A DNA stretch of 64,000 nucleotides, taken from NCBI GenBank assembly GCA_037189525.1, contig JBBCJC010000001.1, positions 224,001 to 288,000 of the forward strand. Reading direction: 5' to 3'. How positions within the stretch are numbered: position 1 is the first letter of the stretch; each line of letters begins with the position of its first letter. A program made the translations under genes and the position numbers. The stretch is from Gemmatimonadales bacterium. Its GTDB lineage: Bacteria; Gemmatimonadota; Gemmatimonadetes; Gemmatimonadales; GWC2-71-9. Below are positions 1 to 64,000 of the stretch, piece after piece. The notes below the pieces were generated by a model. It was not told the DNA's origin. It did not search any database and saw nothing but the letters and a program-made list of their open reading frames with translations.

Positions 1-2
1 AG

Positions 3-3000
3 CTGCTCCAGGTCTGCCGCCGGGCGCGTGTCACGGTCGTCGACCTGGTCCCGTCGTACTGGTCGCGCCTGATCGAGGCCGCCGAGGCCGATCCGTCACT
101 GCTCGCCGGCTCGGCGCTCCGCCTGACGCTATCGGCCAGCGAACCGCTGCCGGCGGCTCTGGTGCAGCGCTGGCTGGCGCTGACCGGCGGGCAGACCCGC
201 TTCATCAACATGTACGGCCAGACCGAGACGGCCGGCATCGTCTCGACGGTGACACTGACGCCGAGCCTGCTGTCCGATGGTGCCGTCGCCCCACTCGGCG
301 CGCCCTTGCCGCGCACCGAAATCCACCTGCTCGACGAATCGGGGATACCCGTTGCCGACGGCGCCGCGGGCGAGATCTGGATCGGCGGCGATGCGGTCGG
401 CCCCGGCTACCACAATCGTACGGAGCTGACGGCTGAGCGGTTCGTCGATCACCCTACGCTCGGCCGGCGGCTCTATCGCACCGGCGACCTGGGGGTGCGG
501 CGTCCCGACGGCCTGCTCACCTTTGCCGGACGGCGCGACAACCAGCTCAAGGTGCGCGGCCACCGGGTCGAGGTCGAAGAGGTCGAGGCCACGCTGCAGC
601 GCCATCCGCAGGTATCGGCCGCGGCCGTGCATGCGCGCGAGCACCAGGGCGAAGCGACGCTGGTGGCGTTCGTGACCTCCACCGACGGCGCCGCGCCGAC
701 CGGGCGCGAACTCCGGGAACATCTGCTGCGCTCCGTACCGGAATACATGGTCCCCGCCGCGTTCCAGGTAGTCCTGGCCCTGCCCCGGACACCGAACGGC
801 AAGCTCGACCGCGGCGCGCTGTCGTCGCTCCCCGTCACCTTAGGAGCCGATCGCGCCGCCTACGTCGCGCCGCGCACCGATGCTGAGCGGGCCATGGCGC
901 GGATCTGGGAGGACGTGATCGGCGTTGCACCGGTCGGCGTTCACGACCACTTCTTCGAAATCGGCGGTCACTCACTGATGGCCGTGCGGGTGCTGGCCCG
1001 AATCCGTTCGGTGTTCGGGACTGAGCCGCCCCTTCGCGTCCTGTTCGAACAGCCAACGGTTGCCGCGCTCACGGCGGCCGTCGCTGCGCTTGGCGCGGAC
1101 TCGGGTGCCGACGCCGGCATCGGCCAACTGACCGACGGACGCACCGCCCCGCTCTCGTTTGCGCAGGAACGGCTCTGGGTCCTCAATCAGATCGAACCGG
1201 ACAGCGCCGCGTACAACCTGGTCGCGGCGTTTCGGATGCGCGGCGCGCTCGACCGGGGCGCCCTCGAGCGCACCCTGACGGAGATCGTCCGCCGCCACGA
1301 GGCGCTGCGCACCTCCTTCCCCAGCACCGACGGCGTAGCTCGCCAGGTGGTCCAGCCGGTCGGCGAGTTTACGCTGGCCGCCGAGACGATCTCCCCGACA
1401 ACCGACGAGACGCTGACCCGCCGCGCGGCAGAGCTGGCGGCGCAACCGTTCGATCTGAGCAACGGACCGCTGTTCCGGGGCACCCTGCTCCGCGCGGCCG
1501 ACGACGACCACTTGCTGGTCATCGTAATGCATCACATCGTGTCGGACGGGTGGTCACGCGGGGTGCTCTACCAGGAAATCGGCGCGCTCTACAAGGCCTA
1601 CGCTTCGGGCGAGGCATCGCCGCTGGCCGAGTTGCCGATCCAGTACGGGGACTTCGCGGCCTGGCAGCGGGACTGGCTGACCGAATCGGTCCTGGCGCGG
1701 CAGTTGGACCACTGGACCCGCCTGCTGGCCGCTCCACTGCCGACGCTCGACTTGCCGACCGACCGGCCGCGCCCCCCGATTCAGACGTTCAAGGGCGCAA
1801 CGCACCGTTTCGAGATCCCTGCCGAGCTTGCATCCCGGCTCAAGGCGCTGGGCGCGGAAGAAGATGCGACCGCGTTCATGGTGCTGCTCGCGGCCTTCCA
1901 GGCCATGCTGAGCCGCTACAGCGGTCAGGACGACATCATCGTCGGGTCGCCGACGGCCGGCCGGACCCGGCTCGAGACGGAAGGCCTGATCGGCTTTTTC
2001 GTCAACACGCTGGCGCTGCGCACCAGCCTGGCCGGTAATCCCAGCTTCCGCACGCTGCTGGGCCGCGTGCGCGAGGTGGCGCTAGGCGCGTTCCAGCATC
2101 AGGATCTGCCGTTCGAGCGGCTGGTCGAAGGGCTGCACCTGCCGCGCGATTTGAGCCGGTCGCCCCTGTTCCAGGTGCTGTTCATCCTTCAGAACACGCC
2201 GGTGCATCCGCTGGCGCTGCCGGGCGTGGTCTTGGAGCAGGTCGACGTCGACGCCGGCGCCGCCAAGTTCGACCTGACGCTCTCGCTTGCCGTGCAGGAG
2301 AGCGGCTACGTCGGCCACCTCGAATACAATACCGACCTGTTCGACGCCGCCACCATCGAGCGGCTGGGCAACCACTACGTCACGCTGCTCTCTGCCGCGG
2401 CCGCCGCGCCCGACCTGCCGATCGAACGTCTGGGCATCCTCACACCGGCCGAACGCGTCCAGATCGACCGGACCTGGAACGACACGGCCCGCCCGCTGCC
2501 CAGCGCCGACACCCTGGTGACCCAGTTCGAGCGCCAGGTGGCCCTGACGCCCGACACGCCCGCCGCGAGCTTCGAACACGAGACGCTCAGCTACCGAGAA
2601 CTCAACGCGCGCGCCAACCGGCTGGCCCGGCGCCTGCGCGAACTCGGCGTGGCTTCCGGTGTACCGGTCGGCATCTTTGCGGAGCGCTCGCTCGAAATGC
2701 TGGTGGGGATGCTGGCCACGCTGAAAGCAGGCGGGGCGTATCTGCCGCTCGACCCCGCGTACCCGGCCGATCGGATTGCCTTCATGCTGGAGGACAGCGC
2801 GGCGCCGGTTATCGTCACCCAAGGCCGGCTGGTCGACCGCCTGCCGGCCACGACCGCCAAGGTGCTCCGGGCCGACCTCGACGCGGTGTCGTTTGCGCGG
2901 CTGCCGGATGCAAACCTGGACGGCGGTGCAGCACCAAGCGATCTGGCCTACGTGATCTACACGTCGGGTTCGACCGGACGCCCCAAGGGCGTCATGATCG

Positions 3001-5465
3001 AGCACCGCAACGTGGTCAACTTCTTCCTGGGCATGGACGAGCGGATCGGCGGCGACGGGCCGGGAACCTGGCTGGCCGTCACCAGCATATCGTTCGACAT
3101 CTCCGTGCTCGAACTGTTCTGGACGCTGACGCGCGGCTTCCATGTCGTGATCCAGGGCGATCCGGAGCGTGTCCGCGCGCAGACTGGCACACCCCGGTCG
3201 GACCGCAAGCTGGGCTTCAGCCTCTTCTACTTCTCGAGCGCCGCGGACGTTCCGCCCGCCGACCGGTATCGGATGCTGATCGAGGGCGCCAAGTTCGGCG
3301 ACGCGAACGGATTCGAAGCGATCTGGACGCCCGAGCGGCACTTCCATGCGTTCGGCGGGCTGTATCCGAACCCGGCGGTCGTGAGCGGCGCCATCGCGGC
3401 CATCACGTCGCGCATCAAGATTCGCACGGGCAGCGTCGTGTTGCCGCTGCACAGCGCCGTCCGCGTGGCCGAAGACTGGGCCGTGATCGACAATCTGTCG
3501 AACGGTCGCGTTGGGCTGGGCTTTGCGTCGGGCTGGCACGACCGTGACTTCGTCTTCGCGCCGCAGAACTACGAGCGCCGACGCGAGATCATGGCGGAGA
3601 TGATCGACACCGTCCGCCGCCTATGGCGCGGCGAGGCCGTGACCATGCCCGGGGGCGCCGGCAAGGACGTAACGATCTCGACGCTGCCGCGCCCGATCCA
3701 GCCGGAGCTTCCGGTCTGGGTGACCGCGGCCGGCACCACCGCGACCTACGAAAAAGCCGGCGAAATCGGCGCCAATGTCCTGACCCACCTGCTGGGCCAG
3801 AGTCCGGAGATTCTGCGCGAGAAGATCGCGGCGTACCGAGCGGCATGGCGCCGCGCCGGGCATACCGGAACCGGTCATGTCAGCCTAATGCTCCATACCT
3901 ATGTCCATCCGGACATGGAGCACGTCAAAGCCAGGGTCTGGCATCCGTTCCGCGACTACCTGCGCACCTCCGTCGACCTGATCAAGGGTCTTGCGGAGGG
4001 CCGCGGTCAGGACATCCGGTCGGCCGAGTTTACCAAGGAGGACATGGAAGCGCTGCTCGACCATGCCTTCCATCGGTACTTCGATACGAGCGCGCTGATG
4101 GGCACGCCCGAGACCACGTTCGAGATGGTCGAACGGGTCAAGGGCATGGACGTCGACGAAATCGCCTGCCTGATCGACTTCGGCATCCCGATCGACGAGA
4201 CGCTGGCCGGGCTCGAGCACCTGGCAGAGTTGCGGCGCCGCTCGGACGAGTCGTCCGCCAGCGCCTCGGCAGACTACGACATTCCTGCGCAGCTCCGGCG
4301 CTGGAACGTGACGCACTTCCAGTGCACGCCCTCGATGGCGGCCATGCTCACGGCGCAGCCCGAGATCAAGCCCGGCTTTGCCGGCCTGACCAAACTCATG
4401 ATCGGCGGGGAAGCCTTCCCACCCGCGCTGGCCGGTGAGCTGCAGCAGCTGGTCCAGGGTGATGTCATCAACATGTACGGCCCGACCGAAACGACGATCT
4501 GGTCGACGACGCAGCAGTTGGAACCGAACGTGACGTCTGTGCCGCTCGGCACTCCGATCGCGAACACGGTCTGCCGGGTGGTCGACCGGAACCTGGAGCC
4601 GGTGCCCGTCGGAATTGCCGGCGAGCTGCTGATCGGCGGCGCGGGCGTGGTGCGCGGCTACCTCAATCGCGCGGAGCTGACGGCTGAGCGCTTCATCGAC
4701 GATCCGCTGGCCCCGGGAAACCGGGTCTATCGGACCGGCGACCTGGTGCGCTGGCGACCCGACGGGCGGCTCGAGTTCCTGGGCCGGCTCGATCACCAGG
4801 TCAAGATCCGCGGCCATCGCATCGAGCTGGGCGAGATCGAAGCCATCGTCGAACAGCACTCGACGGTCCGTGAAGCCGTGGTGATCGCCCGCGAGGATGT
4901 CCCCGGCGACAAGCGGATCGTAGCATACGTCGTGGCGCGTGGCGCGCAGCAGCCGGACGCCTCGGAGATTCGCCAGGCGGTCGGCGCGCGGTTGCCGGAG
5001 TATATGATTCCGAGCCATGTGGTGGTGCTCGATCGGTTGCCGAGAACGCCCAACCTCAAGGTCGACCGCAAGGTCCTTCCGGCGCCCGATCAGCACGCCG
5101 CGCCTGCCGCAAGCTACGTACAGCCGGGCAGCGAACTCGAGCAGACCATCGCCGCGATCTGGCAGGAAGCGCTCCGGCTGCCGCAGGTCGGCGTCAACGA
5201 CAACTTCTTCGATATCGGCGGCCACTCGCTGCTGACGGTGAAGGTGCATTCGCGGCTGCGCGCCGCAATCGATCGGCCGGTGTCGATCACCGATCTTTTC
5301 CGCTTCCCGACCGTGCGGGCGCTGGCTGAGCATTTGGGTGGTGCGGCACCGGCCGTAGCCACGACAGAAGTTTCGCAAGCACGGGCCGGCGCCCGGCGCG
5401 AAGCGATGCAGCGCCGGCGTGGGCGTCGCCCGGCCGGTGCGAGTCCAGACTCACAGGATCAGTAA
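3..5465 (+). CDS. NRPS, 5'-truncated: A(partial)-T-C-A[interrupted by luciferase-like monooxygenase]-T
   Basis: Frame is open from base 3 (LLQVCRRARVTVVDLVPSYW...), so the true start lies outside the window. A motifs YRTGD, QLKVRGHRVE, PNGKLDR. Carrier motifs FFEIGGHSL and FFDIGGHSL. C motif HHIVSDGWS. Second A has YTSGSTGRPKG, FDISV, NMYGPTETT. LLM insert FSLFYF...WTPERHFHAFGGLYPNPAV at ~3205-4240. Confidence 0.97.
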   Translation: MLQVCRRARVTVVDLVPSYWSRLIEAAEADPSLLAGSALRLTLSASEPLPAALVQRWLALTGGQTRFINMYGQTETAGIVSTVTLTPSLLSDGAVAPLGAPLPRTEIHLLDESGIPVADGAAGEIWIGGDAVGPGYHNRTELTAERFVDHPTLGRRLYRTGDLGVRRPDGLLTFAGRRDNQLKVRGHRVEVEEVEATLQRHPQVSAAAVHAREHQGEATLVAFVTSTDGAAPTGRELREHLLRSVPEYMVPAAFQVVLALPRTPNGKLDRGALSSLPVTLGADRAAYVAPRTDAERAMARIWEDVIGVAPVGVHDHFFEIGGHSLMAVRVLARIRSVFGTEPPLRVLFEQPTVAALTAAVAALGADSGADAGIGQLTDGRTAPLSFAQERLWVLNQIEPDSAAYNLVAAFRMRGALDRGALERTLTEIVRRHEALRTSFPSTDGVARQVVQPVGEFTLAAETISPTTDETLTRRAAELAAQPFDLSNGPLFRGTLLRAADDDHLLVIVMHHIVSDGWSRGVLYQEIGALYKAYASGEASPLAELPIQYGDFAAWQRDWLTESVLARQLDHWTRLLAAPLPTLDLPTDRPRPPIQTFKGATHRFEIPAELASRLKALGAEEDATAFMVLLAAFQAMLSRYSGQDDIIVGSPTAGRTRLETEGLIGFFVNTLALRTSLAGNPSFRTLLGRVREVALGAFQHQDLPFERLVEGLHLPRDLSRSPLFQVLFILQNTPVHPLALPGVVLEQVDVDAGAAKFDLTLSLAVQESGYVGHLEYNTDLFDAATIERLGNHYVTLLSAAAAAPDLPIERLGILTPAERVQIDRTWNDTARPLPSADTLVTQFERQVALTPDTPAASFEHETLSYRELNARANRLARRLRELGVASGVPVGIFAERSLEMLVGMLATLKAGGAYLPLDPAYPADRIAFMLEDSAAPVIVTQGRLVDRLPATTAKVLRADLDAVSFARLPDANLDGGAAPSDLAYVIYTSGSTGRPKGVMIEHRNVVNFFLGMDERIGGDGPGTWLAVTSISFDISVLELFWTLTRGFHVVIQGDPERVRAQTGTPRSDRKLGFSLFYFSSAADVPPADRYRMLIEGAKFGDANGFEAIWTPERHFHAFGGLYPNPAVVSGAIAAITSRIKIRTGSVVLPLHSAVRVAEDWAVIDNLSNGRVGLGFASGWHDRDFVFAPQNYERRREIMAEMIDTVRRLWRGEAVTMPGGAGKDVTISTLPRPIQPELPVWVTAAGTTATYEKAGEIGANVLTHLLGQSPEILREKIAAYRAAWRRAGHTGTGHVSLMLHTYVHPDMEHVKARVWHPFRDYLRTSVDLIKGLAEGRGQDIRSAEFTKEDMEALLDHAFHRYFDTSALMGTPETTFEMVERVKGMDVDEIACLIDFGIPIDETLAGLEHLAELRRRSDESSASASADYDIPAQLRRWNVTHFQCTPSMAAMLTAQPEIKPGFAGLTKLMIGGEAFPPALAGELQQLVQGDVINMYGPTETTIWSTTQQLEPNVTSVPLGTPIANTVCRVVDRNLEPVPVGIAGELLIGGAGVVRGYLNRAELTAERFIDDPLAPGNRVYRTGDLVRWRPDGRLEFLGRLDHQVKIRGHRIELGEIEAIVEQHSTVREAVVIAREDVPGDKRIVAYVVARGAQQPDASEIRQAVGARLPEYMIPSHVVVLDRLPRTPNLKVDRKVLPAPDQHAAPAASYVQPGSELEQTIAAIWQEALRLPQVGVNDNFFDIGGHSLLTVKVHSRLRAAIDRPVSITDLFRFPTVRALAEHLGGAAPAVATTEVSQARAGARREAMQRRRGRRPAGASPDSQDQ

Positions 5466-5468
5466 GCA

Positions 5469-8400
5469 ATGAGCGAGCAGCAGCTTCCCCCGGGATCGGC
5501 CGAGACCGATATCGCCATCGTCGGCCTGGCCGGCCGGTTCCCGGGCGCCCCCGACGTCGCCACCTTCTGGAAGAACCTTCGCGACGGCGTCGAGAGCGTC
5601 ACCTGGCTCACCGACGACGAGTTGCGCGCCGCGGGCGTCCCGGACGAGCTGCTGGCCGATCCCGATTACGTCCGCGCCTCGTATCAGATGCCGGACATGG
5701 CCGGATTCGATGCCGGGTTCTTCGGCTTTGCGCCGCGGGAAGCGGCCATCATGGATCCGCAGCAGCGCCACTTTCTGGAACTCGCCTGGACGGCCATGGA
5801 GCACGCCGGGCACGCGCCGGAGCGCTTCGGCGGATCGGTCGGCGTCTTTGCCGGCTGCGGCGCCAACATCTACATGATGCTCAACCTGCTCACCAACCCC
5901 GAGCTGGTCGAGAATGTCGGTCTCTTTCTGTTGCGGCATACCGGCAACGACAAGGACTTCCTCGCCACCCGGGTGTCGTACCTGATGAACCTGCGGGGGC
6001 CGAGCGTCAACGTGCAGACGGCCTGCTCGACCTCGCTCGTAGCGGTCCACATGGCGGTCCAGAGCCTGCTCAGCAACGAGTGCGACATGGCGCTCGCCGG
6101 GGGCACGACCGTCAAACAGCCGCATCCGGTCGGCTACCTGTACAAAGAGGGTGAGATCGTGGCGCCGGACGGCCACTGCCGGTCGTTCGACGCCAAGGCC
6201 GAGGGCACCGTCTTCGGCAGCGGAGCCGGCGTCGTCGTGCTGCGGCGGCTGGCCGACGCGATTCGCGACGGCGATACCATCCACGCCGTGATCAAGGGAT
6301 CCGCCATCAATAACGACGGCGCCCAGAAGGTCGGGTATCTGGCGCCGAGCGTGGATGGACAGGCGCAGGCCGTCGCCGAGGCGCTCGCGCTGGCCGACAT
6401 CGATCCTGAGTCAATTCAGTTCGTCGAATGCCACGGTACCGCGACGCCGGTCGGCGACCCGATCGAAGTGGCTGCGCTGACCCAGGCCTATCAAGGCGCA
6501 GGAGCAGAGCGCACCGGGTACTGCGCCCTGGCGTCGCTCAAGTCGAATGTCGGGCACCTCGATACCGCTGCCGGCGTTGCGGGCGTGATCAAGACGGTCG
6601 AGGCGCTCAAGCATCGGCAGATCCCGCCTTCGCTGCATTACACCGAGCCGAACCCGGCCATCGATTTTGCGTCGAGTCCGTTCTTCGTCAATGACACGCT
6701 TCGCGAATGGACCACCGACGGCGGGCCGCGTCGCGCCGCCGTGAGTTCACTCGGCGCCGGCGGCACCAACGCCCACGTCATCGTCGAAGAAGCGCCGGCG
6801 CTACCGCCCTCCGGGCCGTCGCGCGAGCATCAGCTCTACGTGCTTTCCGCCAAGACCCCGACGGCGCTCGACACGGCCGCCGCCAACCTGGTGGCCGCGC
6901 TGCGCACCAGCCAGGACGCCCCGGCCGACGTGGCCTTTACGCTGGCGCAGGGCCGCCAGGCGTTGGCGCATCGCCGCGCCGTCGTGGCGAAGAGCGCCGC
7001 GGAGGCTGCGGACCTGCTCGACAGAAACGACCCCAAAGTCGTACCGACCGCCCAGGTATCGGATCGCAAGCGCACGCTGGCCTTCATGTTCGCCGGCGGC
7101 GGCGCCCAGTACGCGGGCATGGGTGCCGACCTCTACGAAGGCGAACCGGTTTATCGCGCCGCCGTCGACGAGTGTATTGCCCTGCTCCAGCCGCAGCTCG
7201 ACTGGGATCTCAAGACCCTGCTGCTGGCGCCGCCGGCCGATCGCGAACGCCTGGGCGAAGAACTCGAACGGCCGTCGCGCTCGCTGCCCTGCCTCTTCAT
7301 CACGCAGTACGCGATGGCCAGGCTGTGCCTGGCATGGGGCTTCGAACCCCAGGCCATGATCGGCCACAGTATGGGCGAGTACACCGCCGCGCATCTGGCC
7401 GGCGTTTTCTCACTCGCCGACGGCCTGGCGCTGGTGACCCTGCGAGGCAAGTTGTTCGAACGGATCCCGCCGGGCGGGATGCTCAGCGTGCCGCTGGCTG
7501 CCGAAGAACTCCAGAAGCGGCTGCCTGCCGAGCTGTCGATTGCCGCGATCAACGCGCCGGAGCTCTGCGTTGCTTCGGGCCCGCTCCAGGCGCTCGATGC
7601 GCTGGAGAAGGCACTTGCCGCCGACGAGATCGACTGCCGCCGGGTCCGCATCAACATCGCGGCCCACTCGGCGATGCTCGAGCCGATCCTCACGGAATTC
7701 GGCGCGTTCTTTCGCCGGATCACGCTGAGCCCGCCGACGCGGCCGTTCGTATCCAACGTCACGGGCGACTGGATCACGCCCGAGGAGGCGACCAGCCCGG
7801 AATACTGGGTCCGCCACCTTCGCCATACGGTGCGGTTTGCCGACGGCATCGGAGTGCTGCTGCGCGATGAAGGCCGCGTATTGCTCGAGATCGGCCCGGG
7901 GCGCGTGCTTGCCACGCTGGCATCCCTCCACTCCGATCGGAAGGCCGACCAGCCGACGCTGACCTCGATGCGGCATCCGGACGAAGCCGGATCCGACGTG
8001 GCCCACGCGCTCACCATGGCGGGCCGTCTCTGGCTCGCCGGCGTGACACCCAATTGGAACGGTCTCTGGAAGGGTGAACGCCGCCGGCGGATTCCGCTGC
8101 CGACCTACCCGTTCGAGCATCAGTCGTATTTCATCCAGCCCGGCAAGGGCGCCGTGACCAGCAAGCCGTCGCTGACTCGGCGGAACGATGTCGGTCAATG
8201 GTTCTACGAGACCGCCTGGGAGCGGGCTCCGCTGGCCGGAAGGACCGCGCTGGCAGCCGGGACGCGGTGGCTGGTCTTCCGCGACGAACAGGGCCTGGGT
8301 GCGTCGCTTGCCGCGCGACTGGGACGCGACGGGACCGTGATTTCCGTGCTGCCCGGCACCAACGTCCGGCAGGTCGATGCCACGACCTATCAGGTGAACC

Positions 8401-11108
8401 CGGACCAGCCCGACCAGATGACCGAACTGGTGGCCGCGCTCGTCAAAGACGGCGGCGTGCCGGCCCGGATCGTCCACACCTGGAATGCCGGCCCTGCCTC
8501 CGCAGGCGACCAGAGCAACGGCCGGGAGTTCTACAGCCTGCTTGGTTTGCAGCAGGCGTTTGCAGCCGAAGGCGTCGACGACGACATCCGCCTCGATGTC
8601 GTGACGACGGCCATGCAGCGTGTCGCCGGCGAGTCTGTCCTCGAACCGCGGCGCGCGCTGGTGCTCGGCCCGGTTCGCGTCATCCCGAAAGAGTTCCCCA
8701 ACATTTCCACCCGGAGCATCGACTTCTCGGGCCCGGGTACGCCCGGCTGGTTCGAGGCGCGCGCCGTCGAGCAGCTGGTTGCCGAACTCGGCGCTGACTC
8801 GGACGCCGAGGCAGTGGCGTGGCGCGGCACGGACCGGTGGGTCGAAACCTACGCACAAACTCCACTGCAGGCGGCGGGCACCGGACCGGTCGTGCGCGAT
8901 GGTGCGGTCTGCCTGATCACGGGTGGCCTCGGCGGCCTGGGCCTCGTCATTGCCGAGGACCTGGCGCGGGCGGCCAAGGTCAAACTGGTGCTGCTCAGCC
9001 GACGTGGGCGGACGCCCGACGCCGAGCCCGCGATCCGCGGCTTGGAGAGCTTGGGCGCCGAGGTGCTGGTGCTCGCCGCAGATGTTGCGGATTCGGCGCA
9101 GCTCCGCACCGCTGTCGCGGAGGCGCGGCAGCGCTTCGGGCCGATTACCCACCTGCTGCACGCCGCCGGCGTCATCGAAGATGCGCTGATTCCCATGAAG
9201 GAACCGGCTTCGGCCGGGCGGGTCTTTGCGCCCAAGATCCAGGGCACCCTGGCGCTCGACGAGGCGCTGGTCGGGGAACCGCTCGAGCGCGCAGTCGTCT
9301 TCTCATCACGCGGCGCCGTGGCCGGGGTGGCCGGTCAGGTCGACTATACCGCAGCGAGCGCGTTCCTCGATGCCTGGGCCGAACGGAAGGCCGTGCTCGA
9401 TGGAACACCGGTGCTCTCGATCGGCTGGAGCGCCTGGCAGGGCGTCGGTCTGGCGGCCGGACAGGCCGGCAGCGCCGCCAAGGGGCGTCCCACCGACCAT
9501 CCGTTCCTCGACAGTCGGCTCGACAACGGTGAATCGACCGAGTTCCGGAGCGTGCTCAGCACGGAGACGCATTGGCTGCTCGACGGGCATCGGATCAAGG
9601 GCGCCGAGGCGCTGATTCCCGGCACCGGATATCTCGAGATCATCCGCGCGGCGGCGGGAGAAGGGGCGCAGCAGGATCCGATCGAACTCCGCGACATCTT
9701 CTTCATTGCGCCCTTCATGGTTCACGGTACGGACCGGCGGGAGTTGCGGGTCACGGTCGAAGGTGAGCCAGGTACGGAGCGTGACATCGTCATCGAAGGT
9801 CGCACGCCCGGTACCGCCGAGTGGGACGAGCATGCCCGCGCCGTCGCGTCACCGCTCGCGGGCACCGCACCGCCCGCCCAGGACGTGGCCGCCATCCGAG
9901 CTCGGTGCGCCGCGCGGCGCGTGACCTTTGCCGGTCACCACGACCGCGAACACCTCGTGCTCGGCAAGCGGTGGGACAATATCACCCAGCTCGACTACGG
10001 CGCCGGCGAAGCGCTCGGAACCTTCGCGATGCCCGAGGAGTTCCACGCCGAGCTGCCGGTCTACCGGCTCCACCCGGCGCTACTCGACGTGGCCACCGCC
10101 TGCGCGCAGGCCTTGATCCCCGATTTCGACTCGGAGCGTGACTTCTACATTCCGGTCTCGTATGGACGGGTTCGCATCTGGGACGCGCTGCCCGCCGCGT
10201 GCCTCAGCCATATCCGGCTCCAGCCGGCCGTGGAGGAAGGGCAAGACACCGCGGTCTACGACGTCACGCTGCTTGCTCCGGACGGTCGTGTACTGGTCGA
10301 AATCAACGACTTCACCATGATGAAGGTGAAAGACCGGGTCAAAGTCGGTCATGACTCCGGTGAGCGCTCGGCGGCGCAGCCGCTGCAGTTCCAGGGCGCC
10401 ATGGCGCCGGACGAGGGCCTCGACGCCTTCCGCCGGCTGTTGGCCTCGGGCACGGTAGGGCACGTCATCGTGTCGCCGCAGGACCTGCCGACCTACCTCC
10501 AGGCACTCCGGATCCCGCCGGAACCCGTCGAGCGCGCCGCGCCGCCGGAGCCCGAGCAGCCCCCGATCGACGTAGCCCCGATCGAGGCGGTCCTGGCTGC
10601 GCACGAAGCCGTTCATCAGGCATTTGTGACGGCCCATCGGGAGCGGACCGGGACGATCCGGATTACCGCGTTTGTGCTCTTCGAGCTGGGCGAGCAGGCG
10701 ACGATTTCCGAGATGCGTCGGTTCCTCAAGGGGAAGGTGCCGGACGACATGATTCCGCAGCACCTGATCGAAATCGAGTCGGTTCCGCTCGGCGCGGACG
10801 GCAAGGTCGATCGGGCCGCCCTGCCCGACCCGTTTGCGGGCGCCGACGACTTCATCGGCCCGCGCACCGAGATGGAGAAGACCATCGCCGGAATCTGGAA
10901 GGACCTGCTCGGCGCCTCGCGGATCAGCATCCATGATAATTTCCTCGACGTCGGCGGCCATTCACTGCTGGCCATGCGGGCCGTCTCGAGGATTGCCAAG
11001 CAAACCGGAGTACGTTTGAATCCGTCGGTGATGACACTGCATACGCTCGAACAGATCGCAGCCGAGTGCGCCGAAAAGGCCGGCTCGGCGGCGGGGGCCG
11101 GGCGATGA
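5469..11108 (+). CDS. Type I polyketide synthase: KS-AT-KR-DH-(A-subdomain-like)-carrier, no TE
   Basis: KS DIAIVGLAGRFPGA, TACSTSL, HGTAT, KSNVGHL. AT GHSMGE. KR LITGGLGGLG and GQVDYTAAS. DH HWLLDGHRIKGAEALIPG and HPALLD. Terminal carrier FLDVGGHSL. Confidence 0.96.
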   Translation: MSEQQLPPGSAETDIAIVGLAGRFPGAPDVATFWKNLRDGVESVTWLTDDELRAAGVPDELLADPDYVRASYQMPDMAGFDAGFFGFAPREAAIMDPQQRHFLELAWTAMEHAGHAPERFGGSVGVFAGCGANIYMMLNLLTNPELVENVGLFLLRHTGNDKDFLATRVSYLMNLRGPSVNVQTACSTSLVAVHMAVQSLLSNECDMALAGGTTVKQPHPVGYLYKEGEIVAPDGHCRSFDAKAEGTVFGSGAGVVVLRRLADAIRDGDTIHAVIKGSAINNDGAQKVGYLAPSVDGQAQAVAEALALADIDPESIQFVECHGTATPVGDPIEVAALTQAYQGAGAERTGYCALASLKSNVGHLDTAAGVAGVIKTVEALKHRQIPPSLHYTEPNPAIDFASSPFFVNDTLREWTTDGGPRRAAVSSLGAGGTNAHVIVEEAPALPPSGPSREHQLYVLSAKTPTALDTAAANLVAALRTSQDAPADVAFTLAQGRQALAHRRAVVAKSAAEAADLLDRNDPKVVPTAQVSDRKRTLAFMFAGGGAQYAGMGADLYEGEPVYRAAVDECIALLQPQLDWDLKTLLLAPPADRERLGEELERPSRSLPCLFITQYAMARLCLAWGFEPQAMIGHSMGEYTAAHLAGVFSLADGLALVTLRGKLFERIPPGGMLSVPLAAEELQKRLPAELSIAAINAPELCVASGPLQALDALEKALAADEIDCRRVRINIAAHSAMLEPILTEFGAFFRRITLSPPTRPFVSNVTGDWITPEEATSPEYWVRHLRHTVRFADGIGVLLRDEGRVLLEIGPGRVLATLASLHSDRKADQPTLTSMRHPDEAGSDVAHALTMAGRLWLAGVTPNWNGLWKGERRRRIPLPTYPFEHQSYFIQPGKGAVTSKPSLTRRNDVGQWFYETAWERAPLAGRTALAAGTRWLVFRDEQGLGASLAARLGRDGTVISVLPGTNVRQVDATTYQVNPDQPDQMTELVAALVKDGGVPARIVHTWNAGPASAGDQSNGREFYSLLGLQQAFAAEGVDDDIRLDVVTTAMQRVAGESVLEPRRALVLGPVRVIPKEFPNISTRSIDFSGPGTPGWFEARAVEQLVAELGADSDAEAVAWRGTDRWVETYAQTPLQAAGTGPVVRDGAVCLITGGLGGLGLVIAEDLARAAKVKLVLLSRRGRTPDAEPAIRGLESLGAEVLVLAADVADSAQLRTAVAEARQRFGPITHLLHAAGVIEDALIPMKEPASAGRVFAPKIQGTLALDEALVGEPLERAVVFSSRGAVAGVAGQVDYTAASAFLDAWAERKAVLDGTPVLSIGWSAWQGVGLAAGQAGSAAKGRPTDHPFLDSRLDNGESTEFRSVLSTETHWLLDGHRIKGAEALIPGTGYLEIIRAAAGEGAQQDPIELRDIFFIAPFMVHGTDRRELRVTVEGEPGTERDIVIEGRTPGTAEWDEHARAVASPLAGTAPPAQDVAAIRARCAARRVTFAGHHDREHLVLGKRWDNITQLDYGAGEALGTFAMPEEFHAELPVYRLHPALLDVATACAQALIPDFDSERDFYIPVSYGRVRIWDALPAACLSHIRLQPAVEEGQDTAVYDVTLLAPDGRVLVEINDFTMMKVKDRVKVGHDSGERSAAQPLQFQGAMAPDEGLDAFRRLLASGTVGHVIVSPQDLPTYLQALRIPPEPVERAAPPEPEQPPIDVAPIEAVLAAHEAVHQAFVTAHRERTGTIRITAFVLFELGEQATISEMRRFLKGKVPDDMIPQHLIEIESVPLGADGKVDRAALPDPFAGADDFIGPRTEMEKTIAGIWKDLLGASRISIHDNFLDVGGHSLLAMRAVSRIAKQTGVRLNPSVMTLHTLEQIAAECAEKAGSAAGAGR

Positions 11109-11896
11109 ACCCGTTTTTCTTCGGTTCATCGAAGTCCCCGCTCTACGGCGTCTACCATCCGCCGCGGGCAGGCAGCGGGCCGGCCAAAGCCGTCCTGACC
11201 TGCTATCCGCTCGGCGCGGAGTACATGCGGGCGCATCGCGCGTTCCGCCAGCTGACGACACTCCTGGTCAAGGGCGGCACGCACGTTCTGCGGTTCGACT
11301 ACTTCGGCACCGGCGACTCGGCCGGCAACGGCGACGAGGCCCGCATCGTCCGGTGGCTCGACGACATTGCGACCGCAATCGACGAACTCAAAGAAATGGC
11401 GCAGGTGCCCGCGGTGACGCTGGTCGGCCTCCGCCTGGGCGGCACGCTCGCTGCTTTGGCCGCCGAGGGTCGTTCCGACGTCGAGCAGGTCGTGCTCTGG
11501 GATCCGATCGTCCGCGGCAATCGGTACGTCGAGGAGCTGGTCGGCAAGCATCGGGCGGAACAGGCGGCGCGAGGACGCACCGCGGCGCCCGGTACGGCGG
11601 GCGTCCACGGCTTCCCGGTTACCCAAGCCCTCCAGAAAGAGCTTGGCGCAATCGACCTGCTGACCTGGCCGGGCACCGGCATCCGGCGCATCGACGTGGT
11701 CACCTCATCGGAGCAAGCGGATGCCGACGCGCTGGTCGCGCAGCTGCGCGATCGAGGCGCGATGGCCGCCGGACTGGTGTGCCCGAGCAACGGACAATGG
11801 GACGAGTCGGATGCGTTCGGCTCGGCGCTGATCCCCCAGAGCATCATTCAGGGCGTGATCGGCTGCGTCAATGGTGAAGGAGTGCAGGTCGCATGA
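11105..11896 (+). CDS. Alpha/beta-hydrolase-fold protein, exosortase-system hydrolase-2-like (GLRLG elbow)
   Basis: ATG at 11105 overlaps the PKS stop (ATGA). Motifs RFDYFGTGDS, GLRLGG, LWDPIV. Confidence 0.85.
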   Translation: MNPFFFGSSKSPLYGVYHPPRAGSGPAKAVLTCYPLGAEYMRAHRAFRQLTTLLVKGGTHVLRFDYFGTGDSAGNGDEARIVRWLDDIATAIDELKEMAQVPAVTLVGLRLGGTLAALAAEGRSDVEQVVLWDPIVRGNRYVEELVGKHRAEQAARGRTAAPGTAGVHGFPVTQALQKELGAIDLLTWPGTGIRRIDVVTSSEQADADALVAQLRDRGAMAAGLVCPSNGQWDESDAFGSALIPQSIIQGVIGCVNGEGVQVA

Positions 11897-12789
11897 GAGA
11901 GAAAGTCCTCAAGTTCGGGGCGAGCCGGGGGCTGGTCGGCATTCTGACGGAACCGGCGCCGGGCGGCCCGGCCAAACCGACGGTCATCCTCCTCAATTCG
12001 GGGATTCTGCATCACGTCGGCGCGTCGCGACTGTATGTGCAGATCGCGCGGCGGCTGGCGGCCGCCGGTCATGCCGCGTTCCGTTTCGATTTTTCCGGCA
12101 TCGGTGACAGCGAGTCGCGCAAGGACACGCTTGGCGCGGCCGAAAGCGCCGTGGTCGAAACCCGTGAGGCAATGGATCTGCTGGCAGCCCGCCGGAGCAA
12201 CGATCGCTTCATTCTGTTCGGCCTGTGTTCCGGCGCCGATATGGGATTCAAGGTGGCGGGACAGGATGAGCGCGTCGTCGGCCTGATCCAGCTCGATCCG
12301 TTTGCGTACCGAACGACCGGCTACTACCTGCGCCACTACGGTCCGAAGCTGTTCAGTCCGAGCGCCTGGGTTCGCTTCGTCTCGGTCCGGCTCGCCAAGC
12401 GCCGCACCGCGCGCGAAAAGGCCAACGGTACCGACGAGCCACTCGAATACGTCGCCGCGGAGTACCGGCGAATCTTCCCGCCGCGCGAGCAGGTCGAGGC
12501 GCAGCTGCGCACCTTGGTTGGCCGGGGCGTCCACATGCTCAACATCTTCTCCGACGGGCAGGGCGACCACATCAACCACGGGCCCCAGTACGCCAAGGCG
12601 TTCCCGACCCTCGACTTCAACGGCCAGCTCCAGGTCGACTACGTGCCGTTTGCCGCGCACACCTTCACGGACCTGGGCGATCAGCGCCGGGTGGTCGACA
12701 CGATCGCCGGCTGGGCCGAGCGCGTCGGCCCGGCCATGATGCCCGCGACCGGGGCGGCGGCGGAAGCGGAACTGGCGGCGGCGCGATGA
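11893..12789 (+). CDS. Alpha/beta-hydrolase-fold protein, hydrolase-1-like (GLCSG elbow)
   Basis: ATGA overlap with the upstream gene. Motifs RFDFSGIGDS, GLCSGAD, and C-terminal AAHTF (candidate catalytic His). Confidence 0.85.
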   Translation: MREKVLKFGASRGLVGILTEPAPGGPAKPTVILLNSGILHHVGASRLYVQIARRLAAAGHAAFRFDFSGIGDSESRKDTLGAAESAVVETREAMDLLAARRSNDRFILFGLCSGADMGFKVAGQDERVVGLIQLDPFAYRTTGYYLRHYGPKLFSPSAWVRFVSVRLAKRRTAREKANGTDEPLEYVAAEYRRIFPPREQVEAQLRTLVGRGVHMLNIFSDGQGDHINHGPQYAKAFPTLDFNGQLQVDYVPFAAHTFTDLGDQRRVVDTIAGWAERVGPAMMPATGAAAEAELAAAR

Positions 12790-14027
12790 GCGACCCGGCC
12801 GCGCCAGTCGGCAATGAGATCCCACGCCTTCCCGCGTGGAAGACTGCGTTATTTCTGTTCATCCTGCTCGGTGCCGGCGCAGCCATCCTCGAAGGCCTGG
12901 CGCACCTGTACCTCAAGCTCTTTCGCGGGTACGACGGAAAGCATCTGATCCAGTACGAGTTCGACCCGTACAAGAACATCCTCCCGACCCCGAATTACGT
13001 CGATACCCGTGGCATCCAGCACAACTCGGTGGGGTTTCGGCGCTCGAGCGAAGTCACGGTCGAGAAACCCGCCAACACCTACCGCGTGTTTCTGATGGGG
13101 GCGTCGACCGCGTATGGACTGGGTGGACTCTGGCCCCATCTGCAGCGTGACTTCGAAGTCATCGACAACAGCCATACCATCGATGCCTATCTCGAGCGCG
13201 ACCTGCGCGCCGCGTTTCCCGGGATGAACGTCGAGGTCATCAATGCGGCCATTACGAGCACCTGGACCCATCATCACCTGATCTATCTCAATCAGAAGAT
13301 TCTCCGGTATCAGCCGGACATGATCATCTTTCTCGACGGGTTCAACGACTTCTACCACACCACCCCGGGGCACGACCAATTTGCCGCGTATGCGTATGGC
13401 GAGCAGTCGCACCGGATCATGGGCCCGCCGACCCTCACATCGCTGGCGTTCCAAAACTTCTGGTGGTTCTACCGGAAGAGCGCGCTGGTCCACCTGGTCA
13501 CGCGCGAGGCGCGCAAGCTGGGCGGCCTCTTCAGCGGACGGGGGGAACGGACATCGATCGACCCCGACGAGCAGCTGCAACGCCTCCAAGAGATCTTCCC
13601 GGCCAATGCGCTGACCATGGTGCATCGCTACACCATGATCACTAAAGATGCGGGCGTGCTCCCGGTCGTGGTCCATCAGCCCATGCTGATTCTCGAAGGC
13701 CACCGCGCCGCCAGCATGGTCGAGATCGAAAAGAAGCTCTTCGATTTCAACGTGTCGTCCTACGTCCCCAACTACGATCAGTTCGCCCTGAAAGCGGCAC
13801 CCTGGGTCGTGGATACGACCCGCGCGGTGGTCGAGCAGAGCGGCGGCACCTTCATCGACGCTACCAACATCTACGGCGGCGAAACCCAGCAGATCTTTAC
13901 CGACTATGCGCACCTGACGCCTAGGGGAAATGAGGTTCTCGCCAAACACATCGAGGGCGTCATCGGACCGATGATCCGGTCGGATGCCCGCGCCAAGGGG
14001 CTCTCGGTCCCCGACTCGCTCCCGTAA
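12786..14027 (+). CDS. Membrane-anchored SGNH/GDSL-family protein
   Basis: N-terminal hydrophobic helix. Block I-like FLMGASTAYG, VINAA, DGFND and block V DYAH. Confidence 0.75.
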   Translation: MSDPAAPVGNEIPRLPAWKTALFLFILLGAGAAILEGLAHLYLKLFRGYDGKHLIQYEFDPYKNILPTPNYVDTRGIQHNSVGFRRSSEVTVEKPANTYRVFLMGASTAYGLGGLWPHLQRDFEVIDNSHTIDAYLERDLRAAFPGMNVEVINAAITSTWTHHHLIYLNQKILRYQPDMIIFLDGFNDFYHTTPGHDQFAAYAYGEQSHRIMGPPTLTSLAFQNFWWFYRKSALVHLVTREARKLGGLFSGRGERTSIDPDEQLQRLQEIFPANALTMVHRYTMITKDAGVLPVVVHQPMLILEGHRAASMVEIEKKLFDFNVSSYVPNYDQFALKAAPWVVDTTRAVVEQSGGTFIDATNIYGGETQQIFTDYAHLTPRGNEVLAKHIEGVIGPMIRSDARAKGLSVPDSLP

Positions 14028-14041
14028 GCCGCGCGTCCGCC

Positions 14042-15157
14042 ATGGGCCGTCTCCGTGTCATGCAGGTGACGCAGGACCTTGGCGTCGGGGGACTCGAGCG
14101 CGTCGTGGCCACGTTATGCCACACGATGGACCGCTCGCAGTTCGAACCCTCGGTGCTCTGCCTGCGGGAAATGGGCGCGCTCGCGCCGGCGCTCGAAGCC
14201 GCCGGGATCCCGATCACCGTGCTCGAACAGCCCCGCGACGGTCGCCCCGACTACTTCGCCTACCGGCAAGTCCGCGCGGCGATCCGCGACCAGAAGATCG
14301 ACGTCCTCCACACGCACAACACCCAGGCCCTGCTCGACGGAGCGCTGGCCTCGCTTGGCGGGCACAGACCGCGGCAGATCCATACCGATCACAGCCGAGT
14401 CTGGCCCGACCGGTTCCGCTACCGCGTGCTGGAGCACCTGGCGTCCCACCGCATCAGCGCCATGGTCGGCGTATCCGAGGCGACGACCGCCAACCTGCGC
14501 CGCTATGAATGGATCCCGAAGCGGAAGCTGGTCACCATCCTGAATGGGATCGACCCCGCGCCGTTCGCCCTGCCGCTCGATCTCGATGCCAAACGGCGTG
14601 ACCTCGACGTGGCCGGACGATTTCCGCTCCTCGGTGTGGCCGCCCGGCTCACCCATCAGAAGGGCCACCGGTTTCTCCTCGAGAGTGTGGCGCGGCTCAG
14701 GCAACGATTTCCCGACCTCCTCCTCCTGATCTGCGGCGAGGGCGAGCTCGAGGGGGAGTTGCGCGAAATGACCAAGGCGATGGACCTCGAGCAGCACGTG
14801 CGTTTCGCAGGGGTCCGCCTCGATCTCCATGAGATCCTCCGGGTGCTCGACCTATTCGTGCTGTCATCGGTCTGGGAGGGGCTTCCGATGGTCCTGCTCG
14901 AGGCGATGGCGGCGGGATGCCCGATCGTTTCGACCGACGTGGGTGGTATCAGCGCCACGCTCCAGAGTGGCGTGACGGCGAGCCTGGTCCCCCCGTCCGA
15001 CCCCGACGCGCTGGCCCATGCCATCGCGCACCTGGCAAACGACCACAGACAGCGGAAGATCCAGGCAGACGCCGCCCGGGAGATCTTCGAGGCCAACTAT
15101 AGTGCCTCGGCCATGACCCGCCGCTACGAGCGGCTCTATCGCGGCGAGCGCCTGTAG
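14042..15157 (+). CDS. Glycosyltransferase family 4 (GT-B)
   Basis: Motifs GGLERVV, ILNGID, RLTHQKG, EGLPMVLLEAMAAG, TDVGG. Confidence 0.93.
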   Translation: MGRLRVMQVTQDLGVGGLERVVATLCHTMDRSQFEPSVLCLREMGALAPALEAAGIPITVLEQPRDGRPDYFAYRQVRAAIRDQKIDVLHTHNTQALLDGALASLGGHRPRQIHTDHSRVWPDRFRYRVLEHLASHRISAMVGVSEATTANLRRYEWIPKRKLVTILNGIDPAPFALPLDLDAKRRDLDVAGRFPLLGVAARLTHQKGHRFLLESVARLRQRFPDLLLLICGEGELEGELREMTKAMDLEQHVRFAGVRLDLHEILRVLDLFVLSSVWEGLPMVLLEAMAAGCPIVSTDVGGISATLQSGVTASLVPPSDPDALAHAIAHLANDHRQRKIQADAAREIFEANYSASAMTRRYERLYRGERL

Positions 15158-15175
15158 TCGTTTCCCCTGTCCAAA

Positions 15176-15191
15176 TGGCACCCTCCTTGCA
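15176..15191 (+). promoter_or_regulatory. Sigma-54 (-24/-12) promoter motif
   Basis: TGGCAC-CCTCC-TTGCA is an exact match to TGGCAC-N5-TTGCW. It lies in the intergenic gap, oriented toward the carbamoyltransferase operon. Confidence 0.65.
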
Positions 15192-15440
15192 ATTTTTGGC
15201 GAGTTCAGGCAACACCGCCCTGTTTAGCGGATGCCGCACCTTGCTCGAATATGGTGCCTGGAGTCAACACCGTTCAGCAAGTGTTGCAGTAGCACCACAT
15301 ACGGTGATACCGCCGACCCAACTGGGGGCGCGTAAGTCGTGGTATGACAACACCGATGACGACACGGGTGGTGGGTCTGGCTGTGGACAGACTCTTGCCC
15401 GGAGCAGAGCCGTCCCGATGGGAGGCGGACGAAAGGCGAC

Positions 15441-17270
15441 ATGGCGAGCACGTATATCCTGGGTATTTCGGCCTACTACCACGACAGCGCGGCAGCGTTG
15501 CTCAAGGACGGCGAGATTCTCGCCGCCGGCAGCGAGGAACGGTTCACCCGGAAAAAGGGCGACTCGGCGTTCCCGTCTCGCGCGGTGGAGTACTGCCTCA
15601 AGGAGGCCGGGATCACCCTGAGCCAGGTCGACGCGGTCGGTTTTTACGACAAGCCGCTGCTCAAGTTCGAACGGATTCTCGAGACATACCTCGAGGTCGC
15701 CCCGAAGGGATTCGGGTCGTTCCTGAAGGCGGGACCGCTCTGGATCAAGGAAAAGCTCTTTACCGACCGCCAGCTGCGCGACTCGCTCGACGGCTGGCAG
15801 GGGGATCTGCTGTACGCCGAGCACCATGAATCGCACGCGGCCAGCGCATTCTATCCCTCGCCGTTCGAAGAGGCGGCAGTCCTGACCATGGATGGCGTCG
15901 GCGAGTGGGCCACGGCCTCGTGGGGTGTGGGCAAGGGCGCCGACCTGACGCTGACCCGTGAACTGCGCTGGCCCGACTCGCTCGGCCTGCTCTATTCGGC
16001 CTTTACCTACTACACCGGCTTCAAGGTCAACTCCGGTGAGTACAAGGTGATGGGCCTCGCTCCCTATGGCCAGCCCAAGTACGTCGACCAGATCTACAAG
16101 CACTTGATCGACCTGCGTGAAGACGGGTCGTTCACGATGAACCAGAAGTACTTCAACTACTTGAGCGGCCTCACTATGACGAGTGAGGCGTTCAATGAGG
16201 TGATGGGCGGCCCGCCACGGGTGCCGGAGTCCAATCTGACGCAGCGCGAGATGGACCTGGCACGGTCGATTCAGGTCGTCTGCGAAGAGATCATGCTGCG
16301 CATGGCACGGACGGCGCATAAAGAGACCGGCCTGGAGAACCTCTGCCTGGCTGGCGGTGTGGCGCTCAACTGCGTCGGGAACGGCCGGATTCTTCGTGAA
16401 GGCCCGTTCAAGCGGCTCTGGATTCAGCCGGCCGCGGGTGATGCGGGCGGCGCGCTCGGCGTGGCGCAGCTGATCTGGCACCGCCACAAGAAGCAGCCGC
16501 GCACGTTGCGCCCCGGCAAGGACGGAATGAAAGGCACCTATCTCGGCCCCTCGTTCACGCCGGACGAAATCGAAAAGGCGCTGTCGGCCGAGGGCGCGGT
16601 CTTCGAGCGGCTCGACCGGGACACGCTGCTCGACCGGACCGCCGCGGCGCTGGCCGAGGGCAAGATCATCGGGTGGTTCAACGGCCGGATGGAGTTCGGC
16701 CCCCGCTCGCTGGGCTGCCGCAGCATCCTGGGCGATCCTCGCAGCCCGAAGATGCAGGCGGACATGAACATCAAAATCAAGTTTCGCGAGGGCTTCCGCC
16801 CCTTCGCACCGAGCGTCCTGCAGGAGCGCGCCTCCGAGTATTTCGAACTCGAAGGCGAGTCGCCGTACATGCTGCTGGTGGCGCCCGTCAAAAAGGAACG
16901 TCAGATCCCGATGACGGCCGAGCAGCAGCAGCTCTGGGGCATCGACATGCTGAACGTGCCCCGCTCCGACCTGCCGGCCATTACGCACATCGACTACTCG
17001 GCGCGGATCCAGACCGTCAGCCCGGACACCAATCCGGACTATCATGCGTTGATCAAGGCGTTCGAGTCCAAGACGGGATGCGGCGTGCTGGTCAATACGT
17101 CGTTCAACGTGCGCGGCGAGCCGATCGTCTGCACGCCGTTCGACGCCTGGCGCTGTTTCATGCGGACCCACATCGATTGCCTGGTGGTCGGCCCGTATTT
17201 TCTCGAGAAGCCTCGCCAGGCGGAATGGAAGGAGGGAGACGCATGGAAGCAGGAGTTCCAGCTCGACTGA
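15441..17270 (+). CDS. O-carbamoyltransferase (NodU/CmcH/TobZ/SxtI family)
   Basis: Motifs ILGISAYYHDSAA, EERFTRKK, EHHESHAASAF, DGVGE, GEYKVMGLAPYG, GGVALNC, EFGPRSLG, NTSFNVRGEPIV. Confidence 0.95.
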   Translation: MASTYILGISAYYHDSAAALLKDGEILAAGSEERFTRKKGDSAFPSRAVEYCLKEAGITLSQVDAVGFYDKPLLKFERILETYLEVAPKGFGSFLKAGPLWIKEKLFTDRQLRDSLDGWQGDLLYAEHHESHAASAFYPSPFEEAAVLTMDGVGEWATASWGVGKGADLTLTRELRWPDSLGLLYSAFTYYTGFKVNSGEYKVMGLAPYGQPKYVDQIYKHLIDLREDGSFTMNQKYFNYLSGLTMTSEAFNEVMGGPPRVPESNLTQREMDLARSIQVVCEEIMLRMARTAHKETGLENLCLAGGVALNCVGNGRILREGPFKRLWIQPAAGDAGGALGVAQLIWHRHKKQPRTLRPGKDGMKGTYLGPSFTPDEIEKALSAEGAVFERLDRDTLLDRTAAALAEGKIIGWFNGRMEFGPRSLGCRSILGDPRSPKMQADMNIKIKFREGFRPFAPSVLQERASEYFELEGESPYMLLVAPVKKERQIPMTAEQQQLWGIDMLNVPRSDLPAITHIDYSARIQTVSPDTNPDYHALIKAFESKTGCGVLVNTSFNVRGEPIVCTPFDAWRCFMRTHIDCLVVGPYFLEKPRQAEWKEGDAWKQEFQLD

Positions 17271-17650
17271 GTCCCGCGGAGGGCCGCAAGTTCGGCCTGC
17301 TGGTCGGAGGCGCGTTCCTGGCGCTGGGCGCGTTCTTCTGGTGGCGTCAGGCGCAGCGTCCGATGATGATCACGGGCGGCCTGGGCAGCGCGCTGGTGCT
17401 CGCCGGGCTCTTGATTCCGGGATACCTCGGACCGATCTACCGCGGCTGGATGAAGTTTGCGCTTCTCCTGTCCAAGGTGACGACGCCGATTTTCATGAGC
17501 ATCGTGTATTTCGTCGTGATCGCGCCGATCGGCTTGCTGATGCGCGCGTTCGGCCGGCGGCCGCTTCCCGTCCCCGCCCGCGGCAGCTCGGCGTGGTGGG
17601 CACGGCCGACCGATCCACCAAACGACGACGACATGTACCGGCAGTTCTGA
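17243..17650 (+). CDS. SxtJ-family small membrane protein (135 aa)
   Basis: The real start is ATG 17243 after GGAGG, inside ORF-track 16673..17650. Sequence RKFGLLVGGAF...YRGWMKFALLLSKVTTPIFMSIVYFVVIAPIGLLMR...RQF is typical of carbamoyltransferase-linked SxtJ. Confidence 0.8.
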   Translation: MEAGVPARLSPAEGRKFGLLVGGAFLALGAFFWWRQAQRPMMITGGLGSALVLAGLLIPGYLGPIYRGWMKFALLLSKVTTPIFMSIVYFVVIAPIGLLMRAFGRRPLPVPARGSSAWWARPTDPPNDDDMYRQF

Positions 17651-17671
17651 ACACTCATTCGGGAGCAGGGC

Positions 17672-17830
17672 ATGGCCAAGGGATCGCTGGTCGGTGAGTT
17701 GTGGTCGTTCATGAAGGCGCGGCGCAAGTGGTGGCTGGCGCCGATCATCGTCATCATGTTGCTGGTCGGGATGTTGCTGGTGTTCGCCCAGGGCTCGGTC
17801 CTGGCGCCGTTCATCTACACCATCTTTTAG
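17672..17830 (+). CDS. 52-aa SxtK/DUF5989-like membrane peptide (absent from ORF track)
   Basis: Translated by hand: MAKGSLVGELWSFMKARRKWWLAPIIVIMLLVGMLLVFAQGSVLAPFIYTIF. GGAG RBS upstream. KWWLAP and APFIYTxF signatures. Confidence 0.88.
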   Translation: MAKGSLVGELWSFMKARRKWWLAPIIVIMLLVGMLLVFAQGSVLAPFIYTIF

Positions 17831-17848
17831 TACGACGGACGGGTCGCC

Positions 17849-18601
17849 ATGTCCCAGCGGACGATCATCGTCGTCCCGTGTTACAACGAGGCGGCCCGTC
17901 TGGATACGGCGGCCTTCCGCTCCTACGCTCACGACGCGGGGAATGGCACCACCTCGTTCCTGTTCGTCAACGACGGCAGCACCGACGATACGCTCGCGGT
18001 GCTGCAGCAGCTCGCGCGTGATCTGGGACCGGACCACGGCGTCCTCGATCTCCAGCCCAACGGTGGGAAGGCCGAAGCGGTGCGGCGCGGAGTGCTCCAC
18101 GCCATGGCCGCATCGCCCGGCGTCGTGGGGTTCTGGGATGCCGACCTGGCGACGCCGCTGGCCACCATCGGTAGCTTACAGAGTATCCTCGAGCAGCAGC
18201 CGAACATCGAGATGGTCTTCGGCGCCCGGGTCCAGTTACTCGGCCGCGCCATCCACCGGCACCACCGCCGCCACTATGCGGGGCGACTCTTTGCGACCAC
18301 GGTGTCGATCGTGCTCGACCTGCCGATCTACGACACCCAATGTGGCGCCAAGCTGTTTCGGGTAGGCCCCATGACGCCCGAGCTGTTTGCCGACCCCTTC
18401 CTGTCCCGCTGGGTCTTCGACGTCGAGATCATTGCGCGCCAGATGCGGGCGCATCGGCGGCACCGCGGTCGCGATGCCGCGCAGATCATCTTCGAATATC
18501 CGCTCGAGCGATGGACCGACGTTCCGGGCTCGAAGCTCTCCATGAGCGACTTCGTCCGGTCGATGTTCGACGTGCTGAAGATCTGGCATGCGTACCGATA
18601 A
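17849..18601 (+). CDS. GT2 polyprenyl-phosphate glycosyltransferase (DPG/DPM-synthase-like)
   Basis: Motifs VPCYNE, VNDGSTD, GKAEAVRRG, DADLATP, DTQCGAKLF, WVFDVE. Confidence 0.9.
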   Translation: MSQRTIIVVPCYNEAARLDTAAFRSYAHDAGNGTTSFLFVNDGSTDDTLAVLQQLARDLGPDHGVLDLQPNGGKAEAVRRGVLHAMAASPGVVGFWDADLATPLATIGSLQSILEQQPNIEMVFGARVQLLGRAIHRHHRRHYAGRLFATTVSIVLDLPIYDTQCGAKLFRVGPMTPELFADPFLSRWVFDVEIIARQMRAHRRHRGRDAAQIIFEYPLERWTDVPGSKLSMSDFVRSMFDVLKIWHAYR

Positions 18602-20141
18602 GCCGTCGACGCTACTCCCGATCGCACTCGTGGTCGTCATGGTGGCGATGGCGCTGACCTGCGCCTGGGGCCGCGAGTTATGGCTCGACGAGGCCCACTC
18701 GGCGTACCTGGCCACGCATGGTCTGCCGACCGTCTGGCGGGGTGTGGTGGGCGACGTCCACCCGCCACTCTACTTCGTCGGTCTGTGGAGCTGGGGCGCG
18801 ATCGTCGGCACCGCGCCGATGGCGCTTCGGCTTTTCTCGATCATCGCCGCGGCCAGTGCGGTGGTGATCACCTGGCTCACGGCCCGAACCGGAGACGACG
18901 AGCAGGCCGGGACCGTCGCGATCGTCCTCATGGCGCTCTCCCCGGCACTGGTGATCTTTGCCGTCGAGATTCGGATGTACGCGCTCGCAATCTGCGCGAT
19001 TGCCCTGGCGCTCTATGCCATTCGCCGCGCACGTCTGGCACCCTCGACCCGGCGTGCACTGATCGCCGGGGGCCTCGGCGCCGTCGCCGCGTTTACCCAT
19101 TACGTCACGCTGATCGCCGTCGTGGGCCTGTTCGCCACCTGGTTCCTGGTCGAGTTACGGAATCGGGAGCGACGGCGTACCGCGCTGATCGCCGGCATCA
19201 CGGCCGCGCTCGCCATCGCGGCATGGCTCCCGATCCTGCTGGCCCAGCGCGCGCACAAAGCGACGCTGGGCGCGGATCTCACGGCCGCGTATGGCGATCC
19301 CGCCACGCTGGTGTTCGGATCGACCGCAGTCGCGCCGCGCAGTCTGGTATCGTCCTTCTTGCTCGCGGCGCAGGACACCGCGAGCATCCTGGGCGTCTTC
19401 CCGGCCGAATCGACGATCCTGCTCGCGACCCTGGCACTCCCGTTCGGCATCCTGATGCTGCTCGCCTTGCGCCGAGCCGGCGGCGGCGATCCCTGGACCT
19501 GGATCCTGATCGGTGGCGGGATGGCCACCGTGGTCGGCATGGTGCTGCTCGGCATCGGAGGGCGACGCTATCTGGTGCCGCTGATCCCGCTCAGCGCGCT
19601 GATTTTCGCGCGCGGCACGACCGACCTCCCGCGGTCGTGGACGCGGATCGTTCGCATCACACTGGTCGCGACGGCTGCCGTGCTGGTGGCCGGTTCTATC
19701 CGCGTTGTGCAGGCCCCCAAACCGACGCCGGTGCAGGACGCGATCCGCTATCTGAGCACCAACGCGGGACCGCAGGACATCGCCGTCTTCCATGCGCCCT
19801 ACGCGATGCTGCTGTTCGACTACTACGCGGATCGGACCCACCTGGCAATCCGTCGATCCGGCTTTCCGGAATCCACGATCGACTGGTGGCAGCGCCAGAC
19901 CTTCCAGGGCTGGGGCAGCGCCATACCGACACACAGCGACGTCGACCGTGTCGAACGACAGCTGCGCGACCTGCCCGACGCCGCGGCGCTCTGGCTCGTC
20001 CTCTATGAAACGGGCTACTACGATCCGACGAGCGCGCTCGAACACCGGCTCGGCACCGTCGGCGTGCCGACCGAGCCGTGGCGGTCGACCGACGGCGCCT
20101 GGCGCCTGGTTCGGATCGCGTCCGCGGGGCCGCACCCGTGA
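18588..20141 (+). CDS. GT-C fold integral-membrane glycosyltransferase (PMT/ArnT-like)
   Basis: Motifs LWLDEAHS, DVHPPLYF, LRLFS, EIRMYAL, THY. Multiple transmembrane segments. Confidence 0.85.
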   Translation: MRTDKPSTLLPIALVVVMVAMALTCAWGRELWLDEAHSAYLATHGLPTVWRGVVGDVHPPLYFVGLWSWGAIVGTAPMALRLFSIIAAASAVVITWLTARTGDDEQAGTVAIVLMALSPALVIFAVEIRMYALAICAIALALYAIRRARLAPSTRRALIAGGLGAVAAFTHYVTLIAVVGLFATWFLVELRNRERRRTALIAGITAALAIAAWLPILLAQRAHKATLGADLTAAYGDPATLVFGSTAVAPRSLVSSFLLAAQDTASILGVFPAESTILLATLALPFGILMLLALRRAGGGDPWTWILIGGGMATVVGMVLLGIGGRRYLVPLIPLSALIFARGTTDLPRSWTRIVRITLVATAAVLVAGSIRVVQAPKPTPVQDAIRYLSTNAGPQDIAVFHAPYAMLLFDYYADRTHLAIRRSGFPESTIDWWQRQTFQGWGSAIPTHSDVDRVERQLRDLPDAAALWLVLYETGYYDPTSALEHRLGTVGVPTEPWRSTDGAWRLVRIASAGPHP

Positions 20142-21259
20142 TCGTGCTGCCCCTCGAACGCGCCGCAGGCATCGACGCCGCGTTCTACGACTCGCGCGAT
20201 CCCGCCAGGCACGCATGCCAGGCGGAGATCCTCGCACGCGGAGGCCACCTGCCGGTCCTGCACCGCACCGAAACGGAAGGGCTCGACGGCAGCGGCGACC
20301 GGTGGTTCGTCGGCTTGCGCGAAACGGGTCAACCGTTCGCGGCGGGGTTCGCGGTCGACATCCGGGCGCCTCGGCATGCCCTGGGGCATCACGTGCTCCG
20401 CGTAGGCCACTTCGGCGCCGACATCCCGGACCGGTTCCGCGCCGCGGCGGCGGAGGCGCTTGCCCACCTGGCAAAGCGCAGCCGCCGGACCTTGCGGACC
20501 AACGTCGGAATCTTCGCTCTGACCAGCGATGCGATGCAGCAGTGGAGGGACGCGCTGGCATCGGTGGGCTTTACCGCCGAGTCCGATCCGTGGGGCTACC
20601 AGTACACGCTGATGGTCGACCTCCAGCGCTCGGAGGAGGAGATCCTGGCCTCCTTCTCGCGATCCGGCCGCCGCAACATCCGCGAGATCACCAAGTATGG
20701 TATCGAGGTAGAACCGGTCACGGACCCGGCCCTGGTCGGTCGCATCGATGCGCTGATGACGGAAACGATGGGGCGTACCGGGGGAACCTACGTTCCGGTG
20801 CCGTGGGCCAACCGACTCGAACTGGCTCGGGCCCACCCGAACTTGGTCCGACTCGTAGGCGCGTACCTGGGAAGCGATCGGGGCCCCGATTCGCTGGTGG
20901 CGTTTGCCTGGTCGTACAACCACGGCGCCATTGCCGAATACAGCGACGCGGCGTCGCTCCGGATCCCGGGCTCGCGGGCACCGCTGGCCTACGCACTGGT
21001 CTGGGACCTGATCCGCTGGGCCCGCAGCGTCGGCGCCTCCTGGGTCGACCTAGGCGGTGTGACCGCCGGACGATATGATGACGCCACGGACCCGCTGGGC
21101 GGCATCTCCGACTTCAAACGCTCGTTTTCCGAGGACGTCCGGCACGTTGGCACGGAAATGGTACTCCATGCCACGACGATCCGAGCGACCGCGGCGCGTT
21201 GGCTCACCAGCCGGCGGGCGGCCGCGACCGCGCCATCACCTGATTCGGCTTCTCGATGA
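20138..21259 (+). CDS. FemAB/FemX-like GNAT-fold protein
   Basis: GTG at 20138 overlaps the upstream stop. Motifs TLMVDLQRSEEEILASFSRSGRRNIR, LVWDLIRWAR, DLGGV, GISDFKRSF. Confidence 0.8.
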   Translation: MIVLPLERAAGIDAAFYDSRDPARHACQAEILARGGHLPVLHRTETEGLDGSGDRWFVGLRETGQPFAAGFAVDIRAPRHALGHHVLRVGHFGADIPDRFRAAAAEALAHLAKRSRRTLRTNVGIFALTSDAMQQWRDALASVGFTAESDPWGYQYTLMVDLQRSEEEILASFSRSGRRNIREITKYGIEVEPVTDPALVGRIDALMTETMGRTGGTYVPVPWANRLELARAHPNLVRLVGAYLGSDRGPDSLVAFAWSYNHGAIAEYSDAASLRIPGSRAPLAYALVWDLIRWARSVGASWVDLGGVTAGRYDDATDPLGGISDFKRSFSEDVRHVGTEMVLHATTIRATAARWLTSRRAAATAPSPDSASR

Positions 21260-22497
21260 CGACACCAGACGCGATCGTGAGCGTCCCCTCCGCCGATTCG
21301 GTTAGCGCACGCGCCGACGACAACACGGGACAACCGGCCGGACGGGCGCACACCGGACGGATCCGCTCGATCGACGGACTCCGTGGCGTGGCCGTTCTCA
21401 CGGTAATGCTGCTCCACTTCACGCTGATGCGCCCCTCCAATCTCTGGGAGGGCGGACTGGTCCAATTGCTGGACCTCGGCTGGATCGGGGTGGACCTCTT
21501 CTTCCTGGTGTCCGGTTTCCTGATTACAGGAATCCTCTGGGAGGCGCGCGGAACCGACGGCTACTTCTGGCGGTTTTATACCAGGCGGACGCTTCGGATC
21601 TTTCCGCTCTACTACGCGTTCCTCTTTGCGCTGCTGGTGGTCCTGCCACTCTTGCTGAGCCAGTACGAAGCCGAACACGCCACGAACGACCGGCGGATCT
21701 GGCTCTGGACCTACCTCAGCAACTTCCTGATGGCCCGCGACGGCTGGGAGGGGATGCCGTCGCATACCACGCATCTGTGGTCCCTGGCCGTCGAGGAGCA
21801 GTTCTACCTGATCTGGCCGCTGGTCGTGTTCCTGCTGAGCTACCGTGGTCTGGTGGGGACCTGCCTCGCGATTCTCGGCCTGTCTCCCCTGGTGCGCGCG
21901 GCGCTCGACCATGCACTCCCGAACGGCATCGCCGCCTACACGCTCCTGCCGGCCCGGCTCGACAGCCTGGCCCTTGGCGCTCTGCTTGCTCTGCTGGTCA
22001 GAACCGGGCCATCCACGATCGACCTGCGACGTGGCGGTGTCTGGTTGCTCGGGACGGGAACGGTCGGCCTGATCGGCTTGAGCGCCTTGGGTCGCCTTCA
22101 CGGATGGGGCGGGCTGCTGCCGCCCCTGCACTATGACGTGCAAGTCGTCGGCTATTCGCTGATTGCGGTGGCGTTCGGCGGCGTCCTGTTGCTCGCGCTC
22201 ACGGCGGCACCGGGCTCCCGACTCGATCGACTGCTGGCCACACCGTTCCTGCAAAGCCTGGGCAAATACAGCTATGCGCTGTACCTGTTCCACGTCCCGC
22301 TGCGCAACATCATCCGAGAGCGGGTGCGCGACGCGGGCGGGTTGCCACGCATCGGCGGCTCCGAACTGCCGGCCCAGATTCTCCTGTTCGTGGTGGCCAT
22401 CGGCATCACCTGGTGCCTGGCCGTCGTTAGCTGGCATCTCTTCGAAAAACACTGGCTCCGCCTCAAAGACCAGGTTCCCTACGGGAAAGCCGCATGA
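21256..22497 (+). CDS. Acyltransferase family 3 (OafA-like membrane O-acyltransferase)
   Basis: Motifs IDGLRGVAV, GVDLFFLVSGFLIT, RRTLRIFPLYY, HLWSLAVEEQFY, SYALYLFH. Confidence 0.93.
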   Translation: MTTPDAIVSVPSADSVSARADDNTGQPAGRAHTGRIRSIDGLRGVAVLTVMLLHFTLMRPSNLWEGGLVQLLDLGWIGVDLFFLVSGFLITGILWEARGTDGYFWRFYTRRTLRIFPLYYAFLFALLVVLPLLLSQYEAEHATNDRRIWLWTYLSNFLMARDGWEGMPSHTTHLWSLAVEEQFYLIWPLVVFLLSYRGLVGTCLAILGLSPLVRAALDHALPNGIAAYTLLPARLDSLALGALLALLVRTGPSTIDLRRGGVWLLGTGTVGLIGLSALGRLHGWGGLLPPLHYDVQVVGYSLIAVAFGGVLLLALTAAPGSRLDRLLATPFLQSLGKYSYALYLFHVPLRNIIRERVRDAGGLPRIGGSELPAQILLFVVAIGITWCLAVVSWHLFEKHWLRLKDQVPYGKAA

Positions 22498-23984
22498 GTA
22501 CGCCTGCGCGGCCGACGAACCGGCTGGCGTTCAACACTCTGGTCTACGGCGCCGGCATCGTGATCAGTCGGGCGGCAGCATTCATCATGCTGCCCGTCTA
22601 TACCCGCATGCTCACGCCAGCCGACTACGGTCTGCTGCAGATCCTCGACATGACCGTCGAGGTGGCGATCATCCTGGTCAGTGCCGGCATCACGATCGGT
22701 GTCCTGCGCTTCTACTTCAAGGCCACGAGCGAAACCGAACGCAACCAGGTTCTGGCGAGCGCGCTGGTGTTTCAGACCATCCTGAATGCGGTCGGCTCCC
22801 TGCTCATCGTTGCGGCGGCCCGGCCGATCCACCTCCACGCCCTCGACGGCGCCGGTACGATCTCGATGGTCTACCTGGCGGCGGCCAATCTGACGGTCGG
22901 CCTGCTGATGACGGTGCCGCTGCTCAAAATGCAGGCGGAAGGCCGGTCGGGGCTCTACATGGCCGCGTCGGTCACCAAGCTCCTGATCCAGCTCACGCTC
23001 AACATCGTGTTCCTGGTGGGCCTCAAGACCGGACCCGTCGGTATTCTCTGGAGCACGTTCCTGAGCAACGCCGTGATCGGGTCGATTGCCGTGTGGTGGA
23101 TGCTGCGCAGTACCGGATTCGCGGTCGACCGATCGGCGATCCGGGATCTGCGACGCTTCGGGATTCCCTACCAGATCATGATCGCGGGAACGTTCCTCCT
23201 CGCGTTCGGTGATCGGTTCATTCTCCAATCGCTCAGCGGCCTCACCGCCGTGGGGATCTACTCGCTGGCCTATCAGTTCGGCTTCCTCCTGGTCAACCTC
23301 GGCGCGACACCCTTCTTCCGGGCCTGGAACCCGATCCGGTTCCAGATCGCGACCAACCCGCAAACCGAGCGGGATGCGACGTATGCCCGTGGATTTCGGC
23401 AACTCGACCTGATCCACGTCACGCTGGGCATCGGCATCGCGGTCTACGTCAAGCCGGTCCTCATGATCATGTCGGATCCGGCCTACCATGGAGCGGCCTC
23501 CCTGGCTCCGCTGATCCTGCTCGCCTATCAGTTTCAGACGTGGGCGGATGTGGTTCGCTTCGGGATCGACGTATCGGAGAGGACCAAGTACGCCTCGTAC
23601 GCCGTCTGGATCACCGTCTTCGTGGCACTCGGCCTCTACCTGGTGCTGATTCCCAGGTTCGGCGCGCTCGGCGCGGCTATGACCGCCGTGGTAGCCTTCT
23701 GGCTGCGTTTCCAGCTGACCTTCTTCTGGGCACAGCGGCTCTTCCCGATCCGATATGACTGGGGATTTCACGTGCGGCTCCTCGCGGGAGCCACGGCGCT
23801 GACGATCGGATACTTGCTGATCCCGGTTGACGGCCTGCTCCCGACGATCGGCCTCGCGACCGCGATCGTGGCGGCCTACTTCGCGGTGACGTGGTTCGGC
23901 GTGATGTACCCGGAGGATCGGCAGCAGGTCCTGACCATTGCACGAGGGCTGCCCGCCCGCTTCAAACGCACCCGCACGGCGTAG
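22494..23984 (+). CDS. Wzx-type oligosaccharide flippase
   Basis: Roughly 12-14 hydrophobic segments. Motifs LPVYTRMLTPADYG, DRFIL, VGIYSLAY, LIPRFGALGAA. Confidence 0.88.
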   Translation: MSTPARPTNRLAFNTLVYGAGIVISRAAAFIMLPVYTRMLTPADYGLLQILDMTVEVAIILVSAGITIGVLRFYFKATSETERNQVLASALVFQTILNAVGSLLIVAAARPIHLHALDGAGTISMVYLAAANLTVGLLMTVPLLKMQAEGRSGLYMAASVTKLLIQLTLNIVFLVGLKTGPVGILWSTFLSNAVIGSIAVWWMLRSTGFAVDRSAIRDLRRFGIPYQIMIAGTFLLAFGDRFILQSLSGLTAVGIYSLAYQFGFLLVNLGATPFFRAWNPIRFQIATNPQTERDATYARGFRQLDLIHVTLGIGIAVYVKPVLMIMSDPAYHGAASLAPLILLAYQFQTWADVVRFGIDVSERTKYASYAVWITVFVALGLYLVLIPRFGALGAAMTAVVAFWLRFQLTFFWAQRLFPIRYDWGFHVRLLAGATALTIGYLLIPVDGLLPTIGLATAIVAAYFAVTWFGVMYPEDRQQVLTIARGLPARFKRTRTA

Positions 23985-23993
23985 TCCGCCGTT

Positions 23994-24890
23994 CTACGCA
24001 GCCAGCAACCCGGCCAGCCGCATCGCAAATCCGTCGATCGAGATACCGGCGGGCACATTCCAGCGGGGTAGATCGAACGGTCCGGCGGCGTTGGACATCC
24101 AACCGCCGTCGACCCGAAACGCCGCCTGATACCCGACCTGCCTGGCCACATCGCGGACGGTGTCATCGGCCAAGCCGTAGGGCCAGGAAATCCAGGGTTG
24201 CCAGGGCACGTTCTGCGCAGCGAGCCATGCCAGCGGACGGCGCAGCTCCTCCTGCAGGTCGTCGCCCCGGAGGCGCGTCAGGTTCGGATGCGACCATGTA
24301 TGACTCGCCAGCGTCACGTCGGTCGACGGCAGCTGTCGAGCAAGCGATTGCCACGAGCTCGACACCCGGGACCCCGACATGACCGTCCACGGCGCCCCGG
24401 CCTCGGCCGCCCAGGCGCCGACCTCGGCGCCCAGCCCGCGGCCCCGGGACAGCGCGGTCGCGCGGATGGCGTCCCAGTCCTCCCCGGCCCCCGCCAGCGC
24501 GTCCCACCAGAACGTCTCACCTTCGAGGAGGCCCGGCGCCACGAATACCGTCGACGGCAAACCCCGCTGCGTCAGCTCGGGCAACCCAAGCGAGACCGCG
24601 CCGTGATACGCGTCATCGAACGTAATGGCAACCCGAGGGCGGCGCGCCCGCTGCGGAGCCGGCGCCAGCAGCGCCGCCAGCGGCACGACATCGCAACTCC
24701 GCGTCAGCAGCTCGAGTTGGGCACGGAAGTCGTCGAGAGCAAGGTGGAGCGAGGCGTCGCCGCGGATCGGGTCGCCCGCGGGGACGATGTTGTGATACGC
24801 CAGCACCAGCGCATCGCGGCAACGGAAGCTGCGCAAGACCCGGAGGAGCCCCGAACCGTGCAGCGTCCGCTCGACCGCTCGCTTGATCAC
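23994..24890 (-). CDS. Polysaccharide deacetylase (CE4/NodB)
   Basis: Probable GTG start at 24890 overlapping the upstream stop. Motifs LAYHNI, ITFDDAY, SHTWSHP, SWPYG. Confidence 0.88.
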   Translation of the reverse strand: MIKRAVERTLHGSGLLRVLRSFRCRDALVLAYHNIVPAGDPIRGDASLHLALDDFRAQLELLTRSCDVVPLAALLAPAPQRARRPRVAITFDDAYHGAVSLGLPELTQRGLPSTVFVAPGLLEGETFWWDALAGAGEDWDAIRATALSRGRGLGAEVGAWAAEAGAPWTVMSGSRVSSSWQSLARQLPSTDVTLASHTWSHPNLTRLRGDDLQEELRRPLAWLAAQNVPWQPWISWPYGLADDTVRDVARQVGYQAAFRVDGGWMSNAAGPFDLPRWNVPAGISIDGFAMRLAGLLAA

Positions 24891-26260
24891 GACTGGACGG
24901 CGACCGGACTCCGCGCCGGCGCCATGGACCGGGCCGCCAGGCGATCGCGCATGGCCACGACCTTGAGCGCCCCCAGCGAGAGACCAAAGGCAGTCCAGAT
25001 GAACGCGCCCCACGCGAGAGTCAGGAAGGATCCGGCCACAGCCAAGGCAATCAGGTGCAGAATCAGCGCATCGCACATTGCCGCTTCTTCGGGTCGGGGC
25101 GGCCTCGCTTTTCTGGCGCGCCCGGCCACCCGCTTGAGCATCACGATCGGCACCAGAAACGCCATGGCGAATGCCACCAGGCCCGGAACGCCCAATTCAG
25201 ACCCCATCTCGACCCAGATCGAGTGCGGCGCAGACCACCGCGTCCCCTGCCCCATCTCGTTGAGCTGCCGCACCGTCACGCTGTTGCCGTCCCGGAACGC
25301 GAAGTTGTTGATACCGACGCCGAAGACAGGGCTTTCGATCATGTATCCCATGCCGCGCGTCCACAGCGCCTTGCGGCCCGTCGTCTCCGTGGCGTTGTAG
25401 TCCTCGTTCAACGTCGTGATGGACCGCATCTGGGTCCAGTACCATTCCGACCCCGATGCCGCCACACCACCGATCACGATGCCAAGAAACGCCAGACGAT
25501 ACAGCAGCTTGGCGCCCTGAAAGAAGAAGATGACATAGAGGAGCACGGCGCCGAACGCGATGAAAGCACCGCGGGAACCGCTCAACACGAATGCCTGAAT
25601 CAGCGCAGCCGCCCCGCCGACACTCAACAACTTGACGATGATATTCCCGGTCGCAATGAAATACAGCGCAAACGGCACCGCGCCCACCATGAACATGGCA
25701 GCGTCGTTGGCGTCGTATGAGCCTTCACCCAGACCGCGAAAAGCGGAGGCATCCGAGGCCAGCAATGCGTAGATAACCGCGCCAACCAGGTATACCGCAG
25801 CCAGGCGCCGCAGATCGTGGAAGTCGCGGATCGCGAGCGCCAGGATGAAAAACAGAATGGCGGTCTTGTAGACATCGCCCATGAGGTACGAAATCGATGC
25901 GCCCGGGTAGACCCCGAACGGGGCGCTCAAGGTCGCCCAGACCAGCAGGAACGCCGCCACCTTACCGTAAGGCAGTTTGAGGCGCTGCCAGGCGCGGGCG
26001 CCTCGCGGATTCATCACCCACACCGCCACACTGGCCAGCGCCGCGAGCGTGATCGGCCGGAGGGCGGTCATCCCGGGCACGAGATGGTGAACCCGGGCCA
26101 CCGCCGTGAGGATGAAGGCACAGGCGCAAATCATCAGAAAATCGAGCGATTTGCGCTTCTCGACAGGCGGCACCGGCCCCCCGGAACCCCGGCGGACAGG
26201 CCTTGGCTGACCAACCGACGTGTGCTGCGGCAACGCAACAGCCGTTGCGCTCATTTGCAT
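24887..26260 (-). CDS. O-antigen ligase/Wzy-like membrane protein (Wzy_C)
   Basis: Multi-TM protein. Motifs DANDAA, SGSRGAF, GRKALW, PVFGVG, APHSIW..ELGVPG. Start placed at ATG 26260 (MQMSAT) after GGTAGG. Confidence 0.85.
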   Translation of the reverse strand: MQMSATAVALPQHTSVGQPRPVRRGSGGPVPPVEKRKSLDFLMICACAFILTAVARVHHLVPGMTALRPITLAALASVAVWVMNPRGARAWQRLKLPYGKVAAFLLVWATLSAPFGVYPGASISYLMGDVYKTAILFFILALAIRDFHDLRRLAAVYLVGAVIYALLASDASAFRGLGEGSYDANDAAMFMVGAVPFALYFIATGNIIVKLLSVGGAAALIQAFVLSGSRGAFIAFGAVLLYVIFFFQGAKLLYRLAFLGIVIGGVAASGSEWYWTQMRSITTLNEDYNATETTGRKALWTRGMGYMIESPVFGVGINNFAFRDGNSVTVRQLNEMGQGTRWSAPHSIWVEMGSELGVPGLVAFAMAFLVPIVMLKRVAGRARKARPPRPEEAAMCDALILHLIALAVAGSFLTLAWGAFIWTAFGLSLGALKVVAMRDRLAARSMAPARSPVAVQS

Positions 26261-26382
26261 CGACCTACCATAACTGTTGCGTACGCGCATCGTCAGCCAT
26301 ACCGTTACGAGGACATGGGCCTAGTCCCAAACTTGCACCGGGAGGATCCCAAACGGGACCGCCCCCAGACAACCGGACCAGG

Positions 26383-27600
26383 ATGCTACTCGTCTCCATC
26401 GTCATTTTCAGCGTCGCTGCAATATTCTTGCTCCCGACGCTGTCCGACCTCATCAGCCTGCTTGCCCTCCGCCGAGGCACCGGCCCCCTGGTTCCCCCGG
26501 CGCAGGACACCCGATTTCTCATCCTGATCCCGGCTCACGACGAGGAGCTCCTGATCAGCCATACGGTAGAGTCCACCCGGGCACTCCGGTGGCCGCCGCA
26601 TCTGGTTCGGACCATCGTGATCGCCGACAATTGCACCGATGCCACCGCCGAGGTCGCCCGGGCTGCGGGAGCCGAGGTGCTGGAGCGGCGCCACGAGACC
26701 CTTCGAGGCAAGCCACGCGCCATCGCCTGGGCCCTGGAGCGAGTCGACCTGGCGGATTATGACGCCGTGGTCGTCCTCGATGCCGATTCGCTGATCGACC
26801 CCGGATACTGCCAGGCAATCGCGTCGGCCGCGCCCGTCCGGTCGCGGGCCTTCCAGGGGTGGATCGATGTCAGCAACCGGACCGAAACCGCGCTGACGCG
26901 GATGGGCGCCGTCTTTTCGACGGCCCGTTGCCTGTACGCCAACGAACTCAAGACCCGAACCGGCCTGACCGTCCCCTTCGGCAACGGCCTCTGTCTGGGC
27001 GCCGAAGTGCTCGAACGGCATGGCTGGACCGCGTTCTCGATCTGCGAAGACTGGGAACTCTATGCCATCCTGACCGAGCAGGGCGTACCAGTCCTCGGCG
27101 TTCCCGCCGCCCATACCTATTCGCAGGAAGCGAAGACGCTCAAGCAGGGCTCGAGCCAGCGCAGCCGATGGGCCGCCGGGAAGACGACCGTGCTGGCCCG
27201 GTACCTGGGCCCCTTGCTGCGGACCCGTCGGATCGGCTGGCGCCAGAAACTCGATGCGGTAGCGGAGCTGACGGGCCTGGGCCCGGTCGTGCATGCGGGC
27301 GTTGCGGCGCTCCTGTCGATGCTGGCCGCCGCCCTGGCCGTGCCCGGCTGGCCCTGGCTGGTGGCACTCCTGCTTGGCTCGCTCTTACGCACCGTGGTGC
27401 TCACCGCGCTGGCCCTTCGTCACGACCCGGAACCCGGCAAGGCCATCCTCGCGTTCCTCTACCTCCCCTGGTACGCCGTCTGGCGCATCGTGGTCCAGGT
27501 CAAGTCGTTCGGGATGCTGGGCGACAAACCCTGGGTCCGTACCGATCGTCATGCCCAACAGCCGGCCGATACCCCGCCGCTCGATCGTCAAGGCCCCTGA
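26383..27600 (+). CDS. GT2 membrane glycosyltransferase (CESA-like superfamily)
   Basis: Motifs IPAHDEE, ADNCTD, LDADS, CEDWE, QRSRW (QxxRW). TM helices at both ends. Start at ATG 26383. Confidence 0.88.
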   Translation: MLLVSIVIFSVAAIFLLPTLSDLISLLALRRGTGPLVPPAQDTRFLILIPAHDEELLISHTVESTRALRWPPHLVRTIVIADNCTDATAEVARAAGAEVLERRHETLRGKPRAIAWALERVDLADYDAVVVLDADSLIDPGYCQAIASAAPVRSRAFQGWIDVSNRTETALTRMGAVFSTARCLYANELKTRTGLTVPFGNGLCLGAEVLERHGWTAFSICEDWELYAILTEQGVPVLGVPAAHTYSQEAKTLKQGSSQRSRWAAGKTTVLARYLGPLLRTRRIGWRQKLDAVAELTGLGPVVHAGVAALLSMLAAALAVPGWPWLVALLLGSLLRTVVLTALALRHDPEPGKAILAFLYLPWYAVWRIVVQVKSFGMLGDKPWVRTDRHAQQPADTPPLDRQGP

Positions 27601-27613
27601 GCCACCCCGTCGC

Positions 27614-27642
27614 TCGCTCGGCGGGAAACCCCTGCCGAGTGA
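27614..27642 (+). terminator. GC-rich hairpin after the GT2 gene
   Basis: TCGCTCGGCGGG...CCTGCCGAGTGA imperfect stem just downstream of the stop. No U-tract. Confidence 0.4.
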
Positions 27643-27927
27643 ATCGACCCGCGACTCGGCACTTCCTGTAAACCCAACGTAGGTCATCACGGCAGCTGCG
27701 CACGGGCAGCCGACCGCCCTGGGCACCACGCGATAGGCCCCGCGCCGAGCCCCGCATCAGCACTCGCTCGACCAGCCACGACGGACCAGACGACGCATGG
27801 CACAGCGGGTTGTGAATCGCAGCCTGCCGGCGGCGCTCGACCGGCCGATCATACGAGCACCGAATGCCCGCAAGTATCCGATCACGGCCCGGGCCGCCGC
27901 GGTGCGACGGCTGATCCGGAAACGGCG

Positions 27928-27964
27928 ACGCCGCGGTCACTCGGCAATCGAGTGACCGCGGCGT
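27928..27964. repeat. Perfect 16-bp inverted repeat (hairpin; terminator- or REP-like)
   Basis: ACGCCGCGGTCACTCG-GCAAT-CGAGTGACCGCGGCGT, about 20 nt past the stop of the minus-strand Ig-repeat gene. Confidence 0.75.
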
Positions 27965-27983
27965 GGTCTGACCACCCGGGACG

Positions 27984-30900
27984 TCAGGGCCGCGTGCTGA
28001 GGCGCGTGTGGTCGAACCGAACCGTGTACGCCGTCGGGTTGGAACCGCCCGACCCGCTCTCCTGTGGCGTGAACTTCGCTCGTGAGAACGCCCCCGCCGA
28101 GTAGTTCTGGTTGGTGTGAGTGCCCTGCAGCACGCCGTCCACCCACCACTGCAGCACATGACTCCCGCCGCTCCCCGAGCGATCCAGCGACATCTCGACC
28201 CGGTGCCACTTGTCTCGCTTGAGCGGCGTCGCGGTCCGGTTCGCCAGCGGATACTGTCCTCCGCTAAAGATGCGCAGGTAGAAGTCGCCCGTCGTCGGAT
28301 CGCCGGTCCACTTGCTCGCCACCAGAATCACGTTGTTCGGCTCGATGTAGGCAAGCTTGTGCAGCATCGACTTCGTCGGGAACGTCGAACCCAGCTTGAA
28401 CCAGAAGGCCCAGTACAGACGATTGGTGCCCTTGAAGGTGTACTCGAGCATCGGCGCGCCGCCGGCTCGCGCACCAACCGGGAAGGTCCATTCGAGCACC
28501 AGCGGACCGGAGACCGGAGCGCTCGCATCGCTGACCGTACCCAGCCGCACACCTTCCGACGACGGGTTCCAGGCCTCGTCCCACCCGCCCGCCTTGAGCG
28601 AGCTGGTGAAGCCATAGTCGGTGATCAGCGTCGACCCGGTGGGTTCGTTCGGATACAACCCGCCAGACTGAGGCGGCTCGGGGGGCGTCTGGGCCGCTTC
28701 GACCGTCACCGTTGCCGGTGGAGCAGAGACGCCGCCCGTCGACGCGTTGACGCGATAGTTGCCCGAGGTGCTCGGCGCCGAGTACACCCCCGTCGTCGAG
28801 ATCGAGCCACCAGTGGTCGAGTAAGACACGGCCGCCGGACGGTTGACGCCGTCGGACCAGGTCGCCATCGCCTGATACTGCTGGGTACCGCCGGCATCGA
28901 TCTGCGTGTTGCCCGGCGTCAGCGCCAGCGCCGTCACGACCGGCGCCGCAACCGTCACCGTACTCGTATCGGCAATCGTCCCGTCCTGATGGCGCGCGAT
29001 GACACGATAGGTTCCAGGCGTACCGGGCGCGGTAAAGAGACCCGTCGTCGCCCCGATCGAACCGCCGGTCGCGCTCCACCGAACCGACGGCGCGGTGGTC
29101 GACCCGTTGCTCCAGGTGGCGGCGACGGTGAACTGCTGCGTCAATCCGGTCTGCACCGTCGCCGTCTTGGGCGACACACGCAAGGCGGTCAGCGTCGGCG
29201 CCGTTACGGCAACCGTCAGATTGACGGTATCGGCAATGGTGCCCCCGTTCTGCCGCGCGATGACCCGATAGGTTCCCGCGCTGGATCCGGCCGTGAACAA
29301 CCCGGTCGACGAGATCGACCCGCCGGTCGCGGACCACGTCACGGCCGGCGCACCCGAACCGCCGTTGGTCCAGACCCCGCTGACCGTATACTGCTGCGTC
29401 GCGCCCGCAGCCACCGTCACGCCGCTCGGCGAGACGTCGAGACCAACCAGCTGTGGCGCGGCCACCGTCACCGTCACGTCGCTCGTGTCCGCGAGACGCC
29501 CGCCCTGCTGCGTCGCAATGACGCGGTACCGCCCGGCCGTCGAGCCGGCGACGAACACGCCGCTCGATGAAATACTGCCACCGGTTGCCGAGTACGTCAC
29601 CGTCGGCGTACCGCTCCCGCCGTTGGTCCAGACGCCGGTAACCGAGAATCGCTGCGTCGAACCGGCCTGCACCGTCGCCGATGACGGCGACAGCACGACG
29701 CCAGTCAGGACTGGAGCGGGCTGCGGGATCGTCACGGCACTGGTGTCGGCCAGGCCGGACTGGTGCCGGGCAATGACCCTGAACGTGCCGGCCGTGGAGC
29801 CGGCGGTGTAGACACCGGTTCCCGAGATGGTCCCACCCGTCGCGGTCCATGTAACCGCCGGGATCCCTGAACCGCCGTTGGTCCAGGATCCGTTGGCAAC
29901 GAACGCCTGCTGCCGGCCCGACTGGACCGTTGCCTGGGCCGGCGTTACAACGACGGCCCGCAGGACCGGGGCGGGCGCGGACACCGTTACCAGACTGGTG
30001 TCGGCGGTACCGTTCGAGGTGCGACCAATGACCCGAAACGTTCCGGTCGACGACCCGGCGGTAAACCGGCCGGCGTTGGTGATGGTGCCACCGGTGGCCG
30101 TCCACGTCACCGGCGCCGCCGAGGAGGCGGAGCCGTCGCTCAACGTAGCATTGGCGGAGAACAGCGCCGTCTTACCGGTTTCGACCGTCACACGCTCGGG
30201 ATCGACCGCCAGACGCGACACGCTGGGCGCAGTCACGCGCACCTCACTCGTGTCCGCCCGCGTTCCCCCCTCGTGCGTGGCAATGACGCGGTAGCTCCCC
30301 GGCGTCGACCCGGCCCGGTAGACACCGGCGTCCGAAATCGTACCGCCCGTAGCCCGGTAGGTGACCGGCGGCACTGTCGACGACCCGTCACTCCACGATC
30401 CCGCCACCGTAAACGTCTGACTCTCACCCGCGCCTAACGTCACCGAGCCCGGGTTGAGCACCAGTTGCGACAGCGTGGCGGCAGGCGATCCGACCACGAC
30501 CTGCGCCGTGTCCGAGACGTTGCCGACCGTCGCGATCACGGTGTACTGCCCGTCGCGCTGCCCTGCCCGGAAGACGCCGAAATTATCGATTGAGCCGCCC
30601 GTCGCTTTCCAGGACGGCGAGACCATCCGGTTCGAACCATCCGAATACCGGGCGGACGCCAGAAAGAGCATCCACCCGCCGCGGCTGAGCCGCACCGATC
30701 CCGGTGTAATAGACACGCCGGTCACGGAGGCTGGCTTGATCCGCACGACGGCACGCGCAAGCTGCGAAGAACCGCGGGCGCTCGCCACGACGACGAAATC
30801 CCCCTCGGTCGAGAGGGCGGTAAAATTGCCCTTCGCATCGATGGTGCCGCCGTCGGTGCTGTAGTCCACCGTCGACGGCGTCGTGATCGTCCCGTCGGTC

Positions 30901-31637
30901 CACTCGGCCTTGACATCGAACTGTTCGTGACCGCCGGCAACGACATCGACCTCCGCCGGCTCGATCCGCACGGTGCGCAGCTGCCGACGCGGCTGTACGA
31001 AGACGGCCGACGTGTCGGACAGGCCGTTGGCCGCGATCGCGACGACGATGAAGGGGCCCTCGTCGGTCGCCGAATAAAGACCCGACCCGTCGATCGTCCC
31101 GCCGGAAGCCGTCCAGAAGATTGGGACCGTGGCGCTGGCACCGCTCTGCAGTTTCGCGTGGGCGGTGAACTGCTGCACGTCACCGAGTTCGAGATTGAGA
31201 TGCTTCGGGGTCATCTCGACCGACGTCACCGGATTGTCCGGTCCGACGACATAGACGGCCGCGGAGTCCGCCTTGTCGGCCTGCTGCACCGACCGGGCAA
31301 CGACCCAGTAGGTGCCCGGCGTCGGCGCCGAGAAGTTTCCGGAACCGTCGACCGTCCCGCCACTGGCCGTCCACATCACCTCGACCCCGACGCTGTCCCC
31401 CGCGGCCCGGTGTCCGAACGCGGCAAAAGAGATCGGCTCTCCTCGCTGGACCGTCCCCAGACTCGGCGACACGATCAGTCGCGAGATCGCCGCATTCGGC
31501 GGACCTTCGGAGGCCGGTGGCCCCAGGAACTCCCGCTTCTGCCCCTCTTCCGCGCAGCCGGCCAAGACGACCAGTGCGAGTGCCCAGACTTGAATTTGAA
31601 GAGCCGTGACCCGACGCCGCGCAGTCCTCATGTCCAT
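27984..31637 (-). CDS. Large surface lipoprotein with 11 Ig-like (Big_2-type) repeats and a C-terminal ConA/jelly-roll-like domain
   Basis: Lipobox LVVLAG-C. ~86-aa repeats of pattern SP..TV..G..QQF...W.ATGG.I...G.YTAG...GTYRVIA...ADT..VTV, then a Pro-rich linker and an aromatic-rich ~220-aa tip. Start ATG at 31637 or 31631. Confidence 0.85.
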   Translation of the reverse strand: MDMRTARRRVTALQIQVWALALVVLAGCAEEGQKREFLGPPASEGPPNAAISRLIVSPSLGTVQRGEPISFAAFGHRAAGDSVGVEVMWTASGGTVDGSGNFSAPTPGTYWVVARSVQQADKADSAAVYVVGPDNPVTSVEMTPKHLNLELGDVQQFTAHAKLQSGASATVPIFWTASGGTIDGSGLYSATDEGPFIVVAIAANGLSDTSAVFVQPRRQLRTVRIEPAEVDVVAGGHEQFDVKAEWTDGTITTPSTVDYSTDGGTIDAKGNFTALSTEGDFVVVASARGSSQLARAVVRIKPASVTGVSITPGSVRLSRGGWMLFLASARYSDGSNRMVSPSWKATGGSIDNFGVFRAGQRDGQYTVIATVGNVSDTAQVVVGSPAATLSQLVLNPGSVTLGAGESQTFTVAGSWSDGSSTVPPVTYRATGGTISDAGVYRAGSTPGSYRVIATHEGGTRADTSEVRVTAPSVSRLAVDPERVTVETGKTALFSANATLSDGSASSAAPVTWTATGGTITNAGRFTAGSSTGTFRVIGRTSNGTADTSLVTVSAPAPVLRAVVVTPAQATVQSGRQQAFVANGSWTNGGSGIPAVTWTATGGTISGTGVYTAGSTAGTFRVIARHQSGLADTSAVTIPQPAPVLTGVVLSPSSATVQAGSTQRFSVTGVWTNGGSGTPTVTYSATGGSISSSGVFVAGSTAGRYRVIATQQGGRLADTSDVTVTVAAPQLVGLDVSPSGVTVAAGATQQYTVSGVWTNGGSGAPAVTWSATGGSISSTGLFTAGSSAGTYRVIARQNGGTIADTVNLTVAVTAPTLTALRVSPKTATVQTGLTQQFTVAATWSNGSTTAPSVRWSATGGSIGATTGLFTAPGTPGTYRVIARHQDGTIADTSTVTVAAPVVTALALTPGNTQIDAGGTQQYQAMATWSDGVNRPAAVSYSTTGGSISTTGVYSAPSTSGNYRVNASTGGVSAPPATVTVEAAQTPPEPPQSGGLYPNEPTGSTLITDYGFTSSLKAGGWDEAWNPSSEGVRLGTVSDASAPVSGPLVLEWTFPVGARAGGAPMLEYTFKGTNRLYWAFWFKLGSTFPTKSMLHKLAYIEPNNVILVASKWTGDPTTGDFYLRIFSGGQYPLANRTATPLKRDKWHRVEMSLDRSGSGGSHVLQWWVDGVLQGTHTNQNYSAGAFSRAKFTPQESGSGGSNPTAYTVRFDHTRLSTRP

Positions 31638-31699
31638 TCCCCAAAGCCGCGTTGAAAGCTTGGGCGACCACCACGATCGCCTCACCCCAGGCGGGATTG

Positions 31700-31714
31700 G
31701 CAAGGAACGGACCA
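31700..31714 (-). promoter_or_regulatory. Candidate sigma-54 promoter for Ig-repeat gene 1
   Basis: Minus strand TGGTCC-GTTCC-TTGC (GG-N10-GC), about 60 nt upstream of the ATG. Confidence 0.45.
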
Positions 31715-31940
31715 GATTAATGTAGAATAATTTTACATACTATAGAGCGATGACATGTAAAGCTACAAAGCAATTATTCTCAATGAGTTACATAAACCAT
31801 GACCACGAATCATTCATAAAATGACGTACAATAACTATACACTTTACCGACATCATCTGAGTGCAATGGCTTGCGCGCAAACCCGGCTCAACCCTTCTTA
31901 TCTGACTCCAAATTCCGGTAAATCAATAGCTTACAACACA
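31715..31940. promoter_or_regulatory. AT-rich regulatory region with palindrome and IHF-like sites
   Basis: Visibly AT-rich. 19-bp one-mismatch palindrome ATGTAGAATAATTTTACAT (31720-31738). AATCAATAGCTTA (31921-31933) matches WATCAA-N4-TTR, with a near-match at 31778-31790. Confidence 0.55.
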
Positions 31941-32114
31941 CCCGGCGGCGACCCGCCATTACCCCCGCTCAAATCGCCGTTGCGCCCACGCATCGTCTCG
32001 AATCACGGCTGACCGCCATCTGCAACGGCGCCGATTCGCGGCATGAGTTCAGGCCCAACACCCCGCCGTACGAGCACGCCGAACCCCTTGACCCACCCGC
32101 CCCGGACTCCGGCA

Positions 32115-32155
32115 CAAAAGGAACGGGCCCGTCGACGCCATCGCCGACGGGCCCG
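32115..32155 (-). terminator. Rho-independent terminator of Ig-repeat gene 2
   Basis: 11-bp stem CGGGCCCGTCG/CGACGGGCCCG followed on the minus strand by TTCCTTTTG. Confidence 0.7.
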
Positions 32156-32177
32156 CACCACCACAATCTGATGCTCG

Positions 32178-35100
32178 TTACCAGGTACTCAATCGCGTGT
32201 GATCGAAGCGGACCGTGTACGCCGTCGGATTGGAACCGCCGGACCCGCTCTCCTGTGGCGTAAACTTGGCTCGAGCGAACGACCCCGCCGAATAGCTCTG
32301 GTTGCTGTAGGTCCCCTGCAGCGTGCCGTTGACCCACCACCGTAAGACATGGGATCCGTTGCCACCGGAACGATCCACGATCATTTCCACCTGGTGCCAC
32401 CGATCGCGCGCGAGCGGCGTCGGCGTCCCGTTGGCGAGCGGATACTGCCCGCCGCTGAAGATGCGGAGGTAGAACTCGCCCGTCGACGGATCGCCGGACC
32501 ACTTGCTCGCGACCAGAATGAGGTTGTTCGGCTCGATGTACGCGAGCTTGTGCAGCATCGACTTCGTGGGGAACGTCGCCCCGAGCTTGAACCAGAACGA
32601 CCAGTACACCCGGTTGGTGCCGCTGAAGGTGTACTCGAGCATCGGCGCGCCACCGGCCCGCGCACCAACCGGGAAGGTCCACTCGAGCACCGACGGCCCG
32701 GACACCGGCGCCGTGGCATCCGAGGCCATCGCCAGACGCGGGCCTTCAGACGAAGGATTCCATTCCTCGGCCCACCCTCCAGCCCGCAGCGGACCGGCGG
32801 GGAAGCCGTAGTCGGTGATCAGGCGGGCGCCCGACGGCTCATTGGGATAACGTCCGGTCCCGCTGGACGGAGGCGGCGGCGCGGCCGCGGCCGAAATTGT
32901 CACCGGAATGGTGTCCGCGATTGCGCCACCGGCCACCGAGGCAATGACGCGGTAAGTACCGGCCGTCGACCCCGCAGTGTACAACCCGCTGGAGTTGATG
33001 CTGCCGCCGGTTGCCGTCCAGGTGATGAGAGGATTGGAGACCGAGCCGTCCGTGAGGCGACCCACCACCGACAACTGCTGGGTGCCACCGGCCTGGACGG
33101 TGATCGAGGTCGGATTGATCGCGACGGAGGCCAAAGTCGGCGTCGACTGCGGCCCGGAAATCGTCACAGATGATGTGTCCGCGCGCCCACAGGAGCATGC
33201 GGCAATCACCAGGAACGTCCCTGCAGACCGACCTGCTGTATACAGTCCGTTCACCGAAATGGTCCCTCCCGTCGCTGTATACGTTACAGCAACCGCCCGG
33301 CTGGCGCCATCGGACCACGTCGCCGAGGTCTGGAACTGCTGGGTGGCCCCTTGAGCCAAGGTGGCGCTCGCCGGGGTCATCACGATCCGCGAAACCGTCG
33401 GCGCGCTGACCGTCACCTGGGTCGTATCAGCTACTGAGCCGGCCGTCTGCCGGGCAATCACCCGGTAGGTACCTGGCGTGGTCGGCGCGGTATACGCGCC
33501 CTGATTCGTGATGGTCCCGCCGGTTGCCGACCAACTGACACCCGGAACCGTCGTTCCCCCATTACTCCAAGTCGCCGCAACCGCAAACTGCTGCGTCAAC
33601 CCGGTCTGGAGCGTGATGTTGCGCGGGCTGATCCGGAGCGCCGTCAGAGTCGCCGGCGCCGCCGACACCGTGACCGACACCGTATCGGCAAAGCTCCCAC
33701 CCTGCTGACGGGCAATGATCCGATAGGTCCCGGCGGAGCTGCCTGCCGTATAGCGGCCGCTCGTCGTGATGGTACCGCCGGTCGCGGTCCAGTTGACTGC
33801 CGGCGCGCCGCTGCCGCCGTTGGTCCAGGTGCCCGCCACCGTGTACTGCTGCACACCCCCCGACGCGAGGGTCGCATTGTTGGGAGTGACCACGATACCG
33901 GTCAGCGTCGGCGCCGCCGACGTGACGGTTACCGCCGCGGTGTCCGCGAGGCCGCCATCCCGCTGACGAGCCACGACACGATACGTCCCTGCCGCCGTGC
34001 CGGCCCGGAAGAGCCCGTTGCTTTCGATCGTTCCACCCGTTGCCGACCAGGTGATCTGCGGGACACCGGACCCGCCGTTGGTCCACGTCGCCGCGACGGT
34101 GAACTGCCGGGTGCCGCCCGCCTGCACCGTCGCCGTCGACGGAGAGAGCGTGATGGCGGTGAGCTGCGGAGCCGGCGGCGTGATGGTCACCAGGGCGGTA
34201 TCCGCCACCGTGCCACCCGCTTGCCGCGCAATGATCCGGTAGGTCCCGGCCTCGGTTCCGGCCGTGAAACGACCCCGGTTCGAAATCCGGCCGCCGCTGG
34301 CCGTCCAGGTAATCGACGGCGTTCCGCTGCCGCCGTTGGTCCAGGCCGCGGCCACCTGGAACGTCTGGGTCGCCCCGGTGAGCAACGAGACCGTCTTCGG
34401 ACTCACGGTGAGACCCGCCAGGACAGGCGTGGTCGACGTCACCGTCACCAGACTGGTATCGGCGAGCCCGGTGGAATGCCGCGCAATGACCCGGTAGGTC
34501 CCGCTCGACTGTCCCGCGGTGTAGAGGCCGCCGGTCGTGATGGTGCCGCCGGTTGCCGACCATGACACGCCAGGTGCGCTGGACGACCCGTCGGTCCACT
34601 CGCCGCGCACCGAGAACTGAACGGTCCGCCCGCGCTCGACCGAGGTCCCCGCCGGCGACACCTCGAGCGCCGCAAGCACCGGCGCCGCCACGGTCACACG
34701 CACGGTATCCGCCAGCGCGCCGCCCACTTGCCGCGCAATGACGCGATAGCTTCCAGGCACCGGCCCGGCCACGTACTCACCGGTCGACGAAATCGTCCCG
34801 CCAGTCGCCGTCCACTGGACCGCCGGAACGATCGAGCCGCCATCACTCCAGGCCCCCCGCGGCGAGAACTGCTGCTTCCCGCCGGCGGGCAACGTCACCG
34901 TCGCCGGCTCGACCGCAAGGGTCTGCAGCGTGGCCTTGGGCACCCCGACGACAACAATCGAGGTATCCGCCGCATTGCCGGCCTGCGCAATGACCCGGTA
35001 GGTACCGGAGGTCCGCCCCGCGACATACCGGCCCTCTACAATCGAGCCGCCCGTGGCCGACCAGGTCACCTCGACCGGAAGCGCCAATCCGTTACTGGCG

Positions 35101-36089
35101 TGCGCGGTCGCGGTAAACAGCTGGGTCGTTCCCGGAGTGATCTGCGCGGTCGTCGGCCGCAGCCGAACCGAGGCCACCAGCTCCGGCCGAATCCAAATCA
35201 GGGCGCGGGCCACCATCGCGCCGTTCCGTTCCCGCACCGACACTTCGTACTGCCCCGGCGTATCGCCGGCCGTGAAGATGCCCATCCCGTCGACCACACC
35301 GCCCGTGGCGCTGAAGTCGACTTCCGGCACCTGGGTCCGGCCGTCCGTCCATTCCGCCGAGACCGAGAAGGGCCGCGTCTCGCCGACATGCATCGTATCG
35401 ACACCCGGCGTAATCGACAGCGTCCGCAGTCCGAGCGGAGTGCGAATCAGCACCCGCGCGGTATCGGCGACACCGGTACCGGTCGCGGCAATCACGACAG
35501 CCTCACCATCCTGCGCCGGCGCCGTGTACACACCCGACAGGTCGACACTACCCGAAGAAGCGGTCCAGACGATCGGCACATCCGTCACTGCGCCGTTGGC
35601 CGTCCGGGCCTGCGACGCGAACGTGAAGGACTCGCCCGGGACCAGAGTGACCGAGGGCGGCGAAATCGTCATCTGGCTGACCGCATCCTCCGGACTCAAG
35701 ACCGACACGACGACCGAGTCGACCATCTTGCCGTCGTCTCCAGCCTGCGCAACGATCCAGTATTGTCCGGGGAGATCTGATTGGAAGGTGCCTTCGTCCG
35801 AGATGGTTCCGCCTGAGGCTCGCCAAGAGACCAGAACCGCAGCGCTGTCACCCGTGGCGGTTTTGCCGTAGGCCTGAAAGGTCACCGCCTCGAGCTGCTT
35901 GACAGAACCGTTTCTCGGCCAGACCGCGAGATCGGTCACCTTGGTGGCATTGGGATCGAGAAAGTCTTTGTCCGAGCGCTCACACCCGACTGCCAACCCG
36001 GTCAGTACCCCGCACATCACCGTCCGGGACGCGACCTGACGGAACGTCGTAAACCAATGTCCGGCAAGGCGATACGACAATCGATGCAT
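32178..36089 (-). CDS. Paralogous large surface lipoprotein with 12 Ig-like repeats and the same C-terminal domain
   Basis: Lipobox-like LAVG-C. Same repeat consensus. C-terminal domain nearly collinear with gene 1. Start uncertain (36089 or 36101). Confidence 0.85.
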   Translation of the reverse strand: MHRLSYRLAGHWFTTFRQVASRTVMCGVLTGLAVGCERSDKDFLDPNATKVTDLAVWPRNGSVKQLEAVTFQAYGKTATGDSAAVLVSWRASGGTISDEGTFQSDLPGQYWIVAQAGDDGKMVDSVVVSVLSPEDAVSQMTISPPSVTLVPGESFTFASQARTANGAVTDVPIVWTASSGSVDLSGVYTAPAQDGEAVVIAATGTGVADTARVLIRTPLGLRTLSITPGVDTMHVGETRPFSVSAEWTDGRTQVPEVDFSATGGVVDGMGIFTAGDTPGQYEVSVRERNGAMVARALIWIRPELVASVRLRPTTAQITPGTTQLFTATAHASNGLALPVEVTWSATGGSIVEGRYVAGRTSGTYRVIAQAGNAADTSIVVVGVPKATLQTLAVEPATVTLPAGGKQQFSPRGAWSDGGSIVPAVQWTATGGTISSTGEYVAGPVPGSYRVIARQVGGALADTVRVTVAAPVLAALEVSPAGTSVERGRTVQFSVRGEWTDGSSSAPGVSWSATGGTITTGGLYTAGQSSGTYRVIARHSTGLADTSLVTVTSTTPVLAGLTVSPKTVSLLTGATQTFQVAAAWTNGGSGTPSITWTASGGRISNRGRFTAGTEAGTYRIIARQAGGTVADTALVTITPPAPQLTAITLSPSTATVQAGGTRQFTVAATWTNGGSGVPQITWSATGGTIESNGLFRAGTAAGTYRVVARQRDGGLADTAAVTVTSAAPTLTGIVVTPNNATLASGGVQQYTVAGTWTNGGSGAPAVNWTATGGTITTSGRYTAGSSAGTYRIIARQQGGSFADTVSVTVSAAPATLTALRISPRNITLQTGLTQQFAVAATWSNGGTTVPGVSWSATGGTITNQGAYTAPTTPGTYRVIARQTAGSVADTTQVTVSAPTVSRIVMTPASATLAQGATQQFQTSATWSDGASRAVAVTYTATGGTISVNGLYTAGRSAGTFLVIAACSCGRADTSSVTISGPQSTPTLASVAINPTSITVQAGGTQQLSVVGRLTDGSVSNPLITWTATGGSINSSGLYTAGSTAGTYRVIASVAGGAIADTIPVTISAAAAPPPPSSGTGRYPNEPSGARLITDYGFPAGPLRAGGWAEEWNPSSEGPRLAMASDATAPVSGPSVLEWTFPVGARAGGAPMLEYTFSGTNRVYWSFWFKLGATFPTKSMLHKLAYIEPNNLILVASKWSGDPSTGEFYLRIFSGGQYPLANGTPTPLARDRWHQVEMIVDRSGGNGSHVLRWWVNGTLQGTYSNQSYSAGSFARAKFTPQESGSGGSNPTAYTVRFDHTRLSTW

Positions 36090-36457
36090 ACTGCAGTCCA
36101 TCCATTTTCTCGAAGAAGGCGTCAGCCGATCGAGGCGATTGTGCGGGGGCAAGATGCAGGCCTTTGCGTAATCGTCACGAAAACGCACATAAGACGACGG
36201 TACGCGCCAGGCCTTGCACAACCTCAATAATCACTAGGGGGTGGGCTCATTTTCAAGCCGCCTTTTTTTGCGCCTAGTGTCAACGAAATCAACATCTCGG
36301 CAGCAACATCGGTCAGCCCTCCTTGTTGCATTCCGTCCACATAATCGTGACTGAAAATCGTGCCAATTGGGAATATGACAAGGCGCCGGGGGGCGACCCG
36401 GTATGAGCTTTTCCTGCCTGTAATCCGAAAAGGGAAGCGGTGGGACCGAGGAAGGGG

Positions 36458-37933
36458 CTAGCGGACCCTCATGGAACGGTCGGAGAGGGCATCCAGGGCG
36501 TCGAACACCCGTTCGCCCTCCTCAGCCCGGCTTGCCCGCGTTTGAGGGGCAATGGGGGCGGGACGGCGACCCGCCCGGAACTCCTGATAGCAGCGGAAGA
36601 GGATTTCGGCAGTCCGGGAAACGTCCTCGGCCGGAAGCACGAACGCCGAGGTGCCCGCCAGGAGCTCGGCGGTCGCGCTGGTGGACGAGGTCTGGGCCAG
36701 CACCCACGACGGCTGTCTGATATACTCGAAGACCTTGGACGGGACCGAGAGCGGGGTATCCTGTGGCAGGCTGACCAGGACGGCAGCCTCGGCGTACTCC
36801 TCCAGGACCGCGGCGCGCGAGGCCGGCGGACGCACCACCACATACTCGCCCACCTGCTCCTGGGCGGCCAGGGTCGACAGCGGGCTCCCTCCATAGCTCT
36901 CGACGTTGCCAAGGAAACGGACCTGGAAATCGTCCGGGGTCGCCCCAACCCGACGCACCACCTCGGCCACCGCGCGGAAGAGCGGGCGCGGATCCCGATC
37001 GATGTGCACCGTCCCGGCATACATCACCCGGAACTGGTGTGGCCACGGCTTCGACGGGAGCGGCTCCTCGTCCCACCCGTTCATGGCCGACATCACATCC
37101 TTCGTGGTCCACCGCTCTCGCATGGCACGCGCCGCACTGGGCGTATTCATGATGACGAGATCGGCCCGGTCCACACAGCGCGCCTCGGCGCGTTCAGCCA
37201 GCATCAGCCACAGCGGACTGGCCACGTGCTCCTGAAGATACGTCTGCAGGCTCCAGGGGTCGCGCATATCCATGACGAACGGTACTTCGAGCGCACTGGC
37301 CAGCCGCCGGCCGGCCTCGTGCACGAGATGCGGCGGCCCCGAACTCAAGACGATGTCCGGCGGGGTGGCCGGAAACGCCTCGAGGCCCACGGACACCGCG
37401 GCCTTACTCCAGCCCATTTCCTTGGCATATCGCTGCCAGACGTGATGGGCCCGGACCAGGCCACGCCAATCACTCAACCAGTTGAGCTCATCGCGGCTGA
37501 TCACGACCGGACGGGCCGGATCGGTACCGGCACGAGCCACACCCGAACTGACCGGGCCCTCGCGCGCGGCGGCCCTCGACCGCTTGAGCATGAGCCAGAC
37601 CCGCTCGGCAAAGCGCTCGAATTGCTGCTCCCACGTCGAGGGCTGATCCACCCAGTGGAGCCTGGTGGTCGGCGGCAATTCCTCGACCCGGCTCCAGTCG
37701 CAACTGGAGAGCCGCTCCGCCTTGAGTGTCAGGACGTCGATATCCCAGCCACGTCGATGCCCGATCGCCGCCAGCCGCTGCCAGCGCAGACCACCCACCG
37801 CCTCGCTCGGCGGAAAGTGATAGCCGACCAGCAGCAGGCGCCGGCGACGTGAGGAGACACCCGCCCCCGCACCGGCCTGGAGATCCGGCGCTACCGTTGT
37901 GCCCTGGCCCACGTCACCCTCATGACCTGACAT
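36458..37933 (-). CDS. GT4-like glycosyltransferase
   Basis: Motifs YHFPPSEAVGGLRW, SSGPPH, DMRDPW, NGWD, YAGT, VPSKVFEY. Start uncertain. Confidence 0.82.
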   Translation of the reverse strand: MSGHEGDVGQGTTVAPDLQAGAGAGVSSRRRRLLLVGYHFPPSEAVGGLRWQRLAAIGHRRGWDIDVLTLKAERLSSCDWSRVEELPPTTRLHWVDQPSTWEQQFERFAERVWLMLKRSRAAAREGPVSSGVARAGTDPARPVVISRDELNWLSDWRGLVRAHHVWQRYAKEMGWSKAAVSVGLEAFPATPPDIVLSSGPPHLVHEAGRRLASALEVPFVMDMRDPWSLQTYLQEHVASPLWLMLAERAEARCVDRADLVIMNTPSAARAMRERWTTKDVMSAMNGWDEEPLPSKPWPHQFRVMYAGTVHIDRDPRPLFRAVAEVVRRVGATPDDFQVRFLGNVESYGGSPLSTLAAQEQVGEYVVVRPPASRAAVLEEYAEAAVLVSLPQDTPLSVPSKVFEYIRQPSWVLAQTSSTSATAELLAGTSAFVLPAEDVSRTAEILFRCYQEFRAGRRPAPIAPQTRASRAEEGERVFDALDALSDRSMRVR

Positions 37934-39131
37934 GCGATCCGGGTTCCCGTCCATCGTCCAGGTTGGTCAATAGCGCCACGACACCCTCGACATCGCCGAG
38001 CGTGACCCAGCGATGGGAAGGAAAGGTGAACAGATCGGCTTTCAATTGCTGCGCACCAGGATACTCCTCGAGAACACCGGCAATCCGCCCCTCGAGCGCC
38101 GGCACATCCGGCAGGACCCGAGGATATCCGCTCATGATACCGGCCAGGCGTCCCGCCCTGGAACGCACTGCCCGGCTCCGGTCTTCCGAGAGGACGACAG
38201 GATAACGAAGCCAGCCGGGCTCCGCTGCTCCCGCAAGCCGAATGATACCGGCCCCTCGAATAGGAGCAAGGCGCTCACTCCACCATCCTGCCACCCGACG
38301 ACGATCGGCGACGGCCGCCCGGTTTGCCTCCGTTCCAGCCAGCACCAAACCGGCAGCCGTCCGGCCCATTCCGCGCACCGCGCGAGGCGCGTGATATCGT
38401 GTTTCACCGAGCCCAAGGCCAGGGATCGCCTGCGGAATGCCGTAGAGCGCAGGCCGGCCGAGAATCCATTGCGCCGCGACCTTCGCGACGCCGACCGCCT
38501 CCGAGCCCATCCCGATCGGCGCGAGGCCATCCTTGAGTGTAGCAGCAATTTCTACGCCTTTGGGAGACGTGGCCAGCAGCGCGCCGCCGTGACCGCCGAC
38601 CCTGCCCTTCCCCCGGCCAAAGCTCAACACGCCCAGGTCGCCGAGCGACCCGACCGGCCGGTTGCCGATTCGGGCGCCAGCACCTTGGGCAGCATCGTCG
38701 ATGACAACGGCTCCCGCCGCACGCACCGCCGGATACCAGCGACGGACGTCGACCGGCACTCCGTAGAAATGCACGAAGACGACGGCATCGACCCCGGCTT
38801 CGAGCACCCGCTGCAGCGAGCCGGCCTCGGGCGCGAGTGTCGTCGGATCGAGATCGTAGAATCGCACCCGGGCGTCCGCACCTACCGCGGCCGTCACCAG
38901 ATCGAAGCAGCCATAGGCCGGCAGCGCGACCGTGGGACGGACTCCGACGGCTCGAAGGGCCAGCATCAAAGCCGCCGTGCCGCTGTCGCTCAGAACGACC
39001 CGGTCGGCCTCGTACTCCTCGGCCAGCACCCTGCTCAACAGCCGGCGCGGGTCCGTACCAAGCGCGCGCGCCAGTCCCCCCGCCAGGATTCCGGCGGACA
39101 CGGGAGACCAGACCGGCAGCTGGGCACGCAC
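37920..39131 (-). CDS. DegT/DnrJ/EryC1/StrS-family PLP sugar aminotransferase-like protein
   Basis: Motifs SGTAAL, VHFYG, IDDAAQ, SFGRGK (PLP lysine), FPSH. Confidence 0.82.
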   Translation of the reverse strand: MRAQLPVWSPVSAGILAGGLARALGTDPRRLLSRVLAEEYEADRVVLSDSGTAALMLALRAVGVRPTVALPAYGCFDLVTAAVGADARVRFYDLDPTTLAPEAGSLQRVLEAGVDAVVFVHFYGVPVDVRRWYPAVRAAGAVVIDDAAQGAGARIGNRPVGSLGDLGVLSFGRGKGRVGGHGGALLATSPKGVEIAATLKDGLAPIGMGSEAVGVAKVAAQWILGRPALYGIPQAIPGLGLGETRYHAPRAVRGMGRTAAGLVLAGTEANRAAVADRRRVAGWWSERLAPIRGAGIIRLAGAAEPGWLRYPVVLSEDRSRAVRSRAGRLAGIMSGYPRVLPDVPALEGRIAGVLEEYPGAQQLKADLFTFPSHRWVTLGDVEGVVALLTNLDDGREPGSHVRS

Positions 39132-39135
39132 GCGG

Positions 39136-40194
39136 TTATGGAATCAGCCTGGAAAGGATCGGCCCGGCCGCATTGGCAACCGGACTCGGGAGGCGGGACC
39201 AGATCCGGGGCGCCCAGGAGTAGGGCCCGGCGTCCGGCGAGGGCGTACTGGCCTCGCCCGAGGCCGACGCCTGGTACCAATAGAGGGGCTCGTCGACGGC
39301 GGTCCACTGACTCTTGTAGCGATGGGTGCCACTACCGGGAGTACAGCGCCCGAAATTGAAGACACGAATGCCGCTGGCCATGGCTCGGCGCATGAAGGCC
39401 CAGTAGAGTCCCATGTTGGCGGAGATTCGGTTGTAGGCCGAAAGACTGGAGGCCCAGGTCATCTCGAACTCCTGGTGCCACCGGAAACCGACCCCGCACG
39501 CAATCGGTTCGCTACCCAGATAGGCCACGCCGATCCAGACATCATCACCGAACGCTCCGGGCAGCGCCTCGAACAGCGCGCGCGGCAATACCGGCGTACC
39601 AAGCGCGTGCATGTGCGCCCGGAAGACCCGGTAGAACGGTTCGACCTGATCGGGGCCGAACCGAACCTCGACGCCTTCTTTGTCGGGCCGCCGCACCTGG
39701 CTGCGCAGCTTGGCCGGGAAACGCTTCATCAGCGCCTCATCGGAGTCCGACAACTCGAGGCACACGGTGATCTTCCGATGCGATACGGGCAAATCGATCG
39801 GGAGCGGCGTCCGGCTCCGTAATTCGAGCAGCTTGACCTGGTCGGCCCGGGCCCGCTCAGCCGCGGCGCGCGCGAGCGCAGCAACCGCCTCGTCGGTGCC
39901 CAGCGGACCGCCGTAATTGAGGAACGGCATCGAGACGAGATAGTGACCGAACAAGGGACTCTTGACCCGGACGAGCGGCAGAATCCCCTCCAGCACGCCG
40001 TCGGGCCGGTATGCCCCCCAGTAGAGACACTCATGACCGAGCGCCTGTTCGAGCACGGCTTTCCAGGCCCAGCGGTGCATCGCGGTCCACCCCGGATGGG
40101 CCATGCCGAGCGTATCCCATTCCGACGGTGTCCCGGAGAAGGGACGCACCGAGAGCGCGCCCGACTCCACCACCGAAACCCCGTGCTCAGACAT
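39136..40194 (-). CDS. FemAB-family protein (XrtA/PEP-CTERM-system-associated type)
   Basis: Motifs LFGHYLVSMPFLNYGGPL, LRSQVRR, LGTPV, NMGLYW, FNFGR, YKSQW. Start at ATG 40194. Confidence 0.88.
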   Translation of the reverse strand: MSEHGVSVVESGALSVRPFSGTPSEWDTLGMAHPGWTAMHRWAWKAVLEQALGHECLYWGAYRPDGVLEGILPLVRVKSPLFGHYLVSMPFLNYGGPLGTDEAVAALARAAAERARADQVKLLELRSRTPLPIDLPVSHRKITVCLELSDSDEALMKRFPAKLRSQVRRPDKEGVEVRFGPDQVEPFYRVFRAHMHALGTPVLPRALFEALPGAFGDDVWIGVAYLGSEPIACGVGFRWHQEFEMTWASSLSAYNRISANMGLYWAFMRRAMASGIRVFNFGRCTPGSGTHRYKSQWTAVDEPLYWYQASASGEASTPSPDAGPYSWAPRIWSRLPSPVANAAGPILSRLIP

Positions 40195-41074
40195 GACGAT
40201 CTCCGATTCGCTCGACGGGCAACTCCGCCAGCTCCGCACCTGCATCCCGCCAGGCCCTTACGGAGACGAAGCGGAAGCGACCGAGCAAGTCCTGGATGCG
40301 CGGCGCCGTTCGGGCCAGACCGCGATAGTGACGAATGCGCGTTAGGGCTCCAACGGGGAGCCGCGGTTGCTCCGGATCCACCTCCCAGGGGTGGATATAG
40401 AACATGCCCGGGCGCCGCTGCTGCTCCGCCTGCCGGAATGCCCCCCGGATTACCGCCAGCGGGAACTGGCGCAGATAGCCCCCGCCCGCCGCCGGGATCC
40501 GCAGCCCGCCTAACGTCAGCGTCGCCAGCGGAAGCTCCAGCAACCGGCCCGCGGGGCGCTCGATCCAGTACGGACCTAGCGGAGCGCCGGGATACCCGTA
40601 CCCCGGGCGCTGGATCGGAAAGACACTCGAGTCGTAGCGATAGCCCTCTTCGAGGAGGATATCGAAGGCCCATTCGATCCCGGGCACGATCGAGAAGCTC
40701 GGGGCACGGAATCCTTCGACCGGGGTGCCGGAGATGTCTTCCAGCAGTGCCTTGGAGTCGTGGAGTTCCCGCCGGAATGCGTCGGGCGTGAGCGTCAGGA
40801 CCCGCTGATGCCACCAGCTGTGCGAACCGATCTCATGCCCGCCGGCCACGATGCGGCGCACCAGATCGGGATGCCGCTCCGCCACCCAGCCCAGCACGAA
40901 GAAGGTGCCCGTGGCGCCACACGATGCCAGCAGATCGAGCAAACGAGCGGTATTGGCCACGACCCGACTCGGATGCGCAGACCACCCCTCTCTCGGCGCA
41001 ACCTGCTCGAACGCCGAGACCTGGAAGTGCTCTTCCACGTCGACCGAGAAATGGTGCACGGGACGGTCAGCCAC
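40187..41074 (-). CDS. Polysaccharide deacetylase, XrtA-system type (DUF3473)
   Basis: Motifs FSVDVEEHFQV, TFFVLGWVAE, HEIGSHSWWH, GFRAPSFS, YDSS, GGGYLR, FYIHPWEVDPEQP. Confidence 0.92.
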   Translation of the reverse strand: MADRPVHHFSVDVEEHFQVSAFEQVAPREGWSAHPSRVVANTARLLDLLASCGATGTFFVLGWVAERHPDLVRRIVAGGHEIGSHSWWHQRVLTLTPDAFRRELHDSKALLEDISGTPVEGFRAPSFSIVPGIEWAFDILLEEGYRYDSSVFPIQRPGYGYPGAPLGPYWIERPAGRLLELPLATLTLGGLRIPAAGGGYLRQFPLAVIRGAFRQAEQQRRPGMFYIHPWEVDPEQPRLPVGALTRIRHYRGLARTAPRIQDLLGRFRFVSVRAWRDAGAELAELPVERIGDRHV

Positions 41075-42044
41075 GGCGCTCCGTCGCGACGACGATCATA
41101 CTGGGTGATGTGATGGCCCGGTGTCCGGTGAGGCGGTGCATCGCGAGCGCCAGGCGGAAGCAGCCCTGCCGGACCAGCGCGGTCGCCTGCCCGCCAAGCA
41201 TCGGAGAGGGTAACGCCGCAACCCGACCGAATCCGATCTCCCGAAACCGCCGAAACAGGTACCGGCGCCTGAACAGGAACAGGTGCTCCGGATTGAAGCC
41301 AAGAATCCAGGTCTGCTTCCGGCGGCGGAGGCCGTTAGGCGAACCGAGCAGCTTCTGGAAAAATCGAATACTGGCAAACCGGTCCGGAACGCGGAGCACG
41401 GCGGCGCCTCCGGCGCGCACCAACCGCGACAGCGTCTGCCACGCCCGTTTGAGATCCCGCTCGTAGTAGAGGATGTCGCTTGCCACGACCACGTCGAAAG
41501 TGCCGAGATGCGGACTCAGCTGACTCAGGAATCCGCCGGTCGTCGCAAAGCCGAAGCGACGCTCCGCCTCGGCCAGACTGGTGGGTGAGAGATCCTGAAC
41601 CGTGATATCGAGATCGTGACGGCGCGTGACCAGCTTGCCCATCAGGTCGCCACAGCCGCCACCGATATCGATGACCCGGCCGCCTTTCGGCACCAGCGAA
41701 TCGATCAGCCGCACGAGGTGATCGAAAATGGCGCCCCGCTGAATCTCGAAATACTTCCGATCCTTGTAGGTGAACTCGAAATGGTTGCGAATGACCTCCT
41801 CATCGAGGTGCGCATCCGCCCAGATCAGGTCACAGGGACATACCCGAAGTTTGACCAGCGTGCTGTAGTGAATGAACTGTCCCAGGACGCTCCCGGCCGG
41901 GGCGTCACAGTCGGGACAATGCGTCACGGCCGCGGCCTTGGTTTTCCGAAACCCGCGCCGCATGGCATAGTTCACCCACAGCCCCGGTTCATCAAAACCG
42001 ACGTTGTGCCGGAGGACCTCGAGGATCTCCCTGCCCATCGTCAC
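41067..42044 (-). CDS. Class I SAM-dependent methyltransferase with N-terminal Cys motif
   Basis: SAM motif VIDIGGGCG, FDVVV, PEHLFLF. N-terminal CPDC...CPC. Confidence 0.8.
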   Translation of the reverse strand: MTMGREILEVLRHNVGFDEPGLWVNYAMRRGFRKTKAAAVTHCPDCDAPAGSVLGQFIHYSTLVKLRVCPCDLIWADAHLDEEVIRNHFEFTYKDRKYFEIQRGAIFDHLVRLIDSLVPKGGRVIDIGGGCGDLMGKLVTRRHDLDITVQDLSPTSLAEAERRFGFATTGGFLSQLSPHLGTFDVVVASDILYYERDLKRAWQTLSRLVRAGGAAVLRVPDRFASIRFFQKLLGSPNGLRRRKQTWILGFNPEHLFLFRRRYLFRRFREIGFGRVAALPSPMLGGQATALVRQGCFRLALAMHRLTGHRAITSPSMIVVATERRG

Positions 42045-42093
42045 CTCCTTCGATCGTCGGGCAGCGCCCCACGACGGCGCCGCCCCTGGCAGG

Positions 42094-43077
42094 TCAGAAG
42101 AGGGTCACATCCCCGAGATCGCGCGGCTTGAGCACCCACCCGCCACCCAGCCGGGGTACCAGGACCCCGCGCGCAGTGACCTGGCGCCCGGGAACGAACG
42201 CAGGACGAGGGAAGTTGAGATTGGCATCGAGCAGCAGCACTACGCGCCCGCTGCCGTCGTCGATACCCACCGCGAAATCCGGTTGGACCGTGGCCGTGTC
42301 GACGATCGGAACCGAAATCACCTGCACCAGGTCCGCATCGAGCGAACCGTTGGACGCGGCCGCCGCCACCCCGGTCGACAGAATCCGCGGCAACGGCGCC
42401 GGACGCTGGCCGAAACGGGCAATGATAGCACTACTGAGCGTGACCTGTCCCTCGCGACTCGACACCACACCGAGCACGCTGACGCTGTCGCCGGGGCTGT
42501 TGCCCGCCAGGCCGCCACGCAGGGTCACGTCGGTGAGCCGAATGGCGCCGGAACTGTCGGACAGGTGCGAGGTGGTGTCGCGGAACGACTGGACACCCGC
42601 CAGGATCACACCACGCAGGAAAATGCGGCGGCCGGGCGCCGTCGCGCGCGCCTCGCGCACCGTCAGCCCCGGATAGGCAAGGCGGATCTCCACCTGCACA
42701 GAATCTTCCCCTCGGCTCAGCCTCGGCTGCTCGTTGTCGATCACCGCCACGAAGACCGAGTCGCCCAATCCGCCCGCCGCGACGGCGAGCATGTACTCGC
42801 CGAACGCCAGGTCGCCGAAGCGGGCCCGGCCCTGCGCATCGGACGTGACGGTACGGACCGTGTCGCCGCCGCGCGTGAGCAGCGCCACACGGGCGCCCGG
42901 ATAGGACGTGTCGAGCGTCGTGCGGGTCTGCGAACCGTCGGTATCGAGATAGAGGGATACCCTGAGCACGCCGGTGGCTTCATCGGGGAAGCCGCGATCG
43001 ACACCGGCATTATCACACCCGGCCGCCAGGGCCACACCGGCCACGGCCGCGAATCGGAACGAACGAGAGAGACGCAT
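42094..43077 (-). CDS. Lipoprotein with prealbumin/SdrD-like domain and OB-fold-like region
   Basis: Lipobox LAAG-C. YLDTDGS...SDAQGRARFGDLAFGEY. C-terminal beta-rich region ending LKPRDLGDV. Confidence 0.65.
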   Translation of the reverse strand: MRLSRSFRFAAVAGVALAAGCDNAGVDRGFPDEATGVLRVSLYLDTDGSQTRTTLDTSYPGARVALLTRGGDTVRTVTSDAQGRARFGDLAFGEYMLAVAAGGLGDSVFVAVIDNEQPRLSRGEDSVQVEIRLAYPGLTVREARATAPGRRIFLRGVILAGVQSFRDTTSHLSDSSGAIRLTDVTLRGGLAGNSPGDSVSVLGVVSSREGQVTLSSAIIARFGQRPAPLPRILSTGVAAAASNGSLDADLVQVISVPIVDTATVQPDFAVGIDDGSGRVVLLLDANLNFPRPAFVPGRQVTARGVLVPRLGGGWVLKPRDLGDVTLF

Positions 43078-43080
43078 CGG

Positions 43081-46000
43081 TCAGTACTCCAGGCGCAGGC
43101 CGACCCGAATGCTGCGAGGATCGCCTCGCCGGGCCAGAAGAGAACCGAAGTTGGGGTTCGCGATGAGAGGCAGGTTCACGACGCCGGAGCCTCCCGACCC
43201 GATCGAGCCCGCCGGATCGATCAGCACCAGAGCGCGATCGACGACGCCCGTCTCGGTCGCCACCAGATTGAAGGCATCGACCGTCAGGGCCAGCCGATCG
43301 CCGAGCGCACCGACCGGCAACCCGACCGACAAGCTCAGGTCGAGGGCCTGGTGCGTCTTTTCCCGGCAGCTGTTCCGAAGTGCGAAGCTACCGTTGATTC
43401 CGCCGTCGCAGCTGGCGCCGCGCAGCGCGACATCGAGGCCGCTCACCGCACTCGCCAGATAGGCCGGATCATTTCGCCCGGACCCGTCGCCATTGACGTC
43501 CACACCGGCACGGAACCCCGGCGTGAAGGGGAGACCCGATCGCACCCGGTAGCGCGCCGAAACCGTCAGCGGGTTGCGGCCGCCGCTCGACACGCGAAGC
43601 TGCGCAAAACCGCGATGTGGGACGTCGAAGTCCGACCGTCCATTCGACCAATCAGCCCCGTTCAACCCTTCCGGGAACGGATTGAGCTGATCGGTCGGAT
43701 CGGCCGACCGGGCGCCGATCAGATTGTCTTCCGTCTTCGAGAACGTGTACGACGCCACCAGCGCCACCCGACCGCTCAGCCGCTGCTCGAGCAGAGCGCC
43801 GACCTCGTAGTAGTCGACAAAACCGGTGGGAGAGAGTCCGCTGACGAGATCGAAATCGGCGAAACGGCGATTGGACCCGGGGGCGGCAACCACGAGGCCG
43901 CCCTGTTGGATCAGCGAACCGTAGAGAGGACGCCCTTCCTGGGTCGCTCCGACCGCCGTCTGGAAACGATTCAGATCCTCCCGCCGGAGGAGATAATCGG
44001 TATGGTGATACGCGCCGGAGAGGTGGAGTGTACCCGTCCCGATCCGGCGGCTGATCCCGAAGTCGAACTTGGCGGTGCGCGGCGACCGGATCGTCGAATT
44101 GAGCATCGTCAGGCGGGTACCCGCATCCGGCGCGGCGGCCGCATCCGGCAGCGCCGGCCAGGCTGCAAAACTGCCCACGCCGCGGCGCACGGTCACGTCG
44201 CGATCGAACAGCATGGCTTCGGCAAACGCGGCGCGGTCGATCGGCGCGGCATGGAGACCACCGCCACCCCGAACGACCCACTCACCCCAGTTCTGCACGT
44301 CCCAGACGAACCCGACGCGCGGCGACACGTGGATGCCATTCTTATAGACGGAATCCCGCGAGACGGTCCCGGCCTCCCAGGCGGGATCGACCGCGAGCTT
44401 CTCGACGGGCAGGGTAAAGCGGTCGATCCGCGCCCCCATCAGCAACTGCAATTCTGGCGACACCAGCCAGGTATTCTGGAGAAAGGCGCCGATCTGCGCC
44501 GTGCTGAATCGGGCGGCCTCCGAGGGGCCGACGACCTGCGAGAAGACGCCCTGCCCCACACCGAATCCGTCGACCGATCCGAAGAGGAACGATCCGCTTG
44601 CTCCGTAGCGATAGTCCTGGGTGTAGTCCAAGACGCTAACGCCGCCACCCAGCTTGATGCGATGCGCACCAGCCTCGATCTGAAAGGCCGTCGTCGCTTC
44701 GAACGCCTTCTGATCGAACAGGGCGGGCAGTCCCTCGGACCGTCCGAAGGCCGCACCATTGCTCACGATCGAGGTTCCCGGCAGCGCCGAGCTGCCATAC
44801 TCGCGCCGAGCCAGGTTGAAACCGACCCGTAACTCGTTCGAGAGCGTGCCACCGCTGCTGGTCAGCGAGAGCGCCGCCGATGCATCGCGCGCGGCAAGCG
44901 CGCTGCCGGCGCCGGAGACGAGATCGTCTCCCAGGACAAAGGCTCGTTCTTTCCAGCTTGCCAGGCCGGCACGCACCGACACCTGATGGACGCTGCCAAG
45001 CCGCCAATCGACTCGGCCGGCGCCACTGCCGCCCTTCCAGGTCCGCACCGAGGGCGCCACCAGTCCCCCGATGGTCGTTCCGAACGAATCGGCCGCAATC
45101 GCGGGCAGGACCTCCCGGAGCGAAACCGCCTGCCCCCGGTACGTCGCATCATCCTGCGACCACGGCAACGCGGTGGGTGTTTCCACCGACTGATAATCGA
45201 AGCGCAGCGCGAAGTGCGCCGTATCGCGAACGATCGGTCCGCTCATGAAGGCGCCGGCCCGCAGGGTCAGCGCCGCGCTGTCGGCAGGATTGTCGAGCGC
45301 GCGGCTGCCCAGCGCACCGGAACTGGCGCTGACGTAGGGCTGGAAGAGGAATCGGTTTCCGCCGCGGCGGGTCTGTGCAGCAATCGTCGGCCCGAGCGAG
45401 CTGCGCCACTCGACGTCGACCGGGGCGCTGAGCAGCGTCACCTGGTCGAGTCCGTCGCGCGCAAAGACCGGCGAGACCGCCGGCTGGTCCGGCCACCCCG
45501 GATGGGCCAGCGAGCCCTCCGACACGCCGTCGACGACCAGCCGGGTCCGTCCCCCGGGCAAACCGCCGCCCGCGAGTGCCAGACCCGGCCGTCCATCGAC
45601 CGGAGCGAGCAGCTCCGTCAGGTTGCCGCCCAAATCCGACAGATCACGGCGGCCCTCATGCGAGGTCAACTCCGCCCGACTGACCAGGCGCGCCCGCGCC
45701 ATCCCGGACGGCGTGGCCGGCTCGACCTGCTCCTCCACCGCCACGATGGGCGGAGGACGCCGCTCGAGCACCACGCGAATCGCCGTCTGTTGGCCAGCGG
45801 CAACCGTCACCCCGACGCGGCGGATCGGCTGAAATCCGACCTGCTCGACCAAAACCCGGTACTCACCGGCCGCCACCAGTTGCAATGCGAAGGTACCGTT
45901 GAACCCGGTCTGAAATACCCCGACCGCGCCCCCGGTGGCCGTTTCAATCGTGATCTGCGCCCCGTTGATCGGGCCGCCATCGACGCCGACGACGACACCC

Positions 46001-46113
46001 TGCAACGATCCCGACGTCAGGCTCTGTGCGGCAAGGGGCACCGCCAAGCCGGTCATGGCCAACCACACCGCGAGCCGGACCCGAACGATCTTCCAGCGCT
46101 GGGACAGAGACAT
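43081..46113 (-). CDS. TonB-dependent receptor-like outer-membrane protein (Oar-type, N-terminal carboxypeptidase-regulatory-like domain)
   Basis: Signal peptide, GSLQGVV...GEYRV, amphipathic beta-strands (SPRVGFVWD, DAFNL) and C-terminal PRSIRVGLRLEY. ATG 46113 follows AGGA. Confidence 0.85.
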   Translation of the reverse strand: MSLSQRWKIVRVRLAVWLAMTGLAVPLAAQSLTSGSLQGVVVGVDGGPINGAQITIETATGGAVGVFQTGFNGTFALQLVAAGEYRVLVEQVGFQPIRRVGVTVAAGQQTAIRVVLERRPPPIVAVEEQVEPATPSGMARARLVSRAELTSHEGRRDLSDLGGNLTELLAPVDGRPGLALAGGGLPGGRTRLVVDGVSEGSLAHPGWPDQPAVSPVFARDGLDQVTLLSAPVDVEWRSSLGPTIAAQTRRGGNRFLFQPYVSASSGALGSRALDNPADSAALTLRAGAFMSGPIVRDTAHFALRFDYQSVETPTALPWSQDDATYRGQAVSLREVLPAIAADSFGTTIGGLVAPSVRTWKGGSGAGRVDWRLGSVHQVSVRAGLASWKERAFVLGDDLVSGAGSALAARDASAALSLTSSGGTLSNELRVGFNLARREYGSSALPGTSIVSNGAAFGRSEGLPALFDQKAFEATTAFQIEAGAHRIKLGGGVSVLDYTQDYRYGASGSFLFGSVDGFGVGQGVFSQVVGPSEAARFSTAQIGAFLQNTWLVSPELQLLMGARIDRFTLPVEKLAVDPAWEAGTVSRDSVYKNGIHVSPRVGFVWDVQNWGEWVVRGGGGLHAAPIDRAAFAEAMLFDRDVTVRRGVGSFAAWPALPDAAAAPDAGTRLTMLNSTIRSPRTAKFDFGISRRIGTGTLHLSGAYHHTDYLLRREDLNRFQTAVGATQEGRPLYGSLIQQGGLVVAAPGSNRRFADFDLVSGLSPTGFVDYYEVGALLEQRLSGRVALVASYTFSKTEDNLIGARSADPTDQLNPFPEGLNGADWSNGRSDFDVPHRGFAQLRVSSGGRNPLTVSARYRVRSGLPFTPGFRAGVDVNGDGSGRNDPAYLASAVSGLDVALRGASCDGGINGSFALRNSCREKTHQALDLSLSVGLPVGALGDRLALTVDAFNLVATETGVVDRALVLIDPAGSIGSGGSGVVNLPLIANPNFGSLLARRGDPRSIRVGLRLEY

Positions 46114-46178
46114 AGCGTTCCTAAGGATGTCTGGTACTCGTTCCGGACAATGGCATTGCCCTAGAGCCAACAATTATC

Positions 46179-46194
46179 TGCAGAAGCAATGCCA
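46179..46194 (-). promoter_or_regulatory. Sigma-54 promoter motif for the TonB-receptor-led operon
   Basis: Minus strand TGGCAT-TGCTT-CTGCA (GG-N10-GC), about 65 nt upstream of ATG 46113. Confidence 0.55.
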
Positions 46195-46335
46195 CAGGAA
46201 CCCGATCGCCTGTTGCACGCTCAACGCACAGTAGCCACCATCAATCGTTGCGTCAACGCAACATGCGGCGTGCCCCGATGCGACATCCACACCCCCCGTC
46301 CGGACCCGCCGATGGCGAGTTAGAATACCTCTCTC

Positions 46336-47598
46336 ATGCGCGCCCTGACGTTTCGAAGCCGGGTTTCCCTCGTGCTGCTCCTGCTCGGAGCGCCGTCGGC
46401 TTTTGCCCTGCTCGGATGGGCCTACTCATCGCTCACCAGTAATCCGGGCGCCCCGGCCCAGATCGTCATCCAGCCCCTGCGGCAATCGGGACGCGATCTC
46501 TTCGCCACGCTCGATACCACCCGGCTCACCCCCGCCGAACACCAGGCCGTTCAGGCACATCGCGACGTGCTGAGCCGGCAGCTGGCCCTGTCGCAACGGG
46601 CCGAGTTCTATCAGAGCCGGCTGACCCGAGGGCTCGCCATCGTGCTGGCGGCCATCGGGTCGGTGCTGGTTGTGTTCGCGGCCCTGCTGGGCCACAATCT
46701 GGCCCGGCAGCTGAGCGAGCCGATCGACAACCTGGTCGGCTGGGCCGGCCGGATTCAGCGCAACGAACCCCTGCCCGACGATCCCCCCAAGGCCGGCGCA
46801 CCCGAGTTCGCCTCCCTCCGCACCGCGCTCCGCGATATGGCGGACGGGCTCTCGAAAGCCCGCCGAGCTGAGCTCGAGTCCGAACGCCTGCGGGCCTTCC
46901 GGGAAGTGGCCCGCCGGGTGGCGCACGAGATGAAGAATCCGCTCACCCCGATCCGTTTCGCGGTGTCCTCGCTGGGCCGGACCGCCACCAATGATCAGGA
47001 GGAAGCGCTCGACGTGCTCCGGGCCGAATCGACCCGACTGGAACAACTGGCCCGGGATTTTGCCAATCTGGGCCGGCTCCCCGAGGGGCCACCGGCCGAG
47101 GTGGACCTGGGCGAATTGCTGAACGAGTTGCTCCGCACCTCGCTGCCGGAAACGGTCGAGGGACACCTCTGGGTCGACCCCGCGACGCCGCACGTGACCG
47201 GTCACTACGATTCGCTCCGGCGCGCGCTGGCCAATCTGCTGCGGAATGCCTCGGAGGCCATGCACGGCGAGGGCCGCATCGACGTGACGATCCGTCCATG
47301 GGATGGCGGGGTTCGTGTGTCAATCGCGGACCAGGGGCCCGGCATTGCCCGAGAGAAGCGCAGCCGGATCTTCGAGCCCTATTTCACGGAAAAAGCCGAC
47401 GGCACGGGACTCGGCCTGGCGATCGTCAAGCAGGCCATCGATCTCCACCAGGGCACCATCGACGTTGGAGAAACCGAGGGCGGCGGCGCCACCATGGTGA
47501 TCTGGCTGCCGCTGACCTCGGAAAGCGCCCGGGCGCGACCGGCCGACCGACCATTCGTAGAACGCCGTGTGGCCGACCGGCGAAGGAACTGGCGATGA
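46336..47598 (+). CDS. HAMP-domain sensor histidine kinase (NtrY-like)
   Basis: Two TM helices. H-box VAHEMKNPLTPI, N-box NLLRNASEA, DQGPG, FEPYFT, GTGLGL. Confidence 0.93.
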   Translation: MRALTFRSRVSLVLLLLGAPSAFALLGWAYSSLTSNPGAPAQIVIQPLRQSGRDLFATLDTTRLTPAEHQAVQAHRDVLSRQLALSQRAEFYQSRLTRGLAIVLAAIGSVLVVFAALLGHNLARQLSEPIDNLVGWAGRIQRNEPLPDDPPKAGAPEFASLRTALRDMADGLSKARRAELESERLRAFREVARRVAHEMKNPLTPIRFAVSSLGRTATNDQEEALDVLRAESTRLEQLARDFANLGRLPEGPPAEVDLGELLNELLRTSLPETVEGHLWVDPATPHVTGHYDSLRRALANLLRNASEAMHGEGRIDVTIRPWDGGVRVSIADQGPGIAREKRSRIFEPYFTEKADGTGLGLAIVKQAIDLHQGTIDVGETEGGGATMVIWLPLTSESARARPADRPFVERRVADRRRNWR

Positions 47599-48971
47599 CG
47601 ACACGCATTCTGATCGTCGATGACGAGGCCAACATCCGGCGCATGCTTGGTGCGCTGCTCAAGGCCGAAGGATTCGACGTGGCCGAGGCTCCCAATGGCA
47701 ACGCGGCGCTGCTGACGCTGGACGAGGTCCGCCCGGACGCCATCCTGCTCGACCTGATGATGCCGCCCGGCCCCGACGGGATCGAGACGCTGGCCTCGAT
47801 CCGGGACCGCGACCCCGTCACCCCGGTCATCATGATGAGCGGCAAAGCGCAGCTGACGGACGCGGTGCGCGCCATCAAACACGGCGCCTTCCAGTTTCTG
47901 GAAAAGCCGCTGACCCCGGAAGCCGTGCTGGTGACGATCCGCTCCGCCCTGGAGCTGACCCGCACCCAGGCCGAGAACCGGGTCCTCAAATCGCAGCTGT
48001 CGCGGACCCGGGCCGAACTGATCGGGACCACGGCGGAAATGCAGCGGGTCCGCGCCGCCGTGACCCAGGTGGCCCCCACCGAAGCCCGGGTGCTGATCCT
48101 CGGCGAATCGGGCACCGGCAAGGAACTGGTTGCCAACGCGATCCATGCCGCGAGTCGGCGGGGGGGCCGCCCCATCGTATCGGTGAACTGCGCCGCCATT
48201 CCGCGCGACCTGGTCGAGAGCGAGATGTTCGGCCACGAGCGGGGCGCCTTTACCGGCGCGGTGGAACGCCGGATGGGCCGCTTCGAAATGGCCGACGGCG
48301 GCACCCTGTTCCTGGACGAGGTGGGCGACCTCAACCTCGAAGCCCAGGCCAAGCTGCTTCGCGTCCTCGAAACCGGCGAGATCCAACGGCTCGGCGCCGA
48401 GCGCGTCAAGCGGGTCGACGTGCGAATCGTCTCCGCCACCAATCAGCGGCTCGACGAAGCCGTAGCGGCCGGCACCTTTCGCGAGGATCTCTTTTTCCGG
48501 CTCAACGTCTTCCCGATCGAATTGCCACCGCTCCGCCATCGGCTCGACGATCTGCCGGACCTGGTCCGCTACCTGGCCGATCGCCTCCGGGGGCACCTGG
48601 CGCCGACCTTCACCACCGACGCCCTGGCGCTCCTGGGCTCGTACCACTGGCCCGGCAACATCCGCGAACTGGCCAACGTGGTCGAACGGTTGTCCATCAT
48701 CGGCGGCGCCGAGATCGACTCGGCGTCGGTCCGTCAGGTCCTGCCGCGAACGGCGCCGAAGGTCGAAGGGCACACCGGTCCCGACCATCCGTTCGGCCTG
48801 CCCGGCGACCATCAGGGCCGCTCGCTCTCGAACCTGCTCGACGACTACGAGCGCGCCCTGGTCCAGGACGCGCTGGCCCGCGCCTCGGGCAACGTGGCCG
48901 AAGCCGCGCGGGCGCTGCAGACCGACCGGGCCAATCTCTATCGCCGGATGAAACGGTTGGGGCTCTCATGA
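47595..48971 (+). CDS. Sigma-54-dependent response regulator (NtrC/NtrX family)
   Basis: ATG 47595 overlaps the kinase stop. Receiver ILIVDDE/LLD, Walker A GESGTGKE, intact GAFTGA, FLDEV, WPGNIREL and a Fis-type HTH. Confidence 0.95.
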   Translation: MTTRILIVDDEANIRRMLGALLKAEGFDVAEAPNGNAALLTLDEVRPDAILLDLMMPPGPDGIETLASIRDRDPVTPVIMMSGKAQLTDAVRAIKHGAFQFLEKPLTPEAVLVTIRSALELTRTQAENRVLKSQLSRTRAELIGTTAEMQRVRAAVTQVAPTEARVLILGESGTGKELVANAIHAASRRGGRPIVSVNCAAIPRDLVESEMFGHERGAFTGAVERRMGRFEMADGGTLFLDEVGDLNLEAQAKLLRVLETGEIQRLGAERVKRVDVRIVSATNQRLDEAVAAGTFREDLFFRLNVFPIELPPLRHRLDDLPDLVRYLADRLRGHLAPTFTTDALALLGSYHWPGNIRELANVVERLSIIGGAEIDSASVRQVLPRTAPKVEGHTGPDHPFGLPGDHQGRSLSNLLDDYERALVQDALARASGNVAEAARALQTDRANLYRRMKRLGLS

Positions 48972-50719
48972 GCGGCCGCCTCCGCTGGCTCCGCATCGGC
49001 GCGCTCCTGCTGGCGCTATTATGCCCGGCGCGCGCCGCGCTGGCCCAGGACAGCGTGGTGGTGATCCACCCCGACGCCGTCGACGAGCCCGCGGAAGGCG
49101 CGCTGCCGCCCGAAGTGGTGCAGCAGCTGATCAACGCCTACAACGACAGCACCACGACGCGCCTGGCGAGCAGCTTTACCCTTCCCGCCGGCGCCCGGAT
49201 GGAAGGGCGGATCGCGATGTACCGGGGCACCCTCCGGGTGCTCGGCCGGATCGACGGTCCGGTCACCGTCATCAACGGCGATCTGATCATCGGGCCGGGC
49301 GGCACGGTGCGCGGTTCGGTACTGGTGGTCGGCGGACGGATCTACGTCCGCGATGGCGGCCGGCTCGACGGCGACCAGAAAACCTATGATGCGCTGGCCG
49401 CGGTGTACCGGATGCCTAACGGCCTGCTGGTGCTTCGCGAACGCCGCCGGCCGCTCGGTGAGCTGGCGGCCGCCCACACCGAGTTCCAGACCGGCGCCCT
49501 CAACACCCGGCTGACCCTGGAAACCGGCAAGACCTACAATCGGGTCGAAGGTCTCCCGATCGTCTTCGGACCGACCTTCCGAAGCGAGGGCAGCCCCGGA
49601 CTCGATGTCCAGCTCGACGTCCGCGGCATTTTCCGCCCGGCGACCGACCGCACCAAGCTGCGCGACAACATCGGATTCCGGATCGCGACCGAATGGCAGA
49701 TCGGCAGCGACCGTCGCTGGCTCCGCATCGGTGGTCGCGCCTCCCGGGAAATCGTCTCGATCGAGCAGCAGCCGCTGACCCGGGGCGAATCGGGCTGGTC
49801 GGCGTTCCTGCTCCAGCGCGACTACCGCGACCACTTCGAGACCCGCGGATTCGAGGGATACCTGACCGTCGAGCCCCTCTCCCGCTTGCAGCTGAGCTAC
49901 GGGCTGCGCAGCGACCTGGAACGCTCGGTCCCGGCCAGCGACCCGGTCTCGGTCTTCCGGAATCGGGATACCTGGCGACCCAACCCGCTGATCGACGACG
50001 GCCACTATCTGACCCACCGGCTGGGCCTGTCGTACGACACGCGCAACGATCCCGCCGACCCGTCCAACGGCTGGCTGGTGTCGGCCCACTACGAGCGGAG
50101 CCACACCGACGACGCTTCGCCGGTGTCGCTGCCCGCGGCCGTTCGGCCGCCGATCCTGCCCGGCCGCTATCAGTTTGCCACGCTGGCGTTCGACATCCGC
50201 CGCTACGCGCGGTTCGACCCCAAGAGCCGGGTCAACGCCCGCCTGGTGGGCGCCGGGTGGGTCGACGGGGATCCGCTGCCGATTCAGCGCCGGGTCTCCC
50301 TGGGCGGTCCCGACATCCTCCCCGGCTTCGGATTTCGCGCCCAGAATTGCGCGCCCCAGGGATTCGTCGACCCCACGCAAGCTGCGCTGTGCGACCGGAT
50401 GCTGGCCCTGCAACTCGAGGTCCGGCGCAACCTGCCCTTGCCGCTGCCGCTCCGGCTCCGGAACGCCGACCTGGCCATGCTGCAGCAGTTGCTCGGCATC
50501 CAGCAGGCGGACCTGGTCCTGCTCGGCAATGTCGGCAAGGCATGGCTGTCGGGTGAAGGACCGGGCCGAGTGCCCAACAACCGGATTCCACGCTTCGACG
50601 AGTGGGATGCGGATGTGGGGGTCGGGATCGATGCGGGCGGACTCGCGGTCTACCTGGCCAAACCGCTCGCGGTGAACGACAAGTTCCGCGTCATCCTGCG
50701 ACTCGAGCGGCGTTTCTGA
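48968..50719 (+). CDS. Outer-membrane beta-barrel (BamA/TamA-like) with N-terminal bactofilin-like beta-helix
   Basis: Signal peptide. G-rich repeats (GRIDGPVTVINGDLIIGPGGTVRGSVLVVGG), YNRVEGL, YDTRND...PSNGW, LGGPDILPGF and a terminal Phe. Confidence 0.7.
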   Translation: MSGRLRWLRIGALLLALLCPARAALAQDSVVVIHPDAVDEPAEGALPPEVVQQLINAYNDSTTTRLASSFTLPAGARMEGRIAMYRGTLRVLGRIDGPVTVINGDLIIGPGGTVRGSVLVVGGRIYVRDGGRLDGDQKTYDALAAVYRMPNGLLVLRERRRPLGELAAAHTEFQTGALNTRLTLETGKTYNRVEGLPIVFGPTFRSEGSPGLDVQLDVRGIFRPATDRTKLRDNIGFRIATEWQIGSDRRWLRIGGRASREIVSIEQQPLTRGESGWSAFLLQRDYRDHFETRGFEGYLTVEPLSRLQLSYGLRSDLERSVPASDPVSVFRNRDTWRPNPLIDDGHYLTHRLGLSYDTRNDPADPSNGWLVSAHYERSHTDDASPVSLPAAVRPPILPGRYQFATLAFDIRRYARFDPKSRVNARLVGAGWVDGDPLPIQRRVSLGGPDILPGFGFRAQNCAPQGFVDPTQAALCDRMLALQLEVRRNLPLPLPLRLRNADLAMLQQLLGIQQADLVLLGNVGKAWLSGEGPGRVPNNRIPRFDEWDADVGVGIDAGGLAVYLAKPLAVNDKFRVILRLERRF

Positions 50720-51402
50720 TGCGGCGTACGCTCCTCGCTCTGGCTCTCCTGGCCGTACCTGGCCTGGCCGCGCATGCCCAGGAAACGGGGCAGCGCCCGG
50801 CCGTCTCCCTCTCGATGGCGCTCGACTCGACGCTGCAGAGCAACGGGGCGCGGATGCCGATCGTCTATCTGCGCAATCTGCTGGTCGACGAGCGATGGAA
50901 CGAGGCGCTGGAGAAGTCGCTGCCGCTGATCGTGTCCTACACGATGCAGACCTGGCGGTCGCGCGACGGATGGATCGACGAGCTGGCGAGCGAGACGAGC
51001 TGGCAGACGATCGTAACGAAGGAGCCGCTGCAGGAGGAGTTCACGGTGACGCTGGTGGTCGCCAACCGCCGGCTGCGTCCGTCCCGGTTTGCCCTCCGCG
51101 AGGCCGCCGACCGCTACCTCAACCTGCCCCAGCGGATTGCGATTTACCCGAGGCGGGACGGGCGGTTCTACTACACGGTGTCGGCGCGGATCACGGCGCT
51201 ATCGGACCGGGACATCGACCAGTTGGAACGGTTCCTGGCCGGCGACCCGACGCTGGACATTCCCGAACCCGGTACGACGGTGGGACGAGGGATTCGGCGC
51301 TTCCTGCTCCGCCTGGCCGGCATGCCGAACCAGGTGCTGCAGGCACGCAGCGAGCAGTTTCAGGTCCAGCACGATGATGACGACGAGGACGATGCCCTCT
51401 GA
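50719..51402 (+). CDS. Secreted hypothetical protein, DUF4390-like
   Basis: ATG 50719 overlaps the upstream stop. Signal peptide. EALEKSLPL...WRSRDGWIDE pattern resembles DUF4390. Acidic tail. Confidence 0.55.
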   Translation: MRRTLLALALLAVPGLAAHAQETGQRPAVSLSMALDSTLQSNGARMPIVYLRNLLVDERWNEALEKSLPLIVSYTMQTWRSRDGWIDELASETSWQTIVTKEPLQEEFTVTLVVANRRLRPSRFALREAADRYLNLPQRIAIYPRRDGRFYYTVSARITALSDRDIDQLERFLAGDPTLDIPEPGTTVGRGIRRFLLRLAGMPNQVLQARSEQFQVQHDDDDEDDAL

Positions 51403-51409
51403 GCACGGT

Positions 51410-53320
51410 TCAGCCCCGTGCCCACCTGCCGTGCCAATCGAGGAATACGAGAAGCGACCAGAGCGCCAGGCTGCGATGCTCCTCACCGGCCTGGAGCCGG
51501 TTCCACGCCTCCCGGCACCGTCCCGCATCCAGTAACTCCACCGCACCGAGCCGCTCCGACGCGAGCAGGTCGTCGCCCCATGACCGGAGCGGGCCACGCA
51601 ACCAGGCCGAGATCGGAACCGAGAAGCCCATCTTGGGGCGGTCGACCAGCGCCTGAGGGACCTTCCGATAGAGCACCTGTCGCAAGATCCACTTGGTCTG
51701 ATCGCCCCTGATCCTCATCGAGTCCGGCAGGGTCCAGGCAAACTCGGCCACCCGATGATCCAGGATGGGCGCTCTCGCCTCGAGACTGACCGCCATGCTG
51801 ACCCGGTCGACCTTGGCCAGCAAATCATCCGGCAGGTAGCTGCGCTGATCGGCCAACATCATGCGTCCCAGCAAGGTGTCAGGCCGCTGCCGCTCCATCG
51901 TCTCGACGAACAGCCCCGGCTCCTCGACTACGCCAGGCACCAGGCTGCCCGGGTCCTGCCACGCCGACAGCAAGCTGCGATAGGCATATCCTTCGGACGG
52001 TGCCGACAGGAACTCGCCCAGCTTGCGCAGCTTGCCGGTCCGCGAACGCAGGTCGCCGCCGGAACGCCCCATCATCCGAAGCATCCCGCCAACCGGACCC
52101 CGCAAGGCGCGCGGAACGTACTCGACCGCGTTGAGCAACCGCCGCCCGAAGCGGTAGCGGTTGTACCCGGCAAACAACTCATCGCCACCGTCGCCGGAGA
52201 GCGCGACCGTGACATCCTGTTTCGCCAGCTGGCAGACGAGAAAGGTGGGCAACTGCGACGGATCGGCCAGCGGCTCATCGAACCAGTCGGACAGCCGGGG
52301 AATCAGATCCAGCGTATCAGTCCCGGTCAGCCGCAGCGTGGTCTGATCGGTGCCCAGATGCTTGGCGACCGCCTCGGCGTGATGGACTTCGTCGTATTCC
52401 TTCTCTTCGAAACCGATGGTGTACGTCTTGACCGGGCGCGACAGCTGCTCCTGCATCAGCGCAACCACGGTGGACGAATCGATCCCGCCCGAGAGCAGCG
52501 CACCTAACGGCACGTCGGCATAGAGCCGCAGCTTGACCGCATCGGCCAGCAGCGCTTCGAGCCGATCGACCGCCTCGGTATCCGATCCCCGGAACGGCTG
52601 CGCTTCGCCCGCCTCGGCCACCGCTTCGAGCGACCAGTACCGCTCGGAGAGCGGGAGGGGCTGGTCGGGGTCGCGAATGGTGATCAACGCCCCCGGCTCG
52701 AGCTTCCGCACCCGGCGGTAGATCGATCGCGGCGCCGGCACATAGAGGTAACGCAGGTACTCGACCACGGCGGCGGGATCGATCGACCGGTCGAACGAGG
52801 GGCATGCCACCATCGCCTTGAGTTCCGAGCCCCACGAGATGTAGCCGGGCTCGGCATAGACGAAGAGCGGCTTCTTGCCGAGCCGGTCGCGGATCAGCGT
52901 CAGCTCGCGCTCGCGCCGATCCCAGAGCGACATCGCAAACATGCCCACGAAGCGGGGCAGCGCGGCCCGGACACCCCAGGCCTCGAACGCGGCCAGGATG
53001 ACCTCGGTGTCCGAGCCCCCCCGGAAGGTCGCGCCGAGCGCGGCCAGTTCCTCGCGCAGCGCGGCGTAGTTGTAGATCTCGCCGTTGAAGGCCAGGACGT
53101 ACCGGCCCGAGACGGACGCCATCGGCTGGTGGCCCAGCGGCGACAGATCGATGATAGAGAGGCGCCGGAATCCGAGGGCAATGCCCGATTCGGCGTCGAC
53201 GAAATGACCGCCGTCGTCCGGCCCGCGATGATGGATCGGTGCCATCATCGCGGACACGTCCGCGGTCATGCTCTCATCGGTTCGGGGGCGCGAAGTGAAA
53301 AAGCCGGTCAGGCCGCACAT
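51410..53320 (-). CDS. asnB: Asparagine synthase (glutamine-hydrolysing)-family amidotransferase
   Basis: N-terminal MCG, HRGPDD, RLSIIDL, NGEIYN, LSGGIDSS, SGDGGDELF, KVDRVSMAVSLEARAP. Confidence 0.93.
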   Translation of the reverse strand: MCGLTGFFTSRPRTDESMTADVSAMMAPIHHRGPDDGGHFVDAESGIALGFRRLSIIDLSPLGHQPMASVSGRYVLAFNGEIYNYAALREELAALGATFRGGSDTEVILAAFEAWGVRAALPRFVGMFAMSLWDRRERELTLIRDRLGKKPLFVYAEPGYISWGSELKAMVACPSFDRSIDPAAVVEYLRYLYVPAPRSIYRRVRKLEPGALITIRDPDQPLPLSERYWSLEAVAEAGEAQPFRGSDTEAVDRLEALLADAVKLRLYADVPLGALLSGGIDSSTVVALMQEQLSRPVKTYTIGFEEKEYDEVHHAEAVAKHLGTDQTTLRLTGTDTLDLIPRLSDWFDEPLADPSQLPTFLVCQLAKQDVTVALSGDGGDELFAGYNRYRFGRRLLNAVEYVPRALRGPVGGMLRMMGRSGGDLRSRTGKLRKLGEFLSAPSEGYAYRSLLSAWQDPGSLVPGVVEEPGLFVETMERQRPDTLLGRMMLADQRSYLPDDLLAKVDRVSMAVSLEARAPILDHRVAEFAWTLPDSMRIRGDQTKWILRQVLYRKVPQALVDRPKMGFSVPISAWLRGPLRSWGDDLLASERLGAVELLDAGRCREAWNRLQAGEEHRSLALWSLLVFLDWHGRWARG

Positions 53321-53333
53321 TGCGTGATGCGAT

Positions 53334-53882
53334 TTACCCCGCCAACGCGCGCAGTGCGTCGGCTCCGTAGAAGAGGCGAATGTACTTCGCCTGCGTGGCC
53401 GTGAGCCGGCGCACCGCCCACGACAGATGAACGAAGTGCGGCTCCATCGGCTCGTGCATCGGCTGCATCCCGCACTCGTCGGGCAGGCGATTCCCCTTCT
53501 TCGTGTTGCAGGTGCTGCAGGCCGTCACCACGTTGTGCCACTCGTTGCCGCCACCGCGCGAAATCGGAATCAGGTGATCCCGCGTCAGGCATTCACGCAT
53601 CCGCAACTCGTGCTGGGTCCGGGCGCAGTACTGACAGGTGTAGTCGTCGCGCGCAAAGAGGAACGTGTTGGTGACCTGACGGCGGAACTTCCGGGGAACG
53701 TGCACGAACTTGACCAGCCGGATGATCGCCGGTTTGGGAAGTGCGAGCCTCGCACTCCGCATCTCTTCCCCATGCTCCGCCTCGACGATCTCGGCTTTGC
53801 CGTCGATCACCAGGCGCAGGGCCCGCCGGAGCGGGACCATCGTCAGGGGTTCAAAAGATGCGTTGAGCGCGAGGCACCGCAC
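53334..53882 (-). CDS. HNH endonuclease (McrA-like)
   Basis: Motifs LNASFEPL, RDDYTCQYC, DHLIPISRGG, NVVTACSTCNTKKG. Confidence 0.9.
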   Translation of the reverse strand: MRCLALNASFEPLTMVPLRRALRLVIDGKAEIVEAEHGEEMRSARLALPKPAIIRLVKFVHVPRKFRRQVTNTFLFARDDYTCQYCARTQHELRMRECLTRDHLIPISRGGGNEWHNVVTACSTCNTKKGNRLPDECGMQPMHEPMEPHFVHLSWAVRRLTATQAKYIRLFYGADALRALAG

Positions 53883-53985
53883 CGCTCACTCCGCGAAAAG
53901 AGGTATCCCACCAAGCTAGAAACGGACCCTGGCTCGAATCAAGCCTGATCGGCCAACCGTCTGCAACGAGCAGGTCACCAGCCGT

Positions 53986-55239
53986 TCACGCGGACCGGTA
54001 CACCATCCTGCCCGAGGCAAAAGTCGCCGCGACCGATTTTGCTTCAGCCGCCAGGACCAACTCTTCAACTAAATCAGGGTCACCCGCTTCCGAAAGCCTG
54101 ACCGCCGCGATGTCGCCAAAGCGGCCAGGGGTGAGCGCCCCGCGCTCGGCGGCCATCCCGGCCAATTGCGCCCCGATCAGGGTCCCATGCCGGAGGGTTT
54201 CCCGCGCCGATGTGCCGAAGAGGGCGCGGGCGGCGCGCAACTCGGCAAACATGTCGAGTGCCCCGACGCTCACCACGGAATCGGTCCCCACACCGACGGT
54301 GAGCCCGGCAGCGACCAGGGCGGCACTATCCGCATCGCCGTGGCCATGGCGGCGGTTGGAAACGGGACAGTGGGCAATGCCGACGCGCCGCGCGGCCAAC
54401 ACCTCGCGGTCGGAGGCGTCGAGTTGGACCGTATGGATGCAGAGGGTGGTGGGACCGAGCACGCCGTGCGCCTCCAGCCAGGCCACCGGCGATCGCCGCG
54501 CCGAGTCTGGGGTACTCCCTTGCTGCGCAAGCGGGGGAATGCCCCGAGCGCGCCAGGCATCGGCAAAGGGGCCTTGATCTTCACGGACGAAGCGGCTTTC
54601 GGCAGGTGACTCGGCCAGGTGGACCGCGATCGGCAGCCCGCGTTGCGCAGCAAGCTGAGCCGCGGCCCGGTAGAGCGGCCCGCTCACCGTGTATGGCGCG
54701 TGGGGCGACAGGCCGAGCCGGACCCGGTCGGAACACCAAGGAAGCTGGCGATCGAGCGCGGCTTCGAGTCCCGCTATGCTAGCTGCGCACTGCGCCGGAT
54801 CGGGTCCGAACACTTCCTGATAGGCAACGCCGGCTCCACCCAGCTCATCGAGCGCAGGCAGCACCGCGCCGGAGTCGCCGGTATCGAGGACCAGGGTGAT
54901 CCCGGCGGCAAAGGCATCCCGGACGCCCTGGCGCGCCGCGGCCCGGAACCAGTCGGGCGAGAGCCCCGCTTTGAGCTCGCGCACGCCGCGAATCCAGCGG
55001 GTGAAGTCGTCTTCCTCGACCTGGCCGTGGAGGCCGGTGAGTTCCAGATGAGTGTGGGCGTTGACCAGGCCGGGAATCAGGGCCGTCCCGGGCAGCGCGA
55101 TCTCGGCAATTCCGGGAGGGGTGGGAACTTCGGCACTCGGACCCAGCGCGGCAATCCGACCGGACGCCTCGAGCAGCACCGCGGCCCCGGCGACGGGCGG
55201 ACCGTCCAGGGTCACGAGCCAATCCGCCGTCACGCGCAT
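53986..55239 (-). CDS. Metal-dependent amidohydrolase (TRZ/ATZ/deaminase-like)
   Basis: Motifs PGLVNAHTHLE, SPHAPY, HLAES, HCPVSN, GTDS. Start approximated at ATG 55239. Confidence 0.88.
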   Translation of the reverse strand: MRVTADWLVTLDGPPVAGAAVLLEASGRIAALGPSAEVPTPPGIAEIALPGTALIPGLVNAHTHLELTGLHGQVEEDDFTRWIRGVRELKAGLSPDWFRAAARQGVRDAFAAGITLVLDTGDSGAVLPALDELGGAGVAYQEVFGPDPAQCAASIAGLEAALDRQLPWCSDRVRLGLSPHAPYTVSGPLYRAAAQLAAQRGLPIAVHLAESPAESRFVREDQGPFADAWRARGIPPLAQQGSTPDSARRSPVAWLEAHGVLGPTTLCIHTVQLDASDREVLAARRVGIAHCPVSNRRHGHGDADSAALVAAGLTVGVGTDSVVSVGALDMFAELRAARALFGTSARETLRHGTLIGAQLAGMAAERGALTPGRFGDIAAVRLSEAGDPDLVEELVLAAEAKSVAATFASGRMVYRSA

Positions 55240-55259
55240 CGGCGGCTCCGATGATACGG

Positions 55260-57419
55260 TCAATGACTTTCGTCCGGCTCGGCCTGCGGCGGGCGATGGC
55301 CACCATGAATGGGACAGCGCTCGGTCGGCTCGGTCCCCGGCACGTAGTACTCCGGACCAACCGACCTGGGCGGGCACATCGGTGTTGCCAGATAGCCGGT
55401 GGAGCGGTCGATGCTCATGGTCACCACGCCCTCGGGCATCTGCCAGGGCGTCGGCGCCCGGCGCCGCTCGTAGACCTCTTTCATCATCAGCGCCCACGCC
55501 GGCGCGGCGAGCCGGCCGCCCTGCGCGTTGCCCATGATGACCTGCTTCTTGTCGAAGCCCATCCAGACGCCGGTAACCAGATCGGGCGTGAACCCGATGA
55601 ACCAGACGTCCATGCCGTCGTTGGTGGTGCCGGTCTTCCCGCCGGCGGGCAGGTTGATCCCGACGCGAGGCATCATGCCTTGCGCCGTGCCTTTGCGGAC
55701 CACATCGCGAAGTCCGTCGAGGACGAGCCAGGCCTGCTCCGGTTCCATGATCCGGGTCTGCTTGGTCTCCGGCTGCCAGAGGATGTTGCCGTTGGCGTCT
55801 TCGACCCGCGTGATGGCGGTCGGCGGCACCCGCACGCCCATGTTGGCAAAGGTACCGAAGGCGGAGGTGATCTCGAGCGGCGTCACTTCGGAAGCGCCGA
55901 TGAAGATCGAGGGGACTCGGGGAATCCGCCGTACGATGCCCGTCATGGCCGCTTCACGCACCACTGCTTCGATCCCGACATCGAGGCCGACTTTGACGGC
56001 CACGGTGTTGCGGGAATCATAGAGCGCCTCGCGCATGCTGAGCGGGCCCCGGAACTTGAGATCGTAGTTCTTGGGCGCCCAGGCCGGCTGGTCGGGAATT
56101 TCGACCTCGACCGGCGAGTCCTCGTAGATGTCGCTCATCCGGTAGCCGGCGCGGATGGCAGCGGCGTAGACGAACGGCTTGAAGGTCGAGCCCGCCTGGC
56201 GCTCGGCCTGCGTAGCGCGGTTGTATTTGGAATCGCCGAAATCACGACCGCCGACGAGCGCGCGGATGTATCCCGTCTTGACTTCGATCGTGACAATGGA
56301 GCCCTGGAGATAGGGCGAGAACGGGCCCTGGCTTTCCTCGTCGACCTCACCGTCGCGCTGATCGAGGTATTCGCGGAAGGTCTGGTGGCGGAACCGGCCG
56401 TACTCGGTCCCGGACTCGATCTTAGCCAGCTGCGCTTCGAGCGCCCGCTCGGCCGCCTGCTGCATGTCGAGGTCGAGCGTGGTGTAGACCCGGAGGCCGG
56501 ACCGATAGAGATCGCCGCCGAACCGGGCCTGCAACAGCTGGCGGGCATATTCGACGAAGTAGTCGCCCACCCCGGTAAAGTCCGACCGCGACGACAGCGC
56601 GAGCGGGTAGGCTTTCCACGCCTCGGCCGACTCACGCGACAGCTTGGACTGGTCGCGGAGCAGATTGATGATCAGGTTCCGCCGCTGCACGTTGAGCGAC
56701 GGGTTCCGCCGCGGATTGTAGCGGGTGGGGCCTTTCGGAATCGCGGCGAGCGACGCGGCCTCGGCCACGTTGAGCGCCCGGGCCGACTTGCCGAAGTACC
56801 GGAGCGACGCGGCCTCGACGCCGTAGGCCCCGTTGCCGAGATTGATCTGATTGAGATAGAGCTCGAGGATCTTCTGCTTCGGATAGCGGCGCTCGATGTC
56901 CATGGCGACACGCATCTCGCGCAGCTTGCGGGTCAGGCCGCGGAACCCGCTCCGCTGGGTCCGGTCGATCATCTCGGGCCAGAGATTCCCGGCCAGCTGC
57001 ATGGTCACCGTCGAAAAACCTTGGAGCCGCTGCCCGCTCAGGACCGCCTTGATGGCGCCGAAGATGCGGACCCAGTCGATCCCGCCATGCTCGTAAAATC
57101 GGCGGTCTTCCGTGCTCAGGAAGGCCGCGATGACGGCGGGAGACATCTGTTCGAGTGGGACTACCGTCCGCCGCTGGAGGCCGAAATCCGTCACCAGCCG
57201 CCCATCGGCGGCATAGACCTTGGAGGCCTGGTCCGGATCATAGGTCTCGAGGCTGGCGATCGAGGGGCACGAATCGACCGGCCCGCAGACGTTGAACCAG
57301 GCACCTACCAGGAGGGCAATACCAAAGACGCCCAACGCGCCGATGGAGAGCAACACCCGGAATCGGACTTTGGGCGTTTTCCACCAGCCGAAGAGTCCCT
57401 TGAACGACCAACGAGCCAT
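55260..57419 (-). CDS. Class A penicillin-binding protein (PBP1A family)
   Basis: Transglycosylase EDRRFYEHGG, STVTMQL, RKLRE, LYLN. Transpeptidase STFK, SRN, KTGT. Confidence 0.95.
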   Translation of the reverse strand: MARWSFKGLFGWWKTPKVRFRVLLSIGALGVFGIALLVGAWFNVCGPVDSCPSIASLETYDPDQASKVYAADGRLVTDFGLQRRTVVPLEQMSPAVIAAFLSTEDRRFYEHGGIDWVRIFGAIKAVLSGQRLQGFSTVTMQLAGNLWPEMIDRTQRSGFRGLTRKLREMRVAMDIERRYPKQKILELYLNQINLGNGAYGVEAASLRYFGKSARALNVAEAASLAAIPKGPTRYNPRRNPSLNVQRRNLIINLLRDQSKLSRESAEAWKAYPLALSSRSDFTGVGDYFVEYARQLLQARFGGDLYRSGLRVYTTLDLDMQQAAERALEAQLAKIESGTEYGRFRHQTFREYLDQRDGEVDEESQGPFSPYLQGSIVTIEVKTGYIRALVGGRDFGDSKYNRATQAERQAGSTFKPFVYAAAIRAGYRMSDIYEDSPVEVEIPDQPAWAPKNYDLKFRGPLSMREALYDSRNTVAVKVGLDVGIEAVVREAAMTGIVRRIPRVPSIFIGASEVTPLEITSAFGTFANMGVRVPPTAITRVEDANGNILWQPETKQTRIMEPEQAWLVLDGLRDVVRKGTAQGMMPRVGINLPAGGKTGTTNDGMDVWFIGFTPDLVTGVWMGFDKKQVIMGNAQGGRLAAPAWALMMKEVYERRRAPTPWQMPEGVVTMSIDRSTGYLATPMCPPRSVGPEYYVPGTEPTERCPIHGGHRPPQAEPDESH

Positions 57420-57500
57420 ACCGAGAAGCTAATCAGACAGCGGGACCGGGGGAACGAACCGCTTCCGCCGTTCTCGCCCGCCCGCTAGTTTGCCGACCCT

Positions 57501-58766
57501 ATGTCGAATCTCGTCACCACTCTGCGTGACCGGGGGCTTCTGCAGGACGTGACCCCCGGCCTGGAAGCGCGCCTCGCTCAGGGCCCGGTTACGGGCTACG
57601 TCGGGTTCGATCCGACGGCCGACTCGCTGCACGTCGGCAACCTCGTCCCGGTGATGGGCCTGGTCTGGCTCCAGCGCCTGGGCGGCCGGCCGATTGCGCT
57701 GGTGGGCGGCGGCACCGGAATGGTGGGCGACCCGAGCGGCAAGCGGAGCGAGCGGCCGATGCTCTCGCTCGACCAGGTTCGGGCCAATGCAGCGGCCATC
57801 GGCAAGCAGTTGGAGAAGTTCCTCGACTTCGACGACGAGACCGGCGCCCGGCTCCTCAACAACGCCGACTGGCTGGCGGACCTGCCGCTGCTCGCCTTTC
57901 TGCGCGATGCCGGCAAGCACTTCACGATCAACTACATGTTGCAGAAGGACTCGGTCAAGAGCCGCCTGGAGGCGGGGATTTCCTTTACCGAGTTCACCTA
58001 CATGCTGATCCAGGCCTACGACTTCTGGCATCTGCATCGGACCACCGGTTGCGCGCTGCAGCTGGGCGGCAGCGATCAGTGGGGCAACATCACGGCGGGC
58101 GTCGAGCTGATCGGTCGCAAAGAGAGCGCCGATGCGCATGGCCTGGTGCTGCCACTCCTGACCACGGCGAGCGGGGCCAAGTTCGGCAAGAGCGAAGGGG
58201 GCAACGTCTGGCTCGATCCGGCCAAGACGTCGCCGTACAAGTTCTTCCAGTTCTGGCTCAATGCGGAGGATGCGGACGTCGACCGCCTGCTCCGGACCTT
58301 CACGACCGTGTCGCTCGAGGAGATCGCAGCGGTCCTGGCTACGCACACGGCCGATCCCGGCAAGCGGACGGCGCAGCGGTTTCTGGCGCGGGACGTGACC
58401 AGCCGCATCCATGGCGCCGAGACGACGGAGCGGGTCATCGCAGCAAGCGAGGTCCTGTTCGGGGGCATCCCGCTCGCGAGTGCCGACGTGCAGACGCTCG
58501 AGATCGTTGCCGGAGAAGTGCCCACCATCGCGGTGGCGCGCGACCGTCTGGCCGGCTGGATCGGGGTGGTCGATGCGCTGGTGGAAACCGGCCTGGCCGC
58601 ATCCAAGGCCGAAGCCCGGCGCGGTATTCAGGGCCAGGGATTCTCGGTCAATGGCGTCAAGATCGCGGGCGCCGAGCAGACTCTGGGCGTAGACGACCTG
58701 CTGGCGGGCCGGTTCGTCGCTCTGCAGAAGGGGCGCCGCTCCTACGCGTTCCTCGACATCGGGTAA
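57501..58766 (+). CDS. tyrS: Tyrosine--tRNA ligase
   Basis: [13 protein letters not shown] (HIGH), [16 protein letters not shown] (KMSKS) and a C-terminal S4-like domain. Confidence 0.97.
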
Positions 58767-58794
58767 CAGAATCCGGAGTTAATCAGTCGGGCTA

Positions 58795-58823
58795 TTGCCG
58801 GTCCCGCGCGTCGGAGATACATT
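58795..58823 (+). promoter_or_regulatory. Candidate sigma-70 promoter for mscL
   Basis: TTGCCG-N17-TACATT, followed by a 10-bp stem GCTCGCGAGT/ACTCGCGAGC (58827-58850). Confidence 0.45.
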
Positions 58824-58897
58824 CGCGCTCGCGAGTCCCAACTCGCGAGCAGAGCACCACCCTCCTCAATTCACCACTCAATAGTACGGAGCGGACC

Positions 58898-59209
58898 ATG
58901 GGTAAAGAGTTCATGGCGTTCATGAAGCAGTACGGTGTCATCGGCTTGGCCCTCGGCGTCATCATCGGCGGCAAGGTCGGTGCGGTGGTGAGCTCGCTGG
59001 TCGACGGCATCATCATGCCGTTGGTGGGTCTGGTCGTGCCGGGCGGCGACTGGCGCGAGGCCGGGTTTCATCTCATCCCCGGAAACGATGCATCGCTGAT
59101 CAAACTGGGCGCCTTTGCCGGGTCGCTGCTCGACTTCCTGATCGTGGCCTTCCTGGTGTTCTGGTTTGCCAAGAAGGTGCTGCGTGAAGAAGAGGTGGCG
59201 AAGAAGTAG
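58898..59209 (+). CDS. mscL: Large-conductance mechanosensitive channel
   Basis: MGKEFMAFMKQYGVIGLALGVIIGG...SLVDGIIMP...GAFAGSLLDFLIVAFLVF. Real start is ATG 58898. Confidence 0.92.
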   Translation: MGKEFMAFMKQYGVIGLALGVIIGGKVGAVVSSLVDGIIMPLVGLVVPGGDWREAGFHLIPGNDASLIKLGAFAGSLLDFLIVAFLVFWFAKKVLREEEVAKK

Positions 59210-59229
59210 TCTGTAATCCGCATGAACAC

Positions 59230-59272
59230 GCGGGAGATTCGGCATTCGGGCCGAACCTCCCGCATCGTTTTT
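59230..59272 (+). terminator. Rho-independent terminator between convergent genes
   Basis: Stem GCGGGAG-A-TTCGGC/GCCGAA-C-CTCCCGC followed by ATCGTTTTT. Confidence 0.7.
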
Positions 59273-60834
59273 CAGCGACGGCGTTTCGTGGTACTGGGTG
59301 GACGGGTGCCCAGCATGCCGAAGACGCCGCGGACCAGCTCCCGGCCCAGCGAACGCGCCACCGTGGTCGTGAAGGCGCCGGCTACCGCGCCGCCGATGGC
59401 CGCTGCCCATCCCTTCCCCGCCTTCCGGCTGGCGGGCGCGCGCGCCGGCTCCCGGGACGGTCCGCTCGGCGGGGCAGGTTCCGGCGCGCTGGCCGCCATC
59501 CGCTTGGCGAGCATCTCATAGGCGCTTTCGCGGTTGATGGCCGTTCCATACTCCCGCATCAGGTCCGACTCCTCCAGCTCCCGGCGATACTCCTCCGCCG
59601 TCAGCGGCGACATACGCGACGTGGGCGCCACCAGACGGGTAGCGGCCACCGGTGTCGGCACCCCGCGCTGATCGAGACCGGTCACGATTGCCTCCCCGAT
59701 GCCGAGCGAGGTCAGCACGGTCTGCAGATCGTAGAAGGCGGTTTTCGGGAAGGTCCGCACCGTGGCCCGGAGCGACGCCTCGTCGTCGGGCGTATGGGCC
59801 CGAAGCGCGTGCTGGACCCGATTCGAAAGCTGCGCAAGGACGGTATCGGGCACATCCTTGGGAGTCTGCGTCACGAAGAAGACGCCGACACCCTTGGACC
59901 GAATCATCCGGACGACCTGCTCGACCTGGGCCAGGAACGCCTTCGATGCCCCCCGGAAGAGGAAGTGGGCTTCGTCGAAGAAGAACACCAGCTTGGGCTT
60001 GGGCAGGTCACCGGCTTCGGGAAGATTCTGAAACAGCTCGGCCAGGAGCCACATCATGAAGGTCGAGAAGAGCGCCGGCTTGTCCTGGCAATCCGCCAGC
60101 TGCAGGCAGGTGATGGTGCCCTGGCCGTTGCGATCGACGTGCAACAGGTCCCGCACGTCGAATTCAGGTTCGCCGAAGAACTGCTGGGCGCCCTGCTGCT
60201 CGAGTTCGACCATCTTGCGGAGCAACACGCCCACCGTGGCTCCCGACATGCCGCCGTACTCCTCCCGCACCGCCTTCCCGTCGTCGCTCGACAGGTAGCG
60301 CAGCACGGCGCGGAGATCATCGAAATCGAGCAGCGGCAGCGCCTGGTCGTCACAAGCTTTGAAGACCATGGCCAGCACACTGGCCTGGGTTTCGTTGAGT
60401 CCCAGCACCTTGCTCAGCAAGAGCGGTCCGAACCCGCTGACCGTAGCGCGGAGTTGCACCCCGTTGGCCCCGGTCAGACTGACCAGTTCCACCGGCGCGG
60501 CTCGCGGTTCCCACGGCACGCCCACCGCGGCCGCGCGCTCGGCGATCTTCGCGTTCGGCTCACCGGGCGCCGCCAGGCCAGTGAGGTCGCCCTTGAGGTC
60601 CGCGACGAACACGGGAACGCCCTGCGCCGAGAGCTGCTCCGCAATCAGCTGAAGCGTTTTGGTTTTGCCGGTACCGGTGGCGCCGGCAATCAGGCCGTGC
60701 CGATTCATCATGCCCAGCGGAATGGCCACCTTCGGCTCCGGCAGGACGTGCTGCCCATCGAGCGGGGCGCCCAGCACTACTCTCGGTCCGTCGAATCCAT
60801 ACCCTGCGAGCAAGGCGTCCTGCAGTGTCGCCAT
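59272..60834 (-). CDS. DUF853/YjgR-family HerA-like ATPase
   Basis: Motifs NRHGLIAGATGTGKT, DLKGDL, FFDEAH, IRSKGVG, NRVQHALRA. Confidence 0.92.
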   Translation of the reverse strand: MATLQDALLAGYGFDGPRVVLGAPLDGQHVLPEPKVAIPLGMMNRHGLIAGATGTGKTKTLQLIAEQLSAQGVPVFVADLKGDLTGLAAPGEPNAKIAERAAAVGVPWEPRAAPVELVSLTGANGVQLRATVSGFGPLLLSKVLGLNETQASVLAMVFKACDDQALPLLDFDDLRAVLRYLSSDDGKAVREEYGGMSGATVGVLLRKMVELEQQGAQQFFGEPEFDVRDLLHVDRNGQGTITCLQLADCQDKPALFSTFMMWLLAELFQNLPEAGDLPKPKLVFFFDEAHFLFRGASKAFLAQVEQVVRMIRSKGVGVFFVTQTPKDVPDTVLAQLSNRVQHALRAHTPDDEASLRATVRTFPKTAFYDLQTVLTSLGIGEAIVTGLDQRGVPTPVAATRLVAPTSRMSPLTAEEYRRELEESDLMREYGTAINRESAYEMLAKRMAASAPEPAPPSGPSREPARAPASRKAGKGWAAAIGGAVAGAFTTTVARSLGRELVRGVFGMLGTRPPSTTKRRR

Positions 60835-60853
60835 GACTGGCTCCCTTTCTTTC

Positions 60854-62041
60854 TCAGACCAGACGATCGAGCAACGCGATCAGACGCCCGACCTCGTCGG
60901 CCGAATTGTAGCAGTGCGGGCTGACCCGAATCATTCCTTCGCGGAGCGATACGACGACCCCGTGCGCCTTGAGCTCCGCATGCACCCGGGCAGCATCGGG
61001 CAGAGCCAGCGACACGATCCCCGTGCCCCGCGAGCCCGTCGCCGACCCGACTCGAACGCCGCGATTCTCGGCCCAGGCCAGGAGCGGCTGGTTGAGGCTG
61101 CGCAGGTGGCGAGTAATCGCATCGATGCCGAGTTCGCCCAACAACTCGAGCGACGCATTCATGCCGACGAAATCCTGAAACGGCAGCGTGATGACCTCGA
61201 ACCGCCGGGCATCGCGTCGCCAGTCCGCCGGATACGCGGTCATGGTCGCAAAATCGTCGGTACCTTCGAACGCCGTCCATCCCACTACCGGCGGGTTCAG
61301 GCGCTCGATCAGGTCCGATCGCACATAGGTAAAGCCCGACCCCCACGGCGACAGCAGCCATTTCTGCGCACCGCACGCGAGAATATCCACCGGGGTGGCC
61401 CCCACATCGAACGGCACCTGTCCCAGGCCCTGGATCGCATCCACCACGAACCAGGCGCCCGCAGCCCGCACGGCCGCGCCGAGCCGGCCGATATCGGCGA
61501 GGTAGCCGGTGTGAAATTGCACCAGAGACAGGGCCAGCACCTTGACGCGCGGGTCTTCGAGCCGGGCCAATATTCGCGCCTCGTCCGGCCAGCCCTCCGG
61601 CGTGAGCGGCACCAGTTCGAGCACGGCGCCTCGCCGTGACTGTTCGCGCCAGGGAAAGACATTGGCGGGGAACTCGCCGTGGCTCACCAGGATGATGTCA
61701 CCGGCTTCGAGCGGGATGGCCTGGGCGGCGAGGTTGATTCCGGCACTGGTGTTGGTGGCCAGCGCGATTTCCGAGGGTGTAGCCCCGATCAACTCCGCCG
61801 CCAGCGCCCGCGACCGCGCGAAGACGCCGAACAGGTGCTCCTCGGACAGCCGGTACGCCTCCGCGCGAACGCGATTGTATTCCTCGAGGCGCCGGCGGGT
61901 CCGTTCGGGCAGCGGGCCGATCGAGGCGTGATCGAGATAGATCGCGCGATCGGCCCAGGGGAACTCCTCCCGGCGGAGCGCCTCCACGTCGAAATGGCGG
62001 GCAGTGTCGCCGGCCACTGCCAGCGCAATATCAGAACTCAC
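60854..62041 (-). CDS. Class V PLP-dependent aminotransferase-fold enzyme
   Basis: Motifs YLDHAS, NTSAG, EFPAN, VDAIQ, GAQKWL, IRVSPHCYN. Probable GTG start at 62041. Confidence 0.88.
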   Translation of the reverse strand: MSSDIALAVAGDTARHFDVEALRREEFPWADRAIYLDHASIGPLPERTRRRLEEYNRVRAEAYRLSEEHLFGVFARSRALAAELIGATPSEIALATNTSAGINLAAQAIPLEAGDIILVSHGEFPANVFPWREQSRRGAVLELVPLTPEGWPDEARILARLEDPRVKVLALSLVQFHTGYLADIGRLGAAVRAAGAWFVVDAIQGLGQVPFDVGATPVDILACGAQKWLLSPWGSGFTYVRSDLIERLNPPVVGWTAFEGTDDFATMTAYPADWRRDARRFEVITLPFQDFVGMNASLELLGELGIDAITRHLRSLNQPLLAWAENRGVRVGSATGSRGTGIVSLALPDAARVHAELKAHGVVVSLREGMIRVSPHCYNSADEVGRLIALLDRLV

Positions 62042-62089
62042 GATGCCGTCCAGGTATGAGGGGACGAACGATGCCGATAATATCCTAGC

Positions 62090-63154
62090 ATGGCGAGCCA
62101 TTCTCAATTCAGCCTGGTTCTGAGCGGCGGCGGTCTCAAGGGGCTGGCCCATGTGGGCGTCCTCCGGGCCCTGGAGGAACGCGGCCTCGAACCGTCGGTC
62201 GTGGTCGGCTGCAGCATCGGCGCCTTGATCGCGGCCGCCTGGGCAACCGGCATGTCGGTCCGGGAAATGGAAGATCGTGCGCTGGCCGTCAAACGGTCCG
62301 ACATCTTCCGCGTCGCGCACTTCGACATGGCCTTCAAACGGATGCGATCACCGGCGGTCTATCGGGCCGATCCGCTCGATTCGCTGATCACCTCGATCGT
62401 GGGCGACCGGACTTTTGCCGACCTGCCACGGCGCCTGGTGATCAACACCGTGGACATCAACACCGGCAATCAGCTGCTCTGGGGGCTCCCGGGGCTCACC
62501 GACGCGAAAGTGGCCGACGCCGTCTTCGCTTCCTGCGCACTGCCGGGCATCCTTCCTCCGCGCACCATCAACGGGCATGTCTGTGTCGACGGCGCCGTGA
62601 TCGAGAATCTGCCGGTCCGCGCCTCGCTGGGCCTCTGCCAGGGACCGATCATTGCCGTCGATGTCGGCGGGAGCGGAGGACAGCGCCGGGCCGTCGAGCG
62701 CCAGGGCTTTGCGTCGACCTACGCGCGGGGACTCGAGCTGGTGATGAACACCCTCTCGGCGGAGCTGCTGCGCGCCTGGCACAATCCGCCCGTCGTGATC
62801 GTCCGGCCCCGGGTCGAGCGGATTCCGATGTTTGCGTTCAATCGGACGCCCTACCTGATCGCGGAGGGATTCCAGGCCCTGCACACGACCCTGGAAAGCC
62901 TGCCCCGAGCCATGGAGGACTTGCCGCCCGGGATTCATCCGCAGCGCGAAGTGGTGTTGTCCATCGATGACGACGCCTGCGTCGCGTGCGGCGTCTGCTA
63001 TTCCCGCCAGCCTCACGTCTTCCGCCGAAAACCCGACGGCCACGCGGAGGTCAAGGTGCCTCGGCATTGGTGGTCGCCGCTCGACGACCGGATCCTGCGC
63101 GCCTGCCCGACCGGCGCGATCAAGGCCGAGCAGCGCTGGCCCCTGCCCGACTGA
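62090..63154 (+). CDS. Patatin-like phospholipase fused to a C-terminal ferredoxin domain
   Basis: Patatin motifs SGGGLKG, GCSIG (GxSxG), DGA. C-terminal IDDDACVACGVC...ACPTGAI. Confidence 0.88.
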   Translation: MASHSQFSLVLSGGGLKGLAHVGVLRALEERGLEPSVVVGCSIGALIAAAWATGMSVREMEDRALAVKRSDIFRVAHFDMAFKRMRSPAVYRADPLDSLITSIVGDRTFADLPRRLVINTVDINTGNQLLWGLPGLTDAKVADAVFASCALPGILPPRTINGHVCVDGAVIENLPVRASLGLCQGPIIAVDVGGSGGQRRAVERQGFASTYARGLELVMNTLSAELLRAWHNPPVVIVRPRVERIPMFAFNRTPYLIAEGFQALHTTLESLPRAMEDLPPGIHPQREVVLSIDDDACVACGVCYSRQPHVFRRKPDGHAEVKVPRHWWSPLDDRILRACPTGAIKAEQRWPLPD

Positions 63155-64000
63155 GATCGCGGAGCAGCGCCACGGTCCGATCCCAGTTCCGTTCGGATTC
63201 CGCCCAGGCACGGCCGGCCATACCGAACCGGTTTGCCAGACCCGGATCGTCGAGGAGGCGGCCGATCGCATCGACGACGGCCGGCAGGTCGCGCGGCGGG
63301 ACCCGGAAACCGGTTTCGTCGTGGCGTACCGCTTCGGCGGTACCACCGCTGGCGCCGGCCACGACGGGAATGCCCGCCCCCGCGGCATCCATCAGCGCAA
63401 TCCCGAATCCCTCGATATCGAGCCCTTCCGCGCGCGAGAGCCCGGCATATAGCGTCGCCGCTCGGTAGGCAGCCGGCAGTTCGTCATCGGTTACCCGGTC
63501 GAGCCAGACGACCCGATCGGCCACTCCTCTCGCCACCGCGAGTTCCCGAAGCCGCGGGCCATCGCTACCACGACCCACGACCAGATAGCGCACATCGGCG
63601 TATGCCGGCCCGAGCAGCGCGAGCGCTTCGATTACCGAATCGATGCCTTTATGTGGCACTAGCCGCGCAACCGTCAGGAGGTACCGCCCCGCCGTCAGAC
63701 CATGACGAACCAGGAACGGCACTGGATCGACCTCGGGCCGGAAGCGGGCCACGTCGGTGCCGAGGGGGACGACCCGGATCCGGCCATCGGCGGGTACGCG
63801 GAGTTCGTCGAGCACCTTACCCGCAAGCTCCGCAGTCCAGCGGCTGTTGGCCGCGAGGACCGAGGCACCACCCAACAGGGCCCGGGCGCTCAGGGCTTTG
63901 AGCCGAGAGCGCCGGTACTTGGCCTGAAGCTGGAGCAGGTCGCCGCCGTGCACCATGATGCCGTAGGAAATGCCATCCCGCCGCCGCACTTCCCGCGCAA
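63120..64000 (-). CDS. GT4 glycosyltransferase (PimB-like), 5' end outside the window
   Basis: Frame is open to the window end. Motifs TVARLVPHKG, EGFGIALMDA, SGGTAEAV. Confidence 0.88.
   Translation of the reverse strand, partial: AREVRRRDGISYGIMVHGGDLLQLQAKYRRSRLKALSARALLGGASVLAANSRWTAELAGKVLDELRVPADGRIRVVPLGTDVARFRPEVDPVPFLVRHGLTAGRYLLTVARLVPHKGIDSVIEALALLGPAYADVRYLVVGRGSDGPRLRELAVARGVADRVVWLDRVTDDELPAAYRAATLYAGLSRAEGLDIEGFGIALMDAAGAGIPVVAGASGGTAEAVRHDETGFRVPPRDLPAVVDAIGRLLDDPGLANRFGMAGRAWAESERNWDRTVALLRDLSRAGASAARP

Follow-up and report, generated by a model that had tools for sequence, protein, structure and literature searches.

A small NRPS/PKS assembly line without a thioesterase (TE) lies inside a 66-kb surface-polysaccharide gene cluster of a Gemmatimonadales bacterium. 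The two alpha/beta-fold proteins encoded directly behind it, referred to as Hydr2 and Hydr1, likely unload the acyl unit from the terminal carrier and probably deliver it to a sugar of the Wzx/Wzy polysaccharide. New here is a relic A-subdomain/carrier end together with a pair that replaces the TE within one PKS clade.

The polysaccharide locus and its assembly line

The window is the stretch of 64,000 nucleotides that was analysed; positions refer to it unless a contig is named.

3..5465, + strand: NRPS A1-T1-C-A2-T2, with A2 split by a luciferase-like monooxygenase (Pfam/NCBIfam); start about 0.7 kb before the window
3..824, + strand: A1, 3' part; pocket without the amino-binding Asp (FSSSVRQL)
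2526..5057, + strand: A2, pocket DILQMGMIWK of glycine type; domain split between motifs A4 and A5
3216..4235, + strand: LLM monooxygenase (MupA/Atu3671 family) inside A2; nearest solved structure PDB 6KET (PuwE), E 2.4e-106
5469..11108, + strand: PKS, single module KS-AT-KR-DH-(relic A-subdomain)-T, without TE
10566..11063, + strand: relic A-subdomain and PCP-type carrier, 47% identical to the terminal Asub-T of P0063, a fused PKS-C-A-T
11105..11896, + strand: Hydr2-like alpha/beta fold; Arg replaces the nucleophile (GLRLG); no TM segment
11893..12789, + strand: Hydr1-like alpha/beta fold; Cys112-Asp135-His256; no TM segment
12786..14027, + strand: SGNH protein, membrane-anchored; motifs GAS, GFND, DYAH
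14042..15157, + strand: GT4 glycosyltransferase; best NCBIfam match TIGR03088, below cut-off
15441..17830, + strand: carbamoyltransferase, SxtJ-like and DUF5989 genes
17849..23984, + strand: GT2, PMT_2-type membrane GT, FemAB-like GNAT, AT3 acyltransferase, Wzx flippase (overlapping genes)
23994..26071, - strand: Wzy/O-antigen-ligase family polymerase and polysaccharide deacetylase
26383..27600, + strand: GT2, EpsU-like (below cut-off)
36458..42038, - strand: distal arm of the same locus, with GT4-like, DegT aminotransferase, XrtA-system FemAB, XrtA-system deacetylase and methyltransferase genes
51410..53320, - strand: asparagine-synthase-type amidotransferase; TIGR03108 573.9 bits, below the cut-off of 816.9

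A sequence-only reading of this DNA had described NRPS, PKS, the two hydrolase-fold genes, SGNH and GT4 as closely spaced, mostly with ATGA overlaps, and this was confirmed when the junctions were re-read. The NRPS stop (5465) is separated from the PKS ATG (5469) by 3 bp; ATGA overlaps connect PKS and Hydr2 (11105–11108), Hydr2 and Hydr1 (11893–11896), and Hydr1 and SGNH (12786–12789); and 14 bp lie between SGNH and GT4. Tight coupling ends with GT4, which is followed after 283 bp by the carbamoyltransferase, SxtJ-like and DUF5989 genes, additions to the earlier gene list. Pfam matches (Wzx, Wzy_C, GT2/GT4, AT3, FemAB-like, deacetylase) bear out the downstream Wzx, Wzy, GT, AT3, FemAB and deacetylase genes of that list. 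In the distal arm, the XrtA-system FemAB (TIGR03019) and deacetylase (TIGR03006) both score above the NCBIfam cut-off.

The same reading had seen no Wzc, Wza, priming transferase, exosortase or PPTase in the window. The first four are found just upstream, where C1:210918-222945 contains Wzc, Wza, the priming transferase, exosortase and EpsI, all at a distance of 6–13 kb, and four further GTs. The two PPTase-family matches in the genome (C1:332081 and C2:800865) are located away from the line. The exosortase has 146.6 bits for TIGR02602 (cut-off 105.55) and passes no subtype model (XrtA 152 versus 208). With priming transferase, GTs, Wzx, Wzy, Wza, Wzc, exosortase and EpsI present, this is a Wzx/Wzy-dependent exosortase-associated EPS locus, and the line thus lies inside a complete one. 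The core contains no dedicated exporter or resistance gene, and a promoter scan gave two matches against 2.1 expected, which is chance level.

As the NRPS reading frame (G000:C1:223229/223262-229465) begins upstream of the window, the full A1 domain is present. The protein has 508 bits for TIGR04020 (cut-off 244), the C-domain motif HHIVSDG at residue 768 and GGHS in both T domains. Because its pocket lacks the amino-binding Asp, A1 likely loads a non-amino acid starter. The same pocket occurs in three other genomes (G021, G207, G305) and at C5:1072387 of this genome. Searches of PDB, plasmid and Atlas sequences for the A1 substrate returned generic A domains only, and the string SSRD is absent from PMC12283262. 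The A2 pocket is identical in 9 of 10 positions to DILQLGMIWK of Gly+MOX domains (PMC12283262); by its signatures, A2 is an MtaG-type glycine/monooxygenase domain.

In the PKS, KR precedes DH, and the catalytic residues C186/H322/H363, S634/H733, Y1293, H1374/D1540 and S1832 are retained in all 35 aligned homologues. No family match to a TE or reductase was found on NRPS or PKS, as had been stated earlier; the carrier at the PKS end, however, is not bare as then described, being preceded by an AMP-binding_C-like subdomain (residues 1705–1779, E 1.7e-6). The A10 Lys of this relic is present in just 5 of the 35 homologues, and the relic units form one clade (SH-aLRT 96) in a tree of pair-adjacent carriers from which this genome's C5, L137, L139:5277 and L150 were lost by motif filtering and two internal ACPs were deliberately removed. 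Judged from these alignments, the unit is a remnant of a terminal NRPS module; termination in an ordinary ACP is ruled out by the relic A-subdomain and PCP-type carrier.

The hydrolase pair at the position of the thioesterase

All 12 TE-less relatives of the PKS are followed by the pair, versus none of the six TE-bearing relatives. Across 55 loci, the pair stands immediately behind a carrier-terminated gene in 46, none of which has a TE; four loci end at a contig edge and five are without such a gene. Pair and cis TE are interchangeable within one PKS clade. In this comparison the pair behaves as the absent release unit of the TE-less PKS, and the swap gives it a testable role. Among 30 cis-TEs of the PKS family, 21 use Cys as well, and nine are the ordinary Ser TEs of Roseobacter-type orthologues. 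Mutual exclusion of pair and TE does not hold per genome: G236, G249, G274 and G321 have both, at separate loci. Away from glycan genes, the pair is also found behind other NRPS lines that lack a TE (e.g. G378:C1, G196:C1, G321:C183, G408), and it serves ACP/amino acid:ACP ligase cassettes inside EPS loci.

Both proteins score below the cut-offs of their NCBIfam models, Hydr1 with 85 bits for TIGR03100 (cut-off 168.45) and Hydr2 with 102.9 bits for TIGR03101 (202.75). The Cys-Asp-His residues of Hydr1 are invariant in 41 sequences, and its structure model (pLDDT 87.5) has an alpha/beta fold with intact triad. Fold neighbours include esterases at Z 23, with which DcsB, a thioesterase (Z 22.3), and GrgF (Z 21.9) are tied; the search (VIA-align) gave generic alpha/beta-hydrolase matches, among which hydrolase and transferase are not separable. 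Six natural Hydr2-Hydr1 fusions, located in ACP and amino acid:ACP ligase cassettes and keeping both motifs, suggest that the two proteins form a complex. A literature search, chiefly of open papers, turned up no work on the function of either the pair or the NRPS/PKS cluster.

Linkage to glycan genes and proposed function

Glycan genes accompany the pair in 25 of 44 loci with at least 5 kb of flank (at least two genes in 18), against 4.7% (0.6% for at least two genes) of 10-kb windows drawn at random from this genome and scanned by the same BLAST method; since the genomes are related, such counts overstate independence. With Pfam labels and wider flanks included, 14 of the 44 loci are still without a glycan gene. 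The earlier reading had asked whether homologous lines mostly occur without glycan genes. This is not so: in the 15 other Gemmatimonadota genomes with the PKS, it lies among glycan genes in 10, two show none in 40–60 kb, and three contigs are too short. Ruegeria, Paracoccus and Shinella have orthologues of both PKS and NRPS, and these also lie in glycan loci, among GTs and sugar transferases. In G037, a different NRPS/PKS with the pair occupies the same position in the EPS locus, and Variovorax paradoxus VAI-C has NRPS-NRPS-PPTase-pair-wza-wzc-sugar transferase in one direction. TIGR03019 is present in 13 of 16 genomes with the PKS versus 98 of 385 without; as just 13 of the 111 TIGR03019 genomes have the PKS, the polymer does not need it. 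Several Longimicrobiales genomes have PKS plus pair, NRPS and EPS genes at widely separated places. The complete genome G283 has PKS and pair at 80 kb of C1, the LLM-NRPS at 2.15 Mb beside haem genes, and TIGR03019 at 4.05 Mb. Cultured carriers are V. paradoxus VAI-C for the pair, and Ruegeria and Paracoccus for the TE version.

From domain content, NRPS and PKS would build one short acyl unit from a starter acid and glycine, with oxidation by the embedded monooxygenase and a single extension step. According to the signatures, A1 would load a non-amino acid, and C would join this starter to Gly on T2; most relatives have a formyltransferase in place of A1 starter loading. By precedent, the LLM may hydroxylate Gly at its alpha-carbon, as in the MtaG type, or a beta-keto intermediate at C2, as in the MupA type, KS and AT would add one C2 unit (malonyl assumed), and KR and DH would lead to a roughly C4 amino-acyl chain. 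Gene context points to Hydr1 as the Cys acyl-enzyme and Hydr2 as its non-catalytic partner, docking on the relic A-subdomain/carrier. The acceptor, the least supported step, may be a cytoplasmic nucleotide sugar or a lipid-linked repeat, with export by Wzx/Wzy/Wza/Wzc.

We infer a transfer of the acyl unit to glycan, and consider the chances roughly even that the pair acts as a transacylase and places on it a short, oxidised unit derived from N-acyl-glycine. The proposal of the sequence-only reading, an acyl unit for a glycan, gains from the homologues mostly lying in glycan loci and from the release-unit behaviour of the pair, but is weakened by pairs in non-glycan loci and by split systems. 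These last two points, with the exchange against a cis TE in one PKS clade and the esterases, DcsB and GrgF among the fold neighbours, would suit a trans-acting thioesterase that frees a small metabolite (acid, amide or lactam), its placement in the EPS locus reflecting co-regulation with matrix production. We regard this as unlikely in view of the strong association with glycan genes seen at locus level across phyla, the core without dedicated exporter or resistance gene, and the pairs in ligase cassettes of EPS loci.

A small glycoconjugate or glycolipid as product, with the released unit glycosylated by neighbouring GTs or moved to a lipid or cell-surface protein instead of the Wzy polymer, is quite improbable: the Gemmatimonadota compared share no conserved GT beside the core, and the line lacks a fatty-acyl loading domain, its predicted chain being short and polar. 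Such a product would nevertheless fit the PMT_2-type membrane GT and exosortase of the locus, a UDPGT-family gene after one pair (L137), and the GT2 that Ruegeria and Paracoccus have between the PKS and NRPS genes, which is part of the four-gene Roseobacter core (PMC4337385). The block of NRPS, PKS and pair could also be independent cargo in a variable surface-glycan island, functionally unlinked to it. Full-length PKS matches (covering KR-DH-carrier) are indeed patchy: of the 21 other genomes in the genus only G021 and G014 have one, and across the phylum there are 16 in 401 genomes. In G014 the 21 kb downstream are free of glycan genes, and no glycan enzyme is constant beside the core, SGNH, AT3 and GTs differing even in G021. 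SGNH and AT3, missing beside most cores, were rejected as obligatory partners. Unlinked cargo is nonetheless very improbable, because the association recurs in Myxococcota, Pseudomonadota and Alphaproteobacteria, also with non-orthologous lines, and the line is translationally coupled to SGNH and GT4. Its GC3 (0.82–0.86) matches housekeeping genes (0.85–0.87) and is thus normal, for which reason a recent foreign insertion was rejected.

For the transfer to glycan, we tentatively put forward a more specific model: a Cys/Arg pseudo-heterodimeric transacylase may graft an oxidised glycine-derived acyl group onto the Wzy-dependent exopolysaccharide, the pair reading a portable A-subdomain/carrier unit, a dead relic kept for docking, and so coupling any carrier-based chemistry to glycan decoration. 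If the acceptor is a polymer, many ‘silent’ NRPS/PKS clusters would be glycan-tailoring systems whose products are missed by solvent extracts, and assembly-line acyl groups could be placed on sugars with the pair as a new tool.

Comparison with known systems

Carrier-built acyl units are passed to sugars in butirosin biosynthesis (BtrI/BtrO/BtrH) and in the tetronate pathway of Vibrio cholerae O1, and RkpA and WcbR are PKSs within capsule loci. These are stand-alone enzymes or lipid-anchor PKSs, whereas here an NRPS-PKS hybrid is combined with the pair; we know of no sugar-acylation system that pairs such a hybrid with a Cys/Arg hydrolase pair.

The MtaG and MelG modules (C-A(MOx)-T-TE) of myxothiazol and melithiazol share the glycine A domain split by a monooxygenase, for which alpha-hydroxylation of Gly is proposed (PMC11411415). 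They are terminal, carry a TE and give an amide, whereas the A2 module here lacks a TE and feeds the PKS, so that the oxidised glycine unit would be extended. With the luciferase-like alpha-hydroxylases MupA, OocM and PuwE, of which PuwE is the nearest structure, the LLM shares TIGR04020 membership; unlike them, it is embedded in an A domain. MupA hydroxylates ACP-bound beta-keto substrates only (PMC10952193).

TIGR03100 and TIGR03101 (exosortase-A-system hydrolases 1 and 2), the best NCBIfam matches of Hydr1 and Hydr2, are hypothetical equivalogs that likewise form an adjacent pair in the same gene order, and both here and there the exosortase EPS locus also has members of TIGR03019 and TIGR03006. 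Their partner is the stand-alone ligase TIGR03098 in place of the megasynthase found here. For the TIGR03100 gene Bcam1334, a role in glycan quality control was guessed, and the locus table lists no carrier protein (PMC3584217).

The Roseobacter-clade PKS/NRPS/glycosyltransferase/PPTase cluster is present in 28 of 57 genomes, its product being given as not characterised (PMC4337385). Its PKS has the same KS-AT-KR-DH order (41–44% identity from KS to DH) and belongs to the same KS clade in a quick tree whose outgroup was only the seven modular KS of this genome; the NRPS A(LLM)-T part is 47–51% identical with the same Gly pocket, and the orthologues lie among sugar transferases, a flippase and an XrtD exosortase. 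A cis Ser-TE takes the place of the relic Asub-T and Hydr2/Hydr1, and the N-terminal part of the NRPS is shorter, in contrast to the A1-T-C starter module here; the Gemmatimonadota relative scanned has a formyltransferase there. The four-gene core includes an adjacent GT and PPTase, whereas neither a PPTase nor the core GT2 lies beside the present line. By domain order and identity, the line is a TE-less sister of this cluster. If grafting is true, it would also explain the orphan Roseobacter cluster, whose product would never have been found in extracts because it is polymer-bound. The comparison joins two orphans, one being the widespread PKS/NRPS cluster of Roseobacter type and the other the hypothetical hydrolase pair of the exosortase system.

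Locus layout

The six coupled genes of the sequence-only reading (NRPS, PKS, two hydrolase genes, SGNH and GT4) and their junctions were confirmed in the sequence, as were the glycan genes downstream of this block. The NRPS and its lack of a thioesterase (TE) also stood, but the gene begins about 0.7 kb upstream of the window. Wza/Wzc, a priming transferase and an exosortase are indeed absent from the window, yet all are present within 13 kb upstream of the NRPS-PKS line. Bounded by Wzc and the amidotransferase, the locus covers about 66 kb and encloses the assembly line.

Genes of the locus (window coordinates, or distance upstream of the line)
17 kb upstream: WecB
up to 13 kb upstream: Wzc, response regulator, Wza, priming sugar transferase, exosortase, EpsI, four GTs (profile matches)
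3..5465: NRPS
5469..11108: PKS, TE-less
11105..11896: Hydr2-like hydrolase
11893..12789: Hydr1-like hydrolase
15441-17830: carbamoyltransferase, SxtJ-like protein, DUF5989 protein
27984-36089: two large proteins with Big_2 repeats, of about 1215 and 1303 aa, within the exopolysaccharide (EPS) locus
further into the window: DegT; XrtA-system FemAB and XrtA-system deacetylase, each scoring above its cut-off; amidotransferase

The carbamoyltransferase trio, which might add carbamoyl groups to the glycan or to the acyl unit, recurs near the related loci G021, G328, L089, L091 and L161. Similar Big_2 repeat genes also recur next to related loci.

NRPS, PKS and the carrier end

Domain scans gave the NRPS the order A1-T1-C-A2(LLM)-T2 without a TE, LLM being a luciferase-like monooxygenase; the C domain motif is HHIVSDG. 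A1 reads FSSSVRQL where, by the position numbering we assume, the amino-binding Asp is expected, so that it probably activates something other than an alpha-amino acid. Motif alignment gave the A2 pocket as DILQMGMIWK; PMC12283262 gives DILQLGMIWK for each of the four MOX-bearing Gly domains of its set. The LLM scores above the TIGR04020 cut-off, and its nearest structure is PuwE (6KET). Glycine alpha-hydroxylation has been proposed for MtaG/MelG (C-A-MOX-A-T-TE; PMC11411415), and MupA, of the same family as the LLM, hydroxylates solely ACP-bound beta-keto chains according to PMC10952193. By analogy, the LLM may hydroxylate either the Gly alpha-carbon or an ACP-bound beta-keto chain. In most relatives the NRPS is shorter, with a formyltransferase N-terminus in the single one scanned. 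The genome has a stand-alone TIGR04020 gene (contig C5:160476-161891).

The PKS has the order KS-AT-KR-DH-Asub-T (domain scan), and its catalytic residues are all kept in 35/35 aligned homologues. Its AT motif, IAAH, is not known as a standard one, and a malonyl extender is therefore assumed. What had been read as a bare carrier is an Asub-T unit, a relic A-subdomain (AMP-binding_C-like) plus carrier. Fused KS-AT-KR-DH-ACP-C-A-T homologues end in an Asub-T with which it shares 47% identity; the carrier alone shows 54% identity to the terminal T of one of these (P0063) versus 42% to its internal ACP. The catalytic A10 Lys is retained in 5 of 35 aligned homologues. A quick tree groups twelve relic units in a single clade (SH-aLRT 96), joined weakly (80) to the terminal units of fused homologues. 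We infer that a longer ancestor of the PKS lost ACP-C-A(core) and retained the subdomain. Asub-T ends the PKS in all 40 loci where the hydrolase pair comes immediately after a PKS whose C-terminus is complete. The subdomain might serve in docking the pair. A quick KS tree, with many open forks and an outgroup from this genome only, mixes TE, C-A-T and Asub-T termini in one clade.

Elsewhere in the genome, an orphan 713-aa protein (C5:1072387-1074528) has the order A-Asub-relic Asub-T, an A1-type pocket, an A domain 58% identical to A1 and an Asub-T 51% identical to the PKS end; neither a hydrolase pair nor a glycan gene was found around it, and the genome holds one pair only. A separate multi-module PKS cluster lies at C2:815052-855444, and a PPTase-family gene at C2:800865.

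The hydrolase pair

Hydr1-like gives a confident alpha/beta-hydrolase model, and GLCSG (C112), D135 and H256 are invariant in 41 sequences. In Hydr2-like, Arg occupies the elbow in 52/52 pattern-matched ORFs (22 of 74 ORFs did not match). Neither has a TM-like segment, and both score below the cut-offs of their best families, TIGR03100 (Hydr1-like) and TIGR03101 (Hydr2-like).

With the PKS C-terminal half as query, 16 of 401 phylum genomes were retrieved, including this one. The pair follows TE-less PKS loci in 12/12 fetched flanks (via a C-A-T gene in G236:C62; fragmented in G322) and TE-bearing ones in 0/6 (two with less than 2 kb downstream). Among 56 Hydr1-like loci on GTDB contigs (55 scored), 46 lie behind a carrier-terminated gene, none with a TE, 4 at a contig edge and 5 not behind such a gene. 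In a second, more distant set, 17 of 32 ORFs lie behind a carrier-terminated gene, 12 not directly and 3 are cut; 7 of these 12 belong to an ACP/amino acid:ACP ligase cassette. Both motifs persist in six proteins in which Hydr2 and Hydr1 are fused. Given the pair's context, the fusions and the KS tree, its likeliest role is that of a substitute for the TE, and its predicted release function is well supported by gene context.

A fused protein (545-625 aa) closes a cassette of ACP, acyl-CoA-dehydrogenase-like, amino acid:ACP ligase, DUF1839 and GH2-like genes in L156, L158-L162 and L165, and in Azospirillum brasilense as well. Where a C-A-T module directly precedes the pair (L071-L149, G236:C62, G037:C1), it is mostly of glycine type; pockets start D-I-x-x-L in 15 of 19 legible modules, with two D-P variants and two of DVW-H type. 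The NRPS-PKS-pair block of L119 (G322:C3:3076299-3092400) is split into many short ORFs by frameshifts or assembly errors, and L120, a PKS plus pair in a record titled Klebsiella pneumoniae MAG, is possibly mis-binned.

Glycan linkage, alternative readings and known systems

The system is real and well conserved. A single BLAST-based method was applied to the 44 Hydr1-like loci whose non-core flanks reach 5 kb or more: 25 carry at least one glycan gene and 18 at least two, counts inflated by related genomes. The corresponding shares for random 10-kb windows drawn from this genome are 4.7% and 0.6%. Pfam labels and wider flanks raise the 25 to 30 of 44, and 14 remain negative. Homologues do not usually lack glycan surroundings: the PKS lies among glycan genes in 10 of 15 other genomes, such genes are absent in two, and three are uninformative. 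TIGR04020 occurs in 16/16 PKS genomes (21/401 overall). The XrtA-system FemAB, TIGR03019, likewise inflated by relatedness, occurs in 13/16 PKS genomes versus 98/385 others and in 29/40 Hydr1-like genomes versus 82/361 others.

The best single explanation, which we hold at about even confidence, is putative transfer of the acyl unit to the polymer. Release of a free metabolite is less likely, and a small glycoconjugate product seems unlikely. That the line and pair are unrelated cargo is improbable: no glycan gene was found downstream of the core in G014, but of four plasmid PKS matches inspected among 31, those of Ruegeria, Paracoccus and Shinella are orthologues inside glycan loci (the match in Chroococcidiopsis is a different PKS cluster that lacks glycan genes), and Variovorax paradoxus VAI-C, outside the phylum, has the order NRPS-NRPS-PPTase-pair-wza-wzc. 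In G037 the pair occupies the same locus site together with another NRPS/PKS, and G021 has the same core and export block with other tailoring genes. In its variable part G021 holds a DltB/AlgI-like MBOAT, a small ACP-size gene and an FkbH-domain protein (C1:167892-173518), which make up a second carrier-based acylation set.

Against polymer transfer, the pair also terminates NRPS lines in non-glycan surroundings, the NRPS-PKS line is missing from most EPS loci of this type, and PKS plus pair are unlinked to the LLM-NRPS in G283 and the genomes of L101, L102 and L109, each with one LLM-NRPS and TIGR03019. A Cys nucleophile occurs in 21 of 30 cis TEs of the PKS family, mostly close relatives; such TEs agree with transacylation precedent and prove nothing here. 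The Burkholderia Bcam1330-1341 cluster holds a TIGR03100 gene, guessed to be a glycan hydrolase, with no carrier listed in the table of PMC3584217. A PQQ dehydrogenase of the glucose/sorbosone family (16-ORF cluster, annotated from its representative) frequently flanks the PKS-pair block (L070-L073, L083, L088, L091, L101, L102, L109, L113, L114), even where glycan genes are missing; it is absent from this window's locus.

A literature search found no functional study of the pair or of this cluster, and the system is untreated in the accessible parts of PMC11316326, PMC8788816, PMC3684757, PMC4062626, PMC8739492 and PMC8205485. A four-gene Roseobacter cluster is reported from 28 of 57 genomes in PMC4337385, with its product uncharacterised. 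The line is the TE-less sister of that cluster. A full member of no tested family, it would act like carrier-dependent sugar acylation systems.
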